A stretch of DNA of 64,000 nt from Mizuhopecten yessoensis. Lineage: Eukaryota. How positions within the stretch are numbered: the first letter of the stretch is position 1; the number at the start of each line of letters is the position of its first letter. The stretch lies in the NCBI RefSeq assembly GCF_002113885.1, contig NW_018406841.1:1-64000 (forward strand), written 5' to 3'. Under the pieces are notes generated by a model. It was given only the letters and a program-made list of their open reading frames with translations, had not been told where the DNA came from and did no database searches. Positions 1 to 64,000 of this stretch are shown here, piece after piece. The position numbers and the translations under genes are program-made.

Positions 1-257
1 TTGAATGTAATCACGACATTTCATACCTAAATGTTCAATTGTTGTGTAACTACTTTTCGTTGACTACGCAACAGATAACTCAATAGATTTTCACAATTTC
101 GTTTTGTTACTCTGACCTTCAATCCATTCTGTCATTGAGTGAAAGAGATATATCTGGGGAGACAAAGTTTGTCAAAGCTAAACATCTTATTCTGCAAAAG
201 AAAATTAGAACTCCAAATAAATAAGTTTATTTGACAGCGCTACATTTATATACATAC

Positions 258-3200
258 TTAATGGGTATCCCTGTTGAGGATGACATTCTTGAACACATTT
301 CTCTCGTCCTAATGTGGTCGATCCAGAATTGATGTTAGTGGTGGTTGTTGTCTCCCTTGAGTTAGCGGTTGTCTCCTTTGTNATAAGTGGCTGTGGTTGT
401 AGTGAATGGTTGAACAGTTGTGGTTGGTACGTACTCAGCGTTTGTAGGGGTGGTTGTAGTGATGGTCGTCGTCGTTGATTGATTAGTTTTCCCTTGTGCT
501 TCATTACAAGTCACAATAAGACCAAAGTAGGCAGACCCTATTGACACGTTAAGATATTGTCATCCAAAATTTAATGTTTATTGATCGTTTCATTACATCC
601 TCAATCAACTGTTTAACAATTTATATCATTAACAATATTATTAGTGTAGAATAAAAACACATATTGTAAGAAAGTCGAAATAGTTCAGTATTTGCTCGAA
701 ATGCTGAAAAGTTTTATTTTTAGTATGGTTTATGGCTACACATATGCTTATTTGTTTTGTCATCTGATAAAGTAAAGAGTACAAATGAAGATCATGAATG
801 CTTATTCATTTGACTGAGTTTTGTGCTTATGATATCATTATTTATGCCACAAAAACTGTTTTACTTAATAATTGGTAAATACCTTGTATTTCAGAAAGCA
901 TGTTATGCCAACATACTCAATATGTAATAGTAGCGTTATACCGAAACAATACATACCTTGTGAAGTGATGTATAGACAATGTCCTGATGTCCACGCTGTA
1001 CTGACGTCTTCCCTTGATTGCGTCAGTGTCAATGTGTCTGATGTCCCGAAATTATTTGTTGGATAATTAGAGACAGGGGCACAACCATTTTCATTAAACA
1101 GACTTGATTTGGTAGAAGAAATCCTAAGTATACTTCCACAGTTCTTCAATGGTGCTATCCTCGGATATTCCTGCACTACTACTGTTGTTGTATCTGTAGG
1201 TGACGCTGATCCGGTAAGTGTAACTGTACATGTGCAGCTGTATATATCCAAACCTCCCGTGTTCCAAGTGTCTATCACAACAGATGATTGTCGCAATGTT
1301 CCGCTCGTACACATCCGTTTTACTTTGATAAAAAAAGATAAAAAACAGAATACTTTTCATACGGCTGCAAACAGATGATTTCTTGTGGAATGGAATAAAT
1401 AAGTTGCGTCGATTTAGAAAATTATAATAGATACGCAGATATTAATTGTGAAAGTCTTTATAGTCGGTTGTTATTGTAGTGATTATTATTTTCGTCGAAG
1501 GTGGTCACCTTCAGCGTAACGCTCTCGCGAGAATTTCTGTTAAATTTCTGTTCAAATGAGTGCGCGACCTTCATATGTTCTAACACGATTTAAGGAAAAA
1601 CGTTAAATCGTATTCATTCGTGTTCAGATTCATGAATGTGAGATAGGGGCTTAACGCTCTCGCGAGGATTTCTGTTAAAAGTCGGTTCAATTATATACAT
1701 GAAAATTGTCTGTTTATCTATGTTTTATTTTACAACACTTTTTTTTCATTCCTCATTTAACTGTTTTGAACTTTCGTCGTGATATGACTTGAACGATTAT
1801 AGCTAAAAAGAAAACAACACTGAAAATTAAATTTGCAAGTAAGGAAAAATGGTTGACATATAGAACAAAAACTGCCAATTGTTTGTTCTTGAAAAATGTA
1901 AAGGACTGAAAAAAATAATAATTATTAAAACAAAACCCGTAGCATTTGACATTAATTTATACGCACTTCATGTAAACAAAATATGTAATGAAGAAAGTTT
2001 AAATTTATGTTTCATAGTAATATTACCATTTCAGATCTGCTGAACGACCTTCAAAGTGTTACGGGTAATGGATGCGTTTTAACACATATCTATCCTTTAT
2101 TGAGGTTCATACTGATCATACTCATTTGCTGTATTAGATGCACTCACCCGTAACGCGCAGTAACCATTAACGTTACTTACTATAGATACATATATGTATA
2201 TTCATTTTTCTGTCGACTAAGTCATACAATATCATCATTTTAATTTATCTATTTATTATATTGGTTTTGCCATTGTGTTATCGTTTTCAAAAATCAACAG
2301 AAATTAATCTTTGGTCTCCTGAATGACTGTACCGCCGAAGCCGTTGCGCTGGAACAATAAAACTTAACCAACGCACCAACACATTACAATAATGTGAAAT
2401 CAGTCCAAGTAAGTCAAAACAAACAGCCATGTATGATGACTCGTCAGAATGACGCTTCAAGGCCATGTCGGGATCTACATGTATTACAGTTAGATATAGC
2501 TTGTAATTGTCTTTCTTAAATGCAACTGATTTCATGCCATAGTGTAGAAAAAAGAAGAAACTTACCTTATACGATATTTACCTTTATTTTTTCGATTTAA
2601 TTTGCAGAATCTAGGGTAGTTTTCAGTTCCCAACTAAACAAAAAAAAACACATATATTTTGAAAATTGGTGTTGCTAACCCTTAATTTTAATAAGGTTTT
2701 GAGCCATCAGATCTGTACACAAAATGAACCTCGGCCGCTTGATGATTGCATTGACTTACAGAATCTACAGATAAGCCATGGGGAAAAGCTCAATGGTTGA
2801 AATTGAAACATTTTAGTAAAGCAGTTTTCTTTAGAAAATACGCAAAGAAATATGACCTAGGAGAGACGTTTTGGTGCCGTTTTCTATCTTTTAATGCGTT
2901 AGAGGAGAGTTTGTGACTTTTCACATACATTGTATGTAATTATAGCAGGAATAGCAGATATTTCCTGTACTATGTATTGATAATGATGTCCTCAATCTAT
3001 ACATATATGTGATTTAACAGTTACCAGTTGATTATGTCATAAATACTTGTACACAAAATGGAAATTCTTCTCAAGAATTTTAAAAGTTGCGAAATGTAAA
3101 AAAAAACCAGTGTCCCTTTTATAACTACGCAAGGACTTCATATTGGTTCCATTTTAACAAAGATCTTGATTGAAAATTTGATAAAGGATAATATGGAAAT

Positions 3201-4060
3201 AATTGTATACTAAAGTATGATATTTGTATCGACATCTATAATACAACATGACCTTACCGTAAATGAAGTTGTCCAAACCAGTCTGGTCAGTACATGCCGT
3301 TGTGTTGACACCTACAACAGATACTCTGTAATAATACATATAGCGAGACAATAATTGTAAGTCACGCTGGGGAAAATAACAGTAAAATTAACGGTACTGT
3401 TTTTAAACTGCAATGCATGTCTCTTTGAGTTTCAACTAAATATAATAATACGAATTCAAATATATTATACCAAAGTTTTACTTTATACAAAAATAATGTA
3501 CGTATCAAATGTGTCGCAACGTTTCAAGACCGACTGGTCCCTTTGTAAAGCTATGATCGAGTGAGCAATTTGTATTGTTTACCTTACAACGGTATGACGG
3601 AATTGTATATTTTTATGTCACTCGACCCGGGACATTTCGACCATCGATAGAGAGTGTAGGTTACTGGTAGTGTGTATATCTAGCCTCCTCTAACATCTAC
3701 GTACATATCTCAGGAATACGCCTAAACTTTAAACACAATAACACGTCCTCCTTGTACAATTACTTACAACTGATCAGTCAATGAGCAATGTACGCATGCA
3801 TATGTATATAAAACCATTAATGATATAATAATACAAATCCTTTTGAAGTCAGATATGTTACACCCCAATCAATGCTGTCCATATTCTATAGTATACATAC
3901 TTAATGAAGGATGTGTTACTCTTAAAACACGGATATCAATAAAAATACGTCTATTTATTTATTTTACTTCCTTGTTCGCATTACCTGTAATATAGGCGTG
4001 CACAATCACCAACGTATACGTATATCCCAGTACATTGAGTCTGTCTCGTCTACTGTCCAT
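258..4060 (-). CDS. Gene A (3'-partial): Cys-rich ectodomain/mucin-stalk receptor paralog. Exons 4060-3985 (signal peptide MDSRRDRLNVLGYTYTLVIVHAYIT), 3311-3258, 1322-957, 537-258; TM and tail exons expected left of the window
   Basis: Manual splicing gives GT/AG junctions, all phase 1, with exon lengths 76/54/366 that keep frame. Exon 3 has the family 6-Cys pattern (MC..VVIDT..CTC..CGSILR..C..HCL). Exon 4 is Thr-rich but changes frame at the n at 382 (assembly join). Confidence 0.8.
3462..3690 (-). mobile_element. Penelope terminal-repeat fragment, inverted homolog of 26680-26927
   Basis: Reverse-complement match by eye, e.g. gtgtcgcaacgtttcaagaccgac vs gtcggtcttgaaacgttgcgacac. Confidence 0.65.
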
Positions 4061-5211
4061 GCCTTCCCTCGCTGTTTAAAAAAGGGCAGGGAATTGTGAC
4101 ATGACGTTGGGTCAAAGCTTCAACTTCTGTGTTCAAAAGTCCAGCTGGTACATTGTATACATCAATACCGGCAAGAAGGAAGTAACCGTAGAACGTTCCT
4201 ATTGAATGTTATTGTAGACTAAATATAGCACTGGTGTATTCATCAAAACATGTTAAAGCTATTTGAACGCAGCGGTACATTGCCTTGCACCCAGTTAGTG
4301 TATAACGGAACAGAAATACAAATATGGCTGTTTGATCAAGTGTTCAAACCCTTATTTCATATGAACCTATCTTACATGTTTTGTCAACGAATAAAAATAT
4401 GGAGTTACTTAGTCATTCAAATATTTATGTATGTATATGCTATTAAAGAATTGATGTTGTCTCAGTGAAGAAATGAATATTAAGGTGTTATGTCTCAGTG
4501 AGATGCTAAAGAGTTCCGTGAAGCTTTGAGCAATCATTGCTGAAGATTATGACAACAACTTATTACTTATACCAATAAATGCATCTAGCAATGTAAATGT
4601 TTTGAAATTAAAAAACGTGGCACATTGCATGAATTATTGGTCTAAAAAAGGTTTCTATAAAGTCGTTTTAATAACAGAAGTTGATGAATTTTCATTTTGT
4701 AAGCATTTCTAGTGATTTCCATGTTAATTAACCATCTAAATCAAGAGGGATTCTAAATTGAGCAAAACGTAATCAATGGATAATTCAATTTTTCTTTCTT
4801 GTTATCTTGACTGAATGCTACAATAACATGACAGACATGGGATGTTTTGAATTGGCATACGACTTAGTAAAGATGACCTGAAGCTGCACCTGGGGACAAG
4901 CGCGTAATCAAGGGAGCTAGAATATCAGGGTCTGCTGACGAAACATGAAACACTCCATAATATAAGCAATGATAATTTTCTCCAACTTTTGCAAATATAA
5001 TACAAAGCACGGTCAGAACACGTTTCAACATAATTATGTTAAGTTATATCCTGGGATAGTTAGGAATTTGTATTTTATTGCATTTATTCTAATTCAGGGA
5101 AAGGATAAACTAGTCTTCTGTCATAGAACCTAGCATCAACAGATCTTAACATTGCATGTCGTTCGATCCGTGAATAATATACGCATTCTGATTTACGATA
5201 CATCACCATAC

Positions 5212-5978
5212 CGGGGCAGAAGTTGTCCAAACCAGTCCGGTCAGTACATGCCGTTGTGTTAACACTTATAATAGATATAGTCTTTTATAATATTCAATAA
5301 CAAAATGGTCAAGCCTGGAAATCAAATTAATGGTGTTCTTTACAAAACTGCAATGACAAAGACTATATCAGTTACAGAATTAAGTGATACCTAATTTACA
5401 CGAAAAAACTGAAGCGAACGACGGACACAAATAAGTCTATCATTCTGGACTATTGCGATCAATTACTCTTACACTCTTTATTCTTTTAGGCAGATCTGTA
5501 TTTTAACATTTTTAAATTGTTATATACTTAATGCTCTTATATAAAGCACACCCACATTTCAGTGTTCAATGGTGTATGTGATCTATTAGCGCAATTATGA
5601 TTGATCTATTGAAGAAATAATGCATTGATGAAGCAATGATAAAGGAAATGTATTTCGTCCTCTGTCCTGTTGTTATTACCAACAAACAATGAGCAAACGA
5701 GAAATAATGTATGACCTAAAACGTTATAATGTTATGATTATCATTCATTATTGAAACCAATAAATAACATCCTAATCGATACTGGGCAAACTTCGTTATA
5801 TACATACTGAATAATGTATATTTCGTCTTAGAACATCGTGGTAGGAAAATCAACGAGAAATATATCCCATGTATTTACCTCCCTATTCCTTGTTCGTGTT
5901 ACCTGTAATATAGGAGTACACAAACACCACCATATACATGTATCCCTGTAAGGTGACTTTCTCCTGTTGATCGATCAT
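5212..5978 (-). pseudogene. Orphan duplicate of gene A exon 1 (5978-5903, MIDQQEKVTLQGYMYMVVFVYSYIT, intact) and exon 2 (5265-5212, acceptor AG mutated to AA)
   Basis: Same 76-nt and 54-nt lengths and clear homology to 3985-4060 and 3258-3311. No exon 3 of its own. Confidence 0.7.
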
Positions 5979-7729
5979 GGCTTCACGTACTCAAGCGGGC
6001 AGAGAATTGTTATGATATTGCTAATTTAACTTCGATATCTTTAATATACAACGGTATCCTAAATATAGCGTTTGTGTATTCAGTTTGGTTGGTTTTATAT
6101 TGTTTCACGTCTTATTAACAACTAAGGTCTTTGAGGAATTCTGACATCAAACGTAAGTATATATAACTCATCTGATCTTTACTTTTCTCAAAGGGCAGAG
6201 AATTGTAATAATTTTCCTGGTAATAATTTAACTTCGATATCTGAAAATTAAGCTGATATGCAATGATGTTGGGAAATAGGAAGTTACCGTATGTAGTTTT
6301 GTATATTAAATATAGCTGTTATGTATTCAGTCAAAAACCGTACCCGCTTTATTTACTCATCAGAGCGGAACAATATACATTATAATGCACTGTTTGTTTC
6401 ATCTGTTACAATACGGAGGAGAAATATTTAAAAAATAGTCACTTGTTCATCTTTGGATTGTCTAGGCGACTTAATTTTCTTTGAATTCCGACATGGTTTC
6501 TGGTTTGGTTTGGTTGATTTTATATTGTTTAACGTCCTATTAACATCTAAGGTCATTTTAGGAATCCCGACATCGTACGTAAGATTACGATATTGCATGA
6601 ATAACCGTAACACCATAATATTGCGTATAACGTTTACCTGTATTTGTATTAAATGTGTATGGTCTGTAATGTAACTTGTATAGGATTACGACTTATAATG
6701 TAGGCTATCTCAGGTCTACACGCTCTCTCGAGCAGCGGACCTGGAACTGAAATGAACCATTGTACGAGACAATCGGTGTAGTGAGGATAACTGTGACGGT
6801 GGAGGTAATCACGTTCAAACAGACTCTTACTGCATATTTCCCACCTCTCACAATGGAAAAAAAAGTGGGCAATAAATCACTTGCTTCCACTGTCCACTGC
6901 ACACATAATCCCCTTTCAAGGCCAATCATGATTACCTGACCATGAAAGGGGATGTGCCCAGTGGACTGTGGTCACAAATGCTGTAAGAAAGGGGAGATAA
7001 TCAATCAGTAAGTAACGATGAAGTCAATACAGTGGAAAGGATAAACTTAGTTGACACATTTAAAATAAGAAAAGAGAAAAAAGCTAAAAATGGTAATTTC
7101 ATGATTGAAAAACAAACAAAAACAAACACATGAGAGGATAAGCATTTCCTGGAAAAGTTTAGAATCTTTAGGAGCTGTTCCTTTATACAAAATTGCACAT
7201 TCAAATATACCATTAATTGAAAGAACTGGAATTCCTTGAAGATTGTTTAACCCTTGCATTGTATGTATGAAAATTGTTTCAAAATCCTGTACCTTTACCA
7301 CATCTTGAAAATTAAACTGAAAATGTAGTCAGAAATTCAACATTGTTTTCCGTATTTTGTTCTAATTGTTGAACAGACACTCCTTACCTTCCCTGACACT
7401 GGAGCTGGATAAAGTAATGCAAAACACTTGTATCCATTATGAAGGATACACTCAAACTGGGCTATTGAGAATAAAGATAATCTTACCTGGTTGTGATTAG
7501 TACTCACTCACACAGGTAGATGTAAATTATCTGCAGTGTAGGGTAGGTAAAAAGATTGTCCAGGTAAACATGTTTTACTCATTTTTTCTGTTTTGTTCGA
7601 GTTGGGAAGCAGGCAGTATGCCAGTTATTGCATGATTTCTCGTCACTCGGGACTTATTACACCATCGCTTCGCTCGGATGTAATAAATCCCTTGTTACTC
7701 GAACACCATGCAATAACCTTTACTTGTTG

Positions 7730-8451
7730 CCTGCGCAAACTATGCCGAACAGAGAGTCTGGTCAAACCCAGTGCTTTCGTTTTGTGACATCATAACGAGG
7801 CTTACCAGGATTCTGGTAAATTATCTCATTGGTCAAAGGTTGACACACCATTTTCACTTTTTGAAGTCAAAATTGTAGTGGCCCAAAATTACATTGAATA
7901 TTTTAATTCATGAAAAAGGTACCTGTATATACATTCTTGAAGTATCAATGTTTTCACTATTAACGAGAAAAATGGAAGAAAATGCTTCAAAAAGAATGAT
8001 TTCATGTTTTTTCATTGGATATTTTACAATAATTCATGAAGCTAACAAGGCTATTGATACAAGTGAAGCCAAATTACCTGAGTGAGAACTTGAGGGTGTT
8101 TTGAATAGTGTACAGGTGAAATCTCACTTGTTTTCGTGCTTTTTCCAAACTTCAGTCAGCCTTGTAGGCTTTGTGCTTAGTTATGATTTATTCAGTGGAA
8201 ATAGATGGCATTATTCTGGAGATTTGACACATTTTCTTACATTGTTCCGATTATAGTGAATACACGGGTAGTTTAGGAATGCATGCATAGGTATTTTTTT
8301 TTTTTAATTTCATTATTCAGTGAAATGTTTAATGGCGTTGACATAACGTCAGAATACGAAAGTAAAAACACTGCACTCTGGTAATTTTAAAGTCCTGTGT
8401 TTGACCAGACTCTTGAATTACAAGTGATCAAGCGTCTGGTTAAGCGAGATT
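7730..8451. mobile_element. Probable foldback MITE
   Basis: Inverted agagtctggtcaaac (~7753) / gtttgaccagactct (~8399) and a terminal ctggttaagcgagatta. Left boundary uncertain. Confidence 0.4.
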
Positions 8452-9890
8452 ACGGTGGAGGCTGCGGCGAGGGTGACGTGCACGGTTTGTCGTCAGGTAC
8501 GCCGGGTACGTCAGGAAGTGTAAAACGACTGTTATGTGCCTTTACACCAGCGCGAGATATTACGAGTGGCTACATAACAAATCGTATTCCACTCTTAATG
8601 GCCATGTAATTTGACATTTATTCATGTATGTGCTGTTTAATAAATGTATCGGAATCGCAGTTCTTGTTAGGATTTGTCAAACAATATAGAATATCAGCGC
8701 AAAGATGAAGACAACAACGGGATAGAAAGAGAAACATAAACCGTTCCACATGCATTATGTTTGGAGCTAGCTGCGTCACAACAATAGTTCCAGAAACGTT
8801 TCAATGAGAACCATTCAAATGAACCAACAATGATTTAGGTTTCTTTTCATCAATCAATGTTTTAATGATTATCATAACAACATGAATAATGATTTTTTTT
8901 ATACTAAAACCATTCAACAGATTGACGTTTACGAAAATAGTAATGACGTCACATATATGGCAAAACGGCGCGTGCACTGTCAAAGTAAAGGTCATCACAA
9001 TACAGATCGAAGTCGGAACTTTTTACTAGTTTACACCGACTGTCATTTCCTATAACATGGACGCGTTTCTTCCTAGGTTTGTTGATGGATATTAACTTTG
9101 ATGTTTCCGCCTGTCACTGAACCAGATAATATACTGTGGAGTCCGCCATGAAACTGGAACACTGATGACGTTGACCGGTTACACGAGGTCACAATTGATT
9201 ATGTGTGTGTCGGAGAAGTTAAGGTGGAATTTGAACATGCAGTTGTTGTATGTGTTTAACTCTAACACTCGTGTTCGTTTATTAATTTTATTCTTTCACA
9301 ATGCCTATGCCACAGCCATCAATCTATGTCTATTGTTTGTGTGCTATATTGTTTTTATTGAACGGCGATATTGCACGGAAATAGCCTGTGTTATATAATA
9401 TGTATTATAAGAAATAGCATTTTCATGTCTCGGTTTTTTGTCAATGCTAGTTTAACTAGATCAGAGTTCAAACGCTTCTGTTGTAATGTCTGTTGAGATG
9501 TTCCGACCTGTCAGTTCCTTTGGTCCTCTTGGCACTCGAGGTAATTCACCAACACTGTACAATTGGGCGTCGTATTTTCATATTTATCGTATGTTATATT
9601 TTATTCCAGATGTATTTTGGAATACTGAGAGGGTCAACCAGCATTTTTATCAGTGGTATTTGTTTTATCATGTTTTCAAAGCAGCTTTCGCCCAAAACAT
9701 TTTCAGCAATGGTTTCTTAATTGCACTGGTTGAAATATCCCCCTATGAAAAAGATGGAACTTGGACTATGTTCATTGGTAGTTTGTTTTCTTTCTATAAA
9801 ATGTTTAAGGTTTAAAATGTTTATATCTCTTTTCCTATGTCTGCTGTAGCAATGGCAAGCAACTACTAACTGATCACGAAGCTATCATGT

Positions 9891-12800
9891 TCAAGTACTC
9901 ATCGCCGTATTGACGTAGGTTTGTCGCGTGGACATTTCCTCGTACGTATTTGGGGGTTCAACACGTGACTGGTCAAGACTGTCATAGTGGACAGTGTCTT
10001 GTGAGGTCATGACATGGGATCCAGATTTCAGTTCATTCACCATCGTAAGACGCCTGCAAATATAGTTTCCGATGAAGTAGAATATCGGTGATGAAATATA
10101 ACTGTCATCTTCACTGGTTTACAATATACTATCAAATTAATGTCAGACATAATGATTGTTTTCAAAAGGATTTTCTAGTTCACAAACTCTATATTGTAAA
10201 GGACAAAATATAAGCTTTGGCATTTTTGATATTTATATTACAACTACCAGAACTATGCTATTTATTATTTGACTGAATAAATATATAATCCGCCTACATG
10301 TAAACAATGTCTTTCACTAGTGATGCACTAGTCTTTGTTCACCTCTACCTACCGTTTGTTCACCTCTACCTACCGTTTGTACAGAATCACATTAGCGACC
10401 GTGGCCACCGCTACCACCAGTAAGGTCACCACTATGGGGACAACGACACCGACTGAAAGGGATAACGAAGAATTAATGAGTTACGATTTAATCATAAATA
10501 TAACAGAATCGTCGATCAAGACGACCGGAGTTACATTCCCTGTTAAAGCAAGATATTATATTGAATAGTAGCTCATTTCACCTAGTTCCTTGTTCCTTCG
10601 GCCATTTATAAAGTTTTTAAAATAAATGACCTTCACCTATTTTCAAGGTCATGGGGGTCAAATATGTTAAAAACCTTTATACAACTTCTTCTTAATAACT
10701 AAGAGGCCTAGGGTTATGCTATTTGGCAACATGCTGGGATGAAGGGCTACCAAGTTTGTTAAATTTAATATGTGGTCGTTACACTTAGTTTCTTGTCTCA
10801 TGTCTAAACGAGCCAAACACACATTTACTTCCTGCCATCCGATACTTTAGTTTTTCTTGTTTTGTTTGTTTGTGTTTTACATCTTATCAATATAGCTATG
10901 GCAATTTGATGACGTGCCAGGGTTTGGTGGTGGAGGAAAGCCGGAGTACCCGGAGAAAAACCAACGACATGCGGCCATTTATAAATTTGGTTTGTTATTG
11001 GTATCAATTAATCATTTAATCAAAAAGACGTCAAAGAACACTCAATTTATGCTGGGAAAATTAGTTCAAAATATAGAAACACGTGAACGATGATATAAGT
11101 TATCTTCCTATTCACAATGCAAATAATATTAACTTATTTTTTTACTGAATAATTGATGATTTCTCTGTAAATCTCAACAACAAACATCATGTTTTATTGA
11201 TTAAAAAAAACTTCTCGAATTAAACTGTGTTTTAATTCTAATTTGGTTTTATAAAATATAATATAAAATATTTCATGACGTATATACTTACATAAGCGAT
11301 ATACTTGGTTCAAATCAGCCGTGACAGAGAAACGGGAACTGCTATTAAGACCACAAAAAGCCTTGCTTTTTAAAATATTAAAATGAAACAGAAACCCATT
11401 GGTTCCCCTTTGAATTTACAACATAATTTTTACAACGTATGTCGCATTGCATTAAATATCTGTGCTCGTCAAAATAAAGCAAAAAAACATGCCAAGTGCC
11501 AAGAAATATGTTTCATATTCAAACTTCTATTGTTTGTTAACATAGATATTTATCGTACACGGCGTTAATCACTGTTTCACCCGTTTCTATTTCTAATCAT
11601 TGTCTTGAGGATAGTAAGTATGCATTTTAGAAAGGTTATAAATCTTAATCAGTTAGTGTTTGTGTGTGACGTTTCTGTGTGACCAGTGAAGACAGCAAAA
11701 GTAGTAAATATATACGAGTTGCCACTATTCACCTGGATATTAAATTTATATCTGTTCTTGGTCATGGTACAAATATAAGCATATCAAAAATCCATTACAA
11801 TTGTGTCCATATGTCGCACAACATTTGTTTTCAAGCGTCATTTAACAAACAACAAACAATTATATTGGTACTGTACGTAGGGAAAACAAGAGATTTACTG
11901 TTCTTCTTTATTCGTGGAATTTAGTTTTAAGATATCTAACTTTATAAACAAGTAACACAAGACACATTCACGACAAACTAATGAAGGTTGTTTTCATCTG
12001 AATACGAATTTATGTTTTGTCATTTTGATTTTAACATTTAAACATTACTTCTAATGATATTACTGTTATTTCTGAACCGCATATTCTAAGTTATGGATTA
12101 TGATATGAACATTTTTTGTATTTCTTTTTGATTTACATGGGAAATAGGCAAAAACAAAATTATATCGGGATAGCTAAATATGTTCCCATATACATACCCA
12201 ACGGGATAGTAGGTTGGTCACATTTACAACATCCCGATTTGACGTCAACAGGGGTTGTTGTCATCGTTGTTGGTGGCGTCGTCATCGTTGTTGATGTCGT
12301 TGTTGTTGTTGTTGTTGTTGTTGTCATTACTGCTTCAGGAGTAGATGATGCAAGTAATGTATCTGGTGAATCACACGTAACCCTTAAGTTCACACCTGTG
12401 ACAAGATACCAATCCAAATACCAAATATATTTTGTTATACATTACAACCGTTTATTTTAATGAAATTTCGTCATAATTTATGCCATTAATTTGTAGATCT
12501 GACGTTTATTGATAAATAAGCCGTGTGGAGAGGACGTCAAATTAGCTTTTAACGTTGTTACTCTTTCAATTAAGATGTGTATCAATGTACTTGCAGTTTG
12601 AATGTGCAATATATATATTAATATTTTTTTTAGGAAAAATGAACACAAATGTTATTCTGAAACATTAACATCTGGTATTATTCTGGCCTTTGTGTAATTA
12701 AGAAGGCAATGTTTGTCAGAAAATGCAACATAAAAAAAACAAAGAAATATAAATTTACAGTTATTTTAATGTGTTATTATTTATCATACCCAAAAGTCGT

Positions 12801-15636
12801 ACAAACGTTTAAACGTTTCTAAAACATGTTTTTTAAGAACGTATATAAACGTGTATTTTAACTAATTTGATTTTTTGAAATCGTACCTACTAGTGGTTTA
12901 TATGCAACGCACATTGATGATTGATTCTACATTTTGTTAAATAATATTCTAAGAGGATTGATATTATTTCTTTTGATAATGATATGTTGTAAATAGGTGC
13001 ACAACTGTCGAAAAGCTAACATTATGATACATGCTACTAAGACACCTGTCAGCTTTAAATAGTTTGTTGACTGTTAGCAAGATTTTTAAATAGATATTTA
13101 TTATCGTAAATTTCCTAGCGTTGATGATGCTCAGACGAATCTGAATTATTAGATAATTGAATTTATTGTTTGTTGGAGGAGTTAAACAGGCGATAAGGTG
13201 TTTGTAAAACGTATTTCATGCAAATACAGAGTGAATGTAAATCTGTTTATAAGTAAGCCGTTATGTTACCTGATTTAATGAGTATGCAGTACCCGGACTG
13301 CAACTGGGTGTTGTTATTGACTTTCGACAAAGTTATATTTAACAGTTCATTGTTGGCAAAATTGCTAATGATATCACCACTAAGCCGTGTACATTGATAT
13401 TCAGTATAAGTATTAGTAGGATGTCTGTTAAATCTAAGGATGCTTCCACAATCAGACGCCGGCGCTGTTCCAGGATAAGGTCCAGTTTGTAAGTTGACAG
13501 GACCTGTATTAGTCCCACTTAGACTAACTGTACACCGACAACTGTCGTAGTCTAACACTCCTGTGTCGTTCGTATCTACCACCACACGTCCAGCTGTCAG
13601 TGATCCACTCCTACACATCGGCAACACTGTAAGATCAAATTCATTAAATCAAGTAAATGTTTAAACAGATGATGTTCGGTGAGAGCCTAAAGTATCGATA
13701 TCTTTCTACCTCTACCCAAACATAAAGTCTAGAATGAGAAGTTATCATTGTCCCACTCCTACATATCGATTCATTAGTGTTGTGTTGATTTATTGTTATT
13801 TTGTAATGTCAATCTCTTGTTTTCATTTTTCTTTTCAATTGAAGCAAATTACTTCAAGATCAGAAACAATAATCTTACTATATCAACTATATACCATGTC
13901 AATGTCAATTGCCTAATACTGTTATTAACTAGAATTGTAAAGCTTTTGAAGTTGAATCTCCAATCTGTTTTAAAGATGAAAATTTCTGACAACATTTATA
14001 CAATATGGGTCGAATTTTGCGCACTATGAGGAAATCAGATTTTTCCTTTTTTTTAAGATTTACTCTTTAAATACATCTAAATATTCTGATTCAATTTATA
14101 AATCTATCGTTACCTTCTTTTGCATATTTCAACAAAAATATTAATTTATTTGTACGTACATAGAATACTACAACATCCGCTATACATACCGTTAGTAAAT
14201 CCATCTGAATTAGCTTTATCAGCACATATGGTAGCATCGATGCCTGCAATCAATATCTATCATTACTAACAATCACAATGTCCATTGTGTCCTGCTTTTT
14301 TCAAACAGAATAATGATTAAGAAAATAGAAAAGTGAGCATTAGATATAGTCACATCCTCGATACTTCAGAGGTTATACTCACACCAATTTTACTGTTATG
14401 CGATCGACAGAAACTTTTGATGTACATCTATAGATCAGACAAGTCTTCTTGTATAATCCACAAGGTGATGCACACTTAGCCTTCGATTTTGCTACGACAT
14501 ATTCTAGAAGTGTAGAGAGCGAAAGTGAGCGAAACCCCTGGACATCGAGGATATCATAGCCATTTATGCATATAGAAAGTCAAAATGCATATCAAACTGT
14601 AAGTACATCGCAAATCCTTAACACTTTTATATTTTTATCTTTTGGCACCGACACATGACTGTCCTAGGCTAAACTAAACCTTAGCGTGTGATTGATTAAA
14701 ATATTTAAACGTTTTGAAAAGATTCATGTAGCACAACCAATAAGTGTTTATATGCGTCGTTTCGATGACTAGTATGGTATGTACTCTATCACCTCCATCA
14801 GACAAATGACCAGCGAAGTGTATGTACATAAAGGTGTAAGATTGTACGCGTTGTCCCCGCAAATCGATGTCGATTCTGCTACGCTGTAAGCGTATGTACA
14901 ATAAGTTGTTATATATGTACCGAAATGACTCGTGTCACATAAAAACACTTATTGTCTATGCTACAATAATCTTTTTATAATCCATACTTAAACCAACTTG
15001 AAGAAAATACTTAGAAAAATGCTAAAACGTGCATCTTATCACATATTTCAAATGGATGTGATGCACAATACATGACATGGTTACACTCTGTTCTAGTACT
15101 TCTTCAACTTCTGTTTTATTCTGTTCATCTCAAACCTATCAATACATTTTGTAGTATCCCCATTACATCAGCAAATATATAATATCAAACTACACAGACT
15201 TGAAGGTGCTTATGTGCGAATGTTTCCCACTTTAAAGCGAAAAGGATGCCTACATGCATATAGTCTAAATGTTTGTACAGATTTAACCCCAAAATTATAA
15301 AGAAAAAAGCCAAACCGAGAAAAACTTACAAAGTATATATGAAACATAGCAACTTATATGACTGCTATATCGATAATCTGACAGAGACTGATACGAGTAT
15401 AGCCTGCAGAATAATGATATTTAATGCCAGCTGTTGTATCCCAACACCTTTTTCGTAGACACCAGTTAAAGTTACTTTACCTATACTGCTATCAAGCTAA
15501 ATAAACACAGCAAATACATTTTTACGGAGTGATCACCTTAACAAGAATTTACTTCCGCATTGGGTTTACCTGTGATGATATAGTCCACCAGTATTACAAA
15601 AGCCATATATCTCATCCGGTTGATTCTGCCCCTCAT
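9891..15636 (-). CDS. Gene B (complete, 305 aa): type I membrane receptor with Cys-rich domain, poly-Thr stalk, TM and Tyr-motif tail. Exons 15636-15570, 14243-14190, 13626-13270, 12395-12198, 10452-10374, 10053-9891
   Basis: All six exons have canonical GT/AG and join into one 918-nt open frame. Signal MRGRINRMRYMAFVILVDYIIT; TM VGVVVPIVVTLLVVAVATVANVILY followed by KRR; tail RLTMVNELKSGSHVMTSQDTVHYDSLDQSRVEPPNTYEEMSTRQTYVNTAMST*. Confidence 0.88.
10860..10978 (-). mobile_element. SINE 3' fragment with V-like core
   Basis: ggaggaaagccggagtacccggagaaaaacc preceded by a (tttg)n tail. Confidence 0.55.
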
Positions 15637-16060
15637 GGTCTTATGTGTTCTTCTTCCGGAGTAGACAGAACCGTAATCATGGGTCCATTCACCAAATCGA
15701 CTTGATTGTCCTAATTTTATATGTTAAAGGACGAGAAGGATACTGCTATTGCTGGGTGTTACTACGTCATATATTGTAAATAAAGAACTAGTATATTCAG
15801 TAAACAAGTATACGCTTCATAAACTTTGTAGAATGTCCCCATTGCACTCAGTGTATGCGTTACGTAAACAGAAACAGGAAGAGATTTTTTCATTCAAGTC
15901 GAACTCATATGCCTTGCACTATACATCAACAGAATTATTGTAACGATAGGGTGTCGTAATGTATTTTTACGTTACTTATTAACTAATCGTCTGGTGGACA
16001 TCAAATGATGTCCCATTTCAGGCATTGAAAGATTTCCAATATGTTAATACAGGAAATGTA

Positions 16061-16174
16061 TCCCCCTGATGAGCCTCTAAAGAGGTGAAAGCGCTAGAGA
16101 GGTACTAAGAAATCGTCATTTGTTTTTAACTTTGTACAATCACAAGGACATTGGATAGTTGTTTTTTTCCGATT
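16061..16174 (+). mobile_element. 114-bp insertion with a minimal hammerhead-ribozyme-like motif and 13-bp TSD
   Basis: CTGATGA-GCCTCT-AA-AGAGGT-GAAA-GCGC-TA at 16066-16096; TSD tacaggaaatgta at 16048-16060 and 16175-16187. Confidence 0.7.
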
Positions 16175-17424
16175 TACAGGAAATGTAATATATATAATGT
16201 TATAGTAATAATTCAAACAAGTAATTTCTGGCTTTATCCCATCATTTTTATAAAATATTTCGCATTTTGTGTACTATCATTTGACAAGACGAGTTGCTTG
16301 TCATTTAATGAGTAACTTAAAAGATTAACGTAACACACAGGTGATTGAACCTTTAAAATTTGGTATTAAATACAGAATTTTAATATGTCGTCGTTAGTAA
16401 ATTGACTGAAAAGATAAAATCAGGAAGAAGGCATGTGTTCAGTGTTTGGAATTTTGTTAATACTAGATTTGTAGTGGGTGAAGGAGAGGAATGTGAAATT
16501 GACATCAAAGATCCAGTGATCCTGTGAGAAAAATATAAGGGAACGCGAAAACAGTTCATGTCAGATGTTTCTTTAAAAAGCGACGTTTAGACATTACAAC
16601 CAATTTAAGACGTATTTCCTAAACTAAGTGTCGTGTTATAATATATTTGTTTTTAAATTTAAGTTGTTACTTAATATTCAAACTATCCATCTACAGACTG
16701 TTGTATTAACATAAACTGTTCTGTTGCTTTACCATGTTAATAGATACCAGGACTATTGCTGTCTGTACAGATCTTATTGCCCGAATGTACGAGTGAGAAT
16801 TGTATTATAGTGAAAACAATTTCAACCTCACATTTTTTATAACAATAAATGCATTGAGTTAACTGTGGTCCTTCCCCTCCTCATTACACCTAGGACCAAG
16901 CTTAGTAGTTTGTGCCTCATTATGAATAAAATCGTAATATACACAATGTATGGTGATGTGGTCACTTTGTATTACCGAATTGGAGTATATCTGTCAAGTA
17001 GACGTAACGTTATACAGATAGTACCCGTATGTGAAGCTGTAACCAAAAAGGGTGTGCTGGCCTGAAAATGTGACTCTGAGTAAGACGTCAGCAAAGATCT
17101 TTATGTTCGGAATGGTGGAAATGTAATCATTATTCATGATTATATAAATATATTTGACTAGTGGATATGCCAACATTCTAAAATATCAATGACTTTGATG
17201 TTGAAACTGATACAAATGACGTCAGAATGGTTCCATAATGATGTTTTGCAATCATTATCTTGTTTTTTACATCATGAACAAATACAAGTTTGCATCAAGT
17301 ATTTTTCGGTTTCGAACTTGTTGTATAGTAAGACCTGGATATAAATGGTTCATGTCCTGGTTTATCAGCCGATTCACCGAATCGTTAAAAGCGTAAACAC
17401 ATCTCTAGTTTACAGTACTACGTA

Positions 17425-17621
17425 CCTTCGGGTTCACGTAGGATACACTGTCGTAGGGGAGAGAGATGTATGTCAATTTGGAGATACTTGTTGTTATCTA
17501 AGTCCATAAGTAGCTGCTACCTCTGACGTCATAATGGCACTGGAAGATGTTGTTGATGACGTGACGGTGATGACAGTCAGAATATTGTAGAAGTTTGCAT
17601 TTCCTGGTCAGGTATATTATC
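17425..17621 (-). pseudogene. Degenerate exon-4-like (stalk) remnant
   Basis: After a CAG acceptor it reads YLTRKC (compare gene C AYLSVKC), then Ser/Thr-rich TVITVTSSTTSSSAIMTSE in another frame, with stops. Confidence 0.3.
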
Positions 17622-19001
17622 CTGAGCATTAAAATACCGAGAGTGACACACAAATTAATGATAATAACCACGACTATGCATAGAATTTTGCAATCTCATT
17701 GATGTATGTACAAAGAAATATCGTATCCTGTTAGCAATGATGGCAGCGAAAAAATGCATACGCACGTAAACCTATGATGAGACGATATTTGTTCAATACT
17801 CATTTGTTGAGTTTGTATAAATGTATAGCATAGTATATGTAATGTATACATTGTAGAATAAACGCTAACAATGATATAAACAACATATATAACCAATAAT
17901 TGTTTAAGGAAACCCATGGCGCGGTAAATTTGCTGAAAAATGTTTAACTGACTATTGTTCACACTAAACATAACTTATAATAAACATAAGTAGTATCGCA
18001 TCATTTGTTGCTTTGCCTTCAGGTTTGAAAACGAATAAAATTTAAGTGCAAAGACTGTTTTAAAGTGCCATGAAAATAAAATAAATCAAGTTTATAGAAG
18101 GTTGATAAATTACGACATCATGTACTAAAGAAACAAATGAATTTACAGAGAAAATGCTGGGTAAATTGATTACCGGTAAATAGCTCTTAAGTCAGTCGTA
18201 AATATCCAGTATTTTAGGGTTCATGTTACCTCAGATTGATCTTCTCATCATGACGTCATCAACACGGTGTTGTCTTCAATCATCAAGTAGTGTTTTTTGG
18301 GTGGGTTTATCGCGGAAACGGATAAATAAAATGCCAAGCATACATACTTCTTTCATACATCCAATCGTCTTACTCAATTAGACATACGTCACGTGACAAT
18401 ACAGTCATGAACAATTTTACTTTAAAACATGGACATACGGACGGAAATAGACGATCATGGACAAACAAAACGTTGATAGACAAAGACAGAATTGACAAAA
18501 TAAACGTGGACAGATATAGACAGACAAAAAACATAATATCAAGTACATAATTTAAAAATATCCTATAATGAAGCAAAATAATCATGGTATTTAATCATTT
18601 AACCTGTCCTTTTAAACTTTAACAAAACTGTTGTCCATTTTTGCAAAGCTATATCTGTAAACAAATGAAATACATTTAAACATTATCAGATTGTTATCGT
18701 ACCCTGCAATTGAATGAAATTGCATGACGAGTTCAATTTTTTTCTCTGAAACAAATTACAATGACAAAAATGTTTCTCATTACATCTACTTGCATAAACT
18801 TATCATTATCAAGCACACATGGCATTTGTTCCTGAAAAAATAAAACAAATGTGCAGTATTTAGAAAAATAAAAAGTAACGCATGTAGAAAAAACATGTCA
18901 GCTAAAATGGATGTAAACTTTAATTTATAGATGAGTTCGAAAATAAATTAATCTGCTTGCAATCATACAAGCGGTTAGACTTATCATATTAAATATTTTA
19001 C

Positions 19002-22000
19002 CATTGAAATACGATGCCAGGGACGAAGTGGAAGGGCTGGTCACAGAGATGGGAGAAGGTTTTTGATCTGACGTTAGCATCACTGTAGCAGGGGATGTCG
19101 GTGGTGGTGTGGTGTTCTCTTCACTTTTATCATTCACTTCGAAGCATTTCACAGACAAGTATGCCCCCGTACCTAAACAATGGGTATTAAAGCCATGTGA
19201 AAGACATGAATTTAGTTCATACAAAGATTATACATTCATAACTATAGTTTACTTGTACTTGAATGTACTTGTTTACCCGTCATATCTGTTATCACAATGT
19301 ATACATAGAGGAGTAAGTATGGTTTGTATAAAGTATAAAGCTTGAGTATCACATCCTATATCACAATATATAAATAGATCAGTAAGGATAGTTTGTATAC
19401 CGTATAAAGGTTAAGTATCACATCCTATATCAGAATGTATAAATAGATTGGTAGGTATAGCTTGTATAAAGTATAAAGGTTGAGTATCACATCATATATC
19501 ACAATGTATGAATAGATTAGTAAGTATAGTGTGTATACAGTATAAAGGTTAAGTATCACATCCTATATCACAATGTATAAATAGATTGGTAGGTATAGCT
19601 TGTATAAAGTATAAAGGTTGAGTATCACATCATATATCACAATGTATAAATAGATTAGTAAGCATAGTGTGTATACAGTATAAAGATTAAGTATCACATC
19701 CTATATCACCATCAAAATTGCAAGTCTCCCCTAAATGTTCCTTATGGTAGCAGAGTTACAGTAGAAATGGTTTGATCCTTAAAATAAAGAACATGTCTCA
19801 GATCAACATGCATAGCGGATTCATCCTGCACAACACACCTACATATATATATATATTTATTAACTACATTTTTAATACAGTTTTTTTAGAAGAGTGATTT
19901 CCCTAGATTTGGGACTTGTGAAAACAATGGTTACCACATCAAAAAACGCCAAAAATGGGGAAAAACATGATTTTTAGCCCAAAATTTGACCCACGCAAGT
20001 AGTATTTTTTTTACTTAAAACCTGTCTTAAATTAAATATCGCCTTCTAGGTAACAGAAATACTCACGTTTAAGCATAGGTCATATCGGTGGATTTTTCAC
20101 AATATTTACACATGTGTTGAGTACAAAAATTGACTACATGAAAAGCTAGCTTTTGCTGTATAAACACAGATTTGTAAATGACCAAAAAAGGAGTCTCAAA
20201 CCAAATTCGATTTTTTTTATTTAAATGTGAAGCCCACATAGTCCACTTCATCATGTATATGCCAATTTTAGTGCTGTTTTATTTATTAATTTTGATACAT
20301 GTAATATTACAGGGGTTATCCATTGTACAAAATTATCACCCATGGCCACCGTGCGCTACTGTACACTGCTGCCTATGTGCTTTTTAGGTTACACGTCACA
20401 TCCGGTATCACATGTTATACCAAGAAGTATTTTCTGCATACGGTATAGAGGTTTAAGGTCATATCCATGCTAATTGTAATGAAAATGGCAATTATCCTAT
20501 ATACATGTACAAATACAAAGACCAAGTGAATTTGTGAAATGCATTTCCCTCGCGTGCGTGTCATGTTTTAGATGTAGTATATGGTCACCTCATTAATTGT
20601 GCTTAAATATTCACGGAATAAACTCAGCCTGAGATATGTCAATTTGAATGAGTGTAACGGATTTCGTTAAAATCGACCCATTGGTGGACCCATTGCATTG
20701 TAAAATAATTGCCTATCACAAATAATCCTCATTAAGAATGCATAACTATTCACAGATTTCACTAAAGTACGGACTTTGGCTGTAACATGTTTAGCATGTA
20801 TGTGCTCAACGAATGTTGTTAAAATCGTCAACTTTAAGGCAGTTATTGCATGGAAACAACCTTAGATATATTATCACCTGCTTTGCTAATTGTTTGTTTC
20901 AACACACATGTACTATTATTTTTGACTCTTCCAAAATGCGTGCGTGCCGCATAAGGAGGAAATAATGAGATATACAGATTTCAGGCTGTTTGTATTACGA
21001 AAAAATGTTTCTGCTTTTCAATTCAGTAACTAAGTTAATCTTTGACTTTGAACACATCTTACCTGTACTAAGCTAAAGACAATACCATGAAGAAATTCCA
21101 CTGAATAATATAACATGAAGTAATAGCCCTAAATTCGTGATGGTTGATTATCATGTTAACCTTACCTTACTTACGTTAATGAATTTTTAAATCGCAAAAG
21201 GGACCCGGTAAACTTAACAAAAAAAACCCGAGTCAATTAAACATGACGACCAATCAGTACCCGTTGGGGAACCTCTATAAAATGTAAACACAAACAGGGA
21301 ACCGATCCAGCTGTTGTTTCTGATAATGTCAATGTACTAATGCCATTATTTTGTATGATACATACTACAGGAAGTACCAATGAAGAATTGGATATAACTT
21401 TTATCCTGTTAGTTTTACAAGAACACAATAATATGCATATTACTAAAAATTACTAAACTTCGTAAGTTATTAACATAAAACACGACTTACTTGCCGTAGA
21501 TGAAAGACAGTATTCTGACGTACTTCCACTGGGTCCAGACTGCCACACAACAATGAATGTATCATTTGTCTGGCCAAGGTAAAATTTAGTAAATCCAACA
21601 GTACAAACGAAAGTTGTTGATTGAACAGACGAGACAGCTGCTACGTGCGCTGATAAAATAACGCTGCTTCCACATCCAGACGGAGGATATAACGACTGGA
21701 CATCGTCAAATAGAACATTTGAACTGATTCCGTCGGAGCGTCCCGTCATTGTCGCCGTACAGGAACAGTTGATACTACCGCCATCTGTTCTGTACGCAGA
21801 CGATCCGTACGTGTCTATAACCACGCGTTTACCGACGGCATTACCATCTTCACACATGTTCAGTACTGAAACAATACAACATTTAAAGAAAGTGTTCTCT
21901 ATACTACGAAACTATACAGTTGCTTATGGAAGAATTATATAATAATACATATAACATATGCATATACTTTCAGTGAAAAAAATGTGTCTATCCGGTTATC

Positions 22001-24446
22001 GTTATACTTTTTTTATAATTCATAAACGTATCAATACAATCATTTGAGGCACATTTTTTAGTAAGTTATAACGGGACGAATATATATCAAGTAAGTTTCG
22101 ACACAAGACCTAAGCTTCATGCACATGCCTAACGTTAGAGAGAAAAAGACAAACCCGATAGACGTAATGCGATTTTACATGATCTACTTTCAGTCAGGTG
22201 TCAGTAAAGTCCTTGGCGATAAACCTTGTGTTGGTAAAACTATGCATATATATCGTGGTCATGTGGCGCAGTGGATAGCGCACCTGCCTTTCATCAAGAA
22301 GGCCGGGGTGGAATAAAAAATCGATTGTATGCAACGATAAACTACGAAACTTAACAGTTTTTAAGATCCCCGTACACTGTCAAAGACTGTAACAATGTAC
22401 CGGAAATCGATGTTGTCGGCATGACTAGAGCTTAAATGGGTTTTGAAAAAAAAAACCATCTTGTGAGAATCTTATATAAAAACAGCAGAGAGGAAAACAG
22501 CGTTATGATTTGTTTTAAAAAAAAACGTGTTATAACGGGATTTGAACCCTGGAGTTCAGTTTGGAATACTATCGCTCTAACCGACTGAGGTACCCTAATC
22601 TTAGAGGTATCTCTAAAAAACGAAACCAAGGGACAGGAACACGGATCCTTAATAGGGCCATCCACAATTCTAAGTACAAGAAAGTTTTGCATATTAGTAC
22701 ATCTACAAGACACATAGATAGTGGAAAATTCTAGAAAAAATACCTGTCCAGTGCTCTTTTATTTTTCCTATTTTATAAACATAAACTATCGAATCAAAAT
22801 TATTGTAAGACACTTTTAAGAGATGCGACACAAGTTTCTTTTGACGAGGAAACTACAAGCACACCGGAGTTATAACGCTGAAGACAAGCAGATAGACCTG
22901 AGGGCCAAAACTTTATGTCTGATATACACGATGGCCTAACATCGTAAATAATCTATTTGTTATTATTTTATTGAAATTATTGGTAAAATCAGGTGTTGGT
23001 TGATATACTTTTTCTCAGTAGGTTTCTTATAAAGTCAGCTGTTTTGTGTCGGTAAAATGAGGTTTCACTGAAAAAAGGCTAAAAGAAAAAAAAAATGTTT
23101 TAAATTCCTCTTTGAATAAAAATCCATATTCAATAATATTACATTATAACAACATCCTTATAAACTAACTTGTATGCTAATGTACAATGTAGAAACACAC
23201 ATTTACAAAATGTATTGATCTAACGGAAATATTTTATACTGTGAACGACATTTTTTGGAATGCCATTCATCCCGATTTTTTTTATATTCACAAAGACCAG
23301 AGTTCTGCCAATTTGATTTTGTTTGCTAAAACGATGAGAGGGTTTATTTTCAAAACTCCCCCCTTTGGGAAATTAAGGTCAAAAGAACGATTTGTGTTAT
23401 TAATAAGCGTATAAATAAAACTTGTATATGTAAAGTAATCCATTATGTAAATAAATTTGATCACAAGAGTTGGACATGCCGCAAATGATTTATTCTTCAA
23501 GTGGTCTGAGCCTTTAAAATATGGTCTTTAACATAATTACCCACCCCTATCTCTCGAAAGGTAAGATGGGGTGGGGCGTTAGTTATTACCCATAGTTCCA
23601 TCTGTAACGGCGTCAGAACATACCGTCCCAGCTGCATCTGTTGGGAAGAAACATTATAGACCGATTATATACATTAAATATACAGATTTTCATCAACCAA
23701 AACAAGAAGTTAACATATTGGAGAAGAATTATCTCTTTTTTTCATAAACTCTAATTTTACTCTAATTATATTAAAATGGCTTGCAAAAAAATTTAAAACC
23801 TTATAAAGCCCTTGATTAGGAAATAACATAATGGAAGTAAAAGGAAGGGAGGGAAGGAAGGAAGAAGGGAAGAAAGTATGAAAGGGGAAAAGGGAGGACA
23901 GTTAGATTTTCTATTCGGAATCGTTTCTACAAATGTGTGTATATAAGGGAAGAAATTATGTTTGATTTCAGGATACACTTTATAATATTTCGCAAATAAT
24001 CGACCTTTTGAAAACATACAAAAACAAAACAAAATCAGATTTATTTTGACTGAAACATCTAGAAAACTGTTAAAACTCTGTCATTAAGACTGTGTTTTCT
24101 CTACTTCTCCAGTTATTGACCTATGTGCTAAAGACAAATCCTCTTTAGATACAAATGCCACAAAACTCATGTTTCAGGTAACGTATGACTGATTTTAATT
24201 CTTTTTCTTTCAATACACTTGACCTTACGAATTCAAGATGAAGTTTGCACAATAATTAGCCTTCAGTTACAAGCAAGCCATATATATGTATAACATCACC
24301 AGGCCACTTGATTCTTTCAACGTTTATAACTAGACCAGATCCAGTTATGATTCATTATGATATTCCTCGGTACAAGATTCTCTGTAATGGAATACACTCA
24401 CCATTATACAAATTCACCAATATAGACACAAATACCACAACGTCAT
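19002..24446 (-). CDS. Gene C: receptor paralog with exon 1 24446-24402 (frameshifted by 7-nt deletion), exon 2 23637-23590, exon 3 21865-21491, exon 4 19172-19002. No TM/tail exon recognised (possible pseudogene or secreted form)
   Basis: Exons 2-4 are open with phase-1 GT/AG junctions and the 6-Cys pattern (MCEDG..VVIDT..CSC..YPPSGCGSS..C..YCL). Exon 1 is 45 nt versus 52 nt in paralogs and hits TGA. Confidence 0.7.
19290..19709. repeat. 69-bp minisatellite, 6 units, with an alternating 138-bp higher-order pattern
   Basis: Unit starts at 19290, 19359, 19428, 19497, 19566, 19635. Confidence 0.9.
22256..22312 (+). mobile_element. SINE 5' head fragment
   Basis: gtggcgcagtggatagcgcacctgcctttcatcaagaaggccgggg matches the head at 33130-33175. 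Confidence 0.55.
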
Positions 24447-25959
24447 GTCGTCCCCTATTGTCAAACTGTGTAAATTAACCAGGACCAAGTGTCAACGTTC
24501 CTTATTTCGTTATTAATATAGGATTAGACTAAGACGAACTCCTTTGATAATTATCCAAGAAAATCATTGCTTTGCCTATTCGATCTAGACTCTTGCCGGT
24601 TTATTTTTGTCAACACTTCAACATGGTGACGCATCGACGAGCAGCATTATTGTAATGTTAATGGATCAAGGTCGGTATTTCTCTTTAACGTGTACTTCCT
24701 GGTACAAATCTACGTATCAAGTTACATATGTTTGGTTTAAACATAGCTATATTTGTATTTAATTTATATACTGTGTACATTTCTGCAACTTAACCTTAAG
24801 AAATCCAGTCACTTATCATCGTGTGACTTACTATTTTTATTTAAATTATAGTAAATGCTCAATATAATTAGCAACGGCGAGGTCTTTTGCAATTTCCTGT
24901 AAATAATTGGTTAGTTATTCGAGACTTACCATTTATAAAGATATGTAAATATAACGAAGTTACAGTTATGATCGCCTTACATTCTACACTCAGGAATAAA
25001 TATACAAAATATTAAACAAAATCAGTGTCACCGTAATATTACAAATTTATTAAAACCATGATATTTTTTATTCATCCGAGAAGAATGGGTTTGTGTTGCC
25101 AACCTCTCAAATCTCTGTATAATTTTGTTAGGACGATGCTATTTTAATTCCGGGTAATTATTGTACACCGTCATATAATTTAAATATAGCCCCACCGATT
25201 AGAATTAAAACCGGTTTGTCGTCCTGTCAACTGTCATTTGGTTTTATGTCAGCACAAATATATAAAGTAATTCACTGTAAATACAGTGCCGTACCTAACT
25301 GCTTTCAGAGCGTACCACAGAGTGATATGTGAATCAGTATGTTTACATTCAACATAAAATTGTAAAGGTGTTCGTAATTGTCAAGGTATAGAAGTTATAT
25401 TGAACATGTGCCAGCACATGTATAAACAACAATATTGTGGTATTTCCTCAGTAGTAGCACATAAAACAATAATGAATAATTTAAATAACTTTTGTAAATA
25501 CGTTTCTAAACGAAACTTACACAGGCCCATAACATGTATTCGTCTATTTCACAAACATTTGCGAATGAAACGTACATGGGCTAATAAAAAGCATTTGTCT
25601 ATCGTATCAAATTATAAGTCATACGGCCATGAAATGAATATCGTATTACACATGTGTAATAAAACCTAAATGTGTTCTGACTTGTCCAAACCTTGGAGAC
25701 ACTTATCTGTAATATATGTATTAAATAATGAAATATTAATTCTTGTCTGGGATAGCATAAGTAAATACAAGTTTATAACCTGTTTGAAACAATGCATTAA
25801 TGTTCTACTTTATAATGCTTAACCTTTTAAAATAATGTTAATACCGCTATAACCAGACGTATATTTGGTGGCATTAAACTCCTACTTTTACTTTCACATA
25901 CTTCATTTCTGGTTAAAAAATACGAAACTGAGGCTTCCGATTAGGTGCTTTACCGTGCA

Positions 25960-26927
25960 GAGCTCCCGTTTATAACATTCCACCAAAAACCTCCTTGACA
26001 GATGGAACAACAACATCACAGAGCTGGACGAAAGACAAGGGGAGAACCAGCATATAAAAGACGCATTCAACCGTTGTGGATACCCCGACTGGTCAATTAA
26101 TTACGTGAAAATAGCTGAATAGAAAAACTCAAACAACAAAAATTAAAAAAGGAGACAGAAGGTAGTAAATGAGAACCAAACCAAATGCAAAACTGGGTCA
26201 CAATAGTTACGCGAAAATGACATCTGAGGCGTTTGCCCGGATGATGAGGTAACACCATTTCAGCACCCATTGCGACCATTGACAACAGTCAGACAGTTAC
26301 TCATGAACCTGAAAGACAAGACTGACATTCTAGACAAAACAGGGGTTGTTTACCAAATTCCGTGCAAATATTGTCAGCAGTCAAATATATGAAAACCGGG
26401 AGGAACATCGGAACACGGCTCGAAGAACCTCAAAAGAACGCAGAAAAAATTAGCAACGCCAATTCTACCAACATTGCATGCAAAACATCAGCCTCACAGT
26501 ACAATAAATCAGCATTAACGGATCATGCTTACACCCAAAATCACATAGTCGATTGAGACAATGTCAAATGAAAACGAGACAAAACAAAGAAGCAATCGAA
26601 ATCAGGAAAATGCAAAACATGAACAGGGACGAGGGGGTGCCAGCTGAGTCATCTGTATGACTCAATACTGACATATTAGGAGAAGGGGCTAAATTTACAC
26701 ATTACTAGTAACCTATTCGACACAGTGTGTATAACTCTCTATCGATAGGCGAAAATTCCCGAGTCGAGTGTCAAATAACATATACAATTTCATCAAATCG
26801 TTGTACAGGTAAACAATACAAATCGTTTACGAAGTCATAGATTGACAAAGGGACAAGTCGGTCTTGAAACGTTGCGACACGTTGTTTGATACGTACATGG
26901 TTTGTGTATACAGTAACATTTTGATAT
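25960..26927 (+). mobile_element. Penelope-like element 3' fragment (degenerate GIY-YIG endonuclease and terminal repeat)
   Basis: Broken frames read TGVVYQIPCKYC, TGRNIGTRLEE, SALTDH, KEAIEIRK and MNRDEG/LSHLY, typical of PLE GIY-YIG domains. Confidence 0.8.
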
Positions 26928-27209
26928 AACATCTACGTACGTATCTCAGGAATACGCCCAAACTGTTAACACCATAACACAGTTGTTCTCCTTCTACAGT
27001 TACTAAACAAATGATCAGTCAATAAGCAATCTTCACAAAATTAGTGCTATAATAATATGAATCATTTTGAAGTCAGATATTTAACATCCCTCTCAATACT
27101 GTCCATATTATATAGTATACCTACTTAATAAAGGAAGGTTTACTCTTAATAAACTAATATTTATAAAACAAAATAGTCCCTGGTATTTATACTTCTTCGT
27201 TCGTATTAC

Positions 27210-27285
27210 CTGTGATATAGGCGAACATAAGCACCGCCATGTACGTATATCCCAGTACATTGAGTCCATCTCGTCTACTGTCCAT
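27210..27285 (-). other. Orphan intact gene-A-type leader exon (MDSRRDGLNVLGYTYMAVLMFAYIT|G) inside a ~1.15-kb duplicate of the gene A 5' region
   Basis: 26928-28085 aligns by eye with 3691-4897. The exon is 76 nt with ATG and a GTAATA donor. Confidence 0.75.
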
Positions 27286-28818
27286 GGCTTCCCTCGCTGT
27301 TTGAAAAAGGGCAGGGAATTGTGACATGTCGTTCGGTCAAAGCTTCAACTTCTGTGTTCAAAAGTCCAGCTGGTACATTGTATACATCAAGACCGACAAG
27401 AAGGAAGTTACCGTAGAACATTCCTATTGAATGTTATTGTAGACTTAATATAGCACCATTGTATTCATCAAAACATGTTAAAGCTTTCTGAACGCAGCGG
27501 TGCATTGCCTTGTACTCAGTTAGTGTATAACGGAACAGAAATACAAATATGGCTGTTTCGATCAAGTGTTCAAACCCTTATTTCAAATGAACCTATCTTA
27601 CATGTTTTCTCAGCGAAGAAGTGAATATTAAGGTGTTATGTCTCAGTGAGATGCTTAAGAGTTCCGTGAAGCTTTGAGGAATCATTGCTGAAGATTATGA
27701 CAACAACTTATTACATATACCAATAAATGCATCTAGCAATGTAAATGTTTTGAAATTAAAAAACGTGGCACATTGCATGAATTGAAACTAAACGGTTATT
27801 GGTCTAAAAAAGGTTTCTATAAAGTCGTTTTAATAACAGAAGTTGATGAATTTTCATTTTGTAAGCATTTTTAGTGATGTCCATGTTAATTATCCATTTA
27901 AATCAAAAGCTATTCTAAATTGAGCAAAACGTTATCAATGGATAATTCAATTTTACTAAAAGTGGATAGCATTTTTTGTTCTTTCTTGTTATTTTGACTG
28001 AATGCTACAATAACATGACAGGCATGGGATGTTTTGAATTGGCATACGTCTTAGTAAAGATGACCTGAAGCTGCACCTGTGGACAAAGACTGTAACAATG
28101 CACTGAAAATCGATGAAAAAAAACATTTTACGACATTCTTGTATAAAAAAAAAAACAAAGAGGAAAGAAGCGTTATGATTTGATAAATAAGCGTTTTATA
28201 ACGGGATTCTAACCCTGGGTAGCAGTCTACTCACTTCTCAGTACTTTATATGTATTGTAAATGTAATGCAGTTTACAAATATATATACATGTATACAAGT
28301 CATGTGCTGTGTAGGGTAAATCCGCTGTGTTTACATTTCCTCGACATGTGCCTTGTTTATCAGAGTCGGGCCATTTCTACTGTACCCTGGACTTCAGATT
28401 GGTAAACTATCGGTCTAACCGACTGAGGTATCCAAGTCTTAGAGGTATCTCGAAAACGAAATTAAGGGAGAAGTAATTGTATATACGAAAAAGCAACATA
28501 GCAGTGGAACAGATCTCCTTAATAAGGCCATATAAGATAAATAAACAGTGACAAATTCTAGAAAAAAAACCTGTCAAGTGCTCTTTAAATTTTTCTATTT
28601 TATAAACATAAACTATCAATATAATTATTGTAAGACGCTTTTAAGAGATGCGACGCAAGATCATTCGACGAGGAACCTTAGCTACGAGTACGTCGGAGTC
28701 TAAAATCATATATCTGGTAAGTCAGTTTTCATGAAGTTAATTTTAAATTATTAGTAAAAGCAGGTGTTGGTTAACGTATGTGTGAGTAGAGTTAGATATG
28801 AGGATTATATAAAGTCGG

Positions 28819-29043
28819 GGCCATTATTCATGAAACCATTCTAAATACTCAAGCATAGATTTGTAGTTTGCTTATATCATGTGACACGGTGAGATAGTCA
28901 AGTGTTAATGTTTGAAATAGAAAAAAACTTGAAGACTCTCAATAATTCTTCCAAAAATGCTGAAAAATGTGATTTTTTTATTAGTTAACCAACCGAACAA
29001 AAAATTGAGTTTGAGCATGATAACGGTTTCATGAATACGGGCC
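28819..29043. mobile_element. MITE with GGCCC.TATTCATGAAACC terminal inverted repeats (PIF/Harbinger-like)
   Basis: TIRs ggccattattcatgaaacc / ggtttcatgaatacgggcc, CGG/CAG 3-bp flanks, absent from the paralogous intron near 23035. Confidence 0.6.
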
Positions 29044-29661
29044 CAGGTGGTAGCACACTGTCAATCTTCATTGTATTTTGTATTTTTTTATAATATTTTT
29101 TTTTAAGGGTTGGGGAACCCTGAAGTCAGTCCCCGAAACAAATATGGTGTCCTCATTGTAATAGGCTGATAAAAGAATAGTATTTTAAAATCCTCTTTAA
29201 AATAAAGATCAATATAAGAACATATTACCTCATAATGACGTCATTATAAACTAAATTTTATATTAATATAGCAACACGCATACATGTATACAAAATGTAT
29301 TAATCTAACGGAAATGTTACACACTTTGTTACACGATATATTTTGGAATGCCATACATCCTGATTTTTTTATATATATTCACAAAGGCATGGGTTTCCCC
29401 ATGCGAAAGTATATTCTCGAAACTTTCCTTTGGTGTATTTAGGTACAAAAACTATTTTTTATTTTTTATATGCGTATATATATAACTTGTATATGTACAG
29501 TAAGTGTATCCCTATCTATTATATAAATATTTTTTATCACAAGAGTTATAACAAACGACTTATTCTTCAAGTTGTCTGAGCCTTTAAATATGTGGTCTTT
29601 AACATAAACACCCATCCCTATCTCTCGAAAGGTAAGATGGGGTGGGGGTGTTAGTTATTAC

Positions 29662-30731
29662 CTGTTGTTCCATTTGTAACGGCTTCAGAACATACTGTCC
29701 CAGCTACATCTATTGTAAATACAAATTTTCATTAACAAAAACAAGAAGTTAACATTTTGGAGAAGAGTTATCCCTCTTTCCATAAACTTCTTAAGCTATA
29801 TACCTCACCGAGTAAACATTATAATAATAGCATTAATGTTATTTTTGTACTAAAAATACTTATACAAAAAATGGCTTGCACAAAGTTTTTAAACCTTATC
29901 AAGTCCTTGATTAAGAAGTAACATAATGGGTGTAATAGGGAGGAAAGGAGGAAGGAAAGGAAAGAAGGAAAGGAAAAAAGGAGGAGAGACAGAATAATTT
30001 TTATTAGGAATCGTTCCTACAAAATACGTGATTCGAAGGGAAGAAATTGTAGTTGATTACAGGATATATTTTATGATATTTCGCAAATAAATGACAAACA
30101 TCTTTTGAAAACATACCAAAAATATTATATTTTGACTGAAACAGCTAGAAAACATCTTCAATTAAAATTCTGCCATTACCACTGTGTTTCGTCGACTTCT
30201 GAAGTTATTGACCTATGTGAACAGTTAATTCCTTTTAAGTTACAATTGCCACAAAACGCATGCTCCAGATAACGTATGAGAGATTTATATACACGATTTC
30301 TATCAACACACTTGACCTTACAATTTCAAGATGAAGTTTGCACAATAGTTAGCCTCCAGTTACAAGCAAACCGAGGGGATATACGATCAAAACATCATAT
30401 TGTAAACAAGTGATTAATGTTGTAAAACTGTTTCATGTTGACTGTTGATCTCATGTTTCTGTCTTGCAGAAAGGACGGACTGCCCTAGAAATTTGACAAC
30501 TGTCGCTATCATTTCTTGCCAACATTCACACCCATATAAATGAATAACACCACCAGACCATTTGATTCTTACAACGTTTATAAATAGGCCAATTCCAGTT
30601 ACGATTATTTAGAGATTCCTAGAATGGGAAGTCCTAGATATTCCTCGGTACAAGATTCTCTGTAATGGAATACACTTACCTTTGTGCATATTCACCAATG
30701 TAGATATACATAACAAATACCACAACGTCAT
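29662..30731 (-). other. Orphan intact C/D-type exon 1 (30731-30680, MTLWYLLCISTLVNMHK|G) and exon 2 (29709-29662, DVAGTVCSEAVTNGTT|G), part of a duplicated 5' half-gene (~28085-35230)
   Basis: 52-nt and 48-nt exons with canonical splice sites. Flanks match 22380-25420 and 41870-45600. No exon 3 of its own. Confidence 0.75.
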
Positions 30732-31730
30732 TGCGTCCTCTGTTGTCAAACTGTGTAAATGAATCAGCATCAGTGTCAAAATCCCTTATTTTGTCATCAA
30801 TATAAGATTAGATTAAGACGATCTATTTTGATTACTAATATATCCGGAAAAAACAGACTAATTATCACTTTGCATTTTCGACACAGAATCTTGCGAGTTG
30901 AAATTTTGTAAACACTTCCACATCGTAGAGGCAACGACGAGAATCATTGTTATGCTAATTGGCCCCTGTCGGTTGTTCTCATTTACGTGTACTTCCTGGT
31001 ACAAATTTTCTTATCGTTTTATGGTTGAAACGTGGTTATTTTCGATTTAATTGTAAACTGTAACCATTTCTGCGACTTAAGTTTAAGACGACAGTTAGTT
31101 GACTTACCTTTTAAAAGAAAATGACAATTACATTATAGGATCAATACAATAAGCAACGGCGAGGTCTTCGATATTAAAACAAATTCATCTTATGAATCTG
31201 TTTTTTTGTGTTCGCACCACCTAATCTGCGTCTGAATTACGGTATGGACGAACAGTCGCCATATAGTGAATCTTCCGCTGCACGCAACATAGGTCTGTGT
31301 CAGAATGTAAAAGTCTAGTAAAAGTTATAAAGGACTCACACAACTAAATCATTTACTATATGCTATTACCAAACATTTTAGCTCATAACTTTAATATTTG
31401 AAGTTCAAAACTAGTGACAACTGTCTAGATTCATGAATACATGCAAAGGCTACAAAATGACTTTTTTTGGTAGGTTTAGTGGCATATTGGAGTGTCACAG
31501 CGCCAAGAAGTTGACAACCGGAAGTTTACAAGCAAAACCGGTGACCCAAAACAGAAACGCCCCCAGACATTTTGCCCCTGTGCAAATCCGCACACAGACA
31601 TGGAAATATATCAAACGTATATATTTTTCAAAAGTTAAATACCTGAACATTTCATTTATCTAAAAATCTGTCATCAGTTCCTTATTAAACTCCTTCAGTG
31701 GCCCAGTAATTAGCCGGAACTTATTTCAAA

Positions 31731-32173
31731 NNNNNNNNNNNNNNNNNNNNNNNNNNNNNNNNNNNNNNNNNNNNNNNNNNNNNNNNNNNNNNNNNNNNNN
31801 NNNNNNNNNNNNNNNNNNNNNNNNNNNNNNNNNNNNNNNNNNNNNNNNNNNNNNNNNNNNNNNNNNNNNNNNNNNNNNNNNNNNNNNNNNNNNNNNNNNN
31901 NNNNNNNNNNNNNNNNNNNNNNNNNNNNNNNNNNNNNNNNNNNNNNNNNNNNNNNNNNNNNNNNNNNNNNNNNNNNNNNNNNNNNNNNNNNNNNNNNNNN
32001 NNNNNNNNNNNNNNNNNNNNNNNNNNNNNNNNNNNNNNNNNNNNNNNNNNNNNNNNNNNNNNNNNNNNNNNNNNNNNNNNNNNNNNNNNNNNNNNNNNNN
32101 NNNNNNNNNNNNNNNNNNNNNNNNNNNNNNNNNNNNNNNNNNNNNNNNNNNNNNNNNNNNNNNNNNNNNNNNN
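31731..32173. other. Assembly gap (N run) flanked by a near-identical ~365-bp duplicate (31365-31730 = 32174-32545)
   Basis: Direct observation. Confidence 0.95.
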
Positions 32174-33125
32174 TTATTACCAAACATTTTAGCTAATAAC
32201 TTTAATATTTGAAGTTCAAAACTAGTGACAACTGTCTAGATTCATAAATACATACCTTGCAAAGGCTACAAAATGACTTTTTTGGTAGGTTTAGTGGCAT
32301 ATTGGAGTGTCACAGCGCCAAGAAGTTGACAACCGGAAGTTTACAAGCAAAACCGGTGACCCAAAACAGAAACGCCCCCAGACATTTTGCCCCTGTGCAA
32401 ATCCGCACACAGACATGGAAATATATCAAACGTATATATTTTTCAAAAGTTAAATACCTGAACATTTCATTTATCTAAAAATCTGTCATCAGTTCCTTAT
32501 TAAACTCCTTCAGTGGCCCAGTAATTAGCCGGAACTTATTTCAAACGTATGAAACACTTGCTGATTGGCTGATTTAGTTGTGTGAGTCCTATAAGACTAG
32601 GAAAGGCTAAACTTCAGTATCTTTATCTACCATCACTTATCTAGAGAAAATGATGTCAAAGTGTGAATACACATGTATACTGCACAACTGCCCGAGGTAT
32701 GTATCAAGAAGCGGACTACTTTTAATATACAGTTAGCGACTGTTGCAGAGTAGATCTAGGTAGCCGACGTATATATTGAATTACCCACCGGTGTGCAGCT
32801 GTCCATTATCGCTTGTATATTTTCCAAACTCGGGTGTTGGGGGAACTGGAATGTGACCTTATTTTGCAGTGGTGTAGCACTGCGCGACTCAGTAGGTGTT
32901 GGATAAAATTGATATTCCGTGATAGCGGGGATTGCGTGCATCAGGATAGTTGTTTATTTTTTGGGGGAACAGTGTACTAAATAAAGATGTATATTTTCCT
33001 TTTAAAACTTATTTTTATTAATTATGATAATATCGTAATATGTTTGCTTTGGATAAACAATTGATTTATAATCACATATCAATATCGCTTTTTATGTACA
33101 ATCAGGACGATAGGCCTAATATGCA

Positions 33126-33340
33126 CGGGTGGTGCAGTGGATAGCACACTTGCCTTTCACCAAGGCGGCCGGGGTTCGATTCCCCGATCGGACGTGAAAA
33201 GGTTTGGGTCACCTGCCCGATTACGTGGGTTTTCTCCGGGTACTCCGGTTTCCTCTCACACTAAGACCCCCACGCGCTAATATCCGGGCCAACAAGAAAT
33301 AACTTGTTTCATACTTGTTGTAAAATAAATAAGTTTATTA
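33126..33340 (+). mobile_element. tRNA-derived SINE with V-domain-like core
   Basis: A-box ggtgcagtgg, B-box ggttcgattcc, core gggttttctccgggtactccggtttcctc, A-rich tail. Confidence 0.8.
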
Positions 33341-36300
33341 TAACTGAAAAAGACATGTTTGCGCCCAGATTTTTTTTAAAGAAACTGATTGATTAATTGA
33401 TAGGTTTTACGCCGCTAGCGTAATAAAGTATTACACTGGCCTCTTTTTTAAACAGCCACTTGAACTGAGTTATGTAGGATTGATAAGTACTTCATAATAA
33501 TGCATGACGTGTTGTTTTACATATACTTCATATTGTATACCTTTGAGTTGTATAACGTTGTATTTATATGAGGCCATCAAATTACTTTGTAACAAAGTCA
33601 TTTCACATAACGTCTTCAGTAATCGTGCATCCTTTATGTGTGGACTTGTATATATAAAGGTAAGCCAGTGTGCAGTGTACCAAATCCGGGTGTCCTATAC
33701 TTAGCCTGACCTACTTACCAATGTGACACCGTATCATTCATTCAAGTAGCTAATGTGGTCATGTTACTTTTTTTTGTTTATTTGAGATTAATAAAAATTA
33801 GTATCGGGGATTAGAATAACAGAAAAAAATACTTGCTGAAGTCATGACGTCACTGTGATCCGCATAGAATTTGAAACCGCATTCTATATCCTATGTTGAA
33901 CGAATAATATATACCAACTGGTCCACTATTATAAAGGTACACCACTTAAAGATTACGTGCCCCCATACAAAACCGTACCTGCTTTGATTGTTGTTATATT
34001 ACAAACTCAAAACGGAAGGTAGCTGTCCTACTTTTGAAAATTCTCTGTAACCTATTTCTGAACATTTTTGTCCGTGACATTGAGAATCCCACTTGATCGG
34101 TCGGTTTCAAAACCAAGTTGCCAAGATCCAGATTTGGAAACAATGCCTGCAATCTATGCTCAAATATTGGGTGAGGGTAGCCTTATGGCAAACATATATA
34201 TCCATATAGATGCAGGTACCATTTTTGTTATCTAGGTTGTAATTATATATTAATTAAACTACACAGTAGACACCTCTCTAGAGTAACAATAATGTATTTG
34301 TAGACAAAAATGGACAAACATGGCAAGCAATATTTTTCGAACTATCACCTTCTCCTAAAATAAGAGAACATCTGTTTTACCAGTACTTTCTGTATTTTGA
34401 TTTTTCTATTGTAATTATATTTTGCAATTTCGTGTAAATAAATAATATGCTTTTCGAGATAAACCAAATATAAATATCTGTCAATATAACTAAGTTACAG
34501 TTATGGTTGAAGCCTTTAATTTTATTCTCAGGAATAAACCTTAAACAAAATATTAATATAATATCAGTGTTACCGTAATATTACAAGTTCATAAAAACCA
34601 TGACATTTTTTATACATCATAGGAGACTGGGTTTGTCTTGCTAACCTCTCAAATCTCTGTATAATTTTGTACGGACGATGCTTTTTTAAGTCCGTGTAAT
34701 GATTTCAACCCCATTTTCTATATCTTAAAAGAAATCACTGTTTTGATTTAAAACCGGTTTGTCGTCTGTCAACTGTTATTTGGTTTTATGTCAACAAAAA
34801 TATCTTAAGTAATTTACTGTAAATACAGTGCCGTACCTAACTGCTTTCAGAGCGAACCACAGAGTGATATGTGAATCAGCATGTTTACATTCAACATAGA
34901 ATTGTAAAGGTGGTCGTAATAGTCAAGTTATGGAAGAAATATCTAACATATGCCAGTACATGTTGTATAATCAATGATTTTTTTTAAATTATCCTCGTAA
35001 CATACTGAAATACAGAAGCAAATAGAAATATGAGCTCCCAAACCAAAACACCTTGCCTATGGGATCATATTCATAACCTGCTTTTGTAATGATAAGTAAA
35101 CTAGCGATGTAATACATAATAGATGAATGCACAAACAACACTACATAACAATATGTATGTCGTAGATTATGTCGCCAATTAATTCTGTTTAGGAACGTGA
35201 TTATAAAGATATATATCGTAAGTTACGTTAGACAAGCAAACATGCAACTGTATTTATAATACTAGTAGGCGATGTCTTCGAATTAAATTATTAGTAAGTC
35301 ACAAAGTTCACAAAGATATGTAATATATATTTCATCAAATTGTTCAACTTTGGGGACGACATCTAATATTTCTATTGCACCATATCTGAATCTGCAGATG
35401 CAACTATACTATCTATATGATACACTCATTGTGATTAGTTGATTTTAAAGATTTATAGCAAATATTACCATTTAATTTAAATATTCACAATTTTTCATTC
35501 TTGGTTACGAATATACATAATATTCCACCGGATTATTTGCTACCACAGATGTGTGTACTATGTATCAGGTATTTTGTGACAATTTAACTTTTTCTTTTTA
35601 GCTTCGAATCAACTAAGAAGCGTTTCTTGTATGTTTATATAACACTGTGACTTGGTAAATACACGTAATAACAACGATATAGTGTTATAATGAAACAGAA
35701 TTTGTTTTTAAATGATGTCAGTGCGTGAAGTTCTCAATATTGAGGATCTCTGCTCCACTAAAGGAAATAATGACTTACAAATGCATTAAAGCAGGTCGTT
35801 TGAGTTCAAAATTATCAGTCTTTGTGTTCTGACGTCCTGATACGTGTCGTCATTTCAACGTGATACTTTGTCATTTTGATCGGCAGAAGAATATATATCT
35901 CAAATATAGCAGTTGGCAGCTTACAGCCTCACAGAAAGAAGAAAAAAACACATACTTGCTGCTATATTTTCAAGTACGCTTATGGTATATATATATATAA
36001 TACATTATATCATTATTCCAAATATCTTTATTTAATATTCTGCCTTAAAAAAGGGCAAAATAGAAAAATTTGTTTAAGTCATACCAGCAATTTTACTTTG
36101 TTATCAATGCCGTAATCATGTACCTAGGTCAAATAGAACTAAACATTTATCATAATGGAGCACTGAATTTCAACTCAAAGCCGATAGGAAGAAGCAACAA
36201 TAGACATCAGTTATATCAAAACTAAAAGGAAAAATCAGAAACCCTCTGTAGAAACATATCGATGGTAAAATAGATCGCCTTTGAGTTGCTATCTTGTTTT

Positions 36301-36497
36301 TGTGTATTGATGCTGTGGTGTGTTTCTTTTTTACTTGTTTACCCTATCACTTCCATATTTCCCCAATTTATTGCTTTGTAACAATGGTCATGATACACTT
36401 GCTACGTAAATAAACGAAAGAAATTACAAACTTTATTTATTTTACAAACAATATTAACAGTAGAAAATTACAAGTTCATATTTCTGTCGACCATACA

Positions 36498-37029
36498 TAG
36501 TTTGATTTGGTTTGGTTTAGTATTGTTTACCGTCCTATCAACAACAGCTATGGTCATTTAAGGACGACCTCCCCTGCGTGCAAGATACATGCGTGTTGTG
36601 TATGCGAATGGTTTTTGGGAGGCTGCGATATGTTCGTGTTTGTTTCCTTGTGATAGCGCGGAACTGGTGCCGACTTTATAGTGCTACATGTACCTCACTG
36701 AAACATACTGCCGAAGACACCCAGCAGGACACCCCACCCGGTCACATTATACTGACAACGGGTGAACCAGTCGTCCCACTCGTCAATTGCTGAGCGTTAA
36801 GCAGGAGTAGAAACTACCATTTTTACAGACTCTGGTATGTCTCGGTCAGGGGACAGAACCCAAAGCCTTCCTCACAGGGGGCGAACGCTCAACTGAAGGC
36901 CAAAAGTGAGGCATTAGGAAGAAGAAAGTTGTTTAGAAAGAAGAGAAAAGATAAGATCCCAAATTTAGTCGCCTACGATCATGCAATGGGGGCAGCAGGT
37001 ACAATTATTACGCCCTACCTGCAGGGACG
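36498..37029 (-). mobile_element. SINE-type insertion (Meta-SINE-like core, (CAAAC)n tail) with 15-bp target-site duplication
   Basis: TSD tctgtcgaccataca at 36483-36497 and 37030-37044; empty site in the paralog near 55535; core cccggtcacattatactgacaacggg. 3' fragments of the same family occur at ~6082-6135 and ~6495-6565. Confidence 0.75.
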
Positions 37030-38534
37030 TCTGTCGACCATACACAACATGAACAGTGAAACCTCGATTAAATGCCACTCATTTCATTTGCCACCTCGTT
37101 TACTGCAAACATATTTCACATTTCCCTCAATCTATTGTCAAGCCCTTTTATAATGCCAAAACCTCTCTGGAATAATGGTGGCATTATAACGAGTTTTTGC
37201 TGTACATTAACTGACTAAATCTGTAATACACGAAAGAAGTTAGGGCTGACTAGGAATCAAAGTAACAATAATGTACAAACATGTACAAGTTTATATATAT
37301 TCTAAATACATTTTTGAAACAAATTACAATAAAGTCACAAATTGTTTGTAAAACTTTTCAGCAAACACACATTGCCAATTTAAATATTTATATTCATTCT
37401 AAAATTTCGTAATGAGTAACAAGCATTATCCATGCAATCCAATCAACAATGTTGAACTATTTTCATTGTTTCATTGTATTACTACGCTTCCTTTTACGTT
37501 ATCTGACACGCCATGTCTGTCCCTATGTAGAAATATTCGTTAAGTAACGTTATTCATAATCAATGTATGCATCATTTACAATAATTGATTCCACCTTTCG
37601 ATTAAACATTATTATTTTTACGTATTTCTTAGAAGAAAATGTTGTCCGATGTTATTTCATAAAGCAATACACTACTTACTTAAGAGATTCAAATACTTAC
37701 TATGAACATGATATATCCCCAAAACAGTCGTCTCATTTTTGTGATCTGATGAAACATTGTGCAGAAGTAATACACAAAACTTCACTTAGACCATTCATAT
37801 CCTATATATATATAAACCATGGTATAAAACAGAAACCACCATGGAATTTCGTTTGTCGGATGAAAGGATTTGGGGTGAACTTCTGGTGTACAGAATATGA
37901 ATATGTGGTATTTATGATTCCATCGCTGTATTGACGTACATCTGTCGAGTAGAGGTGTCGGCGTACAGGTTGGGAGGTTCCACCCGGGAGAGATCTAGAC
38001 TGTCATAATGGACAGGGTTTGGTGACGTCATGACGGCTTCAGTATACTCTGGCTGTTTCACGAGTGCAAGTCTTCTGCAAATATGATTGTCAAGCTTATT
38101 ACGGTTGTTGATATCGTTAAGTTTTACCTTGGTGGGCAAAAAGTCATTTACAGGCAAAATATATAGCACAAAAGTAAATAGATCAATTCTAAATGGTGCT
38201 ATGAAGGATAGCCTGTTAACGTCAAAGGAAATATGTGATAAGTAACATAATTCTGTACCATGTTACTTACTTTCTATAAAGGATAAAATGGACTACCATG
38301 GTTACAGTAATCAGTAGTGAGGTTACTACTAGAGGGACGACTACAGCACCTGGAAAATATACATATTGTTGTTATCTGTAACACAAATATTGGCTAAATT
38401 TGTTGCATAAAAAGTATACCACCTGAACTATGAGTTAGATCGACATGTTCAATCATTGTCCACAATAAGGAATCTCATTTATTTAACAAGTAACATAAAA
38501 AAAATATTTTAACTTTTATTAGCCAATTTTGTTT

Positions 38535-38665
38535 GCCCGCACGTTAGCGCACGTGGGCTTTAATGTGGAAGGAAACCTGGAAGGAGTACATGAAGAAAAC
38601 CCACGTGGTTTGGCAGGTGACCCCATATCTTTTAATGTCCGATCAGGGAATCGAACGCAGACCCC
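38535..38665 (-). mobile_element. Degenerate copy of the same SINE in gene D intron 4
   Basis: Reverse complement of the core and B-box (gggaatcgaac). The homologous copy in gene F is at 57170-57295. Confidence 0.65.
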
Positions 38666-39848
38666 CTTTTCGACGACTATCCATATTATTTATTAGAATG
38701 TCAGAAACCATACATAAAGTTAAATCCCTCGCCTAAAGCTGTTAAATTGCTCTGATCACAGACGAAAGAATTATCCATGAGTATACTTCGCAGAGAACGA
38801 TATATAAAGAGACACAATGTGTTACAACGGAGACAACAGGTTAATTGTTGTCCCTACTGTCTCTCCAAGCAAGAAGGCAAATATATATTATATTATATCT
38901 TATTATATAGTGGGAAAAGTTCACTTGAAAATATAAGTTTATTTAATAGCTAACAGTTATGAATTGAAATACATACTTAATGGATAACATTGCTGTAAAT
39001 CGTTTTGTTGAGCGCACTTTTGTCCTAATGTTGTCGATCCAGAATTAGTGCTGTTGTATGTGGTTGTCTCCCTTGACTGAGTGGTTGTCATCCTTGACTG
39101 GGTGGTTGTCTCTCTTGACTGGGTGGTTGTCTCCCTTGACGGAAGGGTTGTCTCTCCTGACTGACTGGTTGTTGTCCTAGACTGACTGGCAGTCGTTGTC
39201 TCCATTGGACTGGAAATTGTGAGACATGTTGTGGACAACGAAGACCCCGGACCTACCATTTGAAATAGAAATATGTGTAAGCCAAGTTAAATGTGTGCAA
39301 CTTAGTAAAAGATAAAATACTAGAAAGTACGTTATATAGCTTAAAGGTCACATCCGATATCAAACTTAAAGACCTAGTATCGATATTGCAACGCTCCAAA
39401 TATTAACTTGCACAAATGATGGGGATGACCTTGTGCAAGTGAATTGGATGGAAGCAAAGAGTAGTTTCTTTGTAACTAATTTTTTTTTAAATATTCAATG
39501 AAAATACCAGAACATGACAAAATTCAATAATGTGCTGTATAGATTATATCAGTTAAAGGTCATATCCGATTGAAAGCATGAAACTTGAAATTGAAATTGA
39601 AACATAAATAGAAGAATAACACAAATCACTTAACAATAACTTTCGGTAAAATGTATAACATGCAACATCTTAACACATTTCGGGAAACAGTATGACGTAC
39701 GCATTTAATAAATGTCTACCTTCTCTTTGGGATGGGGAATAGAAATTTGGGGGAAACATATCGACTGATTCCCGAATTACATATGCCTGTAAACATTTCT
39801 TAACGGTCTTGTATAAATTATTTATAATAGTGCATTGATATAGGGATC

Positions 39849-39992
39849 GAATGGATTTTTTTCATGTACACTGCGGCAATGAATAGCAGTAGCTGATCTA
39901 CATGTCCTGTGGAGCACGTCAATCCTCCTCAGAAGATATGTAGATCAGCTACTGCTATTCATTGCCGCAATGTACATGAAAAAAACCCATTC
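39849..39992. repeat. Near-perfect inverted repeat (~60-bp arms, ~25-nt spacer) in gene D intron 3
   Basis: ttcatgtacactgcggcaatgaatagcagtagctgatctacat pairs with atgtagatcagctactgctattcattgccgcaatgtacatgaa. Confidence 0.85.
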
Positions 39993-42900
39993 AAATCATA
40001 CATTTACGTTACGGTGAAGTACAATAAAAAAGTTACAACTCTTTTTGTATATTTATTATTTTTAATATTAGTATCGGACAGAAAACTATAAAAAGGAACA
40101 GCCAGAACTTCAGCCTACACACAAACTTCAAATGTTCAACTTCCGCCGATCAGCTGATATTGTTGAAACGAAAAATATATATCTTATATATATTTAAATA
40201 GTGCACCATTTATGATTTTTGTAATGTTTATAATTATTTCTCGCAACGACATTATCTCGGAGAAGGGGAGATAACTCTTCTCAGAAACGGTACTTTGCGT
40301 AGTAATATGATTTGTCATTGTGTATGAAATCAGCTGATCGACTTCACGTGAATCGTTGTATTTATAGTGTATTCATGGTCTAATGGCAGTTGTTTTCTAT
40401 AGGTAGATTCATGTACAGAACAAACATCAATAATGTAAATAAAGGTATCTGTATGAACCTGTGTTAGATATTGTAGTTAAAACCATAAAACAACTCGTTC
40501 ACAATATCAAACAAACGAGGAAGAAACAAACAAGATAGTAACGTACATGTATATCAGGCTATTGCTATTACGGGAAACGTGTTTCTGCTTTTCATTTAAA
40601 CTTTTTCAACACTGTTAATCGTTTACATAAATACGACTCACCTGCCGTTAGTGAGAGACAATATTCTGACATACTTCCACTGAGTCCATATTGCCATACA
40701 ACAGTAACTGTATCATTTGTCTGAACAGCGTTAATTATAGTGTTTCCAACAAGTAAGTGTTTAAAATAACACCTGAGAAAGCTGCTACTTGCGCTGATAT
40801 GATAATGCTGCTTCCACATCCAGACGGAGGATATAACGACTGGGCAGATCCAAAACCAACAGTAGTCATCGTTCCGCCGGAAAGTCCCGTCAGTGTCGCC
40901 ATACAGGAGCAGCTGATACTACCGCCATCTTTTCTGTACACAGACGATCCGTACGTGTCTATAACCACGTGTTCACCGATGGCATTAACATCTTCACACA
41001 TGTTCAGTACTGCAAAAAACAATATTAAATAACAATTTGTTAAAGATACCCGTGCCTCTGCCAAAAACTGTAACTATGCACTAGAAATCGACATTTTACC
41101 GGCAAGACTTTATCTATGATGAATCATTTCTAAAAGGAATATAACGACTTTACGTAAAAACAACAGAACAAATAATCAATAACGGTTTAATTTTAAAACT
41201 AAAAATTAGCGGAACTATAGACCGGGATTCGAACCATAAGACTCAACGAATATACCTCGGCCCAGTTGTACTTCAGTTATTTCCATGGAATATTTAAGTA
41301 TTATCGTAAAACGTGTTATTTACGCGGGCTGAAACTTTCACGATTTTGACCGATATTTGGAAAATTTTATTTAGACGAACTATAATTTCGCGATCTAGAC
41401 ATATGAAAGAACTACATTTTCGCGGTGTTTTAGCACAGAGACGGGACACTCGACATATAAAGTTTCAAATATACAAGGAAAGGCTTTTTGACAGCATATT
41501 GAGCACACCAAGAACGTGTATACTGTTAAAAACATCATCAACAAAACTATTAGATGGGATATAACCTATTATGTACATTTGTATATGAATCGCCACAACC
41601 ACATACTTACTATTTCATGACAACATAACGATTATGAAGTTTAAAATCGCGGCTAAATTTTACACTTATCATATTTTCTATAGATCATATTACCGCGACC
41701 ACGTTAATTATAGACCAACGAAATCGAAAATATATCATCCCCGCAGAAATATCCTAATATATGGTAACATATATTTATAAGACAGACATTCAGTGATCAA
41801 TTCTTAAAGTGTCTGCCTAGCGTTCTATATATTTGATGAACGTGACTCTAGATAAAGCATACAACCAACTATTAAGACCCTTTTAAGAGATGCAACACGA
41901 GTTACTTTCGGAGAAGAACCACAGCTATCAGCACGCCGGGGTTCTAACGCTGAAGAGAAACAAATATACCTGAGGACCTTACAATTATGTCTGATATACA
42001 CAATGGCCTAAAATCATACCTCTGGTAAGTCAGTTTTTCGTGAACTTATTTATTTATTATTAATTTGGTAAAGTCAGATATCGGTTAATGTATGTGACAG
42101 TAGAGTGAGGTATTGGTCAACTTATGTGTCGGTAAAGTTGGTATAAAACCAGGTTTTAGCACACTGTCGGTAAAACCATGTTTTACTGAAAAAGGCTAAT
42201 AGAAGAATAGTGTTTTAAACTCCTCTGTGAAGAAAAATCAATATAAGATAATATTACATTATAACGACGTCCTTATAAACAACATTTTATATTAATATAC
42301 CAACACACATACGTATAAATCAAACGGAAATGTCATATACTTTGAAACGACTTTGGAATGTCGTTCATCCCGAGTTCTACCAGTTTGATTTTGTTTGCAA
42401 AAACCTTTGAGAACGTATATTTTCGAAACCTTCTGTTGGGAAATTTAGGTAGAAATCAGTTATTACCGGTGGTTCCATCTGTAACGGCTTCAGAACAAAC
42501 AGTCCCAGCTGAATCTGTCGTAAATAAGCACACGATAAACGTTAAACAAGCAGATTTTCATTAACAAAACATTTAAGAAGCAAATAATGGATAAGAGTCA
42601 TCTCTCTTTTCATAAACTTCTTAAATTATATACCTCAAAGAGTAAACATTATAATAATAGCATTTATGTTTTTTTTTTGTATTCGTTAAAAATAGATTTT
42701 ATTTTAATTATACTAAAATTGGCTTCACAAAATTTTCATATCTTATTAAGCCATTGATTAACCATAATATATGGAAGTAATAGAGAGGGAGGAGAGATGG
42801 AAGGAAGGAAAGGAAGTAGGAAAGGGAAAAGGAGGACGGAGAGAAGAATTTTTATTAGAACCGGTGCTACAAATTACGTATTTCGAAAGAAAGAAATGGT

Positions 42901-43377
42901 AGTTGATTACAGGATGCATTTTATGATATTTCGCCAATAAATGACAAACATCTTTTAAAAACATACCAAAAAGTACTATTTTTGCATTCAATTTCACCGA
43001 AAGAGAGTTGCAAAAAGTTATCCAAAAGCTATTTATCTATTTACTCAAATAAGTTCCACTTCAGTTACAAATGCCACAAAACTCATGTTCTGGGTTACGT
43101 ATATCAGTAAAATAAATTTCACATACATTCACACCCATATATATTAATACAAATCAATGGAGAAGGATTATCTCTCTTTTCATAAACTTCTTAAATTATA
43201 TACCTCACAGAGTAAACATTATATAATAGAATTCATGTTTTTTTGTATTTCTTAAAAATAGATTTTATTTTAATTATACTAAATTGGCTTTCACAAAACT
43301 CATTTTCTGGGTTACGTATATCAGCAAAATAAATTGTACATACATTCACACCCATACAAATGTTATATATATATATA

Positions 43378-43680
43378 TAACAAATACAAAGAGTTTCTTA
43401 GCACCTCGATAGCGCTTTCACCTCTAACAAATACAAAGAGTTTCTTAGCACCTCGATAGCGCTTTCACCTCTTTAGAGGTTAATCAAGGGAACTGTTTAT
43501 AGATATAAAACAAATACAAAGGGTGTCTTAGCACTTCAATAGCGCTTTCAACTCTTTAGATGTTTATCTTTTTACCGTCACATGGAAATTTAAAACTATT
43601 TATCGCTATATATATATATAACAAATACAAAGAGTGTCTTAGCACCTCCCTATCGCTTTCACCTCTTTAGAGGTATCATA
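43378..43680 (-). repeat. Four tandem degenerate copies of the same hammerhead-like repeat within a (TA)n tract
   Basis: Reverse complement reads cctctaaagaggtgaaagcgctatcgaggtgctaagaaactc. Absent in paralogous introns (~24290, ~30545). Confidence 0.7.
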
Positions 43681-46101
43681 TTTATATATATATATATGAC
43701 CAGGCCACCTGATTCATACAGCTTTTATAACCAGGCCAGATTCTCTGTAATGGAATACACTTACCTTTAAACAAATTCACCAATGTAGACACAAATACCA
43801 AATATCACAAGGTCATTTCGTCCTCTGTTGTTAACTGTAAATTAACCAGCACAAAGTGTCAAAATTTCTTATTTCGTCATTAATATAGGATAAGACTTAG
43901 GCGACCTACTTTGAACACTAATCAAGCAAATCAATACTTCGACTATTCGACCCAGACTCTTGGTTGAAACATGGCTATATTTGTATTTAATTTATAAACT
44001 GTTTACATTTCTGCGACTAATCCTTAAGAAGGCAGTCACTTAATCATCGGGCGACTTACGTTGTAAAAGAAAATGACAATTATAGTAAATGCTCAATTCA
44101 ATAAGCATGGTCGAGGTCTTCGGTATTTTTTTATTTTTTATTCTATTTGTAATATATTTTTGCGATTTTGTGTTGATATACATTACGCATTTACAAGTTA
44201 CAGTTGGACTTTTACTTTTATCTATTCTTCTGAATAAACCTCCAAAAATGACTGATTAATATTAGTGTTTTCTATATAGCACAGGTTCATCAACACCAAG
44301 ATATACATACAACCTAGGAGACTGGTTATGTCTTGCTAACCACCCATATATCCGTAGGGACGATGCTATTTAGGTTCAGGTAATGATTTAACGCCCATTT
44401 TCTAAATTGAAAATGAAAATGAACAAGGAAGTTTAATTATGTTCGCTTCGTATAGTCTACAATTTAAATATAGCACCAATGGGTTTTTTCAATCAAAAAC
44501 CGGTTTGCCGTCTGTCAACTGTCTTTAGGTCTATTTACTGTTCATACAGTGCCTTACCTAACTGTATTCAGAGCGTACCACATAGTGACATGTTATTAGC
44601 ATGTTTACATTCAACTTAGAATTGTAAAGGCGATCGGTAAAGTCACATTATAGAAGATATATGTGCTAGTCATAGGCTAATAGATTGTATTTGTCTTCTG
44701 CATAAAAAAATGTATGTATGAAATATGCATAGGCCATTAAAGTGTATTTGTCTGTTTAGCAAAAGATTTAGTGACAATACAAATGATGTACAACTCCTTT
44801 GCAAAAAGAGTATCTTAACTTAATCAGTGATGGATGATACGCAATCAGAAATATTTCTTAAATGATATAAGAAAACAAAGACTCGGTCACGGTATGTTAC
44901 CAGAAACATTGCTTGAGGTCTACCAACATCAATATTAGATGACATAATTTTTCTACATCCCTCTTTGTTGACTCATTATCACGTAGAGGAGGTCATTTGT
45001 GATATTGACTCTGTGTTTTTATTTTTAGAAACATCAGGTCAATATTCACTTCACGACGTCACCTTAATTTTATCGCCACAATGTTTTCTGCCAAATGCGG
45101 TACCTTTCTCGATACGATTTGCTTACCGTTTGTCTTCTTTTATGATAAATCGTCAAAATTTCATATCTGATATAACAATTAAGGTAGGCGTTTTATTTTG
45201 GTGAATATGTCGTTATATTGACGTGAGATGTGATACGGATCTTGATTTCGTCTTGGTGAATATCGTTTTCTCAGTATCATATAACCACACATTTAAAGTA
45301 CATGTCAATTGTGTAGAACGTTAACACTTAACACTTTTTAATGTAGAAAAAATTTATATGTATTCTCGTTGTTATAAAATGTGCATATCTGATATACTGA
45401 AAAGAGTGACTTTATTCTTCACAATACGTATGTAAGCACATGCAATATTAAAGATATTATCTAACACAATTTACACGGCAATACAGAAGGAAATAGAAAT
45501 ATGAGCTCCAAAACCAATTACACTCCACCCATGAAATCGCATTCATAACCTGTCTTTTTATAATGACCAGTAAACAGGCAATGTAATGCAACGTAAAGGA
45601 AAGTACAATCATCTCTACATAAGAATAGGAATACCTTGTATTATATCAATAATGAAGACAGTGCTCTGTTTAGACAGGAAAAAGTAAATACCTTTTAGTA
45701 AGAACGTTTGACAGGCAAACATGAATATATTTCTATAACATTTGTAGAAGGTGTCTTTGAATAAAATAATCAATCAGTCTTGGTAAAGTTGACGTGTATG
45801 TGATCACGGAAGTAAAACCGTGAATTTTTAAAGGAATTTCCGACCTTGGACAACTACGTTGACTCAAACATAAGGCCATTGGTTGGTGTCTGTCGCGAAT
45901 GAAGTGTTTACTCAATGCCCTGTAAGTTATAACTGGTCTGACCGGATGGGTAGGTTCTAAAATAAGATAAATACATATAGCTTTTATGTTTTCGTGGAAC
46001 ATTGAGTGTACAACAACATAAGCCTAATTTTTCAGCGCTGAACAGACCAGGAAGCTTCGGAATATAGGATTGTTACTCTCTGCCCTGCTAGAAAGGACAA
46101 A

Positions 46102-49100
46102 ATGATTGTATGGAACCTGGTCTTAGTGTTGATATTGATGAGTTTATTTAAAGGTAAGTGTGTTCTTTTTTCAAGAGGGAGAGTGCTATAATTGTATATA
46201 TGGATGGTGTATATCTGACATGATGCTATCGATGACTCTCAATACCTCGGTCTTGGGAGATCAAGAGGGCCTAGTAAGTTATAAGAACTTGTGCCCAATT
46301 CCTTTGACTGTGTAATGTCAACAAAGCATGTTTAAATGAGTCAATGACACTTATATTAAAGCAGTAAATACAAAAAGGAAGGGTTACGAGATCTCGTGAA
46401 AGTTTGGCAAAACTTTCAATAGACATTTTCTGTATGAAAGGTTACAGAAAAGTGTTAACGAATACAAAAAAAAGCATATATCAATACATACTTGCATAAA
46501 CTTGTTTCATATAAGTATTTCTTACCGAATATTTAGTCAGGCTCTATGCCATCGTAATTATCCAGCAATATTTATTATTTGTATTGATTGAGATAAGTTT
46601 TTTTCAACTGTCAATTTCACTGACATACTGGTCGGTAGAAAATGGAGGGTGGGGGTTGAGGGTTGGTTGGTATCAAATATCATATCAACCTCAATCAACC
46701 TACAATATTACAAAAGCGATGTGCAATAGACAATGCCTGGAATGATAGTACTGTATTATACCTCTGTATGCATGTATGTTCACGTGCTTACTTTAGCAGG
46801 TATATTAATGAAGTTTATATATCACATGGTAGCTTTCATCCTTGCGTGTTTGTTGGAACTTTTATGCAACAAAAATAATCAATATATTCCTTCTAATTAG
46901 ATAGGAACCCATTGTTAAGATATTACAAAAAAAATGTTTTATTGTTTATAGCAGGTACAGCCGACACTGTATGTTCTCAAGCTGCTACAGATGGAACTAC
47001 CGGTAAATATAATTATATTTATTTCTGTATATACATTAAAAATACCTTATAATAAGCTAAATTTGATCAGCATTTTACAAAACAAGTTCAATTTCTATAT
47101 CAAAATTTTAAAATTCATACTAAATCAGCCAGCAATGACAAGAAACCCAATACCACAATCATCGTTATGATGTAGTTGATGAGAGCGTTTAAATAACCTC
47201 GAATATGTATTCATAAGAAAGCATGGTTATATTTACATTCAGATGTTGACATTTTGTCTTCACAGTAACGATGTGTGAAGGTGGTAATGCCGTCGGTGAT
47301 CACGTGGTTATAGATACGTACAGATCGGCTGCGTACAGACAAGATGGCGGTAGTTTCAACTGTTTCTGTACGGTGACACTGACGGGACTACCCGATGGAA
47401 CGATGACAACTGTCGGATTTGGATCTGTCCCGTCGTTATATCCTCCGTCTGGTTGTGGAAGCAGCGTTATTATAACAGCGCAACAAGCAGCTTTCCAATC
47501 TAGTCAACCAAACATTCACATGTGTGCTGTAAAAAACAATACATTTAACGCTTTTCAGACAAACGATACATTTACTGTTGTATGGAAGTCTGGAGTCAGT
47601 GGAAGTACAGCAGGATATTGTCTTTTATTCATGGCTGGTAAGTCGTATTTTATGTCAACAACTTACCAAGTTTCTGAATTTTACGTAATATGCAGAGATT
47701 TATTTACTTGCAGTACGAACAGCAGAGGATAGAATTCATATCCACGCCTCGGTGTTTCATCATGATGTACATGTTTATCTCATGCAATATAGAAATACGA
47801 CATTAGTATATGGGCATTATCAGTAACAACAGATGCATTGGTTTTGTTTGCTGTACATTTTATAGAGGGTCCCAAACGAAGGATTATTGGTTGTGATGTT
47901 TCTACGAGGCTTACAGAGTTTATTTCACCTTTTGCAAAATAGCTGATCAGAGTAAAATAAACCTGATAATTAACAGTCACAAGTTTGAGGATTGTTTTCA
48001 AATTATAACTAGAAAATCTCATCTTTCTCTCTGGAATACATTTTTTCTTGCTTCCGAAAGGGGAAAATCGCCATGAAATATGATGTCACAATAAAAGAAG
48101 ACGTCGCAAAGTAGTGTTTCTTGACATCATAAGTAGATGATTGGCCAATAAAATAACGTCTACTGTTTACCGACTACTAGTGGCTAACCAAAACAGTTAA
48201 CTAACTCCCAGGTTTACTCAATGGGTCAAAAGTGAGGAACCCTATACCGGTTGTGGGAGAAATATCAATTTATATACCACGCAGTGTTTCATCGTTTTTG
48301 TTACGTGAAGCAGATAGTGCAAATTATTCATTGTATAAACCGGAAGTTATTCGAAGTGTGGTGTCGTAAGAATAAGTACAGAGATGTTCTTATCATGACA
48401 CCCTTTTGTTGAATCTCGACAGAATTACAATTACATTGAATTATATGTTATCATTGTTGAATATGTTTCAGTGTATATTGATTGTGTATAATGATTCTCC
48501 AGCGTTGTCCATTGATTAAGTGTGTTTTTCTGCAAACGTTATAGGCCCGGGGTCATCCTTGTCAACCAAATGTAATCCTGCCGTCAACACCACAACATCA
48601 CCAACATCTCCTAGTACAGCGCCATCAACAACAACTCCTAGTACAGCGCCATCAACAGCAACTCCTAGTGCAGCGCCATCAACAACAACTCCTAGTACAG
48701 TGCCATCAACAACAACTCCTAGAACAGCGCCATCAACAACGACTCCTAGAACAACAGCACCACCAACTAGTACAACGGTGATGGCGTCATTGATGACGAC
48801 ACCTAGTACAACAACTACAACCAATCCTACAACTACCATCACGTCTACTATTGGTGGCGGAACCAATGGTGGGGGAGCCACTACGTCGTCAGAGAAGCCT
48901 ACTATGAGTCCAGAGGCTACTACAATGGCGGATAAGATTAAAAACAAGAATTTAGACAGTAATTTTATTATTTTTTCAAGTATGTGAATGTATATTCTCC
49001 TATAGTATGCTGAATTATATGTTAGACTTTTGTTATATATTAGGGTTTTTTCGTCAGAGGCATTAGCACTGTTTTGGAATTTCCTTCGCATATTTGGGAT

Positions 49101-50994
49101 ATCCTACGTATACGCGTCATTTCATTCATACAGTGCAGAGTGAATGTTGAGCTGGTTTTGGTCTGTTTATAACACAGCTTTTATAAAATTCGAATTGATC
49201 TTTAGACAGGAACGAAGGATAGTACCTTCCATATAGCTGAATAGCTACTTTAGATGAAATCGTTAAACACAATTTGTTTTGTTTCAATTTAAGGAAATTA
49301 TACATGAAATCGCGAAAACACATAAAACACGGAACGAAATACACCCAATTTATAGAATATTATAAAATAGCCTCTACTTGATTAGTGTCCTATCCAAATT
49401 AACATTAAATTGCATTATCTAGGAATTATTTTTCGTTGATCAATCTCGGCTACATGCACCTCGCGGATTTACAAACGCTATTTTTAAGCTAAACGTAATG
49501 TAGATCAGGATAATATGCTACAATGATAAATCTTCATATGTTGTACGCGATCTCATAGTAACACATTTATTTCAGACTAACAAGAGCATTCGTGAAACAC
49601 CGCCAGAGGTATCTCTTGTTTACAATCAAAGCATAACTTTCCCTTTTACTTTCATGTATTTATATATTTAAATAAAAGTAAGGTAATAGGTTTACATAAA
49701 TTAACACCCTTGATACAACCAATACAGACAAACATATTTATATTTCTATGTACAATTGTTAAATGCATAATTACACAAGAAATACCTCTGTTAATAAATT
49801 TCAAGTATGACATACTTGGTATGTAAGTACTGATAGTCATTAAGTTCTCGTTGCTGTGCATGTATCTGTCTTTGTATCATTTCAGCTACGGTCATTATCG
49901 CAATAGCTGCAGGGGGCGTGGTCTTCCTTATAATCTGCATTGTCATTGCGGTCATGTGTTCAAGGTTTGTATTTCTAATACGGTAAATAGCTATAGGTTA
50001 ACAGGAACGGAATGGTATTAGTTTGTTTAAATTGTTATTAAACAAAGTCATCACATGCCATCAATAAAAAATCACATATATGTAAATATAACATTTAATT
50101 AACAAACTGTTTCTATGTTTTAAATGATAAAAGATAATAAGTGGACTTTTCAGGTTTTTAATACATGTAGATACATATTCTCAATGTGATCAAATCATTT
50201 TGACATTATTGTCCACAATAGTGAAAGATGTTGGTTGCAGGGCCTAGGCTCAATGACTTAGGGGATAGTATGGAACAGTAATCTGTGTTTTATGTCATGT
50301 TATGTAGAATAAAATAATTTAAATTTGGAATATGCTTTGATATAAACATCATTCTTCATAACTCTTTGTGACTAGAATGTTAATATAATTAAATTTAATA
50401 ATTGAAAATTTTTGCAAATGCATTTTAAAAGATTTTGGATTTCTCAAGTCTAATTCAATCACCAATCACATCGATATGTGCATTATATTTTTCAGAACAA
50501 AAAGAAAATCAAATGAACACAGGAAAACTGGAACTGCTGTAGCCCATAATGTCTTGTATGAAGCAACAAGAGCACATTCACCGGATGCAGCAACCAATCA
50601 TGTGGTGACCCCTAGCAGCGATATATACGCACAGGTCGAAAGGCATTCGAAGGTCGAAACAACGAATTCAAAAGAGCAGTCTCATGAGCCGGAACAGGAA
50701 ATAGGTCATGTGGCGACACCTAGTGGTGATATTTATGCACAGGTCGAAAAGCATTGGAAGGTCGAAACAGCGGTTTCTAAAAAGCGGTCTCATGAGCCGG
50801 AACAGGAAATAGAACATGTGACGACACCTGGTGGTGATATGTATGCACAAATCGAAAAGGATTCGAAGGTCAAAACAACGAAATCAACCAATCAGTCCCA
50901 TGAACCAGAAGAGGAAGTAGAAATTGTGATGACACCTAGAGGTGATATTTATTCACAAGATGGGAATAAGTCAGATGCTAGTGTGTATTTCTAA
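46102..50994 (+). CDS. Gene E (complete, ~494 aa): inverted receptor paralog with C/D-type ectodomain, long mucin stalk, distinct TM and repeated DIYAQV tail. Exons 46102-46153, 46955-47002, 47266-47637, 48545-48979, 49886-49964, 50496-50994
   Basis: The spliced frame is open (1485 nt). Signal MIVWNLVLVLILMSLFK; 6-Cys exon homologous to C/D; TM TVIIAIAAGGVVFLIICIVIAVMC followed by SRTKRK. The exon-4 donor position is uncertain and exon 2 has a NAGNAG acceptor (46952/46955). Confidence 0.85.
50599..50960 (+). repeat. 108-bp (36-aa) coding tandem repeat, 3 full units plus 1 partial, in the gene E tail
   Basis: Unit starts at 50599, 50707, 50815, 50923. Confidence 0.9.
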
Positions 50995-51717
50995 TGAAAT
51001 GTTCAAATGATGAGCTACTAAGGACACAAGCAAATTTAATCATGGTGATGGTTTTAAGTCAAGCTAACGTCAGTATATAAAGAGAAATGCATCTAGACCG
51101 CCCATCAATTAGACTTGCTCAAGATTTCTAGAGCTAAAGATTGATGGATACAATACTTGTCAGAGAAGATCATTTAACATTGAAAGAGAAGTATTCAGTG
51201 CCACAATAAAAAATACTTCATTAATACATGTAATATATATTCATTTACATATTCATTTCAATAGTCCACGAATAGAAACTGTCAAATGACAAACTGTGTT
51301 AAAACATAATGTCATTTCATCATTTCGCTTTTATAAAATTATATATAAATTTCTTTTGTGTAATTCTTCTTTTTTGTGCTGTAAATTCCTTATGATTGTT
51401 TCATAAATGTTTGTACTGTTATTTTAGATTATGCTATATTAGCATGTATTCTGTCAATTTTAAGTTTTTGCCATGTTGGCATCTATGTACATTAGACTGA
51501 AACGTCTCTTAAATTAATTTATATGCTGCAAGAGCTTTATGTTTGCATGACCTTTATTCTTTCCGTGCTATTTTACTTTTTATTCGACTATCTGCGATGC
51601 ATGCTACCTTTGTGATATTTTGTTGTTTCTGTTAATCTTGATTGTTATATATAGTCGTAAGAATAGCTCTTCTGAGCTAAAGTTGCATTGTTACAAACAC
51701 GACTCTAAATAAATATT

Positions 51718-51968
51718 CTTGTATCTTGTATGTTGTATGTTGTATGTTGTATGTTGTATGTTGTATCTTGTATGTTGTATTTTGTATCTTGTATGTTGTA
51801 TGTTGTATGTTGAATGTTGTATCTTGTATGTTGTATTTTGTATCTTGTATGTTGTATCATGTATGTTGTATCTTGTATGTTGTATGTTGTATGTTGTATC
51901 TTGTATGTTGTATGTTGTATGTTGTACCTTGTATATTGTATGTTGTATCTTGTATCTTGTATTTTGTA
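51718..51968. repeat. 7-bp microsatellite (TTGTATG/TTGTATC)n
   Basis: Directly visible; it explains the spurious Cys/Tyr ORFs at 51705-52079. Confidence 0.95.
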
Positions 51969-54549
51969 TATATATATATTAAGGCCTTGTCCCAATGCAC
52001 TCATGCTTTGAACTTCTTTATAGTATTGATTTTTGTTTCTATTAGTACAATTATTAATATCTTATTATCCGTACAATAATAAGAATGATCGGACGAACTA
52101 TTTTGTGATTAGAATGAAAATATTTTGATTATCTTAAGTTAGTGCTTATGTGTTGTATTAAAATATTCTTGAACCTATATATGTACATTGTACTTCTTAG
52201 TTTTTAGTGATGAAAATATCATGTAATATGTTCATAATATTGCCTACCTGTTAATATATGTTAATGATGACCTTGTATTACACATATAGAAATGTCAAAA
52301 TGAAAATAAAAACCCTGATTTGTTTTAATGTCAAATTGTTTCTGACACCTAATACCTAATAATATTTAAAAACAATACGCATGCAAAACAAGTGAAACAT
52401 TCAGCCCTTCGTTCTTCACATCTCCTGCATTTATTACTATCATTATGTCCATTTCAATACAAGAGACGGGAAGTGGGCGACAATTTTATGAAAGTGCTAA
52501 TTTAAATTTCAAATTAATTATTTAAATATAGCGCAAATTTCGGGTATAGTTTCCTTTAAAATTATTCGTTTTGGAACGTTTATAGTGTTCTGTAACGTAT
52601 GAAAATCGATAAAGTTGGTCCAGTCTAATTTGCTTACATATTAGATTTAATTTGCCTCAAGTAATATTAAGTTCAGTTAACCAGGTAAACTGTGATATTC
52701 GCATTTACAGACTTACTAATAAATACGATTTTTTTTTTTTATATGGGATATGACACAATTGCTCTAACCCATAAACCCGTATCAGCCCGCAAAACCCGTG
52801 TCACACCCCTTTTGGAACACTTCTAATTTTTCCCATCTACCACCAACAACGTCGTTGGGAAGCCTTGTTTACCAACAGTTAAACAATAACTGATGCTGAA
52901 AAACGGCGACAAATTGGGGAGCGAGCATTGGAGTCTCTCTGCCAATAGGATTCTTGAGTTAGAATATCTGATTGAGCAACAGAACACTAAAACCATTGTG
53001 CCGTCAGAGCTGTCTGTCGTCATCGGTACGATTCACGATGTGGCGGCAGAGGGAGCAGAGCCTAAAGCTCTCATCGTTACAGCTGCAGCAGTCGACACCT
53101 GCGGCTTTGTTTCAAGCATGAGGAACAAGAATACAGTCAGAATGACCGAGTCTAACGTGAGAAAATTTAAGGCATTTCCTTTGGTAACCAATGACACGTG
53201 GTATCCAGAAGCAATTCCAAAACAGGAATTAAATAATACTTGCAAGGTTTATCGTTTTTCAATGATTCAAAAGAAAAATAGATCATAAGATAGTAGATTT
53301 ATCCGTATTTTATTAGTAAGTATGAAATAAACAGAATAAACATGCCTTTTACCATATCACACCGAGTTTCAACCGGACACCGATATCAGTCCTCGTATCA
53401 TTTTCTTGATATTCATTTTCACAAAATGCAGACTAAACTACTTGATTTTTGTGCACAATCTGAATTACGGTTGGAGTTTAAGATTAAATTAGTTTTAATA
53501 AAGCAGATTCGTTTCATGTATGGCAATCCTCGATACTCCATGGGTTACGCTCACCCCTGGAATATGTCCTGACACAATCTAAGGGTCAATGTGCGCCACC
53601 TTGTGGACGAAACATATTCAAGGGGTGCAGAGAGCGAAAGTAAAAAATGTCATATAAAAATAACCGGGGGAAAAACCTGGAATCAATGTTGGCATTGAGT
53701 CTGTAAATGAAAATAATTGTTGTTTTTTAATCTGTTTGAGTAATCACAAAAAATAGTTTCTTACAAAAAACAATCTGTTGTTTCCCTAAATAAACATATT
53801 CATCCCCGAACTCTAAACTCAGACTATGCATTGTGTATATGAGAGTCACATTTGAGTCATAACGTCATTATCCAATTAAAAAGCGACTTTTTGTCCTTTA
53901 GAAATGTATTGATAACGTTGTTGATAACGACGATCAGTGAAAAGTTGTTTGATGTGTGCTTAACTGTATTTATAATACTAGTAGACGATGTCTTATTAGT
54001 AAGTAATATTAAGCTCACGAGTTCACATTACAAAGATATGTAATATGTATCTCATCAAATTGTTCAACTTTGGGGACGACATCTAATATTTGTATTGCAC
54101 TATATCTGCATCTGCAGATGCAACTATACTATCTATATGATACACTCATTGTGATTAGTGTTTTTTTTAAATTTATAGCAAATATTACCATTTAATTTTA
54201 AAATTCACAATTTTCATTCTTGATTACGAATATACATAAAATTCCACCGGATTATTTGCTACCCCAGATGTGTGTACTATGTATCACGTATTTTGTGACA
54301 ATATCACTTTTTCTTTTTAGCTTCGAAACAACTAAGTAGCGTTTCTTGTATGTTTATATAACACTGTTCCTTGGCAAATACACGTAAAAACAATAATATA
54401 GTGTTATATTTACATTTGCGCTGCAACCCACTATATAAAGATTACCAGCAGTAATCCATTTCATTTGGGTATGAAAGCAAAAACTCTTGTGACGTAGCAC
54501 GTGGTTTACATATCTCAAATATAGCAGTTGGCAGCTTACAGCCTCACGG

Positions 54550-54990
54550 AATAAACAATAATTATAAAATAATATAATATAGGCTTTATTTGTTCTTGAT
54601 AACATATTGAGCATGAAGCTCATCTTATATATGGTCAAGATACAGTATATGATATAATGTACAATATTTACAGCTTTAAGAAATATACATGTATAAGAAG
54701 AATTCATAAATCATTTCGAGTAAAATTGCTTTGCAGATCTCTTAAATTCTAAAAGAACAATTTCTAATATCACTCGGTAAAAGATTCCATGTAAGGGGTC
54801 CCTGATATCTAAAAGATTTTCCAAAAATGTTTGTCTTATGACATGGCAAGTAAAACACATTGGTAGATGATGATCTTGTAGTTCTACTCTGAACATCCGA
54901 CATATACGTAAAATCATTCAAATTTTGCGGAGCTAAATTATTAAGTATCTTGTACATAAAAACCACTTGATTGTATAACATTCTTTTGTG
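54550..54990 (-). mobile_element. 5'-truncated CR1/L2-clade LINE 3' end
   Basis: MYKILNNLAP..TRS..LP...SFRYQGPLTWNLLPSDIR is the typical CR1/L2 ORF2 C-terminus, followed by AATAAA and a TAT-rich tail. Absent at the paralogous site near 35930. Confidence 0.82.
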
Positions 54991-56410
54991 AAAAAAATAA
55001 ACATACCTGCTGTGAGACTTTGAAAATTCTTTTTCTTTCAACTACACTTATGGTATATCATACATTATATTGGTATTCCAAATATCTTTTATGTAATATT
55101 CTGCCGTATAAAAGGTCAGAATTTCGTGTAAGTCATACTGGCAATTTTACTATTTTATCAAAACCGTTATCATGGAACTGGGTCAAATGCAACTAAATAT
55201 TGATTATAGCGTGAACAATGAATTGTAACTCCAGGCCGATAGGAAGAAGCAACAACAGAAATTGATCGGATATCAGTTAAATCAAAACTAAAAGAAAAAT
55301 CAGAATCCCCCTAGAAAAATATCGATGGTAAATTTGATCGCCTTTGAGTTTCTATCTTGTCTTCGTGTATTGACGCTGTGGTGTGTTTCTTTTTCACTTG
55401 TTAACCCTAGCACTTCCATATTCCCAGATTTATGGTTTTGTAACAATGGTCATGGTACACTTGCTGCACCAAAGAAATTACAAACTTTATTTCTTGGTAT
55501 CAATATTAACAGTTGGAAATTACAGGTTCGTATTTCTGTCCACCATTCGCAACGTATACAGTAAAACCTAGATAAAATGCCACTTATTTCATTGGCCACC
55601 CCGTTTACTGCCAATATATTTCACACTTCCCTCAATCTATTGTCAAGCCCTTTTATAATGCCAATACTTCTCTGGAATAATGGTGGCATTATAACGAGGT
55701 TTTGCTGAACACCAACTTAAACAAATCTGTAGTACACGAAAGAAGTTAGGGCTGACTAAGAACCAAAGTGGTAATAATGTTCAAATATGTACAAGTTTAT
55801 ATATATTCTAAATACATTTTTTAACGCAAATTACAATAAAGTCACAAATTGTTTGTAATATTTTTCAGCAAACACACATTGCCAATTTAAATATTTATGT
55901 TCATTCTAAAATTTCGTAAGGAGTAACAAGCATTATCCATACAATCCAATCAACAATGTTGAAATATTTTCATTGTATTACTACGCTTCCCTTTACGTAA
56001 TCTGACACGTCGTGTCTGTCCTTATGTAGAAATGTTCGTTAGGTAAAGTTATTCATAATCAGTGTATGCATCATTTACAATAATTGATTCCACCTTTAGA
56101 TTTAACATTATTATCTTTACGTATTTCTTAGAAGAAATTGTGTCCGATGTTATTCCATAAAGCAATACACTATTTACTTAAGAGATTCAAATACTTACTA
56201 TGAACATGACATATCACCAAAACAGTTGTCTCATTTTTTGTGGTCTAATGAAACATTGTGCAGAAGCAATACACAAAACTTCACTTAGACCATTCAGATC
56301 CTATATATATATAAACCATGATATAAAACAGAGACCACAATGGAATTTCGTTTGTCTGATGAAAGGATTTGGGGTGAACTTCTGGTGTACAGAATATGAA
56401 TATGTGGTAT

Positions 56411-59400
56411 TTATGATTCCATCGCTGTATTGACGAACATCTGTCCAGTAGAGGTGTCGGCGTACAGGTTGGGAGGTTCCACCCGGGAGAGATCTAGACT
56501 GTCATAATGGACAGGGTTTGGTGACGTCATGACGGCTTCAGTATACTCTGGCTGTTTCACGAGTGCAAGTCTTCTGCAAATATGATTTTCAAGCTTATTC
56601 CGGTTCTTGATATCGTAATGTTTTACCTCGGTGGGTAAAAAGTCTTCAAAAGGCAATGTAAATATCAAAATGTATATAGGAATTTGATCTCAAATCAGTT
56701 CAAATACAGAACTTGATAATGAAAATGATACGAAATTATTTAATTATTTTCGTCAATGTGTAGTTAATTTCAAAACAGATACCATTGAGAAAAAGTGTCA
56801 TAAATAGATCAAGTATCCATTCTAAATGGTGCTATGAAGGATAGCCTGTTAACGTCAAAGGAAATATGTGATAAGTAACATAATTCTGTACCATGCTACT
56901 TACTTTCTATAAAGGATAACATGGACTACCACGGTTACAGTAACCAGTAGTGAGGTAACTACTAGAGGGACGACTACAGCACCTGGAAAATATACATATT
57001 GTTGTTATCTGTAACACAAATATTGGCCAAATCTGTTGTATAAAAAGAATACCACCTGAACTATGAGTTAAATCGACATGTTTAATCATTGTCTACAAAA
57101 AAATGTTTTTTGTTTATTTAAAAAGTAACATGAAAGAAGTTATTTTGACTTGTATTGGCCACTTTTGTTTGCCCGCACATTAGCGCACCAGGTTCTTAAT
57201 GTAAACGGAAACCGGAGTACAAGGAGAAAACCCACGTGTTTGGGCAGGTGACCCCATACCTTTTCACGTCTGATCAGGGAATCTAACGCGGACCCTCTTT
57301 TCGACGGCTACTGATATTATTTATTAGAATATCATAAACCATACATAATGTTATATTTCTCGCCTAAAGCTGTTAATTTTCTCGCATCACAGACGAGAGA
57401 ATTATCCAAGTATTTGTTTGCAGAGAACAATATATAAAGAGACACAATGTGTTACAACGGAAAAAGCAGATTAATATTTCCCTGCTGTATCTCCAAGAGA
57501 ATAGAAGGCATATATATATAAACAAACCTCTAATTATATAGTGTCAAAAGTCCACTTGAAAAAATANCTTGGGGCCTGATGGTTAGATGTTTAGGTGGCA
57601 GAAGTTTCAAAAGTTTTATGTGTGGCTTGAGAAATATATATAGATGTGAAATGTATAAAAGAAAAAAAAATTAAGTCTGTTTTTGACTGGGGGAGTTTAT
57701 TAAGTGTGTAATTTGTTGTAAATGTTGGTCAATTTTTGGTGTCGAATTCAATACAAAATGGCGGCCCCCATATAAAAAAAGTTCAAATAGGTAGATTTTT
57801 AAAACTTCTTTTTTTACAGGTGTGTGAAATGACATTCTTCAAAATGATGTCAGGTGAACCAGTGTGGATAACTCCATTTAACCAGGACAGTGGTAAACGT
57901 TAACACTATCGTCTATGGAAAATCATTTGGTTCCGCGGTCCCTACACCCATCTTTAAAGCCCAAAAACAAAAGATTCAAATATCCCTACCTCCCTACCGT
58001 GACGTAACCCATATCTCGATGACAGAGCCACAGAGTGATCTCCCTTCCTCTTCCTTTTATGACGCCTGCTGCCTGCTGACGGCCTGGAGCTTGCACCATA
58101 TCAAAACTTTGTTTTGTCGGTTTGGTTTGAGTGTCAACTCAATTTATTGCGCAGAGTGTGTGCTTTATATCCATATGCCCTTATTACTATAATCATTTGT
58201 TGTTGAAAATTATTTTTGTGCCTTTTACGGCCGGTTATTTTACTCGACGTGTGCCGGTGGTGTGCCACGCGGTCCGCCATTATTGTGTGAAATTTTCCGA
58301 CCTCTGTTTATTTCAGTGACGGTTGTTTGTTTCGGCAAACGTTATTTATTTTAATCGTTTTCTGATTTATATTACGGGTGAAATTCTTTCTACGTTGCGT
58401 ACCTTGTACTATCGTATTTTATTATTTTTTCTCGTGTTTATCTGCTTGTAAACTTTGTTTGACGACAGACTTTCTTTCGGGATTGTCTGTGTCTACCAGG
58501 ATTAGTGACGCGCAGCTCACTAATCCCGGCATCAATACTGGTCAAGCTAACCTTCCCGGTCAGTTACCCGGACCCGGTCCTATTAGGTCCGGCCCGGAGT
58601 TTCATTCGACCGGGAACCTTGGGGGTTCCCCCCAGGTGTTGGGTTTGCTGGACATGGGGCCGGGTTCCGGCCTCCGTTTTCCCCTGGCTTAGGGTATACG
58701 GGTGCCTGCGGGCAACCATCCTTGGGCCACCCTAACCAGCCTGCGGATGGTTATGGGTTGCGGCAGCATCCCGGCAGTTATGGGCTTAGCCCGTACATGT
58801 CCGGCTTTCCACCTGGAGGGAGTGGCGGTCCATCTTCGCCCTTTGGGCAAGATGGCCAGCCCCAGTCTCAAGCAGGCCAGTTTGGCCAGTTCTGGGGTCA
58901 CTCCCAACCCGCGGGACCTTTCCCTTATCCTCCGGGATATGGGTTTAGCCCCATGGCTTTTCAGTCATGGAATCCTTGGGGTTTGGTTTCTCCCTCACGG
59001 AGACGTGTTAGCAGTTTTGTTGAACCCCCCCCCCCCCCCCCCAAATGGTCTGCTACTTCGGGGGCCTTATCGGCCGGTCCTAAGAAGGTGTGTCGGACCT
59101 TCAGGACTTCTGCCTCTCAGGCAGACTGGTTGGTCTCTGGGTCCAAGGGTAGGGTTTTGGCTACTAAGATTAAACCTACAGCCACGGTCGTTAGGCGCAC
59201 TGCACCTAAACGCCGTTATGGGAAGCCTTCTCTCTGGCTGGCCCATTTCCTCCGCCCGAGGCTTTTGGTCTGGCTGGTGTGGAGGCTATGGCAGAGGACG
59301 ATGATGTTGTTCATTTTTCTCCTGGTTGCTCGGATATAGACACTGGTCTTTCCGAGTCGTCTGTTGACGGTCCTCAGGAGGGCTTGCCCTCTGAGGAGGA

Positions 59401-62400
59401 TGTCCAGGATGAGGGTGACCCTGAGGATGCTGAGGTTTAGGCCCAGCATGTGTTGTCCGGTATGCGGGGCCTTAGGGCCGACGTTTCCCGGATTGGGGAG
59501 GAGGTTTGCCCACCACCTTCGGCGTCATCTGTCCCCGAGTCCACCACCCTATTGGGTTCTTAGGTGGCTCCTTGGGTGTCCGCTCGGTCGGACCGCTCTC
59601 TGCCAGAAGGCATTATTGTGTCTTCATCTCTGGCCACCGCTCAGTCTCGGGTTTTAGAGAAGAATTCTTCTTCAACCCGTAGTCCTGGGTATGCTGGGTT
59701 GCAGCTCAGTGTTGGCGATTTGTCGGAGGTGCACGCCACTGACTATGCCACACATGATGGCCTGCTTGATCCTCAACCAGCTAAGCTGAAATCGAGGGAA
59801 CTTGCAGCCTGGCCCGGTAAATCGGTGGACCAAGTGGTGTTCTGTCCCAAAGAACACCACAAAATGGAGATGCGTCTCTCCATCCAGATGCTGTCTTATA
59901 TAGACTACCTGACGGTTTGTCTATATAGGGTATCCGACTTGCCTGAGGGTCGGCCAACATCCAGGACAGAGTGGCCTCTGCCCTGAACGGGGCATTGAGA
60001 GCGCTGGCAGCTTTACAGGTGTCATCGCTCGTCAATGTCTTGTTGGCTAGGCGGTTTTCAGTTTTGAAAAAACGTCCAGTCGATGAGCCTTACCGCTCCA
60101 GATTGTTGACTGCCCCCTTCTCAGGGTCCACTCTTTTGGAAGGGGCCTTCCTTCTGTTCAGAAGGATTTGAAGGAGGACTCGGTCGCCTCTGCACTTCTG
60201 GTGAAGAGGATTCAGGCTGAGAAGGCCAGTACCTCGCAGGGGTCAGCGCCTCCTAAGAAGAAGGCTAAACCTTCGGCTTCGCAGTCCTCTGCGCAGCCCA
60301 AGTATAAGCCTCCCTTCAAGGGCAACAAATGGAAGGGTAAGAAGGGTAAGAACCCTCCTGGGGGTAAGAAGAAGGGTTCCTGACTCTCTTCTTCCCTCCT
60401 TGGTCGTGTCAGACGACGAGTTTGGCCGGGAGGACTGCAGTCCTCTCGGCTCAAGCTTAGGTCCTTCTCCCGCAGGATTAGACTTCGGGTCAGCAGACGG
60501 TTCTCTTGCCTGGCAAGGTCTCGATCTGCCTCGACCAGATCTTCCTGTGGGGGGTCGTATTTCCGCTTTCCTTCCAGAGTGGAAGGAAATTACGAAGATG
60601 CATGGGCCTTGTCTGTGGTCAAGGAGGGGTTAGGGGTTAGGCATCCGCTAGTGCGGTATCCGCGTCAGAGCCAATCTTTTTTCCTCCACCGGGGGATCCG
60701 GAAAAGGCTTTGGCTTTCCAGGAGAAAGTAAGGACCATGCTTACCAAGGGCGCGGTCGAGGAGGTTCCTATGTCGGTATGCACTCCCGGGTTCTACTCCA
60801 GAATGTTTCTGGTTCGGAAGAAGTCCGGGTCGTGGCGTCCCATCATAGATCTAAGTGCCTTCAACAAGCACGTAGATTCTCCTCACTTCAAGATGGAGAC
60901 TCCTCGGGGTATTATCGCCTCCGTGAGAGAGGGAATGTGGGCGACTTCAGTAGATCTAAAGGACGCCTACTGCCACTTCCCCATCAAAAACTCGGCACGG
61001 AAGTACCTCCGTTTTACTTGCAACGGAAAGGTCTTCCATTTCCGGGCCATGCCGTTCGGGCTCACAACTGCACCTTTGGTTTTCACTAAGCTGCTGCAGG
61101 TGGTCGTGGGATTCCTGCACTCTCGAGGAATAGATGTTCACATCTATTTCGACGACTCCCTCATGCTCCACCTAGTGAGAGAGTCTCCGGTTCAGGTCAC
61201 CCGGTTGGTTCTGAAACTCTTACTCAAGGTCGGCTTCATTCCTTCCAGAGAAAAGTCGGAGGTTTCCCCATCTCAGGATTTTGTTTTCCTGGGGAACCGT
61301 TTCAATACGGTTCAGGGCATCGCCCTTCCACCGATGGAGAAGTTCGAGAAGGCAAGGGCTTTTGCTCTGACCTGCATCGGCCGGTCTCAAGTCCAGGTAC
61401 GTTGGTTTCTCAGTTTTCTCAACGCCCTGGCCGATGTGGTCCCCTTAGGGAGACTTCACATCAGGCCTCTCCAGATGTTTCTCCTTGTCAACTGGGTCCC
61501 TTCTTCAAGGGATTGGGAAGCCTGGGTTCCTCTGAACAAGTCGGTCAAGAAGTTCGCACGCTGGTGGACTCATCAGGACAATGTGCTCCGAGGGGTTCCT
61601 TTGTCCAAGCCGGTTCCCACTATGACCCTGTACACGGAAATGCAGTTGACAATTTGCGTCAAGCATCTACCAGGCAGGTTGAATGTTCTGGCGGATACTC
61701 TTTCCAGACGCCGCCAGCCGGTGTTGACAGAGTGGCAACTGAATCCCTCGATTTTCGAGGGAATTTATCAGGTGTGTGACAGGCCTCACATAGACCTGTT
61801 CGCCACTTCACTGAACAATCAGTTGCCAACGTTTGTCTCTCCGGTTCCAGATCCAAGGGCTTGGGCCGTGGACGCTCTGTCTCTGGATTGGGAGGGAATG
61901 CATGCATATGCATTCCCGCCCTTCAACCTGGTGGGCAGGGTGCTGCAGAAGTTTCGGGGGCATCAGTGTTCACTCCTCCTGATAGCGCCCCTGTTGCCGA
62001 GGCAGCCTTGGTTTCCGGAGCTTTTGTCACTTCTGGTGGAAGAGCCCCTGGCTCTTCCTTCCAGAGCGAACCTCCTTCGCCAGCCTCGGTCCAGGCAATG
62101 CACTCTCGTCCGGAGATCCTCCACCGTCACGCTTGGAAGCTATCTCAGGAGGCCTCGCTCAGGCGGGCTTTTCTAGGGACGTGTCAGATCGCATCGCTCG
62201 ATCAATTAGGTCTTCCTCATCTGCCGTCTACCAGTCCCGATGGAAGATATACTGTGATTGGTGTGTCGGCAGGAAGGTTGATCCATCAAGGCTACTGTCC
62301 AGGTGATTGCGGACTTCCTTCTTTGGCTGTTTAGGGACCGCTGTCTTGCCCCTGGCACTATCGCTGGTTATCGCACGGCCATTGCTAGTGTTCATTCTGT

Positions 62401-63857
62401 TCATGGTAGGTCGGAGGTAGGCTCGTCCTCCTCTCCTTCTGCCTTGATTAGGGGGTTTGGGTTGGACAGGCCTAGGTGCTCGAATCGTTGATGCGAGCAC
62501 CTTATGATCCTTTAGCGTCTGCCTCCTCGCCCAATCCTATTAAGATTCCGTCTTTGACTGCCTTCGTTGGGTCTGAGGAACGGGATAGGTTGCTCTGTTC
62601 CTGTCGGCCGCTTATGTTTTACCTCGATAAAACCGGGGGGGGGGGGGGGGGCGTTTCCTAGATCTCGTCTGTTTTTGCCCATTAGGCTGGGTCAGCAGAA
62701 TATCTCCTCTAAGTCAGTGTCTAGATGGATCTGTCGGGTCATCAAGTACGGTTACGACCACTCGGGTGATCAGGTTCGGGCGTTGTATAAGGTGAGAGCT
62801 CATGAGATCAGGGCTCTTGATGCGTCATGGGCCCTCCTCAATGGGCCCCCCTTTCAGGAGGTCATGTCCGCGGCTTTCTGGCGCGGACAGACTACCTTCA
62901 CGGATTTTTATCTCCGGTCCTTGGCTTCTCATTCTGATGGATTGTATTCCCTTGGGCCGGTGGTGGTTGCACAGTCTGTGGCTGTTCCTCCACAGTAATT
63001 CAGTGATTTTAAACAGTATGCTATCAGGCACCACGATGGTACACCTGCTCGATTCACGGGGAGGTTTTCCATTTATTTATTTTTTCAATTACTTTCGGGG
63101 CTTATTTAGGGGGGTTCCTTGAACCTTTTCCCTACCTTGAGCATGTCTCTAGTTTGTTCCGTCAGCCTGGTCTGCCTGGATTCGTAGCCTCCACTACGGT
63201 AAGACGAATTCGCATACTAAAGTTATGGTAATTATTACTGAAATTAAATTGAGGTTTTAGAAGTAAAACCAAATTTCATGATGTAATACCTACCATAACT
63301 TTATTGAGTCCATCCCTGTATTCCTCCCCTTGCCTCCTCATCCCGGCTGCCTTTAGGCTCCATAAAAGGGGAAGGGAGATCACTCCGTGGCTCTGTCATC
63401 GAGATATGGGTTACCTCACGGTAGGGAGGTAGGGATATTTGAATATTTTGTTTTTGGGCTACAAAGATGGGTGTAGGTATTGTATATGCATACTAAAGTT
63501 ATGGTAAGTATTACATCATGAAAATTGGTTTTACTTCAAAAACCTCAAGTTTATTTAATAGCTATGAATTGAAATACATACTTAATGGATAACATTGCTG
63601 TAAATCGTTTTGTTGAGCGCACTTTTGTCCTAATGTTGTCGATCCAGAATTAGTGCTGTTGTATGTGGTTGCATCCCTTGACTGAGTGGTTGTCATCCTT
63701 GACTGGGTGGTTATCTCTCTTGACTGAGTGATTGTCTCCCTTGACGGCGTGGCTGTCTCTTTAGACTGAGTGGCTGTTGTCCTAGATTGACTGGCAGTCG
63801 TTGTCTCCCTTGGACTGGAAATTGAGACACATTTTGTGGACAACGAAGACCCCGGAC
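56411..63857 (-). CDS. Gene F (5'-partial): close paralog of gene D. Stalk exon 63857-63582, TM exon 56982-56904, tail exon 56573-56411; a DIRS element lies in the intron
   Basis: Exon lengths 276/79/163 are identical to gene D, frames are open and splice sites canonical. Upstream exons lie beyond the window. Confidence 0.8.
57170..57295 (-). mobile_element. Degenerate SINE copy in gene F intron (shared with gene D)
   Basis: ggaaaccggagtacaaggagaaaacccacgtg...ggcaggtgacccc. Confidence 0.65.
58505..60383 (+). pseudogene. DIRS ORF1 (gag-like), fragmented by frameshifts; Pro/Gly/Gln-rich N-part and Lys-rich C-terminus
   Basis: Overlapping broken ORFs upstream of RT, ending in KYKPPFKGNKWKGKKGK. 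Assigned by position, not by motif. Confidence 0.55.
60710..62176 (+). CDS. DIRS ORF2: reverse transcriptase + truncated RNase H + Dam-like DNA adenine methyltransferase domain
   Basis: RT motifs FYSRMFLVRKK, WRPIIDL, DLKDAY, MPFGLTTAP, YFDD. RNase H tail HLPGRLNVLADTLSR, with the N-terminal DAS/GWG part apparently deleted after LYTE. Methyltransferase motifs IDLFAT..N..LP.F and YAFPPF. Confidence 0.92.
   Translation: MAFQEKVRTMLTKGAVEEVPMSVCTPGFYSRMFLVRKKSGSWRPIIDLSAFNKHVDSPHFKMETPRGIIASVREGMWATSVDLKDAYCHFPIKNSARKYLRFTCNGKVFHFRAMPFGLTTAPLVFTKLLQVVVGFLHSRGIDVHIYFDDSLMLHLVRESPVQVTRLVLKLLLKVGFIPSREKSEVSPSQDFVFLGNRFNTVQGIALPPMEKFEKARAFALTCIGRSQVQVRWFLSFLNALADVVPLGRLHIRPLQMFLLVNWVPSSRDWEAWVPLNKSVKKFARWWTHQDNVLRGVPLSKPVPTMTLYTEMQLTICVKHLPGRLNVLADTLSRRRQPVLTEWQLNPSIFEGIYQVCDRPHIDLFATSLNNQLPTFVSPVPDPRAWAVDALSLDWEGMHAYAFPPFNLVGRVLQKFRGHQCSLLLIAPLLPRQPWFPELLSLLVEEPLALPSRANLLRQPRSRQCTLVRRSSTVTLGSYLRRPRSGGLF
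62200..62998 (+). pseudogene. DIRS ORF3 tyrosine recombinase remnants (internally deleted, frameshifted)
   Basis: N-terminal ADFLLWLF..LAPGTIAGYRTAI and the C-terminal catalytic region RAHEIRA...AAFWRGQTTFTDFYLR (HxxR, W, Y). Confidence 0.85.
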
Positions 63858-64000
63858 CTACCATTTGAAATAGAAATATGTGTTAGCAAGCCTTTATAAA
63901 AGGTAAAAGACTAGGAAGTACGTTATGTAGCTTAAAGGTCTGGTTTCGATATTGCAACACTCCAAATATAAACTTTCGCAAATGATGGGGATGACCTTGT

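Follow-up and report, generated by a model that had tools for sequence, protein, structure and literature searches.

Introduction

Vertebrate paired receptors (PIR-A/B, Ly49, NKG2/KLRC, Siglec-5/14 and Siglec-11/16, CEACAM1/3, CD300A/C) place like heads on two classes of tail, and paired receptors with homogenised heads are so far known from vertebrate leukocytes. Within a mammalian species, homogenisation of such receptors is limited to the ligand-binding exon, a pattern termed 'merohomogenization' (PMC3210942). Among invertebrates, the Hydractinia Alr complex comprises clustered single-pass genes with one domain per exon, pseudogenes, and ITAM- or ITIM-bearing tails (bioRxiv 10.1101/2022.03.04.482883), and the Botryllus fester and FcoR receptors are multigene families whose tails bear ITIM and hemITAM motifs (bioRxiv 10.1101/2024.10.16.618699). 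The Biomphalaria GRC and PTC2 regions are clusters of uncharacterised single-pass proteins that have been proposed as parasite-recognition receptors (PMC4361660, PMC7494358); PTC2 alleles differ by 3-85%, the products have no known domains and no homology outside gastropods, and neither CUB nor ITIM is mentioned for them (PMC7494358).

We describe here a cluster of paralogous type I membrane genes at the start of a Mizuhopecten yessoensis (Yesso scallop) scaffold, within a window of 64,000 nucleotides that is the whole stretch of DNA analysed. The cluster holds a real receptor family. It shares with Alr the clustered single-pass genes, the one-domain-per-exon organisation, the pseudogenes and tails with ITAM- or ITIM-like motifs, with fester and FcoR the character of an invertebrate multigene receptor family, and with GRC and PTC2 that of molluscan, uncharacterised single-pass proteins. 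However, Alr heads have V-/I-set Ig and Fn3-like folds, whereas the scallop head is predicted to be a lone CUB-like domain carried by a mucin stalk, and unlike PTC2 the scallop family has its diversity between paralogs and no known link to resistance. The window loci are already in RefSeq, annotated as uncharacterised, and literature searches returned neither a mollusc paired-receptor case nor a paper naming them.

Organisation of the cluster

The product of each gene has a signal peptide, an eight-cysteine head with a predicted CUB-like jelly-roll (mainly from exon 3), an S/T-rich stalk, a single transmembrane (TM) helix, and a tail of either of two conserved classes, T1 and T2 (Table 1). A sequence-only reading of the window had proposed at least six paralogs with a six-exon plan. 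The plan and its intron phases of 1,1,1,1,2, seen with AG/GT ends in B and E, are borne out, but six intact exons lie within the window only in these two genes; D is a pseudogene, C is without a membrane exon, and the edges of the window cut A and F short. The TM/tail exons of B, D, and F measure 79/163 nt as claimed, and the TM exon of E is also 79 nt. The eight conserved ectodomain cysteines (1+6+1) described in that reading are present in the intact genes, with the six of exon 3 conserved, and the divergence of the heads is evident in exon 3 identities of 24-38% among A, B, and E (A-B 38%, A-E 34%, B-E 24%). Profile scans of the window recovered five copies of exon 3 (A, B, C, D in two frames, and E), seven of exon 2, three T1 TM/tail sets (B, D, and F), and one T2 set (E). 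In E, all five introns are joined GT..AG in RNA-type contigs from runs X2 and X5, and the exon 4 donor is corrected to 48958. Several of the homolog models are automatic annotations and not RNA-checked. Searches with the spliced models went one exon at a time, and comparisons at full length drew on proteins from the databases.

We do not accept for the family the automatic names endochitinase A-like, DAN4-like, mucin-5AC-like, and Ig-like, which most likely arise from the low-complexity stalk or from automatic naming. The 3108-aa product P0014, considered as a family member, is a repeat-protein false positive.

Table 1. Coordinates of family genes and gene fragments in the window
Feature	Span	Strand	Exons (1 to 6 unless stated)	Status and annotation
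A, exons 1-4	258..4060	-	3985-4060, 3258-3311, 957-1322, 258-537	TM/tail beyond scaffold start
Second A-type leader pair	5212..5978	-	exon 1 5903-5978, exon 2 5212-5265	
B	9891..15636	-	15570-15636, 14190-14243, 13270-13626, 12198-12395, 10374-10452, 9891-10053	intact, T1 tail; RefSeq LOC110452986, XP_021357449
C	19002..24446	-	exon 1 24401-24446 (broken), exon 2 23590-23637, exon 3 21491-21865 (intact), exon 4 19002-19172	LOC110452967
Orphan A-type exon 1	27210..27285	-	exon 1 27210-27285	inside duplicated A promoter block
Orphan C-type leader pair	29662..30731	-	exon 1 30680-30731, exon 2 29662-29709	
D	37912..43816	-	43765-43816, 42467-42514, 40642-41009, 38977-39252, 38271-38349, 37912-38074	pseudogene, T1 tail; head-to-head with E
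E	46102..50994	+	46102-46153, about 46952/46955-47002, 47266-47637, 48545-48958, 49886-49964, 50496-50994	intact, T2 tail; KP79_PYT06804
F, exons 4-6	56411..63857	-	63582-63857, 56904-56982, 56411-56573	T1 tail; exons 1-3 beyond base 64000; head-to-head with paralog E2; LOC110452985

The head domain

Two AlphaFold models of the head (pLDDT about 90) have CUB domains as their best structural matches at Z about 8, with Kremen at 8.4 and 8.2, spermadhesin at 8.1 and 8.0, and many further CUB domains in the top 20. The models superpose on CUB with an rmsd of about 3 Å (2.8-3.7 Å) over 105-119 residues, the jelly-roll match spans about 105 residues from the first exon 3 cysteine, and the language-model neighbours of the head are likewise CUB. 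A Z of about 8 is borderline, with GOLD or other jelly-rolls reaching 7.4-7.7, and the models suggest by that margin a CUB-like jelly-roll fold superposable on solved CUB domains. Of the two folds entertained in the sequence-only reading, a divergent CUB is favoured by both the models and the language-model neighbours, whereas an Ig-like beta-sandwich is not: the top structural matches include no Ig domain, and Pfam gave no significant Ig match.

Pfam scans gave no match to the window exons, CUB (PF00431/PF02408) included, and nothing significant in 30 aligned heads, where there was one weak CUB_CDCP1_1 match (E 0.021); PDB sequence searches gave no match, and Foldseek against the PDB gave none at E <= 0.001, CUB proteins being among the weak ones. 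The predicted scallop head has the same jelly-roll as the CUB domain (PF00431), but differs from PF00431 and PF02408 in having no Pfam or PDB sequence match and eight cysteines rather than four, and from CUB proteins in that a single copy sits on a stalk joined to a signalling tail. CUB-like genes of C. elegans (PF02408) are clustered and p38-regulated (PMC1635533).

Two tail classes

The T1 tail is about 55 aa long and contains YxxL-x10/11-Yxx[M/I/L] in five of the T1 tails scanned, along with YxN, a juxtamembrane cysteine, and a polar residue in the TM. The T2 tail (90-190 aa) has a G-rich TM and D[ILVM]YA[QV][VI] repeats, present in E as 36-aa repeats bearing D[IM]YAQ[VI], and T2 tails of the A, B, and G subtypes have terminal ITIM-consensus motifs, canonical ITIMs being confined to relatives. 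The tyrosine-motif tails described earlier stand, but the motif scan found no canonical ITIM in the E and E2 tails, and a canonical x6-9 ITAM in none of the tails scanned. The sequence around the first T1 tyrosine (VHYDSL) matches the ITIM consensus as well, the second half of the ITAM-like pair is degenerate in D and F, and in F the last YxN is changed to F. The motifs are the sole basis on which we infer the activating or inhibitory sign of T1 and T2.

Shared heads and exon 3 homogenisation

Four head subtypes (A, B, C/E, and G) are each found on both T1 and T2; the head tree requires nine T1/T2 changes, and a T1 clade is rejected (AU p = 1.4e-5). Partner heads within a species are 74-89% identical (subtypes A, B, and G) compared with 55-67% between species, and the TM plus tail is 22-36% identical across classes and 61-72% within a class between species. 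DNA similarity between the T1 and T2 members of the Pecten B pair is confined to exon 3 (91%), with little or no flanking similarity, and in the Ylistrum A pair it is mostly confined to exon 3 (93%), whereas exon 3 of orthologs is 69-73% identical between species. This difference points to homogenisation restricted to the head, and in related scallops heads are copied between T1 and T2 genes, with the tails following species. In the window, the F head is only 62-65% identical to those of E and E2, and the C/D/E/F/E2 heads have no significant recent conversion tract, with conflicting informative sites. The head-to-head T1/T2 layout is found in Ylistrum too.

Selection and allelic variation

Comparison of models M1a and M2a for the C/E/F-type heads of the window gave an LRT of 18.2 (p = 1e-4), with omega2 of about 6 on 16% of sites and none of 47 null simulations reaching the observed LRT, although the test uses four sequences and code of our own, and its result can be inflated by recombination or by multi-base changes. 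Mean dN/dS among the window paralogs is near 1. In the comparison of exon 3 with the tails that the earlier reading had proposed, the heads show signs of positive selection, whereas the tails are under purifying selection, with a T1 dN/dS of 0.16-0.31 between diverged copies.

Allorecognition-type polymorphism had also been envisaged, but E exon 3 shows not one difference in the transcript sets X1, X2, and X5, which come from three studies, a comparison that covers gene E only, in runs chosen for holding the reference, with contigs that drop rare variants and alleles more than 10% divergent being missed. Apparent polymorphisms in the tail and 3' UTR of E are ruled out as alleles, as 36 of the 40 listed differences are letters of paralog E2. 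The letters of C, E, F, and E2 are all present in run X1, at the level of the run.

Paired-receptor and alternative models

By analogy, we favour a model, to which we give a probability of roughly 55%, in which this is a bivalve single-pass receptor family working like vertebrate paired receptors. The head would bind an external, fast-changing ligand such as a microbe or a parasite, or a self-ligand mimic that it makes. After Src-family phosphorylation, T1 would engage Syk/Shark-type kinases and GRB2, and T2 would engage SHP/Csk-type SH2 proteins. Because the two tails would recruit different SH2 proteins, one ligand could give opposed or graded signals. Exon 3-limited exchange within a species keeps partner heads alike, and the C/D/E/F/E2 group would represent a species-specific expansion by tandem duplication of a head-to-head T1-T2 pair, the heads diverging under positive selection and some copies being dead (D) or deprived of their membrane anchor (C). 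An immune function, the ligand, and the sign of the signal are what we infer for the family. The earlier description of a receptor cluster under birth-and-death turnover, in which heads vary and tails bear tyrosine motifs, is supported, and the family shares clustering, pseudogenes, and apparent positive selection, as well as like heads on two tail classes and homogenisation confined to the head exon, with vertebrate paired receptors. It departs from them in that the heads are CUB-like rather than Ig or C-type lectin, with no homology, and in that the ITAM-like motif, with a spacer of 10-11, is part of T1 itself, there being no charged residue in the TM to engage an adaptor.

We advance only tentatively, and at less than even odds, the stronger proposal that scallops independently evolved true activating/inhibitory paired receptors on a new bivalve CUB-like domain, with exon-limited conversion across megabases and pathogens as the driver. 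If so, vertebrate paired-receptor logic arose convergently in molluscs. If function follows anatomy, the cluster provides concrete, clonable candidates for on/off receptors that bear on bivalve immunity and on breeding for disease resistance. It would also define a CUB-like family that Pfam misses and allow convergent evolution of tyrosine-motif signal balancing to be tested.

A serious though unlikely alternative is that these are endogenous cell-cell, adhesion, or developmental receptors, like the CUB-bearing Kremen, neuropilin, and CDCP1, in which the two tails couple a single self ligand to separate pathways, and exchange of heads matches partners to a co-evolving host ligand or as heterodimers. 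It is consistent with best structural matches that are non-immune CUB proteins, with conservation of subtypes and tails across four scallop genera and distant relatives in oysters and mussels, and with the common transcription and allelic stability of E. However, the positive selection and turnover of copies seen in the paralogous heads, together with pseudogenes and orphan leaders, argue against it. So does the homogenisation of a single exon between tail classes, which has been reported as the signature of paired receptors driven by pathogens or MHC. Neutral exon shuffling with relaxed birth-and-death, in which chance recombination mixes heads and tails without paired function, seems improbable; it would account for the many dead or partial copies, the mean dN/dS, and the conflicting informative sites, but the exchange ends at the exon 3 borders between Pecten genes 2.2 Mb apart and recurs in several species and subtypes, and both the site model and the constrained tails speak against neutrality.

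We regard as very improbable a role as gamete-recognition or other reproductive surface proteins, with spermadhesin-like CUB-fold heads diverging quickly between species. Spermadhesin is among the top structural matches, heads differ between species more than tails do, and low allelic variation within species fits, but two signalling tails per head are unexpected, and the presence of E in 18 RNA-type runs of 7 studies (tissues coded) argues against a rare gonad-only transcript. Least credible is an allorecognition or histocompatibility complex of the Hydractinia Alr or Botryllus fuhc/fester kind, in which individuals are distinguished by hypervariable alleles. Despite similar architecture, pseudogenes, and ITAM/ITIM-like tails, this reading is not supported because the E head is invariant in the transcript sets, unlike the allelically hypervariable Alr1/2, and scallops are solitary, non-fusing animals.

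Gene remnants and the assembly gap

Pseudogenes and orphan exons are interspersed in the cluster as first described, with D dead, C incomplete, and orphan leaders at 27.2 and 30.7 kb. In D, exon 1 contains a stop and the 368-nt exon 3 is frameshifted, the frame being lost at the fifth cysteine, and exon 4 of A has a frame change adjoining a single N at 382. The profile scan of the window found no TM exon of either class for C, and its exon 3 letters are present in run X1; hydrophobic segments around 17.4-17.8 kb and around 6.7-7.0 kb, considered as TM/tail exons, scored as neither class. A gap at 31731-32173 touches no exon and is situated upstream of the 30.7-kb orphan leader; the sequences on either side of the gap (31364-31730 and 32175-32545) are copies of each other with 98% identity, so that continuity across it is uncertain, although this is irrelevant to any frame. 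The A promoter block is duplicated, with 26927-28086 resembling 3691-4899, and the RefSeq model of C takes the orphan leader at 27.2 kb.

The receptor proteins and their heads

The reading that we favor, at a probability of roughly 0.55, is a paired-receptor-like recognition system, in which a CUB-like head, raised on an O-glycosylated stalk, would bind a fast-changing ligand, and the T1 and T2 classes of cytoplasmic tail would send different SH2-mediated outputs. The cluster genes are already annotated, and there is no study of them in the literature searched. Database homologs identical to the exon models show that the window comes from Mizuhopecten yessoensis. Manual exon mapping and profile scans place genes A-F in the window together with orphan leaders (stray copies of exon 1 or exons 1-2). 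The sequence-only reading of a multi-paralog, six-exon family with intron phases 1,1,1,1,2 holds for the intact copies, B and E, but D is a pseudogene (a stop in exon 1, and an exon 3 of 368 nt), and C (leader broken, no TM exon), A (truncated by the scaffold start, with frame changes beside an N at 382) and F (extending past the window end) are incomplete. The E paralog E2 lies directly outside the window, head-to-head with F, and thus D-E and F-E2 represent a tandem duplication of one head-to-head pair.

Homology searches of the spliced models, run exon by exon, found no sequence match for the head in Pfam or PDB. AlphaFold predicts confident beta-sandwiches for both the F head (pLDDT 91) and the B head (pLDDT 89.5). 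Compared with 48,161 solved chains, the two models best match the CUB domains of Kremen (Z 8.4 and 8.2) and of spermadhesin (Z 8.1 and 8.0); neuropilin, MASP, C1s, TSG-6, PCPE-1 and cubilin come next, and GOLD and other jelly-rolls score nearly as high. By language model, the head neighbours clusters of CUB proteins as well as unnamed clusters from molluscs and rotifers. We call the head CUB-like by fold, and neither a Pfam CUB member nor Ig; of the two folds guessed earlier, CUB-like is retained and Ig-like is not. That these are instead endogenous adhesion or developmental receptors is the foremost alternative, although we consider it unlikely.

Family relatives occur in Pecten, Ylistrum and Argopecten and, within M. 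yessoensis, on three or more further scaffolds, with more distant ones in Saccostrea and Mytilus. In Ylistrum (L001, 25447-29599) and Argopecten (L003, 19507-25590) alike, the E-type gene is followed by a PF01490 amino-acid transporter gene, a synteny marker for the cluster.

Like heads on unlike tails

A head tree built without three long-branch rows needs nine changes of tail label, and the AU test rejects a clade of T1 heads (p = 1.4e-5). Identity is 89% between the B head and a T2 protein encoded on a different scaffold, as against 56% between the B head and the B-type T1 head of Pecten. Partner heads (like heads on T1 and T2) are 84% identical for Pecten B, 85% for Ylistrum A, and 79-82% (A) and 74% (G) in M. 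yessoensis, whereas tails show the opposite trend, with 22-36% identity across classes and 61-72% within a class between species. In DNA sequence the two Pecten partners, which lie on the same chromosome at a distance of 2.2 Mb, have only exon 3 in common (91% over 387 nt), and the Ylistrum partners share exon 3 (93%) and two short adjoining pieces (~80%); exon 3 orthologs between species are 69-73% identical. Mammalian paired leukocyte receptors, for which exon-limited likeness of partner heads has been described, have the same pairing pattern (PMC3210942).

T1 tails (B, D, F and relatives) are ~55 aa long and contain VHYDSL, then, 14 residues further along, a second tyrosine, and YxN; the second tyrosine is within YEEM in B and degenerate in D and F. 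T2 tails (E, E2 and relatives) carry D[ILVM]YA[QV][VI] repeats, and LVYAE[LV] and VIYSEV-like ITIM motifs are added in A-, B- and G-type T2 proteins and absent from E. Because no tail contains a canonical ITAM and VHYDSL of T1 itself fits an ITIM, both by the consensus used for Hydractinia, that T1 is activating and T2 inhibitory is something we infer from motifs.

Comparisons of C, E, F and E2 with one another give an exon-3 dN/dS of 0.68-1.28 at 59-67% amino-acid identity; values are 0.17-0.55 for exon 3 between species and 0.16-0.31 for diverged T1 tails. Between E and E2, dS is 0.18 in exon 3, far above the 0.02 of the tail. An M1a/M2a test in our own implementation gave an LRT of 18.2 (p = 1e-4), similar when other species were added; 47 null simulations, of which half included a recombination mimic, never reached this value. 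In the C/D/E/F/E2 group no one recent tract of conversion was detectable, and the group looks less like a tightly matched pair than like a subfamily that is expanding and diverging. Neutral shuffling of heads among tails we regard as improbable.

Transcription and variation

Of the words sampled from the E region, 27-43% are present in each of 18 RNA-type runs from 7 studies, close to E's exonic share; the runs were classed as RNA by guess, with tissues unstated, and read checks centred on E. Contigs from runs X2 and X5 bear out the predicted junctions of E, with all five introns spliced at GT..AG ends, and transcript contigs put its exon-4 donor at 48958. C and F are transcribed as well, since loose contig ends in X1 agree exactly with their exon 3.

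At 48929-49915, X1 and X2 contigs cover E intron 4 at low depth, as a retained intron or unspliced RNA that, if translated, would yield a form lacking the TM helix. At 46153-47266, X1 joins E exon 1 towards exon 3 with exon 2 unmatched, the F RefSeq isoform P0004 lacks exon 2 and hence the first Cys, and the exon-2 acceptor of E is a tandem NAGNAG site; exon-2 variation is possible. The RefSeq model of C splices an orphan A-type leader (27210-27285) to C exon 2 (23590-23637) and ends without a TM helix, possibly giving a soluble decoy.

Head variability between individuals, of the kind expected of an allorecognition complex, was not borne out for E: its exon 3 has no differing letters in three transcript sets, from runs chosen for holding the reference, such that very divergent alleles would escape, and low polymorphism was among the outcomes that the sequence-only reading itself held against it. 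Differences in the E tail and UTR were rejected as alleles, 36 of the 40 listed being E2 letters. The head diversity observed lies between paralogs. Gamete recognition is a poor candidate for the function of the family, and allorecognition is the least probable of all.

Repeats and assembly

Coordinates of repeats and assembly features in the window (contig NEDP02003514.1, bases 1-64000)
Feature	Position	Remarks
Assembly-gap flanks	31364-31730 and 32175-32545	98% identical direct copies
GC-rich DIRS-like retrotransposon	57941-63548	F intron 4
DIRS-like inverted terminal repeats	57941-58048 / 63370-63477	
DIRS-like internal region	63212-63303	complementary to 63488-63548
DIRS-like RT ORF	60641-62173	Pfam RVT_1, E 1e-18
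Three-copy repeat	33123-33194, 38529-38668, 57165-57295	tRNA-like match inside (Rfam RF00005, 30.6 bits)
69/138-bp minisatellite	19290-19709	C intron 3
7-bp tandem array	51719-51969	downstream of E

The large gap is outside all exons, so no gene model is affected, and the near-identity of its flanks suggests unmerged contig ends or haplotypes. Sequence similar to these flanks is also present in F intron 2. The three-copy repeat, from its tRNA-like match, is probably a tRNA-derived SINE.

What the first reader, a model, noticed from the sequence alone, without database searches (positions are those of the whole stretch)
9891..10053. Gene B tail packs ITIM, ITAM-like, YxxM and YxN motifs into 54 aa (missed by the ORF track)
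VHYDSL is a canonical ITIM (V-x-Y-x-x-L). YDSL-x10-YEEM has ITAM-like spacing. YEEM fits the PI3K p85 consensus YxxM and YVNT fits the Grb2 consensus YxN. The motif consensuses are established; their use here is inferred.
Basis: partly seen in the sequence, partly recalled or inferred. Interest (0 to 1): 0.72.

Follow-up and report, generated by a model that had tools for sequence, protein, structure and literature searches.

The report
Scallop receptor tail, three conserved tyrosines
The stretch is the real last exon of an unstudied Yesso scallop surface-receptor gene, and it encodes a floppy intracellular tail whose three tyrosine motifs are kept across four scallop genera, so they probably serve as signalling docking sites, though nobody has tested this.

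Summary
Window 10053-9891 (minus strand) is the sixth and last coding exon of Mizuhopecten yessoensis LOC110452986 (XP_021357449.1, 305 aa). It follows a TM exon in frame, and spliced contigs of one public run show the join.

The protein has a signal peptide, one CUB-like beta-sandwich, a Thr-rich stalk, a TM helix and a 55-aa disordered tail. The tail holds VHYDSL, YEEM and YVNT.

- **Conservation:** Across 16 tails from Mizuhopecten, Pecten, Argopecten and Ylistrum, all three tyrosines and the flanks V(-2), D/S/[LI]/D, E-P-P and N(+2) are kept. The tail is as conserved as the folded head or more so. Tail dN/dS is 0.13-0.23.
- **ITIM-type and YxN readings:** both hold up.
- **YxxM:** lineage-specific. 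It occupies this tyrosine in 3 of 16 tails, and the Pecten and Argopecten relatives have YVNM at the third tyrosine instead.
- **ITAM:** not met in gene B (10-residue gap, Met at +3). Only the relaxed form is met, by the YEEI-bearing relatives.

The most likely function is a phosphotyrosine docking cassette of a scallop receptor family that swaps heads and tails. Binding, phosphorylation and the sign of signalling are untested. The scan has noted several other scallop receptor families with tyrosine tails. I rate this a new variant of a known kind, of moderate interest.

The parts
9891..10053 (-). Last coding exon (163 nt): 54 codons plus stop. It encodes the cytoplasmic tail with VHYDSL, YEEM and YVNT. 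The 3'UTR continues unspliced below 9891.
   Evidence: Translation and splice phase. X1 contig joins 10374|10053 and runs on past 9750. Identical to the C-terminus of P0034/P0003.
10374..10452 (-). TM exon (79 nt): (V)GVVVPIVVTLLVVAVATVANVILYK(R). There is no charged residue in the helix, and KRR follows on the cytoplasmic side.
   Evidence: Joints 10452|12198 and 10374|10053 in X1. AF2 helix 226-262.
11292..11341 (-). Alternative 50-nt cassette exon. When included it reads A-VPVSLSRLI-stop, giving a product without TM and tail (a soluble form or an NMD target).
   Evidence: X1 joints 10452|11292 and 11341|12198 at depths 10 and 7.6, against 5.65 for the skipping joint. Translation.
12198..12395 (-). 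Stalk exon (198 nt): a Thr/Pro-rich mucin-like stalk ending in the membrane-proximal CCKC motif.
   Evidence: AF2 pLDDT below 50 for residues 174-223.
13270..13626 (-). Ectodomain exon (357 nt): a Cys-containing CUB-like beta-sandwich.
   Evidence: AF2 pLDDT above 90. VIA-align top matches are CUB domains at Z 7-8.3. No Pfam hit.
14190..14243 (-). Exon 2 (54 nt): the end of the signal peptide and the N-terminal linker (IDATICADKANSDGFTN).
   Evidence: X1 joints 13626|14190 and 14243|15570. Frame. Matches P0034.
15570..15636 (-). Coding part of exon 1: ATG at 15636-15634, reading MRGRINRMRYMAFVILVDYIIT (start of the signal peptide).
   Evidence: The six exons sum to 918 nt, which is 305 codons plus stop and equals XP_021357449.1.

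Best explanation
The stretch is the terminal exon of a type I membrane receptor of the Yesso scallop (LOC110452986). The receptor has a signal peptide, one CUB-like domain, a mucin-like stalk, a TM helix and a 55-residue intrinsically disordered cytoplasmic tail.

The tail is a conserved three-tyrosine cassette: V-x-Y-D-[ST]-[LI]-D, then R-x-E-P-P-x-x-Y-[EA]-[ED]-x, then Y-x-N-[TMS].

The following is inferred, not shown:
- Ligand-driven clustering lets a Src-family kinase phosphorylate these tyrosines, which then recruit SH2 proteins.
- The third site (pYxN) fits a Grb2/Drk-type adaptor best.
- The first site fits the ITIM class (SHP/SHIP-type phosphatases) or a single Syk/Shark SH2.
- The second site reads YEE[M/I] in the gene-B lineage, close to the Src-family SH2 optimum pYEEI and to the p85 YxxM class. 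It reads YADT in most paralogs, so its partner is lineage-specific.

The TM helix has no charged residue. Signalling would therefore go through the receptor's own tail and not through a DAP12-like adaptor.

The TM-plus-tail cassette is a module that has been exchanged between genes with very different heads. Gene B's own head also exists, 84% identical, on a long tail of another type.
For: **Gene structure and expression.** Exon phases fit. Spliced contigs in run X1 join all exons except ecto-stalk at GT..AG introns. The public model is identical.

**Topology and disorder.** The AF2 model shows a signal helix, a beta-sandwich at pLDDT above 90 and a TM helix at 226-262. The tail at 263-305 has pLDDT below 50.

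**Conservation.**
- Across 16 tails from Mizuhopecten, Pecten maximus, Argopecten irradians and Ylistrum balloti, Y23, D27, E32, Y37 and N48 are invariant. V21, D24, S25, R30, P33 and Y46 are kept in at least 88%.
- All three Tyr are among the 8 best-kept of 53 columns.
- Tail identity is as high as or higher than head identity. The Argopecten ortholog has tail 69% against head 62%. Pecten XP_033731474 has 75% against 33%. The C76349 paralog has 82% against 38%.
- dN/dS of the tail exon is 0.13-0.23 for pairs with dS of 0.26-0.40.

**Against a sorting-only role.** The +3 position of Y2 is Thr in 10/16 tails, and Y3 keeps N at +2, so YxxPhi cannot explain those two sites.

**Partners exist.** The genome has at least 43 SH2-domain exon matches and a p85 inter-SH2 gene.

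**Precedent.** ITIM signalling through SHIP2 has been reported for an oyster receptor (PMC11841013).
Against: - There is no direct evidence of phosphorylation or of any SH2 partner.
- The motif classes are short and permissive. Each occurs in 11-20% of shuffled tails.
- D at +1 of the first site is not the residue preferred by SHP2 SH2 domains (my knowledge of published SH2 specificities).
- YxxM is not conserved at the second site.
- Three true RNA-seq runs of this species show almost no reads on the gene, so the expressing tissue or condition is unknown.
- The one run with spliced contigs is only guessed to be RNA.
- About half of its spliced contigs include a cassette exon that removes the TM and tail.
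Confidence: 0.6

Rival explanations
1. The first two tyrosines form an ITAM-like bidentate site (YDSL-x10-YEE[M/I]) that recruits a tandem-SH2 kinase of the Syk/Shark type. Gene B would then be the activating, directly signalling partner of a paired receptor, as CEACAM3 or Draper are.
For: - The Y1-Y2 distance is 14 residues in 15 of 16 tails.
- The Pecten and Argopecten relatives read YDSL-x10-YEEI, which meets the relaxed ITAM form YxxI/L-x6-12-YxxI/L used for Draper (PMC6219719).
- CEACAM3 has a working ITAM-like site whose second half is YxxM (PMC1887732).
- A twin with an 84% identical head carries a long tail ending in two canonical ITIMs.
Against: - Gene B itself has Met at +3, and a gap of 10 lies outside the canonical 6-8.
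- In 10 of 16 tails the second site is YADT or YTET, which no ITAM definition accepts.
- The inter-tyrosine segment (D-x-x-R-x-E-P-P) is itself conserved, which suggests it is more than a spacer.
- The first site also fits the ITIM consensus, so the sign of signalling cannot be read from sequence.
Confidence: 0.15
2. The tyrosine motifs are trafficking signals and not phosphotyrosine docking sites. YDSL and YEEM would be YxxPhi signals read by AP-2 or other adaptor complexes for endocytosis or sorting of the receptor.
For: YDS[LI] keeps a bulky aliphatic residue at +3 in 16 of 16 tails. It lies about 25 residues from the membrane, a workable distance for YxxPhi (the YxxPhi consensus is established knowledge). 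In gene B, YEEM also fits YxxPhi.
Against: - Y2 has Thr at +3 in 10/16 tails.
- Y3 has T, S or M at +3 with an invariant N at +2, and neither pattern is a known sorting signal.
- YxxPhi appears in 52% of shuffled tails, so the match carries little information.
- The conserved V at -2 and D at +4 of Y1 are not required by AP-2.
Confidence: 0.15
3. The motif matches are chance features of a fast-evolving tail and have no specific function.
For: Each single motif class is found in 11-20% of shuffles of the same residues. The family is lineage-restricted and rapidly diversifying.
Against: The tyrosines and their flanks are conserved across four genera, while the heads drop to about 30% identity. 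Tail dN/dS is 0.13-0.23. All three motifs together occur in 0.24% of shuffles.
Confidence: 0.05

Closest known systems
CEACAM3 (human granulocyte phagocytic receptor) and the CEACAM1/CEACAM3 paired receptors
   Same: A single-pass receptor that signals through its own short tail. [quoted passage not shown] A near-identical head exists on a second, ITIM-bearing tail (PMC5112662 for the CEACAM pair; here).
   Different: CEACAM3 has an Ig head and a 7-residue gap. Gene B has a CUB-like head, a 10-residue gap and an added conserved YxN site, and its first site also fits ITIM. There is no sequence homology.
Draper/CED-1 (Drosophila engulfment receptor)
   Same: An invertebrate receptor with an ITAM of relaxed spacing (YxxI/L-x6-12-YxxI/L). 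It is phosphorylated by Src42A and bound by the Syk-like kinase Shark, and further functional non-ITAM tyrosines lie in the same tail (PMC6219719).
   Different: Draper has EGF/EMI repeats, a much longer tail and an NPxY site. Gene B lacks NPxY, and its own second site ends in Met. Only its Pecten and Argopecten relatives meet the relaxed ITAM form.
DAP10 (YINM) and CD28 (YMNM) type YxNM sites
   Same: One phosphotyrosine serves both p85 (YxxM) and Grb2 (YxN) (PMC3192283). The Pecten and Argopecten relatives of gene B read YVNM at the third site.
   Different: Gene B itself has YVNT at that site (YxN only) and carries its Met at the second tyrosine (YEEM). DAP10 is a head-less adaptor paired to a receptor through a charged TM residue. 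Gene B has its own head and no charged TM residue.
CDCP1 (CUB domain-containing protein 1)
   Same: A type I membrane glycoprotein with a CUB-type ectodomain and a short tail. Src-family kinases phosphorylate its tyrosines, which then recruit partners including SHP2 (PMC4395315).
   Different: CDCP1 has three CUB-like domains and unrelated tail motifs (Y734, Y743, Y762), and it is a vertebrate protein. The scallop head matches no CUB sequence profile. No homology is claimed.
Oyster ITIM receptor CgNCAM1
   Same: A bivalve haemocyte receptor whose ITIM-bearing tail was reported to act through SHIP2 (PMC11841013). This shows that ITIM-type signalling operates in bivalves.
   Different: It has an Ig/FN3 head and two ITIMs, with no YxN or YEE[M/I] site. 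It belongs to an unrelated family.

Membership tests
ITIM ([S/I/V/L]-x-Y-x-x-[I/V/L] in a cytoplasmic tail) | Sequence consensus present | tested here: met
   VHYDSL in gene B. V at -2 in 14/16 tails (A in 2), and L/I at +3 in 16/16.
ITIM ([S/I/V/L]-x-Y-x-x-[I/V/L] in a cytoplasmic tail) | Located in the cytoplasmic part of a membrane receptor | tested here: met
   N-terminal signal peptide, a single TM helix at 226-262 and KRR after the helix. The topology is inferred, not measured.
ITIM ([S/I/V/L]-x-Y-x-x-[I/V/L] in a cytoplasmic tail) | Phosphorylation-dependent recruitment of SHP-1/2 or SHIP and an inhibitory output | not testable with these tools
   Needs biochemistry. SH2 genes are present in the genome.
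ITAM (canonical YxxL/I-x6-8-YxxL/I) | Two YxxL/I half-sites 6-8 residues apart | tested here: not met
   The gap is 10 and the second half-site is YEEM.
ITAM (relaxed YxxI/L-x6-12-YxxI/L, as used for Draper, PMC6219719) | Two YxxL/I half-sites 6-12 residues apart | tested here: not met
   Gene B fails because +3 is Met. P0009 (Pecten) and P0047 (Argopecten) meet it with YDSL-x10-YEEI. Ten of 16 tails read YADT or YTET at the second site.
p85 PI3K docking site (YxxM) | Y-x-x-M present and conserved | tested here: inconclusive
   YEEM is present in gene B. M at +3 of Y2 occurs in only 3/16 tails. The Pecten and Argopecten relatives have YVNM at Y3 instead, and most paralogs have no YxxM. A p85 gene is present.
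Grb2-type docking site (YxN) | Y-x-N present and conserved | tested here: met
   YVN in gene B. N is invariant in 16/16 tails and Tyr is kept in 15/16 (Phe in gene F). The site is duplicated in three paralogs.
CUB domain (ectodomain) | Match to the Pfam CUB profile | tested here: not met
   No Pfam family at E up to 1 for five head exons. UniRef's automatic name is 'CUB domain-containing protein'.
CUB domain (ectodomain) | CUB beta-sandwich fold | tested here: inconclusive
   The AF2 head has pLDDT above 90. The VIA-align top rows are CUB domains: Kremen 5fws Z 8.3 (rmsd 2.9, 106 aligned), spermadhesin 1spp Z 8.2, then MASP, neuropilin, TSG-6 and cubilin. By the tool's own note, Z near 8 is the typical best score for models without a clear match.
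Paired receptors (same head, different signalling tails) | Near-identical ectodomains on unrelated cytoplasmic tails | tested here: met
   P0049 (contig C875) has a head 84% identical to gene B over 135 aa and a 200-aa tail of the other type, with LMYAEV and VIYSEV. Pecten has P0007 and P0050 as the same two forms.
Paired receptors (same head, different signalling tails) | Opposite signalling outputs, with the activating member using a charged TM residue and an ITAM adaptor | tested here: not met
   There is no charged residue in the TM helix. Both tail types contain ITIM-consensus sites. The outputs are not testable here.

The most novel reading that the evidence does not exclude
The short three-tyrosine tail of gene B and the long multi-YAxV/ITIM tail of its 84%-identical twin would form an old paired-receptor system (shared by Mizuhopecten, Pecten, Argopecten and Ylistrum) built on a CUB-like head. 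The short tail would be the directly activating arm, using an ITAM-like site plus Grb2 and PI3K sites as CEACAM3 and DAP10 do. The long tail would be the inhibitory arm. That would be a convergent, non-Ig invention of paired immune receptors in a mollusc, kept diverse by exchange of the TM-tail cassette between heads.
Probability: 0.25. Interest if true: 0.7.

Novelty: new variant of a known kind. Interest (0 to 1): 0.45.

Why it matters
Tyrosine-motif tails are how vertebrate immune receptors switch cells on and off. Few invertebrate receptors with such tails have been tied to a partner.

This scallop family offers a compact case for study. It has a 55-residue tail with three conserved sites, natural variants that serve as ready-made controls (Y-to-F in gene F, YEEM/YEEI/YADT at site 2, YVNT/YVNM at site 3), and a twin with the same head on another tail.

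If the sites bind SH2 proteins, the family would show that paired, modular receptor design arose outside the Ig superfamily in molluscs. That would matter for bivalve immunity and aquaculture disease work.

As it stands, this is a well-supported annotation and a testable hypothesis, not a demonstrated mechanism.

Tried and rejected
- **Pfam scan.** A scan of five head exons, the stalk and the tail gave nothing useful.
- **Foldseek.** The search with the full-length model returned only low-TM picornavirus capsid rows, because the disordered parts spoil the global alignment. I replaced it with VIA-align, which leaves low-pLDDT stretches out.
- **Word-based protein search.** Restricted to the tail (P0003 residues 240-295), it found only the gene itself and one paralog. 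It missed P0047 and P0009, which share long words with the query, so its blank says nothing. The same tool with a full-length alignment was swamped by Thr-rich words, scoring 8000 candidates for 11 hits.
- **RNA-seq.** True RNA-seq raw reads (X22-X24) gave almost no coverage of the gene, so the tissue and level of expression remain open.
- **hemITAM.** Rejected, because there is no acidic triplet before YDSL.
- **NPxY and PPxY.** Rejected. E-P-P-N-T-Y puts N at -2 and the prolines at -4 and -3.
- **Class I SH3 site in R-V-E-P-P.** Rejected, because there is no second proline at the required spacing.
- **Locus L026.** A tail-like exon on contig C875 (YESL..YTVL..YINT) has no recognisable head exon upstream and looks like a stranded 3' module. 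I did not pursue it.
- I sent no hand-joined exon sequence to any search tool. The full-length protein used was the public model returned by the search (P0003/P0034). I also did not search the genome for the exon-exon junction to exclude a processed retrocopy.

Full report
**What is at the coordinates**

The window is AT-rich eukaryotic DNA (about 33% G+C, few long ORFs). It is contig C3514 of a 987.6-Mb assembly. Protein look-ups identify the organism as the Yesso scallop, Mizuhopecten yessoensis.

On the minus strand, 10053-9891 reads (R)RLTMVNELKSGSHVMTSQDTVHYDSLDQSRVEPPNTYEEMSTRQTYVNTAMST-stop, preceded by a polypyrimidine tract and AG. The exon upstream (10452-10374) encodes a hydrophobic helix, GVVVPIVVTLLVVAVATVANVILYK. 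It ends with two bases (CG) that the first G of the tail exon completes to Arg.

**Gene model and transcription**

Contigs of public run X1 carry minus-strand GT..AG joints at 10374|10053, 10452|12198, 13626|14190 and 14243|15570. They also carry an alternative pair, 10452|11292 and 11341|12198.

Together with phase arithmetic, this gives six coding exons: 15636-15570, 14243-14190, 13626-13270, 12395-12198, 10452-10374 and 10053-9891. They sum to 918 nt, which is 305 codons plus stop.

A profile search with the head domain returned the public model of this gene (P0003 = OWF48497.1; P0034 = XP_021357449.1, LOC110452986). It is identical to my exon-by-exon reading. I sent no hand-joined sequence to any tool.

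Some caveats apply:
- X1 is only guessed to be RNA and also covers introns at low depth.
- No X1 contig was listed that bridges the ecto-stalk intron.
- Three certain RNA-seq runs show almost no reads on the gene.

The gene is therefore spliced as modelled somewhere, but its tissue and expression level are unknown.

**Architecture**

An AlphaFold2 model built on 19 family members gives the following:
- a signal helix;
- a confident beta-sandwich at residues about 35-170 (pLDDT above 90);
- a disordered Thr-rich stalk at 174-223;
- a TM helix at 226-262;
- a disordered tail at 263-305 (pLDDT below 50).

An exhaustive structural comparison puts CUB domains at the top: Kremen 5fws Z 8.3, spermadhesin 1spp Z 8.2, then MASP, neuropilin, TSG-6, cubilin and C1s. 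No Pfam profile matches. I call the head CUB-like without claiming membership.

The signal peptide, the KRR after the helix and the glycan-type stalk make this a type I protein with a cytoplasmic tail. The helix has no charged residue.

**Is the motif set more than chance?**

Shuffling the tail's own residues gives ITIM in 11% of shuffles, YxxM in 20%, YxN in 16% and all three together in 0.24%. That test is post hoc, so I rely on conservation instead.

The genome holds ten clear paralogous tail exons and one more distant one. The head-based search, which is not circular with respect to the tail, brought in relatives from Pecten maximus, Argopecten irradians and Ylistrum balloti.

Across 16 tails:
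- Y23, D27, E32, Y37 and N48 (tail-exon numbering) are invariant.
- V21, D24, S25, R30, P33 and Y46 are kept in at least 88%.
- The +3 residue of the first site is always L or I.
- The three tyrosines are all among the eight best-kept of 53 columns.

The tail is as conserved as the folded head or more so:

| Relative | Tail identity | Head identity |
|---|---|---|
| Argopecten ortholog P0047 | 69% | 62% |
| Pecten protein P0009 | 75% | 33% |
| Paralog on C76349 | 82% | 38% |

This is unusual for a disordered region. Nei-Gojobori dN/dS of the tail exon is 0.13-0.23 for informative pairs. These numbers rest on few sites, but they agree with one another.

**Motif by motif**

1. **V-x-Y-D-[ST]-[LI]-D.** This meets the ITIM consensus in 14 of 16 tails, and the other two have Ala at -2.
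2. **E-P-P-x-x-Y.** The tyrosine is invariant but its +3 residue is not. It is Met in gene B, its C76349 paralog and one Argopecten protein. It is Ile in the Pecten and Argopecten YEE-type tails, Val in one, Leu in one and Thr in ten. The p85 reading therefore belongs to a sub-lineage at best. In the Pecten and Argopecten relatives the Met sits at the third site instead (YVNM, the DAP10/CD28 type; PMC3192283). This is suggestive but could be coincidence. YEEI is also the textbook optimum for Src-family SH2 domains (my knowledge).
3. **Y-x-N.** The Asn is invariant. The Tyr is lost only in gene F (Phe). The site is duplicated in three paralogs. This is the best-supported specific reading, because pYxN is the most selective SH2 motif class (Grb2).
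4. **ITAM.** Gene B fails both the canonical and the relaxed definition. The YEEI relatives meet only the relaxed definition used for Draper (PMC6219719). CEACAM3 shows that a YxxM second half can work (PMC1887732). The YADT majority cannot be an ITAM.

A pure sorting-signal reading explains only the first site.

**Context: a mosaic family**

The window holds five or six tandem paralogs.

Gene B's 3' part, from the intron below the stalk exon through the TM exon, the intron, the tail exon and the 3'UTR (window 11977-9300), is 75-83% identical in nucleotides to a gene on contig C76349. That gene's head is only 38% identical to gene B's. The TM-tail cassette has therefore moved between heads.

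Conversely, gene B's head exists at 84% identity on contig C875 (P0049), joined to a 200-residue tail of another type that carries three GDVYAxV sites and two canonical ITIMs. Pecten maximus has both forms too (P0007 and P0050).

**Partners and precedent**

The genome has at least 43 SH2 exon matches and a p85 inter-SH2 gene next to an SH2 exon. An oyster ITIM receptor acting through SHIP2 has been published (PMC11841013). No paper in the library names this gene.

**Verdict**

The tail is most likely a phosphotyrosine docking cassette. Its YxN and ITIM-type sites are old and conserved. YEEM is a lineage-specific variant, and the ITAM reading holds only in relaxed form for relatives.

The receptor family has not been described in any paper I could find, but the principle is familiar. 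The scan has already met several other scallop-specific receptors with tyrosine tails. I score interest at 0.45 and classify it as a new variant of a known kind.

Noticed in passing
window 11292-11341 (-): An alternative 50-nt cassette exon lies between the stalk and TM exons. Including it shifts the frame and ends the protein at A-VPVSLSRLI-stop, giving a head-plus-stalk product without TM and tail. In run X1 the inclusion joints (depths 10 and 7.6) are about as deep as the skipping joint (5.65). This could be a secreted decoy form or an NMD switch.
   Followed up: partly
window 10337-10378 (-): The donor site of the TM exon sits in a perfect 21-bp tandem duplication (ACAAACGGTAGGTAGAGGTGA twice), which creates a second GT donor 21 nt downstream. 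Using it would read into a TAG. X1 contigs use the first donor.
   Followed up: partly
window 56414-56572 (-) versus 37915-38073 (-): The tail exons of genes F and D differ by two non-synonymous and no synonymous changes. One of them turns the YxN tyrosine into Phe in gene F (MFVNT against MYVNT), a natural Y-to-F variant.
   Followed up: partly
window 9300-11977 versus L020 (contig C76349) 2492-5010: The whole 3' module of gene B, introns and 3'UTR included, is 75-83% identical in nucleotides to a gene whose head is only 38% identical in protein. This is evidence for exchange of the TM-tail cassette between family members, with the breakpoint in the intron below the stalk exon.
   Followed up: partly
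window about 58000-63300 (+): A G+C-rich block (48-54% against 33% around it) carries long ORFs, including a 488-aa reverse-transcriptase-like ORF at 60710-62176. It looks like a retroelement sitting in the long intron between gene F's stalk exon (63562-63864) and TM exon (56906-56977). It was only observed, not analysed.
   Followed up: no
L026 (contig C875:510000-519999), + strand 5414-7414: Five tandem TM-like exon copies are followed by a divergent tail exon (ATYESL..MYTVL..VYINT-stop). No recognisable head exon lies upstream. It sits head-to-head with the gene for P0049 and may be a stranded or decaying 3' module.
   Followed up: partly
P0034 residues 213-225 and the same place in relatives: A membrane-proximal Cys cluster just outside the TM helix (GCCKCDQP in gene B, GRCRCDEP in Pecten, CTCGESD in Argopecten) is kept across the family. 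It could make disulfide-linked dimers, which would matter for any bidentate SH2 binding.
   Followed up: no
P0023, P0026, P0030 (oyster Saccostrea cucullata for P0023): Weak but significant matches of the head profile (E 4.5e-6 to 2.8e-4) occur in oyster proteins with very long mucin stalks and different tails ending in KYAVVNK-type sites. The head domain is therefore not strictly scallop-only.
   Followed up: no

What the first reader, a model, noticed from the sequence alone, without database searches (positions are those of the whole stretch)
37912..50994. Paired-receptor arrangement: the same ectodomain type on two unrelated signalling modules, head-to-head
Gene E (+) is the only inverted member. 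Its ATG (46102) is 2.3 kb from gene D's ATG (43816, -). Exons 1-3 and the start of exon 4 (GPGSSLSTxC) are clearly C/D-type, but its TM and ~166-aa tail show no visible similarity to the B/D/F TM and 54-aa tail. Similar ligand-binding domains on different tails is the defining layout of activating/inhibitory paired receptors (established). That these two act in opposition is inference.
Basis: partly seen in the sequence, partly recalled or inferred. Interest (0 to 1): 0.85.

Follow-up and report, generated by a model that had tools for sequence, protein, structure and literature searches.

The report
Scallop two-tail CUB-like receptor pairs
In the Yesso scallop, an unstudied scallop-only family of cell-surface receptors puts nearly the same outer domain on two unrelated inner signalling tails, much as vertebrate paired immune receptors do; gene E is a real, expressed long-tail member, but its head-to-head partner D is a dead gene.

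Summary
The window is Mizuhopecten yessoensis contig C3514:1-64000. Spliced contigs from three studies give every exon joint of gene E, including 48958|49886 and 49964|50496. E equals the database protein KP79_PYT06804.

Exons 1-3 resemble D at 75-82% nt. The TM and tail have no similarity to the B/D/F tail (BLASTP E 8.9).

Corrections:
- D is a pseudogene, with a TGA at codon 4 and a 7-bp deletion in exon 3.
- The D|E unit is duplicated just beyond the window as an intact pair, F|E2.
- The ectodomain models as a divergent CUB-like beta-sandwich, not an Ig domain.

The pairing is family-wide. All three ectodomain subtypes (A, B, core) occur with both tail classes. B-type partners share 84-88% ectodomain identity within a species, against 53-61% between same-tail genes of different genera. 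Grouping ectodomains by tail class is rejected (p-AU 5e-6 to 5e-3).

Opposite signalling is not shown. E has no ITAM, no canonical ITIM and no charged TM residue. Short tails hold an ITIM overlapping an ITAM-like dyad, and B-type long tails hold two ITIMs.

First-reader notes of this scan on another piece of the genome describe a similar cluster. No paper was found on the family.

The parts
46102..46153 (+). Gene E exon 1 (coding part): signal peptide MIVWNLVLVLILMSLFK
   Evidence: Sequence. Joint 46153|46952 in run X2. 75% nt identity to D exon 1.
46952..47002 (+). Gene E exon 2: AGTADTVCSQAATDGTT, carrying the first Cys of the ectodomain
   Evidence: Joints 46153|46952 and 47002|47266 in X2. 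82% nt identity to D exon 2.
47266..47637 (+). Gene E exon 3: CUB-like domain, with 6 of the ectodomain's 8 Cys
   Evidence: Joint 47637|48545 in X1, X2 and X8. AF2 model with pLDDT 80; CUB domains dominate the structural matches (Z 6.4-8.5). No Pfam hit.
48545..48958 (+). Gene E exon 4: GPGSSLSTKC followed by a Ser/Thr/Pro mucin-like stalk
   Evidence: Joints 47637|48545 and 48958|49886. Translation.
48959..49885 (+). Gene E intron 4, also found retained. Retention predicts a soluble product ending ...LDSNFIIFSSM*
   Evidence: Contigs span 48929-49889 (X1, depth 13.5) and 48929-49915 (X2). No piece in X1 or X2 spans any other intron.
49886..49964 (+). Gene E exon 5: long-class TM (TVIIAIAAGGVVFLIICIVIAVMCS), 79 nt, no charged residue in the core
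   Evidence: Joints 48958|49886 (X1, X2) and 49964|50496 (X1, X2, X8). Homologous TM in P0004, P0013 and P0025-27.
50496..50994 (+). Gene E exon 6: 166-aa long-class tail. It holds HNVLYEA, four 36-aa cassettes with GD(I/M)YAQ(V/I) (the fourth has GDIYSQD), and the stop at 50992-50994
   Evidence: 97% nt identity to the E2 tail. Homologous tails in Ylistrum and Argopecten.
43817..46101 (.). Intergenic region between the divergent genes D and E: candidate shared promoter
   Evidence: 91.5% identical to the F|E2 intergenic region at C3514:68093-70451. RNA depth begins within bin 45994-46187.
43765..43816 (-). Gene D exon 1, with TGG>TGA at codon 4 (43807-43805)
   Evidence: Sequence, compared with F's MALWYLVF....
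42467..42514 (-). Gene D exon 2
40642..41009 (-). Gene D exon 3. A 7-bp deletion near 40751 shifts the frame (stop at 40737-40735) and removes an invariant Cys
   Evidence: Alignment A1, ORF list, invariant Cys columns. NCBI annotates only a 156-aa remnant, P0010.
38977..39252 (-). Gene D exon 4: GPGSSLSTTC plus stalk
38271..38349 (-). Gene D exon 5: short-class TM, 79 nt
37912..38074 (-). Gene D exon 6: 54-aa short-class tail with VHYDSL (ITIM), NLYADT and YVNT
56411..56573 (-). Gene F tail exon (short class; YVNT has become FVNT). F is intact and continues beyond the window to its ATG at C3514:68092
   Evidence: Protein P0011.
63580..63858 (-). Gene F exon 4. F's exon 3 lies at C3514:65592-65206, outside the window

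Best explanation
Gene E is a genuine, transcribed member of a family found here only in scallops (Pectinidae). Members are type I membrane glycoproteins with a signal peptide, one divergent CUB-like beta-sandwich domain with eight cysteines, a mucin-like stalk, one TM helix and a tyrosine-motif tail.

The TM and tail come in two non-homologous classes.
- Short class (54 aa): VHYDSL, then 10 residues, then Yxx(T/M/I), then YVN(T/M). This is an ITIM that overlaps an ITAM-like dyad, plus a Grb2-type site.
- Long class (about 87-200 aa): an AAGG-type TM, HN(V/S)LYE, and 2-4 copies of GDxYA(Q/V)(V/I). The B-type members also carry two C-terminal ITIMs.

Each ectodomain subtype (A, B and core C/D/E/F) exists with both classes. 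Ectodomain exons and tail exons have separate histories. Partner ectodomains stay alike within a species while diverging fast between species. This points to gene conversion or repeated exon exchange, as in vertebrate paired receptors.

In the window, short-tail D and long-tail E sit head-to-head. That unit was duplicated to give F|E2. D has since died, and F, E and E2 are intact.

Inferred mechanism, not shown: partner genes bind the same or related ligands. After Src-type phosphorylation they dock different SH2 proteins and so give different outputs. The long class is more likely inhibitory or regulatory (SHP or Csk type). The short class is more likely ITAM-like or Grb2-coupled.
For: Shown here:
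- E's splice joints and expression, and its identity to database protein P0017.
- The D|E and F|E2 units are colinear over about 15-20 kb.
- Divergence between E and E2 is mosaic. The tail exon is 97% nt identical, intron 5 is 93% and the intergenic region 91.5%. Introns 1-4 are only 71-78% and exon 3 is 82.8%, with dS 0.20 against 0.019 in the tail.
- The family gave only 8 hits among 1.84 billion representative proteins. The named animal hits were all Pectinidae, with one bacterial and one unnamed exception.
- Both tail classes are conserved across Mizuhopecten, Pecten, Argopecten and Ylistrum.
- Annotated proteins P0025 (M. yessoensis), P0026 (P. maximus) and P0027 (Y. balloti) join a B-type domain to a long tail.
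- B-type partners share 88% (P0022/P0025) and 84% (P0024/P0026) identity, the latter pair sister at 100/99. Same-tail genes of different genera share 53-61%.
- AU tests reject a tail-class clade for the ectodomains: p 4.7e-5 for the whole family, 4.6e-6 for the B-type and 0.0046 for the core type.
- Exon 3 dN/dS is 0.6-1.2.
- Motif scans and the CUB-like fold.
- Contigs extending into F and C exon 3 sequence occur in the same runs as E.
Against: - No functional data exist, and tissue and cell type are unknown because run names are coded.
- E versus D/F/E2 ectodomain identity is only 63-73% aa, and E is no closer to its partner D than to E2. A shared ligand is therefore uncertain for the core type.
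- E has no canonical ITIM, ITSM or ITAM and no charged TM residue.
- Both classes carry ITIM-type motifs somewhere in the family, so they may not oppose each other.
- The CUB assignment rests on middling structural scores (Z up to 8.5) from an 11-sequence alignment, with no sequence-profile hit.
- The trees use 118-128-residue domains and few taxa.
- In Argopecten the upstream neighbour is not a family member. In Ylistrum it has an A-type domain. The head-to-head pair with similar ectodomains is therefore not universal.
Confidence: 0.62

Rival explanations
1. The two tail classes do not act in opposition. Both are tyrosine-phosphorylated scaffolds of the same sign, or of graded strength. Examples would be ITIM/SHP-type signalling in both classes, or Src/Csk docking. 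On this reading the family is a diversified receptor set rather than activating/inhibitory pairs.
For: The short tail has a conserved canonical ITIM, VHYDSL. B-type long tails have two canonical ITIMs. E's YAQV/YAQI matches positions +1 to +3 of vertebrate ITIMs (own knowledge). No long tail fits the ITAM consensus, and no TM has a charged residue.
Against: The two classes are kept side by side in four genera and in three ectodomain subtypes, with partner ectodomains held alike. That is hard to explain if the tails were redundant. Short tails of P. maximus and A. irradians fit the ITAM consensus YDSLx10YEEI.
Confidence: 0.22
2. The long tail is mainly a trafficking module. Its repeated YxxPhi signals would drive endocytosis or phagocytosis, making E-type genes uptake or scavenger receptors and short-tail genes the signalling forms.
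For: GDIYAQV, GDIYAQV and GDMYAQI all fit YxxPhi. The tail is acidic and repetitive. The ectodomain has a CUB-like fold, as in endocytic receptors such as cubilin.
Against: YxxPhi is a very loose motif. The conserved GD before the Tyr and the Ala at +1 suggest a more specific reader. Nothing here tests trafficking.
Confidence: 0.08
3. The family has a non-immune role such as cell adhesion, gamete or larval recognition, or shell or byssus biology. The ectodomain homogenisation would then be a by-product of clustering, without a paired-signalling meaning.
For: No expression or immune data. Fast-evolving, lineage-restricted surface proteins are also typical of reproductive proteins. dN/dS near 1 is also compatible with relaxed constraint.
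Against: The conserved ITIM and ITAM-like motifs and the two-tail design across genera fit regulated tyrosine signalling. The B-type partners lie on different contigs of the assembly (C3514 and C875), so simple tandem proximity does not explain their 88% identity.
Confidence: 0.08

Closest known systems
Vertebrate paired activating/inhibitory receptors (KIR, LILR, PILR, SIRP, Siglec-5/14 and -11/16), as defined in PMC3533184
   Same: Conserved ectodomain on different signalling tails, small gene clusters, ITIM-bearing members, soluble members (gene C and intron-retained E, compare LILRA3) and pseudogenised partners. Partner ectodomains co-evolve within species.
   Different: The ectodomain is CUB-like rather than Ig or C-type lectin. 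There is no partner with a short motif-less tail and a Lys/Arg in the TM, and no adaptor is known. The canonical ITIM of D/F sits on the short tail. Polarity is unknown. The organism is a bivalve.
CEACAM1/CEACAM3-type pairs, in which the activating partner carries its own ITAM-like motif (abstracts of PMC2832619 and PMC5112662)
   Same: Both partners signal through their own cytoplasmic tyrosine motifs, ITIM/ITSM against ITAM-like. Those abstracts report similar ligand-binding ectodomains and coevolution of the activating and inhibitory members, as found here.
   Different: The domain type is different and there is no sequence relationship. Here the ITAM-like dyad overlaps an ITIM, and the long tail is a repeated GDxYAxV cassette.
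CUB-domain transmembrane proteins with Tyr-phosphorylated tails: CDCP1/CD318 and DCBLD1/2 (own knowledge)
   Same: A CUB-type ectodomain on a single-pass protein whose tail carries several or repeated tyrosine docking motifs for SH2 adaptors.
   Different: No detectable sequence homology (no Pfam CUB hit). The scallop proteins have one domain plus a mucin stalk, different motifs, and a paired two-tail organisation.

Membership tests
Paired activating/inhibitory receptors (definition in PMC3533184) | Significantly conserved ectodomain sequence between members with different tails | tested here: met
   E against D is 73% aa, against F 63-66% and against E2 66-68%. B-type partners share 88% and 84%. 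The condition is met strongly for the B-type and moderately for E.
Paired activating/inhibitory receptors (definition in PMC3533184) | Inhibitory member carries an ITIM in its tail | tested here: met
   VHYDSL is present in 8 short tails scanned; the Ylistrum upstream gene has ENYDSL instead. L(M/V)YAE(V/I/L) and VIYSEV occur in B-type long tails. This is motif evidence only. E itself has none.
Paired activating/inhibitory receptors (definition in PMC3533184) | Activating member has a short tail and a Lys or Arg in the TM that pairs with an ITAM adaptor | tested here: not met
   Neither TM class has a charged residue in its hydrophobic core. No adaptor was sought.
Paired activating/inhibitory receptors (definition in PMC3533184) | Members lie in small gene clusters | tested here: met
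   A to F and E2 lie within 76 kb of C3514. There is a second cluster on C875.
Paired activating/inhibitory receptors (definition in PMC3533184) | Partners are expressed on overlapping cells | tested here: inconclusive
   Contigs extending into F and C exon 3 sequence occur in the same runs as spliced E. Tissue and cell type are unknown.
Paired activating/inhibitory receptors (definition in PMC3533184) | Partners give opposite signalling outputs | not testable with these tools
   This needs biochemistry.
ITAM-bearing receptors | Yxx(L/I) x6-12 Yxx(L/I) in the tail | tested here: not met
   Absent from E, E2 and all other long tails. In short tails it is present only in P. maximus and A. irradians (YDSLx10YEEI). 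M. yessoensis has YADT or YEEM in the second position.
CUB domain (Pfam PF00431) | Match to the sequence profile | tested here: not met
   No Pfam family at E <= 1 covers the domain in 7 proteins.
CUB domain (fold) | Beta-sandwich that superposes on solved CUB domains | tested here: inconclusive
   Z 6.4-8.5, rmsd about 3 A over 96-113 residues to Kremen, MASP, C1s, spermadhesin, neuropilin, TSG-6 and cubilin CUB domains. Foldseek gave only weak jelly-roll hits. The tool notes that Z 7-8 is a typical best value for models with no clear match.

The most novel reading that the evidence does not exclude
Scallops independently evolved a true paired-receptor system on a CUB-like rather than Ig or lectin ectodomain. 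ITAM-like short-tail and ITIM-type long-tail partners would be kept matched by gene conversion and would diversify quickly between species. That would be a lophotrochozoan counterpart of KIR/LILR/CEACAM-type immune or allorecognition receptors, complete with soluble decoys and dead partners.
Probability: 0.35. Interest if true: 0.85.

Novelty: new variant of a known kind. Interest (0 to 1): 0.7.

Why it matters
Paired activating and inhibitory receptors are a hallmark of vertebrate innate immunity. The examples I know of use Ig-like or C-type lectin-like ectodomains.

A family found here only in scallops shows the same genomic and evolutionary logic on a different fold. It has two tail modules, ectodomains that co-evolve between partners, fast divergence between species, soluble forms and pseudogenised partners. 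That would be convergent evolution of this logic in a mollusc.

It also gives a concrete and experimentally tractable entry point into how bivalve cells tune responses to pathogens or non-self. This matters for an aquaculture group with heavy disease losses. The gene pairs, motifs and partner pairs (B/P0025, F/E/E2) are now defined well enough to test directly.

Tried and rejected
- Pfam gave no family for any domain of seven proteins. The sub-threshold hits (TMEM51, TMEM154, Endomucin, EphA2_TM) reflect TM and mucin composition.
- Foldseek against PDB gave only weak jelly-roll hits, TM-score up to 0.37 by the model and 0.47 by the target.
- UniRef's automatic name 'Ig-like domain-containing' for gene C is not supported by the model, which resembles CUB.
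- The names 'endochitinase A-like' (E2) and 'cell wall integrity and stress response component 4-like' appear to be artefacts of the Ser/Thr-rich stalk.
- The bacterial hit P0006 (1767 aa, E 1.7e-7, 7 short stretches) was not followed up and is probably compositional.
- I tested whether E's ectodomain is specially homogenised with its head-to-head partner D. It is not: E-D is 81.4% nt and E-E2 is 82.8%.
- Conservation of the head-to-head pair in other genera was mixed. Ylistrum has an A-type short-tail gene upstream on the opposite strand. Argopecten's upstream neighbour is not a family member. The P. maximus contig was too short.
- The look-up of encoding contigs found nothing for P0018 or P0010.
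- No allelic copy of D exon 3 exists in the assembly.
- Four literature searches found no paper on these genes or on a scallop CUB/ITIM family.
Exons were searched by reference, and the database proteins P0017, P0016 and P0011 stood in for the spliced products.
Full report
**Identity of the window**

The window is AT-rich animal DNA (about 34% G+C). Proteins found with exon 3 of gene E are annotated in Mizuhopecten yessoensis, the Yesso scallop, and match the window exactly. The window is contig C3514:1-64000 of a 988-Mb assembly.

Exons were searched by reference, and the database proteins that equal the spliced products were used where a whole protein was needed:
- P0017 = gene E
- P0016 = E2
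- P0011 = F
- P0010 = the D remnant
- P0003/P0012 = C
- P0022 = probably B, matched on domain, tail and contig but not mapped exon by exon

**Checking the observation**

The exon 3 domain occurs five times in the window. Four copies are on the minus strand (genes A, B, C, D) and one on the plus strand (E). F's exon 3 lies just beyond the window.

The ATGs of D and E are at 43816 and 46102, 2286 bp apart. E against D is 75% nt identical in exon 1, 82% in exon 2 and 81% in exon 3. Both exon 4s begin GPGSSLSTxC.

E's TM and tail exons have no copy elsewhere in the window. They show no similarity to the F/D tail (BLASTP E 8.9).

Contigs of small runs from three studies, shown to be RNA by their GT..AG joints, give these joints:
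- 46153|46952 (X2)
- 47002|47266 (X2)
- 47637|48545 (X1, X2, X8)
- 48958|49886 (X1, X2)
- 49964|50496 (X1, X2, X8)

A raw RNA-seq run has a few reads on exons 4 and 6. The model is therefore confirmed. The full product is 488 aa; P0017 starts at an internal Met, 12 residues in.

D's fourth codon is TGA (43807-43805), where F has TGG. D's exon 3 also has a 7-bp deletion relative to C, E, F and E2. The deletion shifts the frame to a stop at 40737-40735 and removes a Cys that is invariant in the family.

NCBI annotates only a 156-aa remnant starting inside exon 4 (P0010). Two independent lesions make an assembly error unlikely. I could not check them against reads, and no allelic contig exists.

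**The pair is a duplicated unit**

Just past the window lies F's 5' part (ATG at C3514:68092, minus strand). Head-to-head with it is a second long-tail gene, E2 (P0016; 70452-75614, plus strand). Those two ATGs are 2360 bp apart.

The regions 37.5-51.7 kb and 56.0-76.4 kb are colinear. Divergence between them is mosaic.

| Segment, E against E2 | nt identity |
|---|---|
| Tail exon | 97% (dS 0.019) |
| TM exon | 1 difference in 75 nt |
| Intron 5 | 93% |
| 3' flank | 94% |
| Intergenic region (D\|E against F\|E2) | 91.5% |
| Introns 1-4 | 71-78% |
| Exon 3 | 82.8% (dS 0.20, dN/dS 0.95) |

D and F differ at only 2 of 162 nt in the tail exon, but are 78.6% identical in exon 3. The ectodomain block and the signalling block therefore have different histories.

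Among C, D, E, F and E2, exon 3 identity is 76-83% nt for every pair, and dN/dS is 0.6-1.2. E is no closer to its partner D than to E2.

**The ectodomain**

No Pfam family matches. An AlphaFold2 model built from an 11-sequence alignment (pLDDT 80, pTM 0.79) is a beta-sandwich.

An exhaustive structural comparison is led by CUB domains: Kremen Z 8.5, MASP-1/3 7.6, spermadhesin 7.3, and also C1s, neuropilin, TSG-6, PCPE-1 and cubilin. About 100-108 residues align at about 3 A. Foldseek alone gives only weak jelly-roll hits.

I read this as a probable, highly divergent CUB-like domain, not an Ig domain.

**Family and tails**

Exon 3 of E finds only 8 proteins among 1.84 billion representatives. 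The named animal hits are all Pectinidae.

Short-class TM and tail are conserved in Mizuhopecten, Pecten, Argopecten and Ylistrum. They have a near-invariant VHYDSL, a second Tyr exactly 10 residues after that motif, and YVN(T/M). F has FVNT at the last site.

Long-class TM and tail have an AAGG-type TM, HN(V/S)LYE in five of six aligned tails (A. irradians P0013 lacks it), and repeats of GDxYA(Q/V)(V/I). They are conserved in Mizuhopecten (E, E2, P0025, and a second gene on C875), Pecten (P0026), Ylistrum (P0004, P0027) and Argopecten (P0013).

The ectodomain tree has three well-supported clades: A-type, B-type and core C/D/E/F-type. Each contains both tail classes. Tail class needs at least five changes on the tree.

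A tree that holds the long-tail ectodomains together is rejected in every test:
- whole family: delta lnL 359, p-AU 4.7e-5
- core clade alone: p-AU 0.0046
- B-type clade alone: p-AU 4.6e-6

The clearest case is the B-type. Window gene B (short tail, P0022) and P0025 on contig C875 (long tail) share 88% of the domain. P. maximus P0024 (short-class TM) and P0026 (long tail) share 84% and are sisters at 100/99. Same-tail genes of different genera share only 53-61% in the domain, yet 61-73% in the long tail.

Partner ectodomains are therefore kept alike within a species while the domain diverges quickly between species. This is the pattern described for vertebrate paired receptors, for example the CEACAM and Siglec-11/16 abstracts listed.

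**Polarity**

By the definition in PMC3533184, the inhibitory partner has an ITIM. The activating partner has a short tail and a Lys or Arg in its TM, which pairs with an ITAM adaptor.

- Neither TM class has a charged core residue.
- E and E2 have no canonical ITIM, ITSM or ITAM. Their repeats read GD(I/M)YAQ(V/I), with Asp at position -2.
- Short tails carry the canonical ITIM VHYDSL. The same Tyr starts a dyad, YDSLx10Yxx(I/M/T), that fits the ITAM consensus in P. maximus and A. irradians.
- B-type long tails carry two canonical ITIMs in three genera.

Sequence alone cannot say which class activates. My weak preference is long tail = inhibitory or regulatory and short tail = ITAM-like or Grb2-coupled.

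The TM exon is 79 nt with the same phases in D and E. The two modules may therefore be very old relatives rather than unrelated.

**Other members**

- Gene C is predicted to be soluble (P0003/P0012).
- E's intron 4 is retained in contigs of two runs in which no piece spans any other intron. This predicts a soluble E.
- Contigs extending into F and C exon 3 sequence are in the same runs as E.

**Verdict**

The paired-receptor reading is supported as an architectural and evolutionary statement, and more strongly for the family than for the D/E pair itself, because D is dead. Functional opposition is untested and the classical activating features are absent.

The family is uncharacterised. Four literature searches found no paper on it. 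First-reader notes of this scan on another piece of the genome describe what is probably the C875 cluster.

Noticed in passing
window 43807-43805 (-) and near 40751 (-): Gene D carries two disabling lesions: a TGA at codon 4, and a 7-bp deletion in exon 3 that removes an invariant Cys. NCBI annotates only a 156-aa remnant (LOC110452968).
   Followed up: yes
window 48959-49885 (+): Intron 4 of gene E is retained in RNA contigs of two runs in which no piece spans any other intron. The retained form would end ...LDSNFIIFSSM* and give a secreted ectodomain plus stalk.
   Followed up: partly
window about 57570-63550; ORF 60710-62176 (+): A GC-rich block (48-54% G+C against about 34% elsewhere) lies inside intron 4 of gene F. 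It holds a 488-aa ORF with a reverse-transcriptase-like YFDD motif, so I read it as a retroelement insertion. It is absent from the duplicated copy, gene D. Observed only.
   Followed up: partly
window 46264-46309 (+), in intron 1 of E: A piece of about 45 bp is covered at high depth (up to 130) in three runs, with unrelated sequence on both sides. It is probably a short repeat shared with transcripts from elsewhere.
   Followed up: no
G000:C875:484000-510000 (L024, L025): A second cluster holds two long-tail genes on the minus strand. One has a B-type domain (P0025, 88% identical to window gene B). The other has an A-type domain (78% to P0019). Their tails end with two ITIMs, a proline-rich stretch and ...DTGV or ...DTSV.
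   Followed up: partly
window 56411-56573 (-): Gene F's tail has FVNT where D and other short tails have YVNT. The Grb2-type site is lost in the intact copy and kept in the pseudogene.
   Followed up: partly
L022 and L023 (Ylistrum balloti, Argopecten irradians): In both species the core-type long-tail gene is followed downstream, on the same strand, by an amino-acid transporter gene (Aa_trans). This is conserved synteny that could anchor orthology of E2 or E.
   Followed up: no
run X2, loose end behind 46153; run X8, loose end before 47271: Contigs join E-like exon 1 or exon 3 to exon 2 sequences that match nothing in C3514:1-104000. These are either alleles or further paralogs expressed in the same samples. 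An extra core-type exon 3 also sits on contig C82560.
   Followed up: partly
window 51717-51969: A tandem repeat with a period of about 56 bp (89-93% identity between copies) lies just downstream of E's 3' end.
   Followed up: no

Follow-up and report, generated by a model that had tools for sequence, protein, structure and literature searches.

The closest described counterparts of the locus analysed here are receptors with repeated tyrosine motifs in the cytoplasmic tail. CDCP1 and DCBLD1/2 are CUB-domain receptors with multi-tyrosine tails, the DCBLD motif being YxxP, and the tails of CED-1/Draper/MEGF10 combine NPxY with YxxL. The ITIM receptors PECAM-1, SIRP-alpha and the Siglecs carry copies of Y-x-x-V/I tens of residues apart in a disordered tail; among bivalves, ITIM-to-SHIP2 signalling has been demonstrated experimentally for the oyster receptor CgNCAM1 (PMC11841013), and a literature search on ITIMs in scallops found nothing specific. 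SLAM-family receptors are single-pass proteins with an Ig ectodomain and several tyrosine motifs in the tail; an SH2 adaptor recognizes the Y-A-Q-V(-Q-K) string in the ITSM of human SLAM, the KD being 131 nM (PMC3514216; PMC8204385). Tandem-amplified tyrosine cassettes of variable copy number are also found in the injected bacterial effector CagA of H. pylori, the B motif of which is printed as EPIYAQVA (PMC4412286).

The window analysed here, a stretch of 64,000 nucleotides from Mizuhopecten yessoensis, contains a six-exon gene (gene E) whose last coding exon encodes a tail with four tyrosine cassettes. Judging from sequence comparison, gene E would be a scallop-only type I receptor with tandem-amplified phosphotyrosine docking motifs in its tail, a reading that we consider somewhat better than an even bet. 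If the cassettes are real docking sites, they would constitute a lineage-specific invertebrate counterpart of the ITIM/ITSM receptors, with a non-canonical acidic residue at -2 and a natural series of one, two and four cassettes in which motif number could be related to signal strength, and would give access to the regulation of immunity or cell contacts in a farmed bivalve. If they are ordinary sorting signals or functionless, they amount to just another repeat in a disordered tail.

Gene structure and public models

Each exon of gene E was compared with the public proteins P0010 and P0015, and the gene structure could be read directly, with exact identity exon by exon and GT-AG introns (Table 1). 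The six derived exons sum to 1467 nt, corresponding to 488 codons plus the stop, in agreement with the length of P0015; in the KP79 model, the start is placed too far downstream, by 12 codons relative to the Met of exon 1. The last coding exon (+ strand) begins at 50496, immediately behind a ttttcAG acceptor, and its first base completes an Arg codon split by the intron. The frame from 50497 is open up to the TAA at 50992-50994, the remaining two frames being full of stops, and its translation equals the C-terminus of both public models with no mismatch. The initial annotation had assumed that this exon is translated, and it is indeed a coding exon, which supplies a type I membrane protein with its cytoplasmic tail. 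Gene E is represented in public databases by OWF48499.1 and by XP_021357437.1, which bears the wrong name "cell wall protein DAN4-like"; this name and "endochitinase A-like" are misleading, their sole source being the Thr/Ser-rich stalk, and are corrected by the present analysis. The whole ORF of the Argopecten ortholog, tail included, lies on a 1416-nt intronless Logan contig, the length and structure of which fit a transcript, which points to expression of this ortholog. Runs of N are present in the window at 382, 31731-32173 and 57567, and an Rfam scan of a GC-rich block gave no match.

Table 1. Coordinates of the gene E features within the window.
Feature	Position	Strand	Basis
Exon 1, start codon and signal peptide (17 residues)	46102..46153	+	In-frame upstream Met, hydrophobic leader; RefSeq P0015 start; GTAAGT donor
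Exon 2, start of mature ectodomain (first conserved Cys)	46952..47002	+	P0010 residues 6-22; AG acceptor, GTAAAT donor
Exon 3, CUB-like beta-sandwich ectodomain	47266..47637	+	P0010 residues 22-147; AF2 model, VIA-align
Exon 4, Thr/Pro/Ser mucin-like stalk	48545..48958	+	P0010 residues 147-284; disordered in paralog model
27-bp repeat (x5.9) inside stalk exon 4	48596-48753	+	Tandem Repeats Finder
Exon 5, transmembrane helix	49886..49964	+	P0010 residues 286-311; hydrophobic stretch, then basic R-T-K-R-K stop-transfer
Exon 6, whole cytoplasmic tail (166 aa) and TAA stop	50496..50994	+	P0010 match; reading frame
Membrane-proximal N-x-x-Y (N-V-L-Y)	50548..50559	+	Conserved across family
108-bp (36-codon) in-frame tandem array, 3.3 copies	50599..50957	+	Tandem Repeats Finder
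Tyrosine cassette 1	50608..50637 (Tyr codon 50626-50628)	+	Translation
Tyrosine cassette 2	50716..50745 (Tyr codon 50734-50736)	+	Translation
Tyrosine cassette 3 (Met -1, Ile +3)	50824..50853 (Tyr codon 50842-50844)	+	Translation
Tyrosine cassette 4, degenerate (Ser +1, Asp +3)	50932..50961 (Tyr codon 50950-50952)	+	Translation
C-terminal S-V-Y-F	50980..50991	+	Translation

Topology and predicted ectodomain fold

The gene E protein opens with a signal peptide, which is followed by a CUB-like beta-sandwich and a Thr/Pro mucin stalk; a TM helix then leads into a disordered tail. It has the hydrophobic leader, the one hydrophobic stretch of ~25 residues and the following R-T-K-R-K of a type I single-pass membrane receptor, topology signals that are directly visible in the protein. 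The AF2 model of a paralog places helices at residues 2-19 (N-terminal) and 262-293 (TM) and shows a tail without secondary structure at pLDDT 26-36.

The ectodomain was modelled by AF2 with a pLDDT of 80.4. Exhaustive comparison with VIA-align matched it to the CUB domains of Kremen, spermadhesin, MASP-1 and C1s with Z of 8.0-8.6, where Z ~8 can be background; these superpositions span 99-116 residues (2.7-3.5 A), and the VIA top 23 consist predominantly of CUB entries. Foldseek against the PDB was less informative, retrieving only weak, mixed jelly-roll matches (TM 0.2-0.4). The ectodomain exon matched no Pfam family at E <= 1, PF00431 CUB included, and none of the nine family members searched gave a Pfam match over threshold. 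We describe the modelled ectodomain as tentatively CUB-like at the level of fold, without sequence-level support and with Z near the tool's stated best-hit background.

Tandem amplification of a tyrosine cassette

The tandem array in the tail, observed directly (81% matches, 0% indels, score 445), encodes four motifs of the form T-P-x-[G/S]-D-[I/M]-Y-[A/S]-Q-x at a spacing of exactly 36 residues, the result of tandem amplification of a single 36-codon unit. The four repeat decapeptides and terminal S-V-Y-F listed in the initial annotation are exactly those found in the open frame. Since the four copies share one duplication history, they are not four independent events, and the evidence for the motif beyond chance lies in its conservation in orthologs and paralogs.

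Direct counts gave two cassettes each for Ylistrum and Argopecten, against four for either Mizuhopecten paralog. Cassette 4 is the ancestral terminal unit and groups with the terminal unit of Ylistrum; in the Mizuhopecten lineage the array went from one full unit to three (that is, from two cassettes to four). In the C875 paralog there is a distinct duplication of a related cassette, 96 bp long and very young (99% identity). The search of paralogs for other copy numbers that had been proposed at the outset thus revealed variation between both species and paralogs. The suggestion that signal strength is tuned by copy number within the species found no support: no polymorphism was seen within M. 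yessoensis in the one comparison made, with the sole second haplotype-like contig, which has an equal number.

Conservation of the cassette in scallops

Relatives of gene E were found only in scallops (Pectinidae). Searching 1.84 billion representatives with the tail using HMMER produced 8 hits, four of which were discarded as repeat or low-complexity artefacts (granulin repeats, TPR, coiled coil and a bacterial beta-propeller-like repeat). Pfam DUF7609, considered as a candidate for the cassette, was rejected, as its scores of 14.6-20.9 bits in three proteins fell short of the cut-off of 27; a DUF7609 search of the scallop genome gave no match, and control genomes were silent too.

The HMMER result bears on the initial description of the cassettes as EPIYA-like. 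The CagA B motif does contain I-Y-A-Q-V, and tandem cassettes are common to both proteins, but the likeness is a five-residue coincidence: E-P is absent, replaced by [G/S]-D in the gene E string [G/S]-D-[I/M]-Y-[A/S], and the scallop motif belongs to a spliced six-exon gene for a host receptor and not to a bacterial effector. We therefore give next to no credence to the idea that the tail is related to, or is the host counterpart mimicked by, effector repeats such as those of CagA; CagA and other bacterial proteins are absent from the credible hits and the family is confined to scallops, so that homology is in effect already refuted.

The initial annotation would have fallen with tyrosines not conserved in orthologs, and it survives this test: the cassette tyrosines are kept in those of Ylistrum and Argopecten, and the cassette type recurs in a distant paralog subfamily (C875-type), Pecten maximus included, whose ectodomain is only 24-34% identical, yet which keeps the same cassette core. 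Across species and distant paralogs, conservation around the Tyr includes G-3, D-2, A+1, V/I+3, K+5 and T-P at -6/-5, within a conserved block of ~15 residues (-9 to +5) with the core T-P-x-G-D-hydrophobic-Y-A-Q-V-x-K. We collected 17 family cassettes with the pattern [G/S]-D-x-Y, a choice that predetermines Tyr and Asp -2; at the free positions, Ala +1 is present in 15 of the 17, V/I/L +3 in 16, Lys +5 in 13 and T-P (-6/-5) likewise in 13, in agreement with the early remark that T-P lies upstream of the Tyr.

Such retention of T-P would be expected if T-P were the working site, through proline-directed Ser/Thr phosphorylation and WW/Pin1/FHA/14-3-3-type readers, or if the whole 15-residue block bound a scallop-specific partner, with the tyrosine being structural. 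The block indeed exceeds the typical SH2 footprint, which counts against docking and makes another reader possible. Nevertheless, T-P is less well conserved than Tyr, Asp -2 and Ala +1, and the first cassette of C875-type tails has the Pro replaced while keeping the Y-A-Q-V core, and we regard this explanation as quite improbable.

Evolutionary constraint

The core codons have a pN/pS of 0.27 versus 0.61 for the linker at similar pS (sum over six non-independent pairs), suggesting that the motif core is the more constrained of the two. Compared among themselves, the gene E repeat units show dS of 0.33-0.57 and omega of 0.37-0.66, and compared with the Ylistrum unit, omega of 0.26-0.34. The tail CDS of the two Mizuhopecten paralogs differs at 15/496 positions versus 80/1261 in the flanking non-coding DNA (Fisher p = 0.005), half the rate, and none of the 13 residue differences falls on a Tyr or on positions -2 to +3 of cassettes 1-3. 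The purifying signal is absent inside the CDS in this recent comparison, with 13 nonsynonymous and 2 synonymous differences and an omega of about 1-1.8 (small numbers). Among neighbouring paralogs, the ectodomain is fast-evolving (omega 0.95) and the TM-and-tail module nearly identical.

The omega of the recent tails and that of the linker are consistent with neutral expansion in a disordered tail, with the likeness of the units reflecting shared ancestry and copy number having no functional meaning; such expansion is easy for repeats in disordered regions, and a 27-bp repeat is present in the stalk exon as well. Only a small probability can be assigned to this scenario, because the units are old by their dS yet retain the core, the same core persists in the subfamily with the diverged ectodomain, constraint is stronger on the core than on the linker, and the tail CDS is less diverged than its non-coding flanks.

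Motif class and candidate mechanism

The tail motif looks like a putative docking site of the ITIM/ITSM type. None of the four gene E cassettes fits the strict ITIM [I/V/L/S]-x-Y-x-x-[I/V/L], owing to Asp at -2, as the initial annotation had recognized, the +3 residues being V, V, I and D; nor do they fit the ITSM T-x-Y-x-x-[V/I], having Asp and not Thr at -2. Other tyrosines in the distant paralogs L004, L005, P0008, P0006 and P0021 do conform to the strict ITIM, so that gene E-type cassettes and strict ITIM sites occur together in these tails. The scallop family further resembles ITIM receptors in the spacing of its Y-x-x-V/I copies along a disordered tail, in its fast-evolving ectodomain and in its tandem gene cluster, and differs from them in that the gene E cassettes depart from the -2 rule.

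The closest literal match to the gene E motif is the human SLAM ITSM, closer than CagA. Y-A-Q-V of the SLAMF1/CD150 ITSM, T-I-Y-A-Q-V-Q-K-P, is identical in cassettes 1-2, and identity reaches Y-A-Q-V-Q-K-P in C875-type paralogs. Gene E shares with SLAM-family receptors the single-pass layout and multi-motif tail, whereas Thr at -2 and the Ig ectodomain of the latter are replaced by Asp and a CUB-like domain. Since no homology is detectable, convergence or chance is the best reading of the resemblance.

Phosphotyrosine docking of SH2 proteins is the likeliest candidate mechanism. Ligand binding by the ectodomain would lead to tyrosine phosphorylation of the cassettes, the context of which would suit Src/Abl-type kinases because of the acidic -2, aliphatic -1 and Ala +1. 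Each pY-A-Q-V could then dock SH2 proteins, namely Csk-like proteins, SHP/SHIP-type phosphatases or a SAP-like adaptor, as in ITIM/ITSM tails, and the regular 36-residue spacing may permit two-site binding by tandem-SH2 proteins with higher avidity. The scallop genome contains at least 43 SH2-domain exon matches, including one tandem pair 2 kb apart. The SHP2-type SH2 consensus favours a hydrophobic residue at -2. The SHP2-type preference suggested at the outset therefore holds at +1 and +3 and fails at -2, and with Asp -2 in every cassette, the preferences of SHP-type N-SH2 domains and SAP are not satisfied. The fourth copy has Asp instead of a hydrophobic residue at +3, which counts against docking. 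The Csk SH2 domain reportedly prefers pY-[T/A/S]-[K/R/Q/N]-[M/I/V/R], which pY-A-Q-V fits at +1, +2 and +3; the pairing of the transmembrane adaptor Cbp/PAG with Csk is similar also in that the acidic -2 and aliphatic -1 suit Src-family kinases, and differs in that PAG is almost devoid of an ectodomain.

Docking is not the only use of such tyrosines, as Y-x-x-hydrophobic is equally the AP-2 sorting consensus. Unphosphorylated, the cassettes and the proximal N-x-x-Y could direct a mucin-like scavenger or uptake receptor into AP-2/clathrin endocytosis or to the lysosome, with more copies giving faster internalization. Three of the four cassettes (1-3, with V/I at +3) match the pattern, although as a pattern match only, within a disordered tail; a distance of 22 residues separates the conserved N-x-x-Y from the start of the tail at the membrane, and H-N-x-L-Y is found in gene E, P0009, P0001, P0008, P0006, P0021, L004 and L005; and CUB-domain endocytic receptors exist, cubilin being among the ectodomain fold matches. 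Binding to mu2 requires only the Tyr and a bulky +3 residue, with L/I/M/F favoured over V. Sorting thus leaves unexplained why Ala +1, Asp -2, Gly -3, Lys +5 and T-P are so strongly conserved, and the strict ITIM strings in paralog tails also speak against it; we judge it unlikely, albeit worth keeping in mind. As a lead only, the proximal N-x-x-Y followed by distal Y-x-x-aliphatic motifs recalls the layout of Draper, and CDCP1, DCBLD1/2 and Draper share with gene E a CUB-type or adhesive ectodomain, a single TM and repeated tyrosine motifs in the tail; the motif types of DCBLD (YxxP) and Draper (NPxY) differ, and no sequence similarity was detected.

Returning to docking, a more far-reaching version, speculative and in our view rather unlikely, is that scallops possess their own small checkpoint-like receptor family, in which a CUB-like sensor sits on a mucin stalk, G-D-hydrophobic-Y-A-Q-V(-Q-K-P) has converged on the SLAM ITSM and gain is set by repeated cassette amplification, the ectodomain diversifying while gene conversion keeps the tails of neighbours uniform.

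The class II PDZ ligand initially suggested for the C-terminus stands as a pattern, V-x-hydrophobic being matched by V-Y-F-COOH, and not as a conserved sequence, the Ylistrum and Argopecten orthologs ending in V-L-Y and V-H-L. The C875-type subfamily ends in T-x-V, a class I-like PDZ pattern.

Gene E encodes a receptor with a coding, amplified tyrosine cassette

The tyrosine cassette T-P-x-G-D-[I/M]-Y-[A/S]-Q-x, present four times at 36-residue spacing in the tail of the six-exon receptor gene E, is a real, coding, conserved and lineage-specific amplification. The window is AT-rich eukaryotic DNA (~33% GC) with introns, and within the last exon of gene E Tandem Repeats Finder delimited 3.3 copies of a 108-bp unit (81% matches, 0 indels, score 445). 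Base 50496 directly follows a ttttcAG acceptor and fills out a split Arg codon; from 50497 translation runs without a stop as far as the TAA at 50992-50994, and both alternative frames of the interval are closed. The open frame encodes four decapeptides and an S-V-Y-F end, just as the initial annotation had read them, with correct coordinates, and two independent annotations of gene E include the exon.

Each exon was compared individually with the public proteins P0010 and P0015, and the genome searched comprised 988 Mb in 82,659 contigs (the window being C3514:1-64000). Gene E matches exactly Mizuhopecten yessoensis OWF48499.1 (KP79_PYT06804, hypothetical, 476 aa, P0010), and its RefSeq counterpart is XP_021357437.1 (488 aa, P0015). 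All introns are GT-AG and the exons sum to 1467 nt, or 488 codons plus stop; in the KP79 model the start is placed 12 codons too far downstream, and the complete leader is a normal signal peptide. The RefSeq names of P0015, the downstream paralog P0009 and the family protein P0021 ('cell wall protein DAN4-like', 'endochitinase A-like' and 'let-653-like') most likely stem from nothing more than low-complexity similarity in the Thr/Ser stalk, and no chitinase or other enzyme domain was found in these three proteins.

Features of gene E and its surroundings (window coordinates)
Feature	Position	Strand
Gene E exon 1	46102-46153	+
Gene E exon 2	46952-47002	+
Gene E exon 3	47266-47637	+
Gene E exon 4	48545-48958	+
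Gene E exon 5	49886-49964	+
Gene E exon 6	50496-50994	+
27-bp stalk repeat	48596-48753	
H-N-x-L-Y	50548-50559	
108-bp tail repeat	50599-50957	
(TTGTATG)n microsatellite	51719-51969	
Short tails with a V-H-Y-D-S-L-type ITIM-consensus site	9900-10055, 37915-38076, 56414-56575	-
Ectodomain exon in two frames	40637-41004	-
High-GC block	58300-63100	
488-aa ORF	60710-62176	

Exon 3 has no Pfam match, but its AF2 model, built from a ten-sequence alignment, is all beta (pLDDT 80.4). Foldseek returned only weak jelly-roll matches, and in exhaustive VIA-align the best matches were CUB domains (Kremen, spermadhesin, MASP-1/3, C1s; Z 8.0-8.6, 99-116 residues, 2.7-3.5 A), followed by many further CUBs down to Z 7; because Z near 8 can be background, we term the modelled ectodomain CUB-like at the fold level only. 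Exon 4 is a Thr/Pro/Ser stalk carrying its own repeat (27 bp x5.9, 92% matches), which adds ~37 Thr/Pro-rich residues absent from P0009, so stalk length, too, varies by repeat number. Exon 5 encodes a hydrophobic helix followed by R-T-K-R-K. The near-identical paralog, modelled at full length, begins with a leader helix and a sandwich and continues through a disordered stalk to a TM helix (262-293); its tail has pLDDT 26-36 and no secondary structure. The repeat thus belongs to a type I membrane protein, in whose disordered cytoplasmic tail it lies. Near the membrane, this tail also carries H-N-x-L-Y (N-x-x-Y, a PTB-type pattern), which nearly every tail in the two subfamilies keeps and which had not been mentioned in the initial annotation.

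The cassettes are conserved and constrained

Using a loose pattern requiring [G/S]-D-x-Y, we collected 17 cassettes from stored records, in which Tyr, Asp at -2 and Gly/Ser at -3 are fixed by construction because of that requirement. Ala occupies +1 in 15/17, V/I/L +3 in 16/17, and Lys +5, Thr -6 and Pro -5 in 13/17 each. The tyrosines are conserved beyond gene E: the cassette is present in Ylistrum and Argopecten units and in the C875-type tails of a distant paralog subfamily, which keep it though their ectodomain is only 24-34% identical to that of the gene E group.

Neutral repeat expansion, a rival to phosphotyrosine docking, has to be weighed against the pN/pS of core codons (0.27 versus 0.61 in the linker, at similar pS; gene E units 1-3 and the Ylistrum unit, six non-independent pairs) and an omega of 0.26-0.34 between the units and the Ylistrum unit. 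The tails of gene E and its neighbour differ at 15/495 sites, 13 of them nonsynonymous; the resulting omega of ~1.8 is based on very small counts, and this comparison therefore gives no purifying signal. None of these nonsynonymous differences falls on any Tyr or within -2 to +3 of cassettes 1-3, and the tail CDS is half as diverged as the flanking intron and 3' region (3.0% versus 6.4%, Fisher p = 0.005).

Cassette number has changed within scallops, with possible exchange of the tail module

Ylistrum has one full unit and a terminal partial unit, Argopecten a degenerate first unit and a terminal unit, and both Mizuhopecten paralogs three full units and a terminal one. Synonymous divergence between units within gene E (dS 0.33-0.57) is below that between these units and the Ylistrum unit (0.65-0.81) or between the M. 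yessoensis and Ylistrum ectodomain exons (0.66-0.73), and therefore the amplification took place in the Mizuhopecten lineage after its split from Ylistrum. It is old, predating the present near-identity of the two paralog tails. In L004, a distant paralog, a 96-bp repeat (L004:1523-1722; G000:C875, ~506.6 kb; 2.1 copies, 99% identical) doubles a G-D-V-Y-A-V-V cassette; this duplication is independent, and thus cassette number changed at least twice in the family. The L004 tail also contains two strict ITIM strings and ends T-G-V. Repeat copy number, which had been proposed to tune signal strength, thus does differ among Ylistrum, Argopecten, Mizuhopecten and L004; no copy-number polymorphism was seen, as the lone haplotype-like contig matches its parent gene in cassette number.

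Gene E and its downstream paralog form a mosaic (window 45825-52709 against G000:C3514:70170-77112; L006, L003). The 5' flank is ~83% and the ectodomain-stalk region, including introns, ~71% identical, with 18-20% divergence directly upstream of ~49.85 kb; beyond that point identity rises to 94-99% across the TM exon, tail and 3' region (1.2% divergence in the TM exon, 6.4% in intron 5, 3.0% in the tail CDS and 6.3% in the 3' region). The ectodomain exon shows dS 0.20 and omega 0.95. This pattern suggests gene conversion or exchange of a TM-and-tail module, combined with fast divergence of the ligand-facing domain. Such mosaics are common in immune-type receptor clusters, which is no proof of such a role.

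Potential signalling by the tail

The cytosolic tail of gene E is disordered, and its conserved tyrosine cassettes lie at even intervals. Asp at -2, an aliphatic residue at -1 and Ala at +1 suit Src/Abl-type kinases, and pY-A-Q-V fits the Csk SH2 preference as well as that of SHP-type SH2 domains at +1 and +3. Src/Abl-type kinases may phosphorylate the cassette tyrosines, phosphorylated Y-A-Q-V would dock Csk-like or SHP-type SH2 domains, and the 36-residue spacing would permit two-site binding by tandem SH2 proteins. Rivals to such phosphotyrosine docking are a role of the cassettes as Y-x-x-hydrophobic sorting signals, a reader centred on T-P or another reader, and neutral repeat expansion.

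In favour of docking, strict ITIMs adjoin the cassette in paralog tails, and SH2 domains are abundant in the scallop genome. An oyster ITIM receptor signals via SHIP2 (PMC11841013), and Ala at pY+1 is important for SHP1 recruitment in vertebrates (PMC8631942). Against docking, the gene E cassettes depart from the strict ITIM and ITSM consensus by their Asp at -2; by its motifs, the tail belongs to the ITIM/ITSM kind as a non-canonical variant. Taken literally, the SLAM ITSM comes closest, sharing Y-A-Q-V-Q-K-P with C875-type paralogs, and an SH2 adaptor binds a SLAM peptide that includes T-I-pY-A-Q-V-Q-K with a KD of 131 nM (PMC3514216; sequence also in PMC8204385); as there is no other similarity, the match is due to convergence or chance. 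The likeness to the Helicobacter pylori CagA EPIYA motif put forward initially extends to I-Y-A-Q-V, found in the B motif EPIYAQVA (PMC4412286), but the scallop motif lacks the E-P and belongs to a spliced host receptor, which makes the likeness an analogy at most. The V-Y-F end fits a class II PDZ ligand, as proposed, though what orthologs have in common with it is limited to V-x-hydrophobic; C875-type tails end T-x-V, which is class I-like.

A scallop receptor family and its cluster

Searched in full by HMMER against 1.84 billion representatives, the tail gave credible hits to scallop proteins only, and word-indexed searches with a full-length ortholog, the tail region and a family profile recovered Pectinidae only (M. 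yessoensis, Ylistrum balloti, Argopecten irradians and Pecten maximus). Gene E thus belongs to a receptor family that is uncharacterised and, in these searches, confined to scallops. The entire 348-aa ORF of the Argopecten ortholog lies intronless on a 1416-nt Logan contig from SRR19746227 (run type unstated); the contig is consistent in length and structure with a transcript, so the spliced tail is apparently expressed in Argopecten.

The ectodomain occurs ~9 times in the scallop genome, mostly in the C3514 cluster, with minus-strand paralogs in the window near 1.3, 13.6, 21.9, 41.0 and 63.9 kb. Cassette-type tails were found in the neighbour XP_021357444.1 (P0009), 24.6 kb downstream of gene E, on a 1.9-kb contig resembling an alternative haplotype of the P0009 gene, and in two distant genes on contig C875. 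In other cluster members (P0012, P0020) the tail is short and of another kind, with a single ITIM-consensus site of V-H-Y-D-S-L type; such tails recur in the window (table). The ectodomain exon of another member is split between two frames with a TAA in between, which probably reflects either a pseudogene or a frameshift in the assembly. A ~4.8 kb block of 53-60% GC, set in a 33% GC region within an intron of the neighbouring minus-strand paralog, has no Rfam match; its 488-aa ORF matches the reverse transcriptase RVT_1 (E 9e-19), so the block is a retroelement insertion. The microsatellite, of ~36 copies, lies ~0.7 kb past the gene E stop codon.
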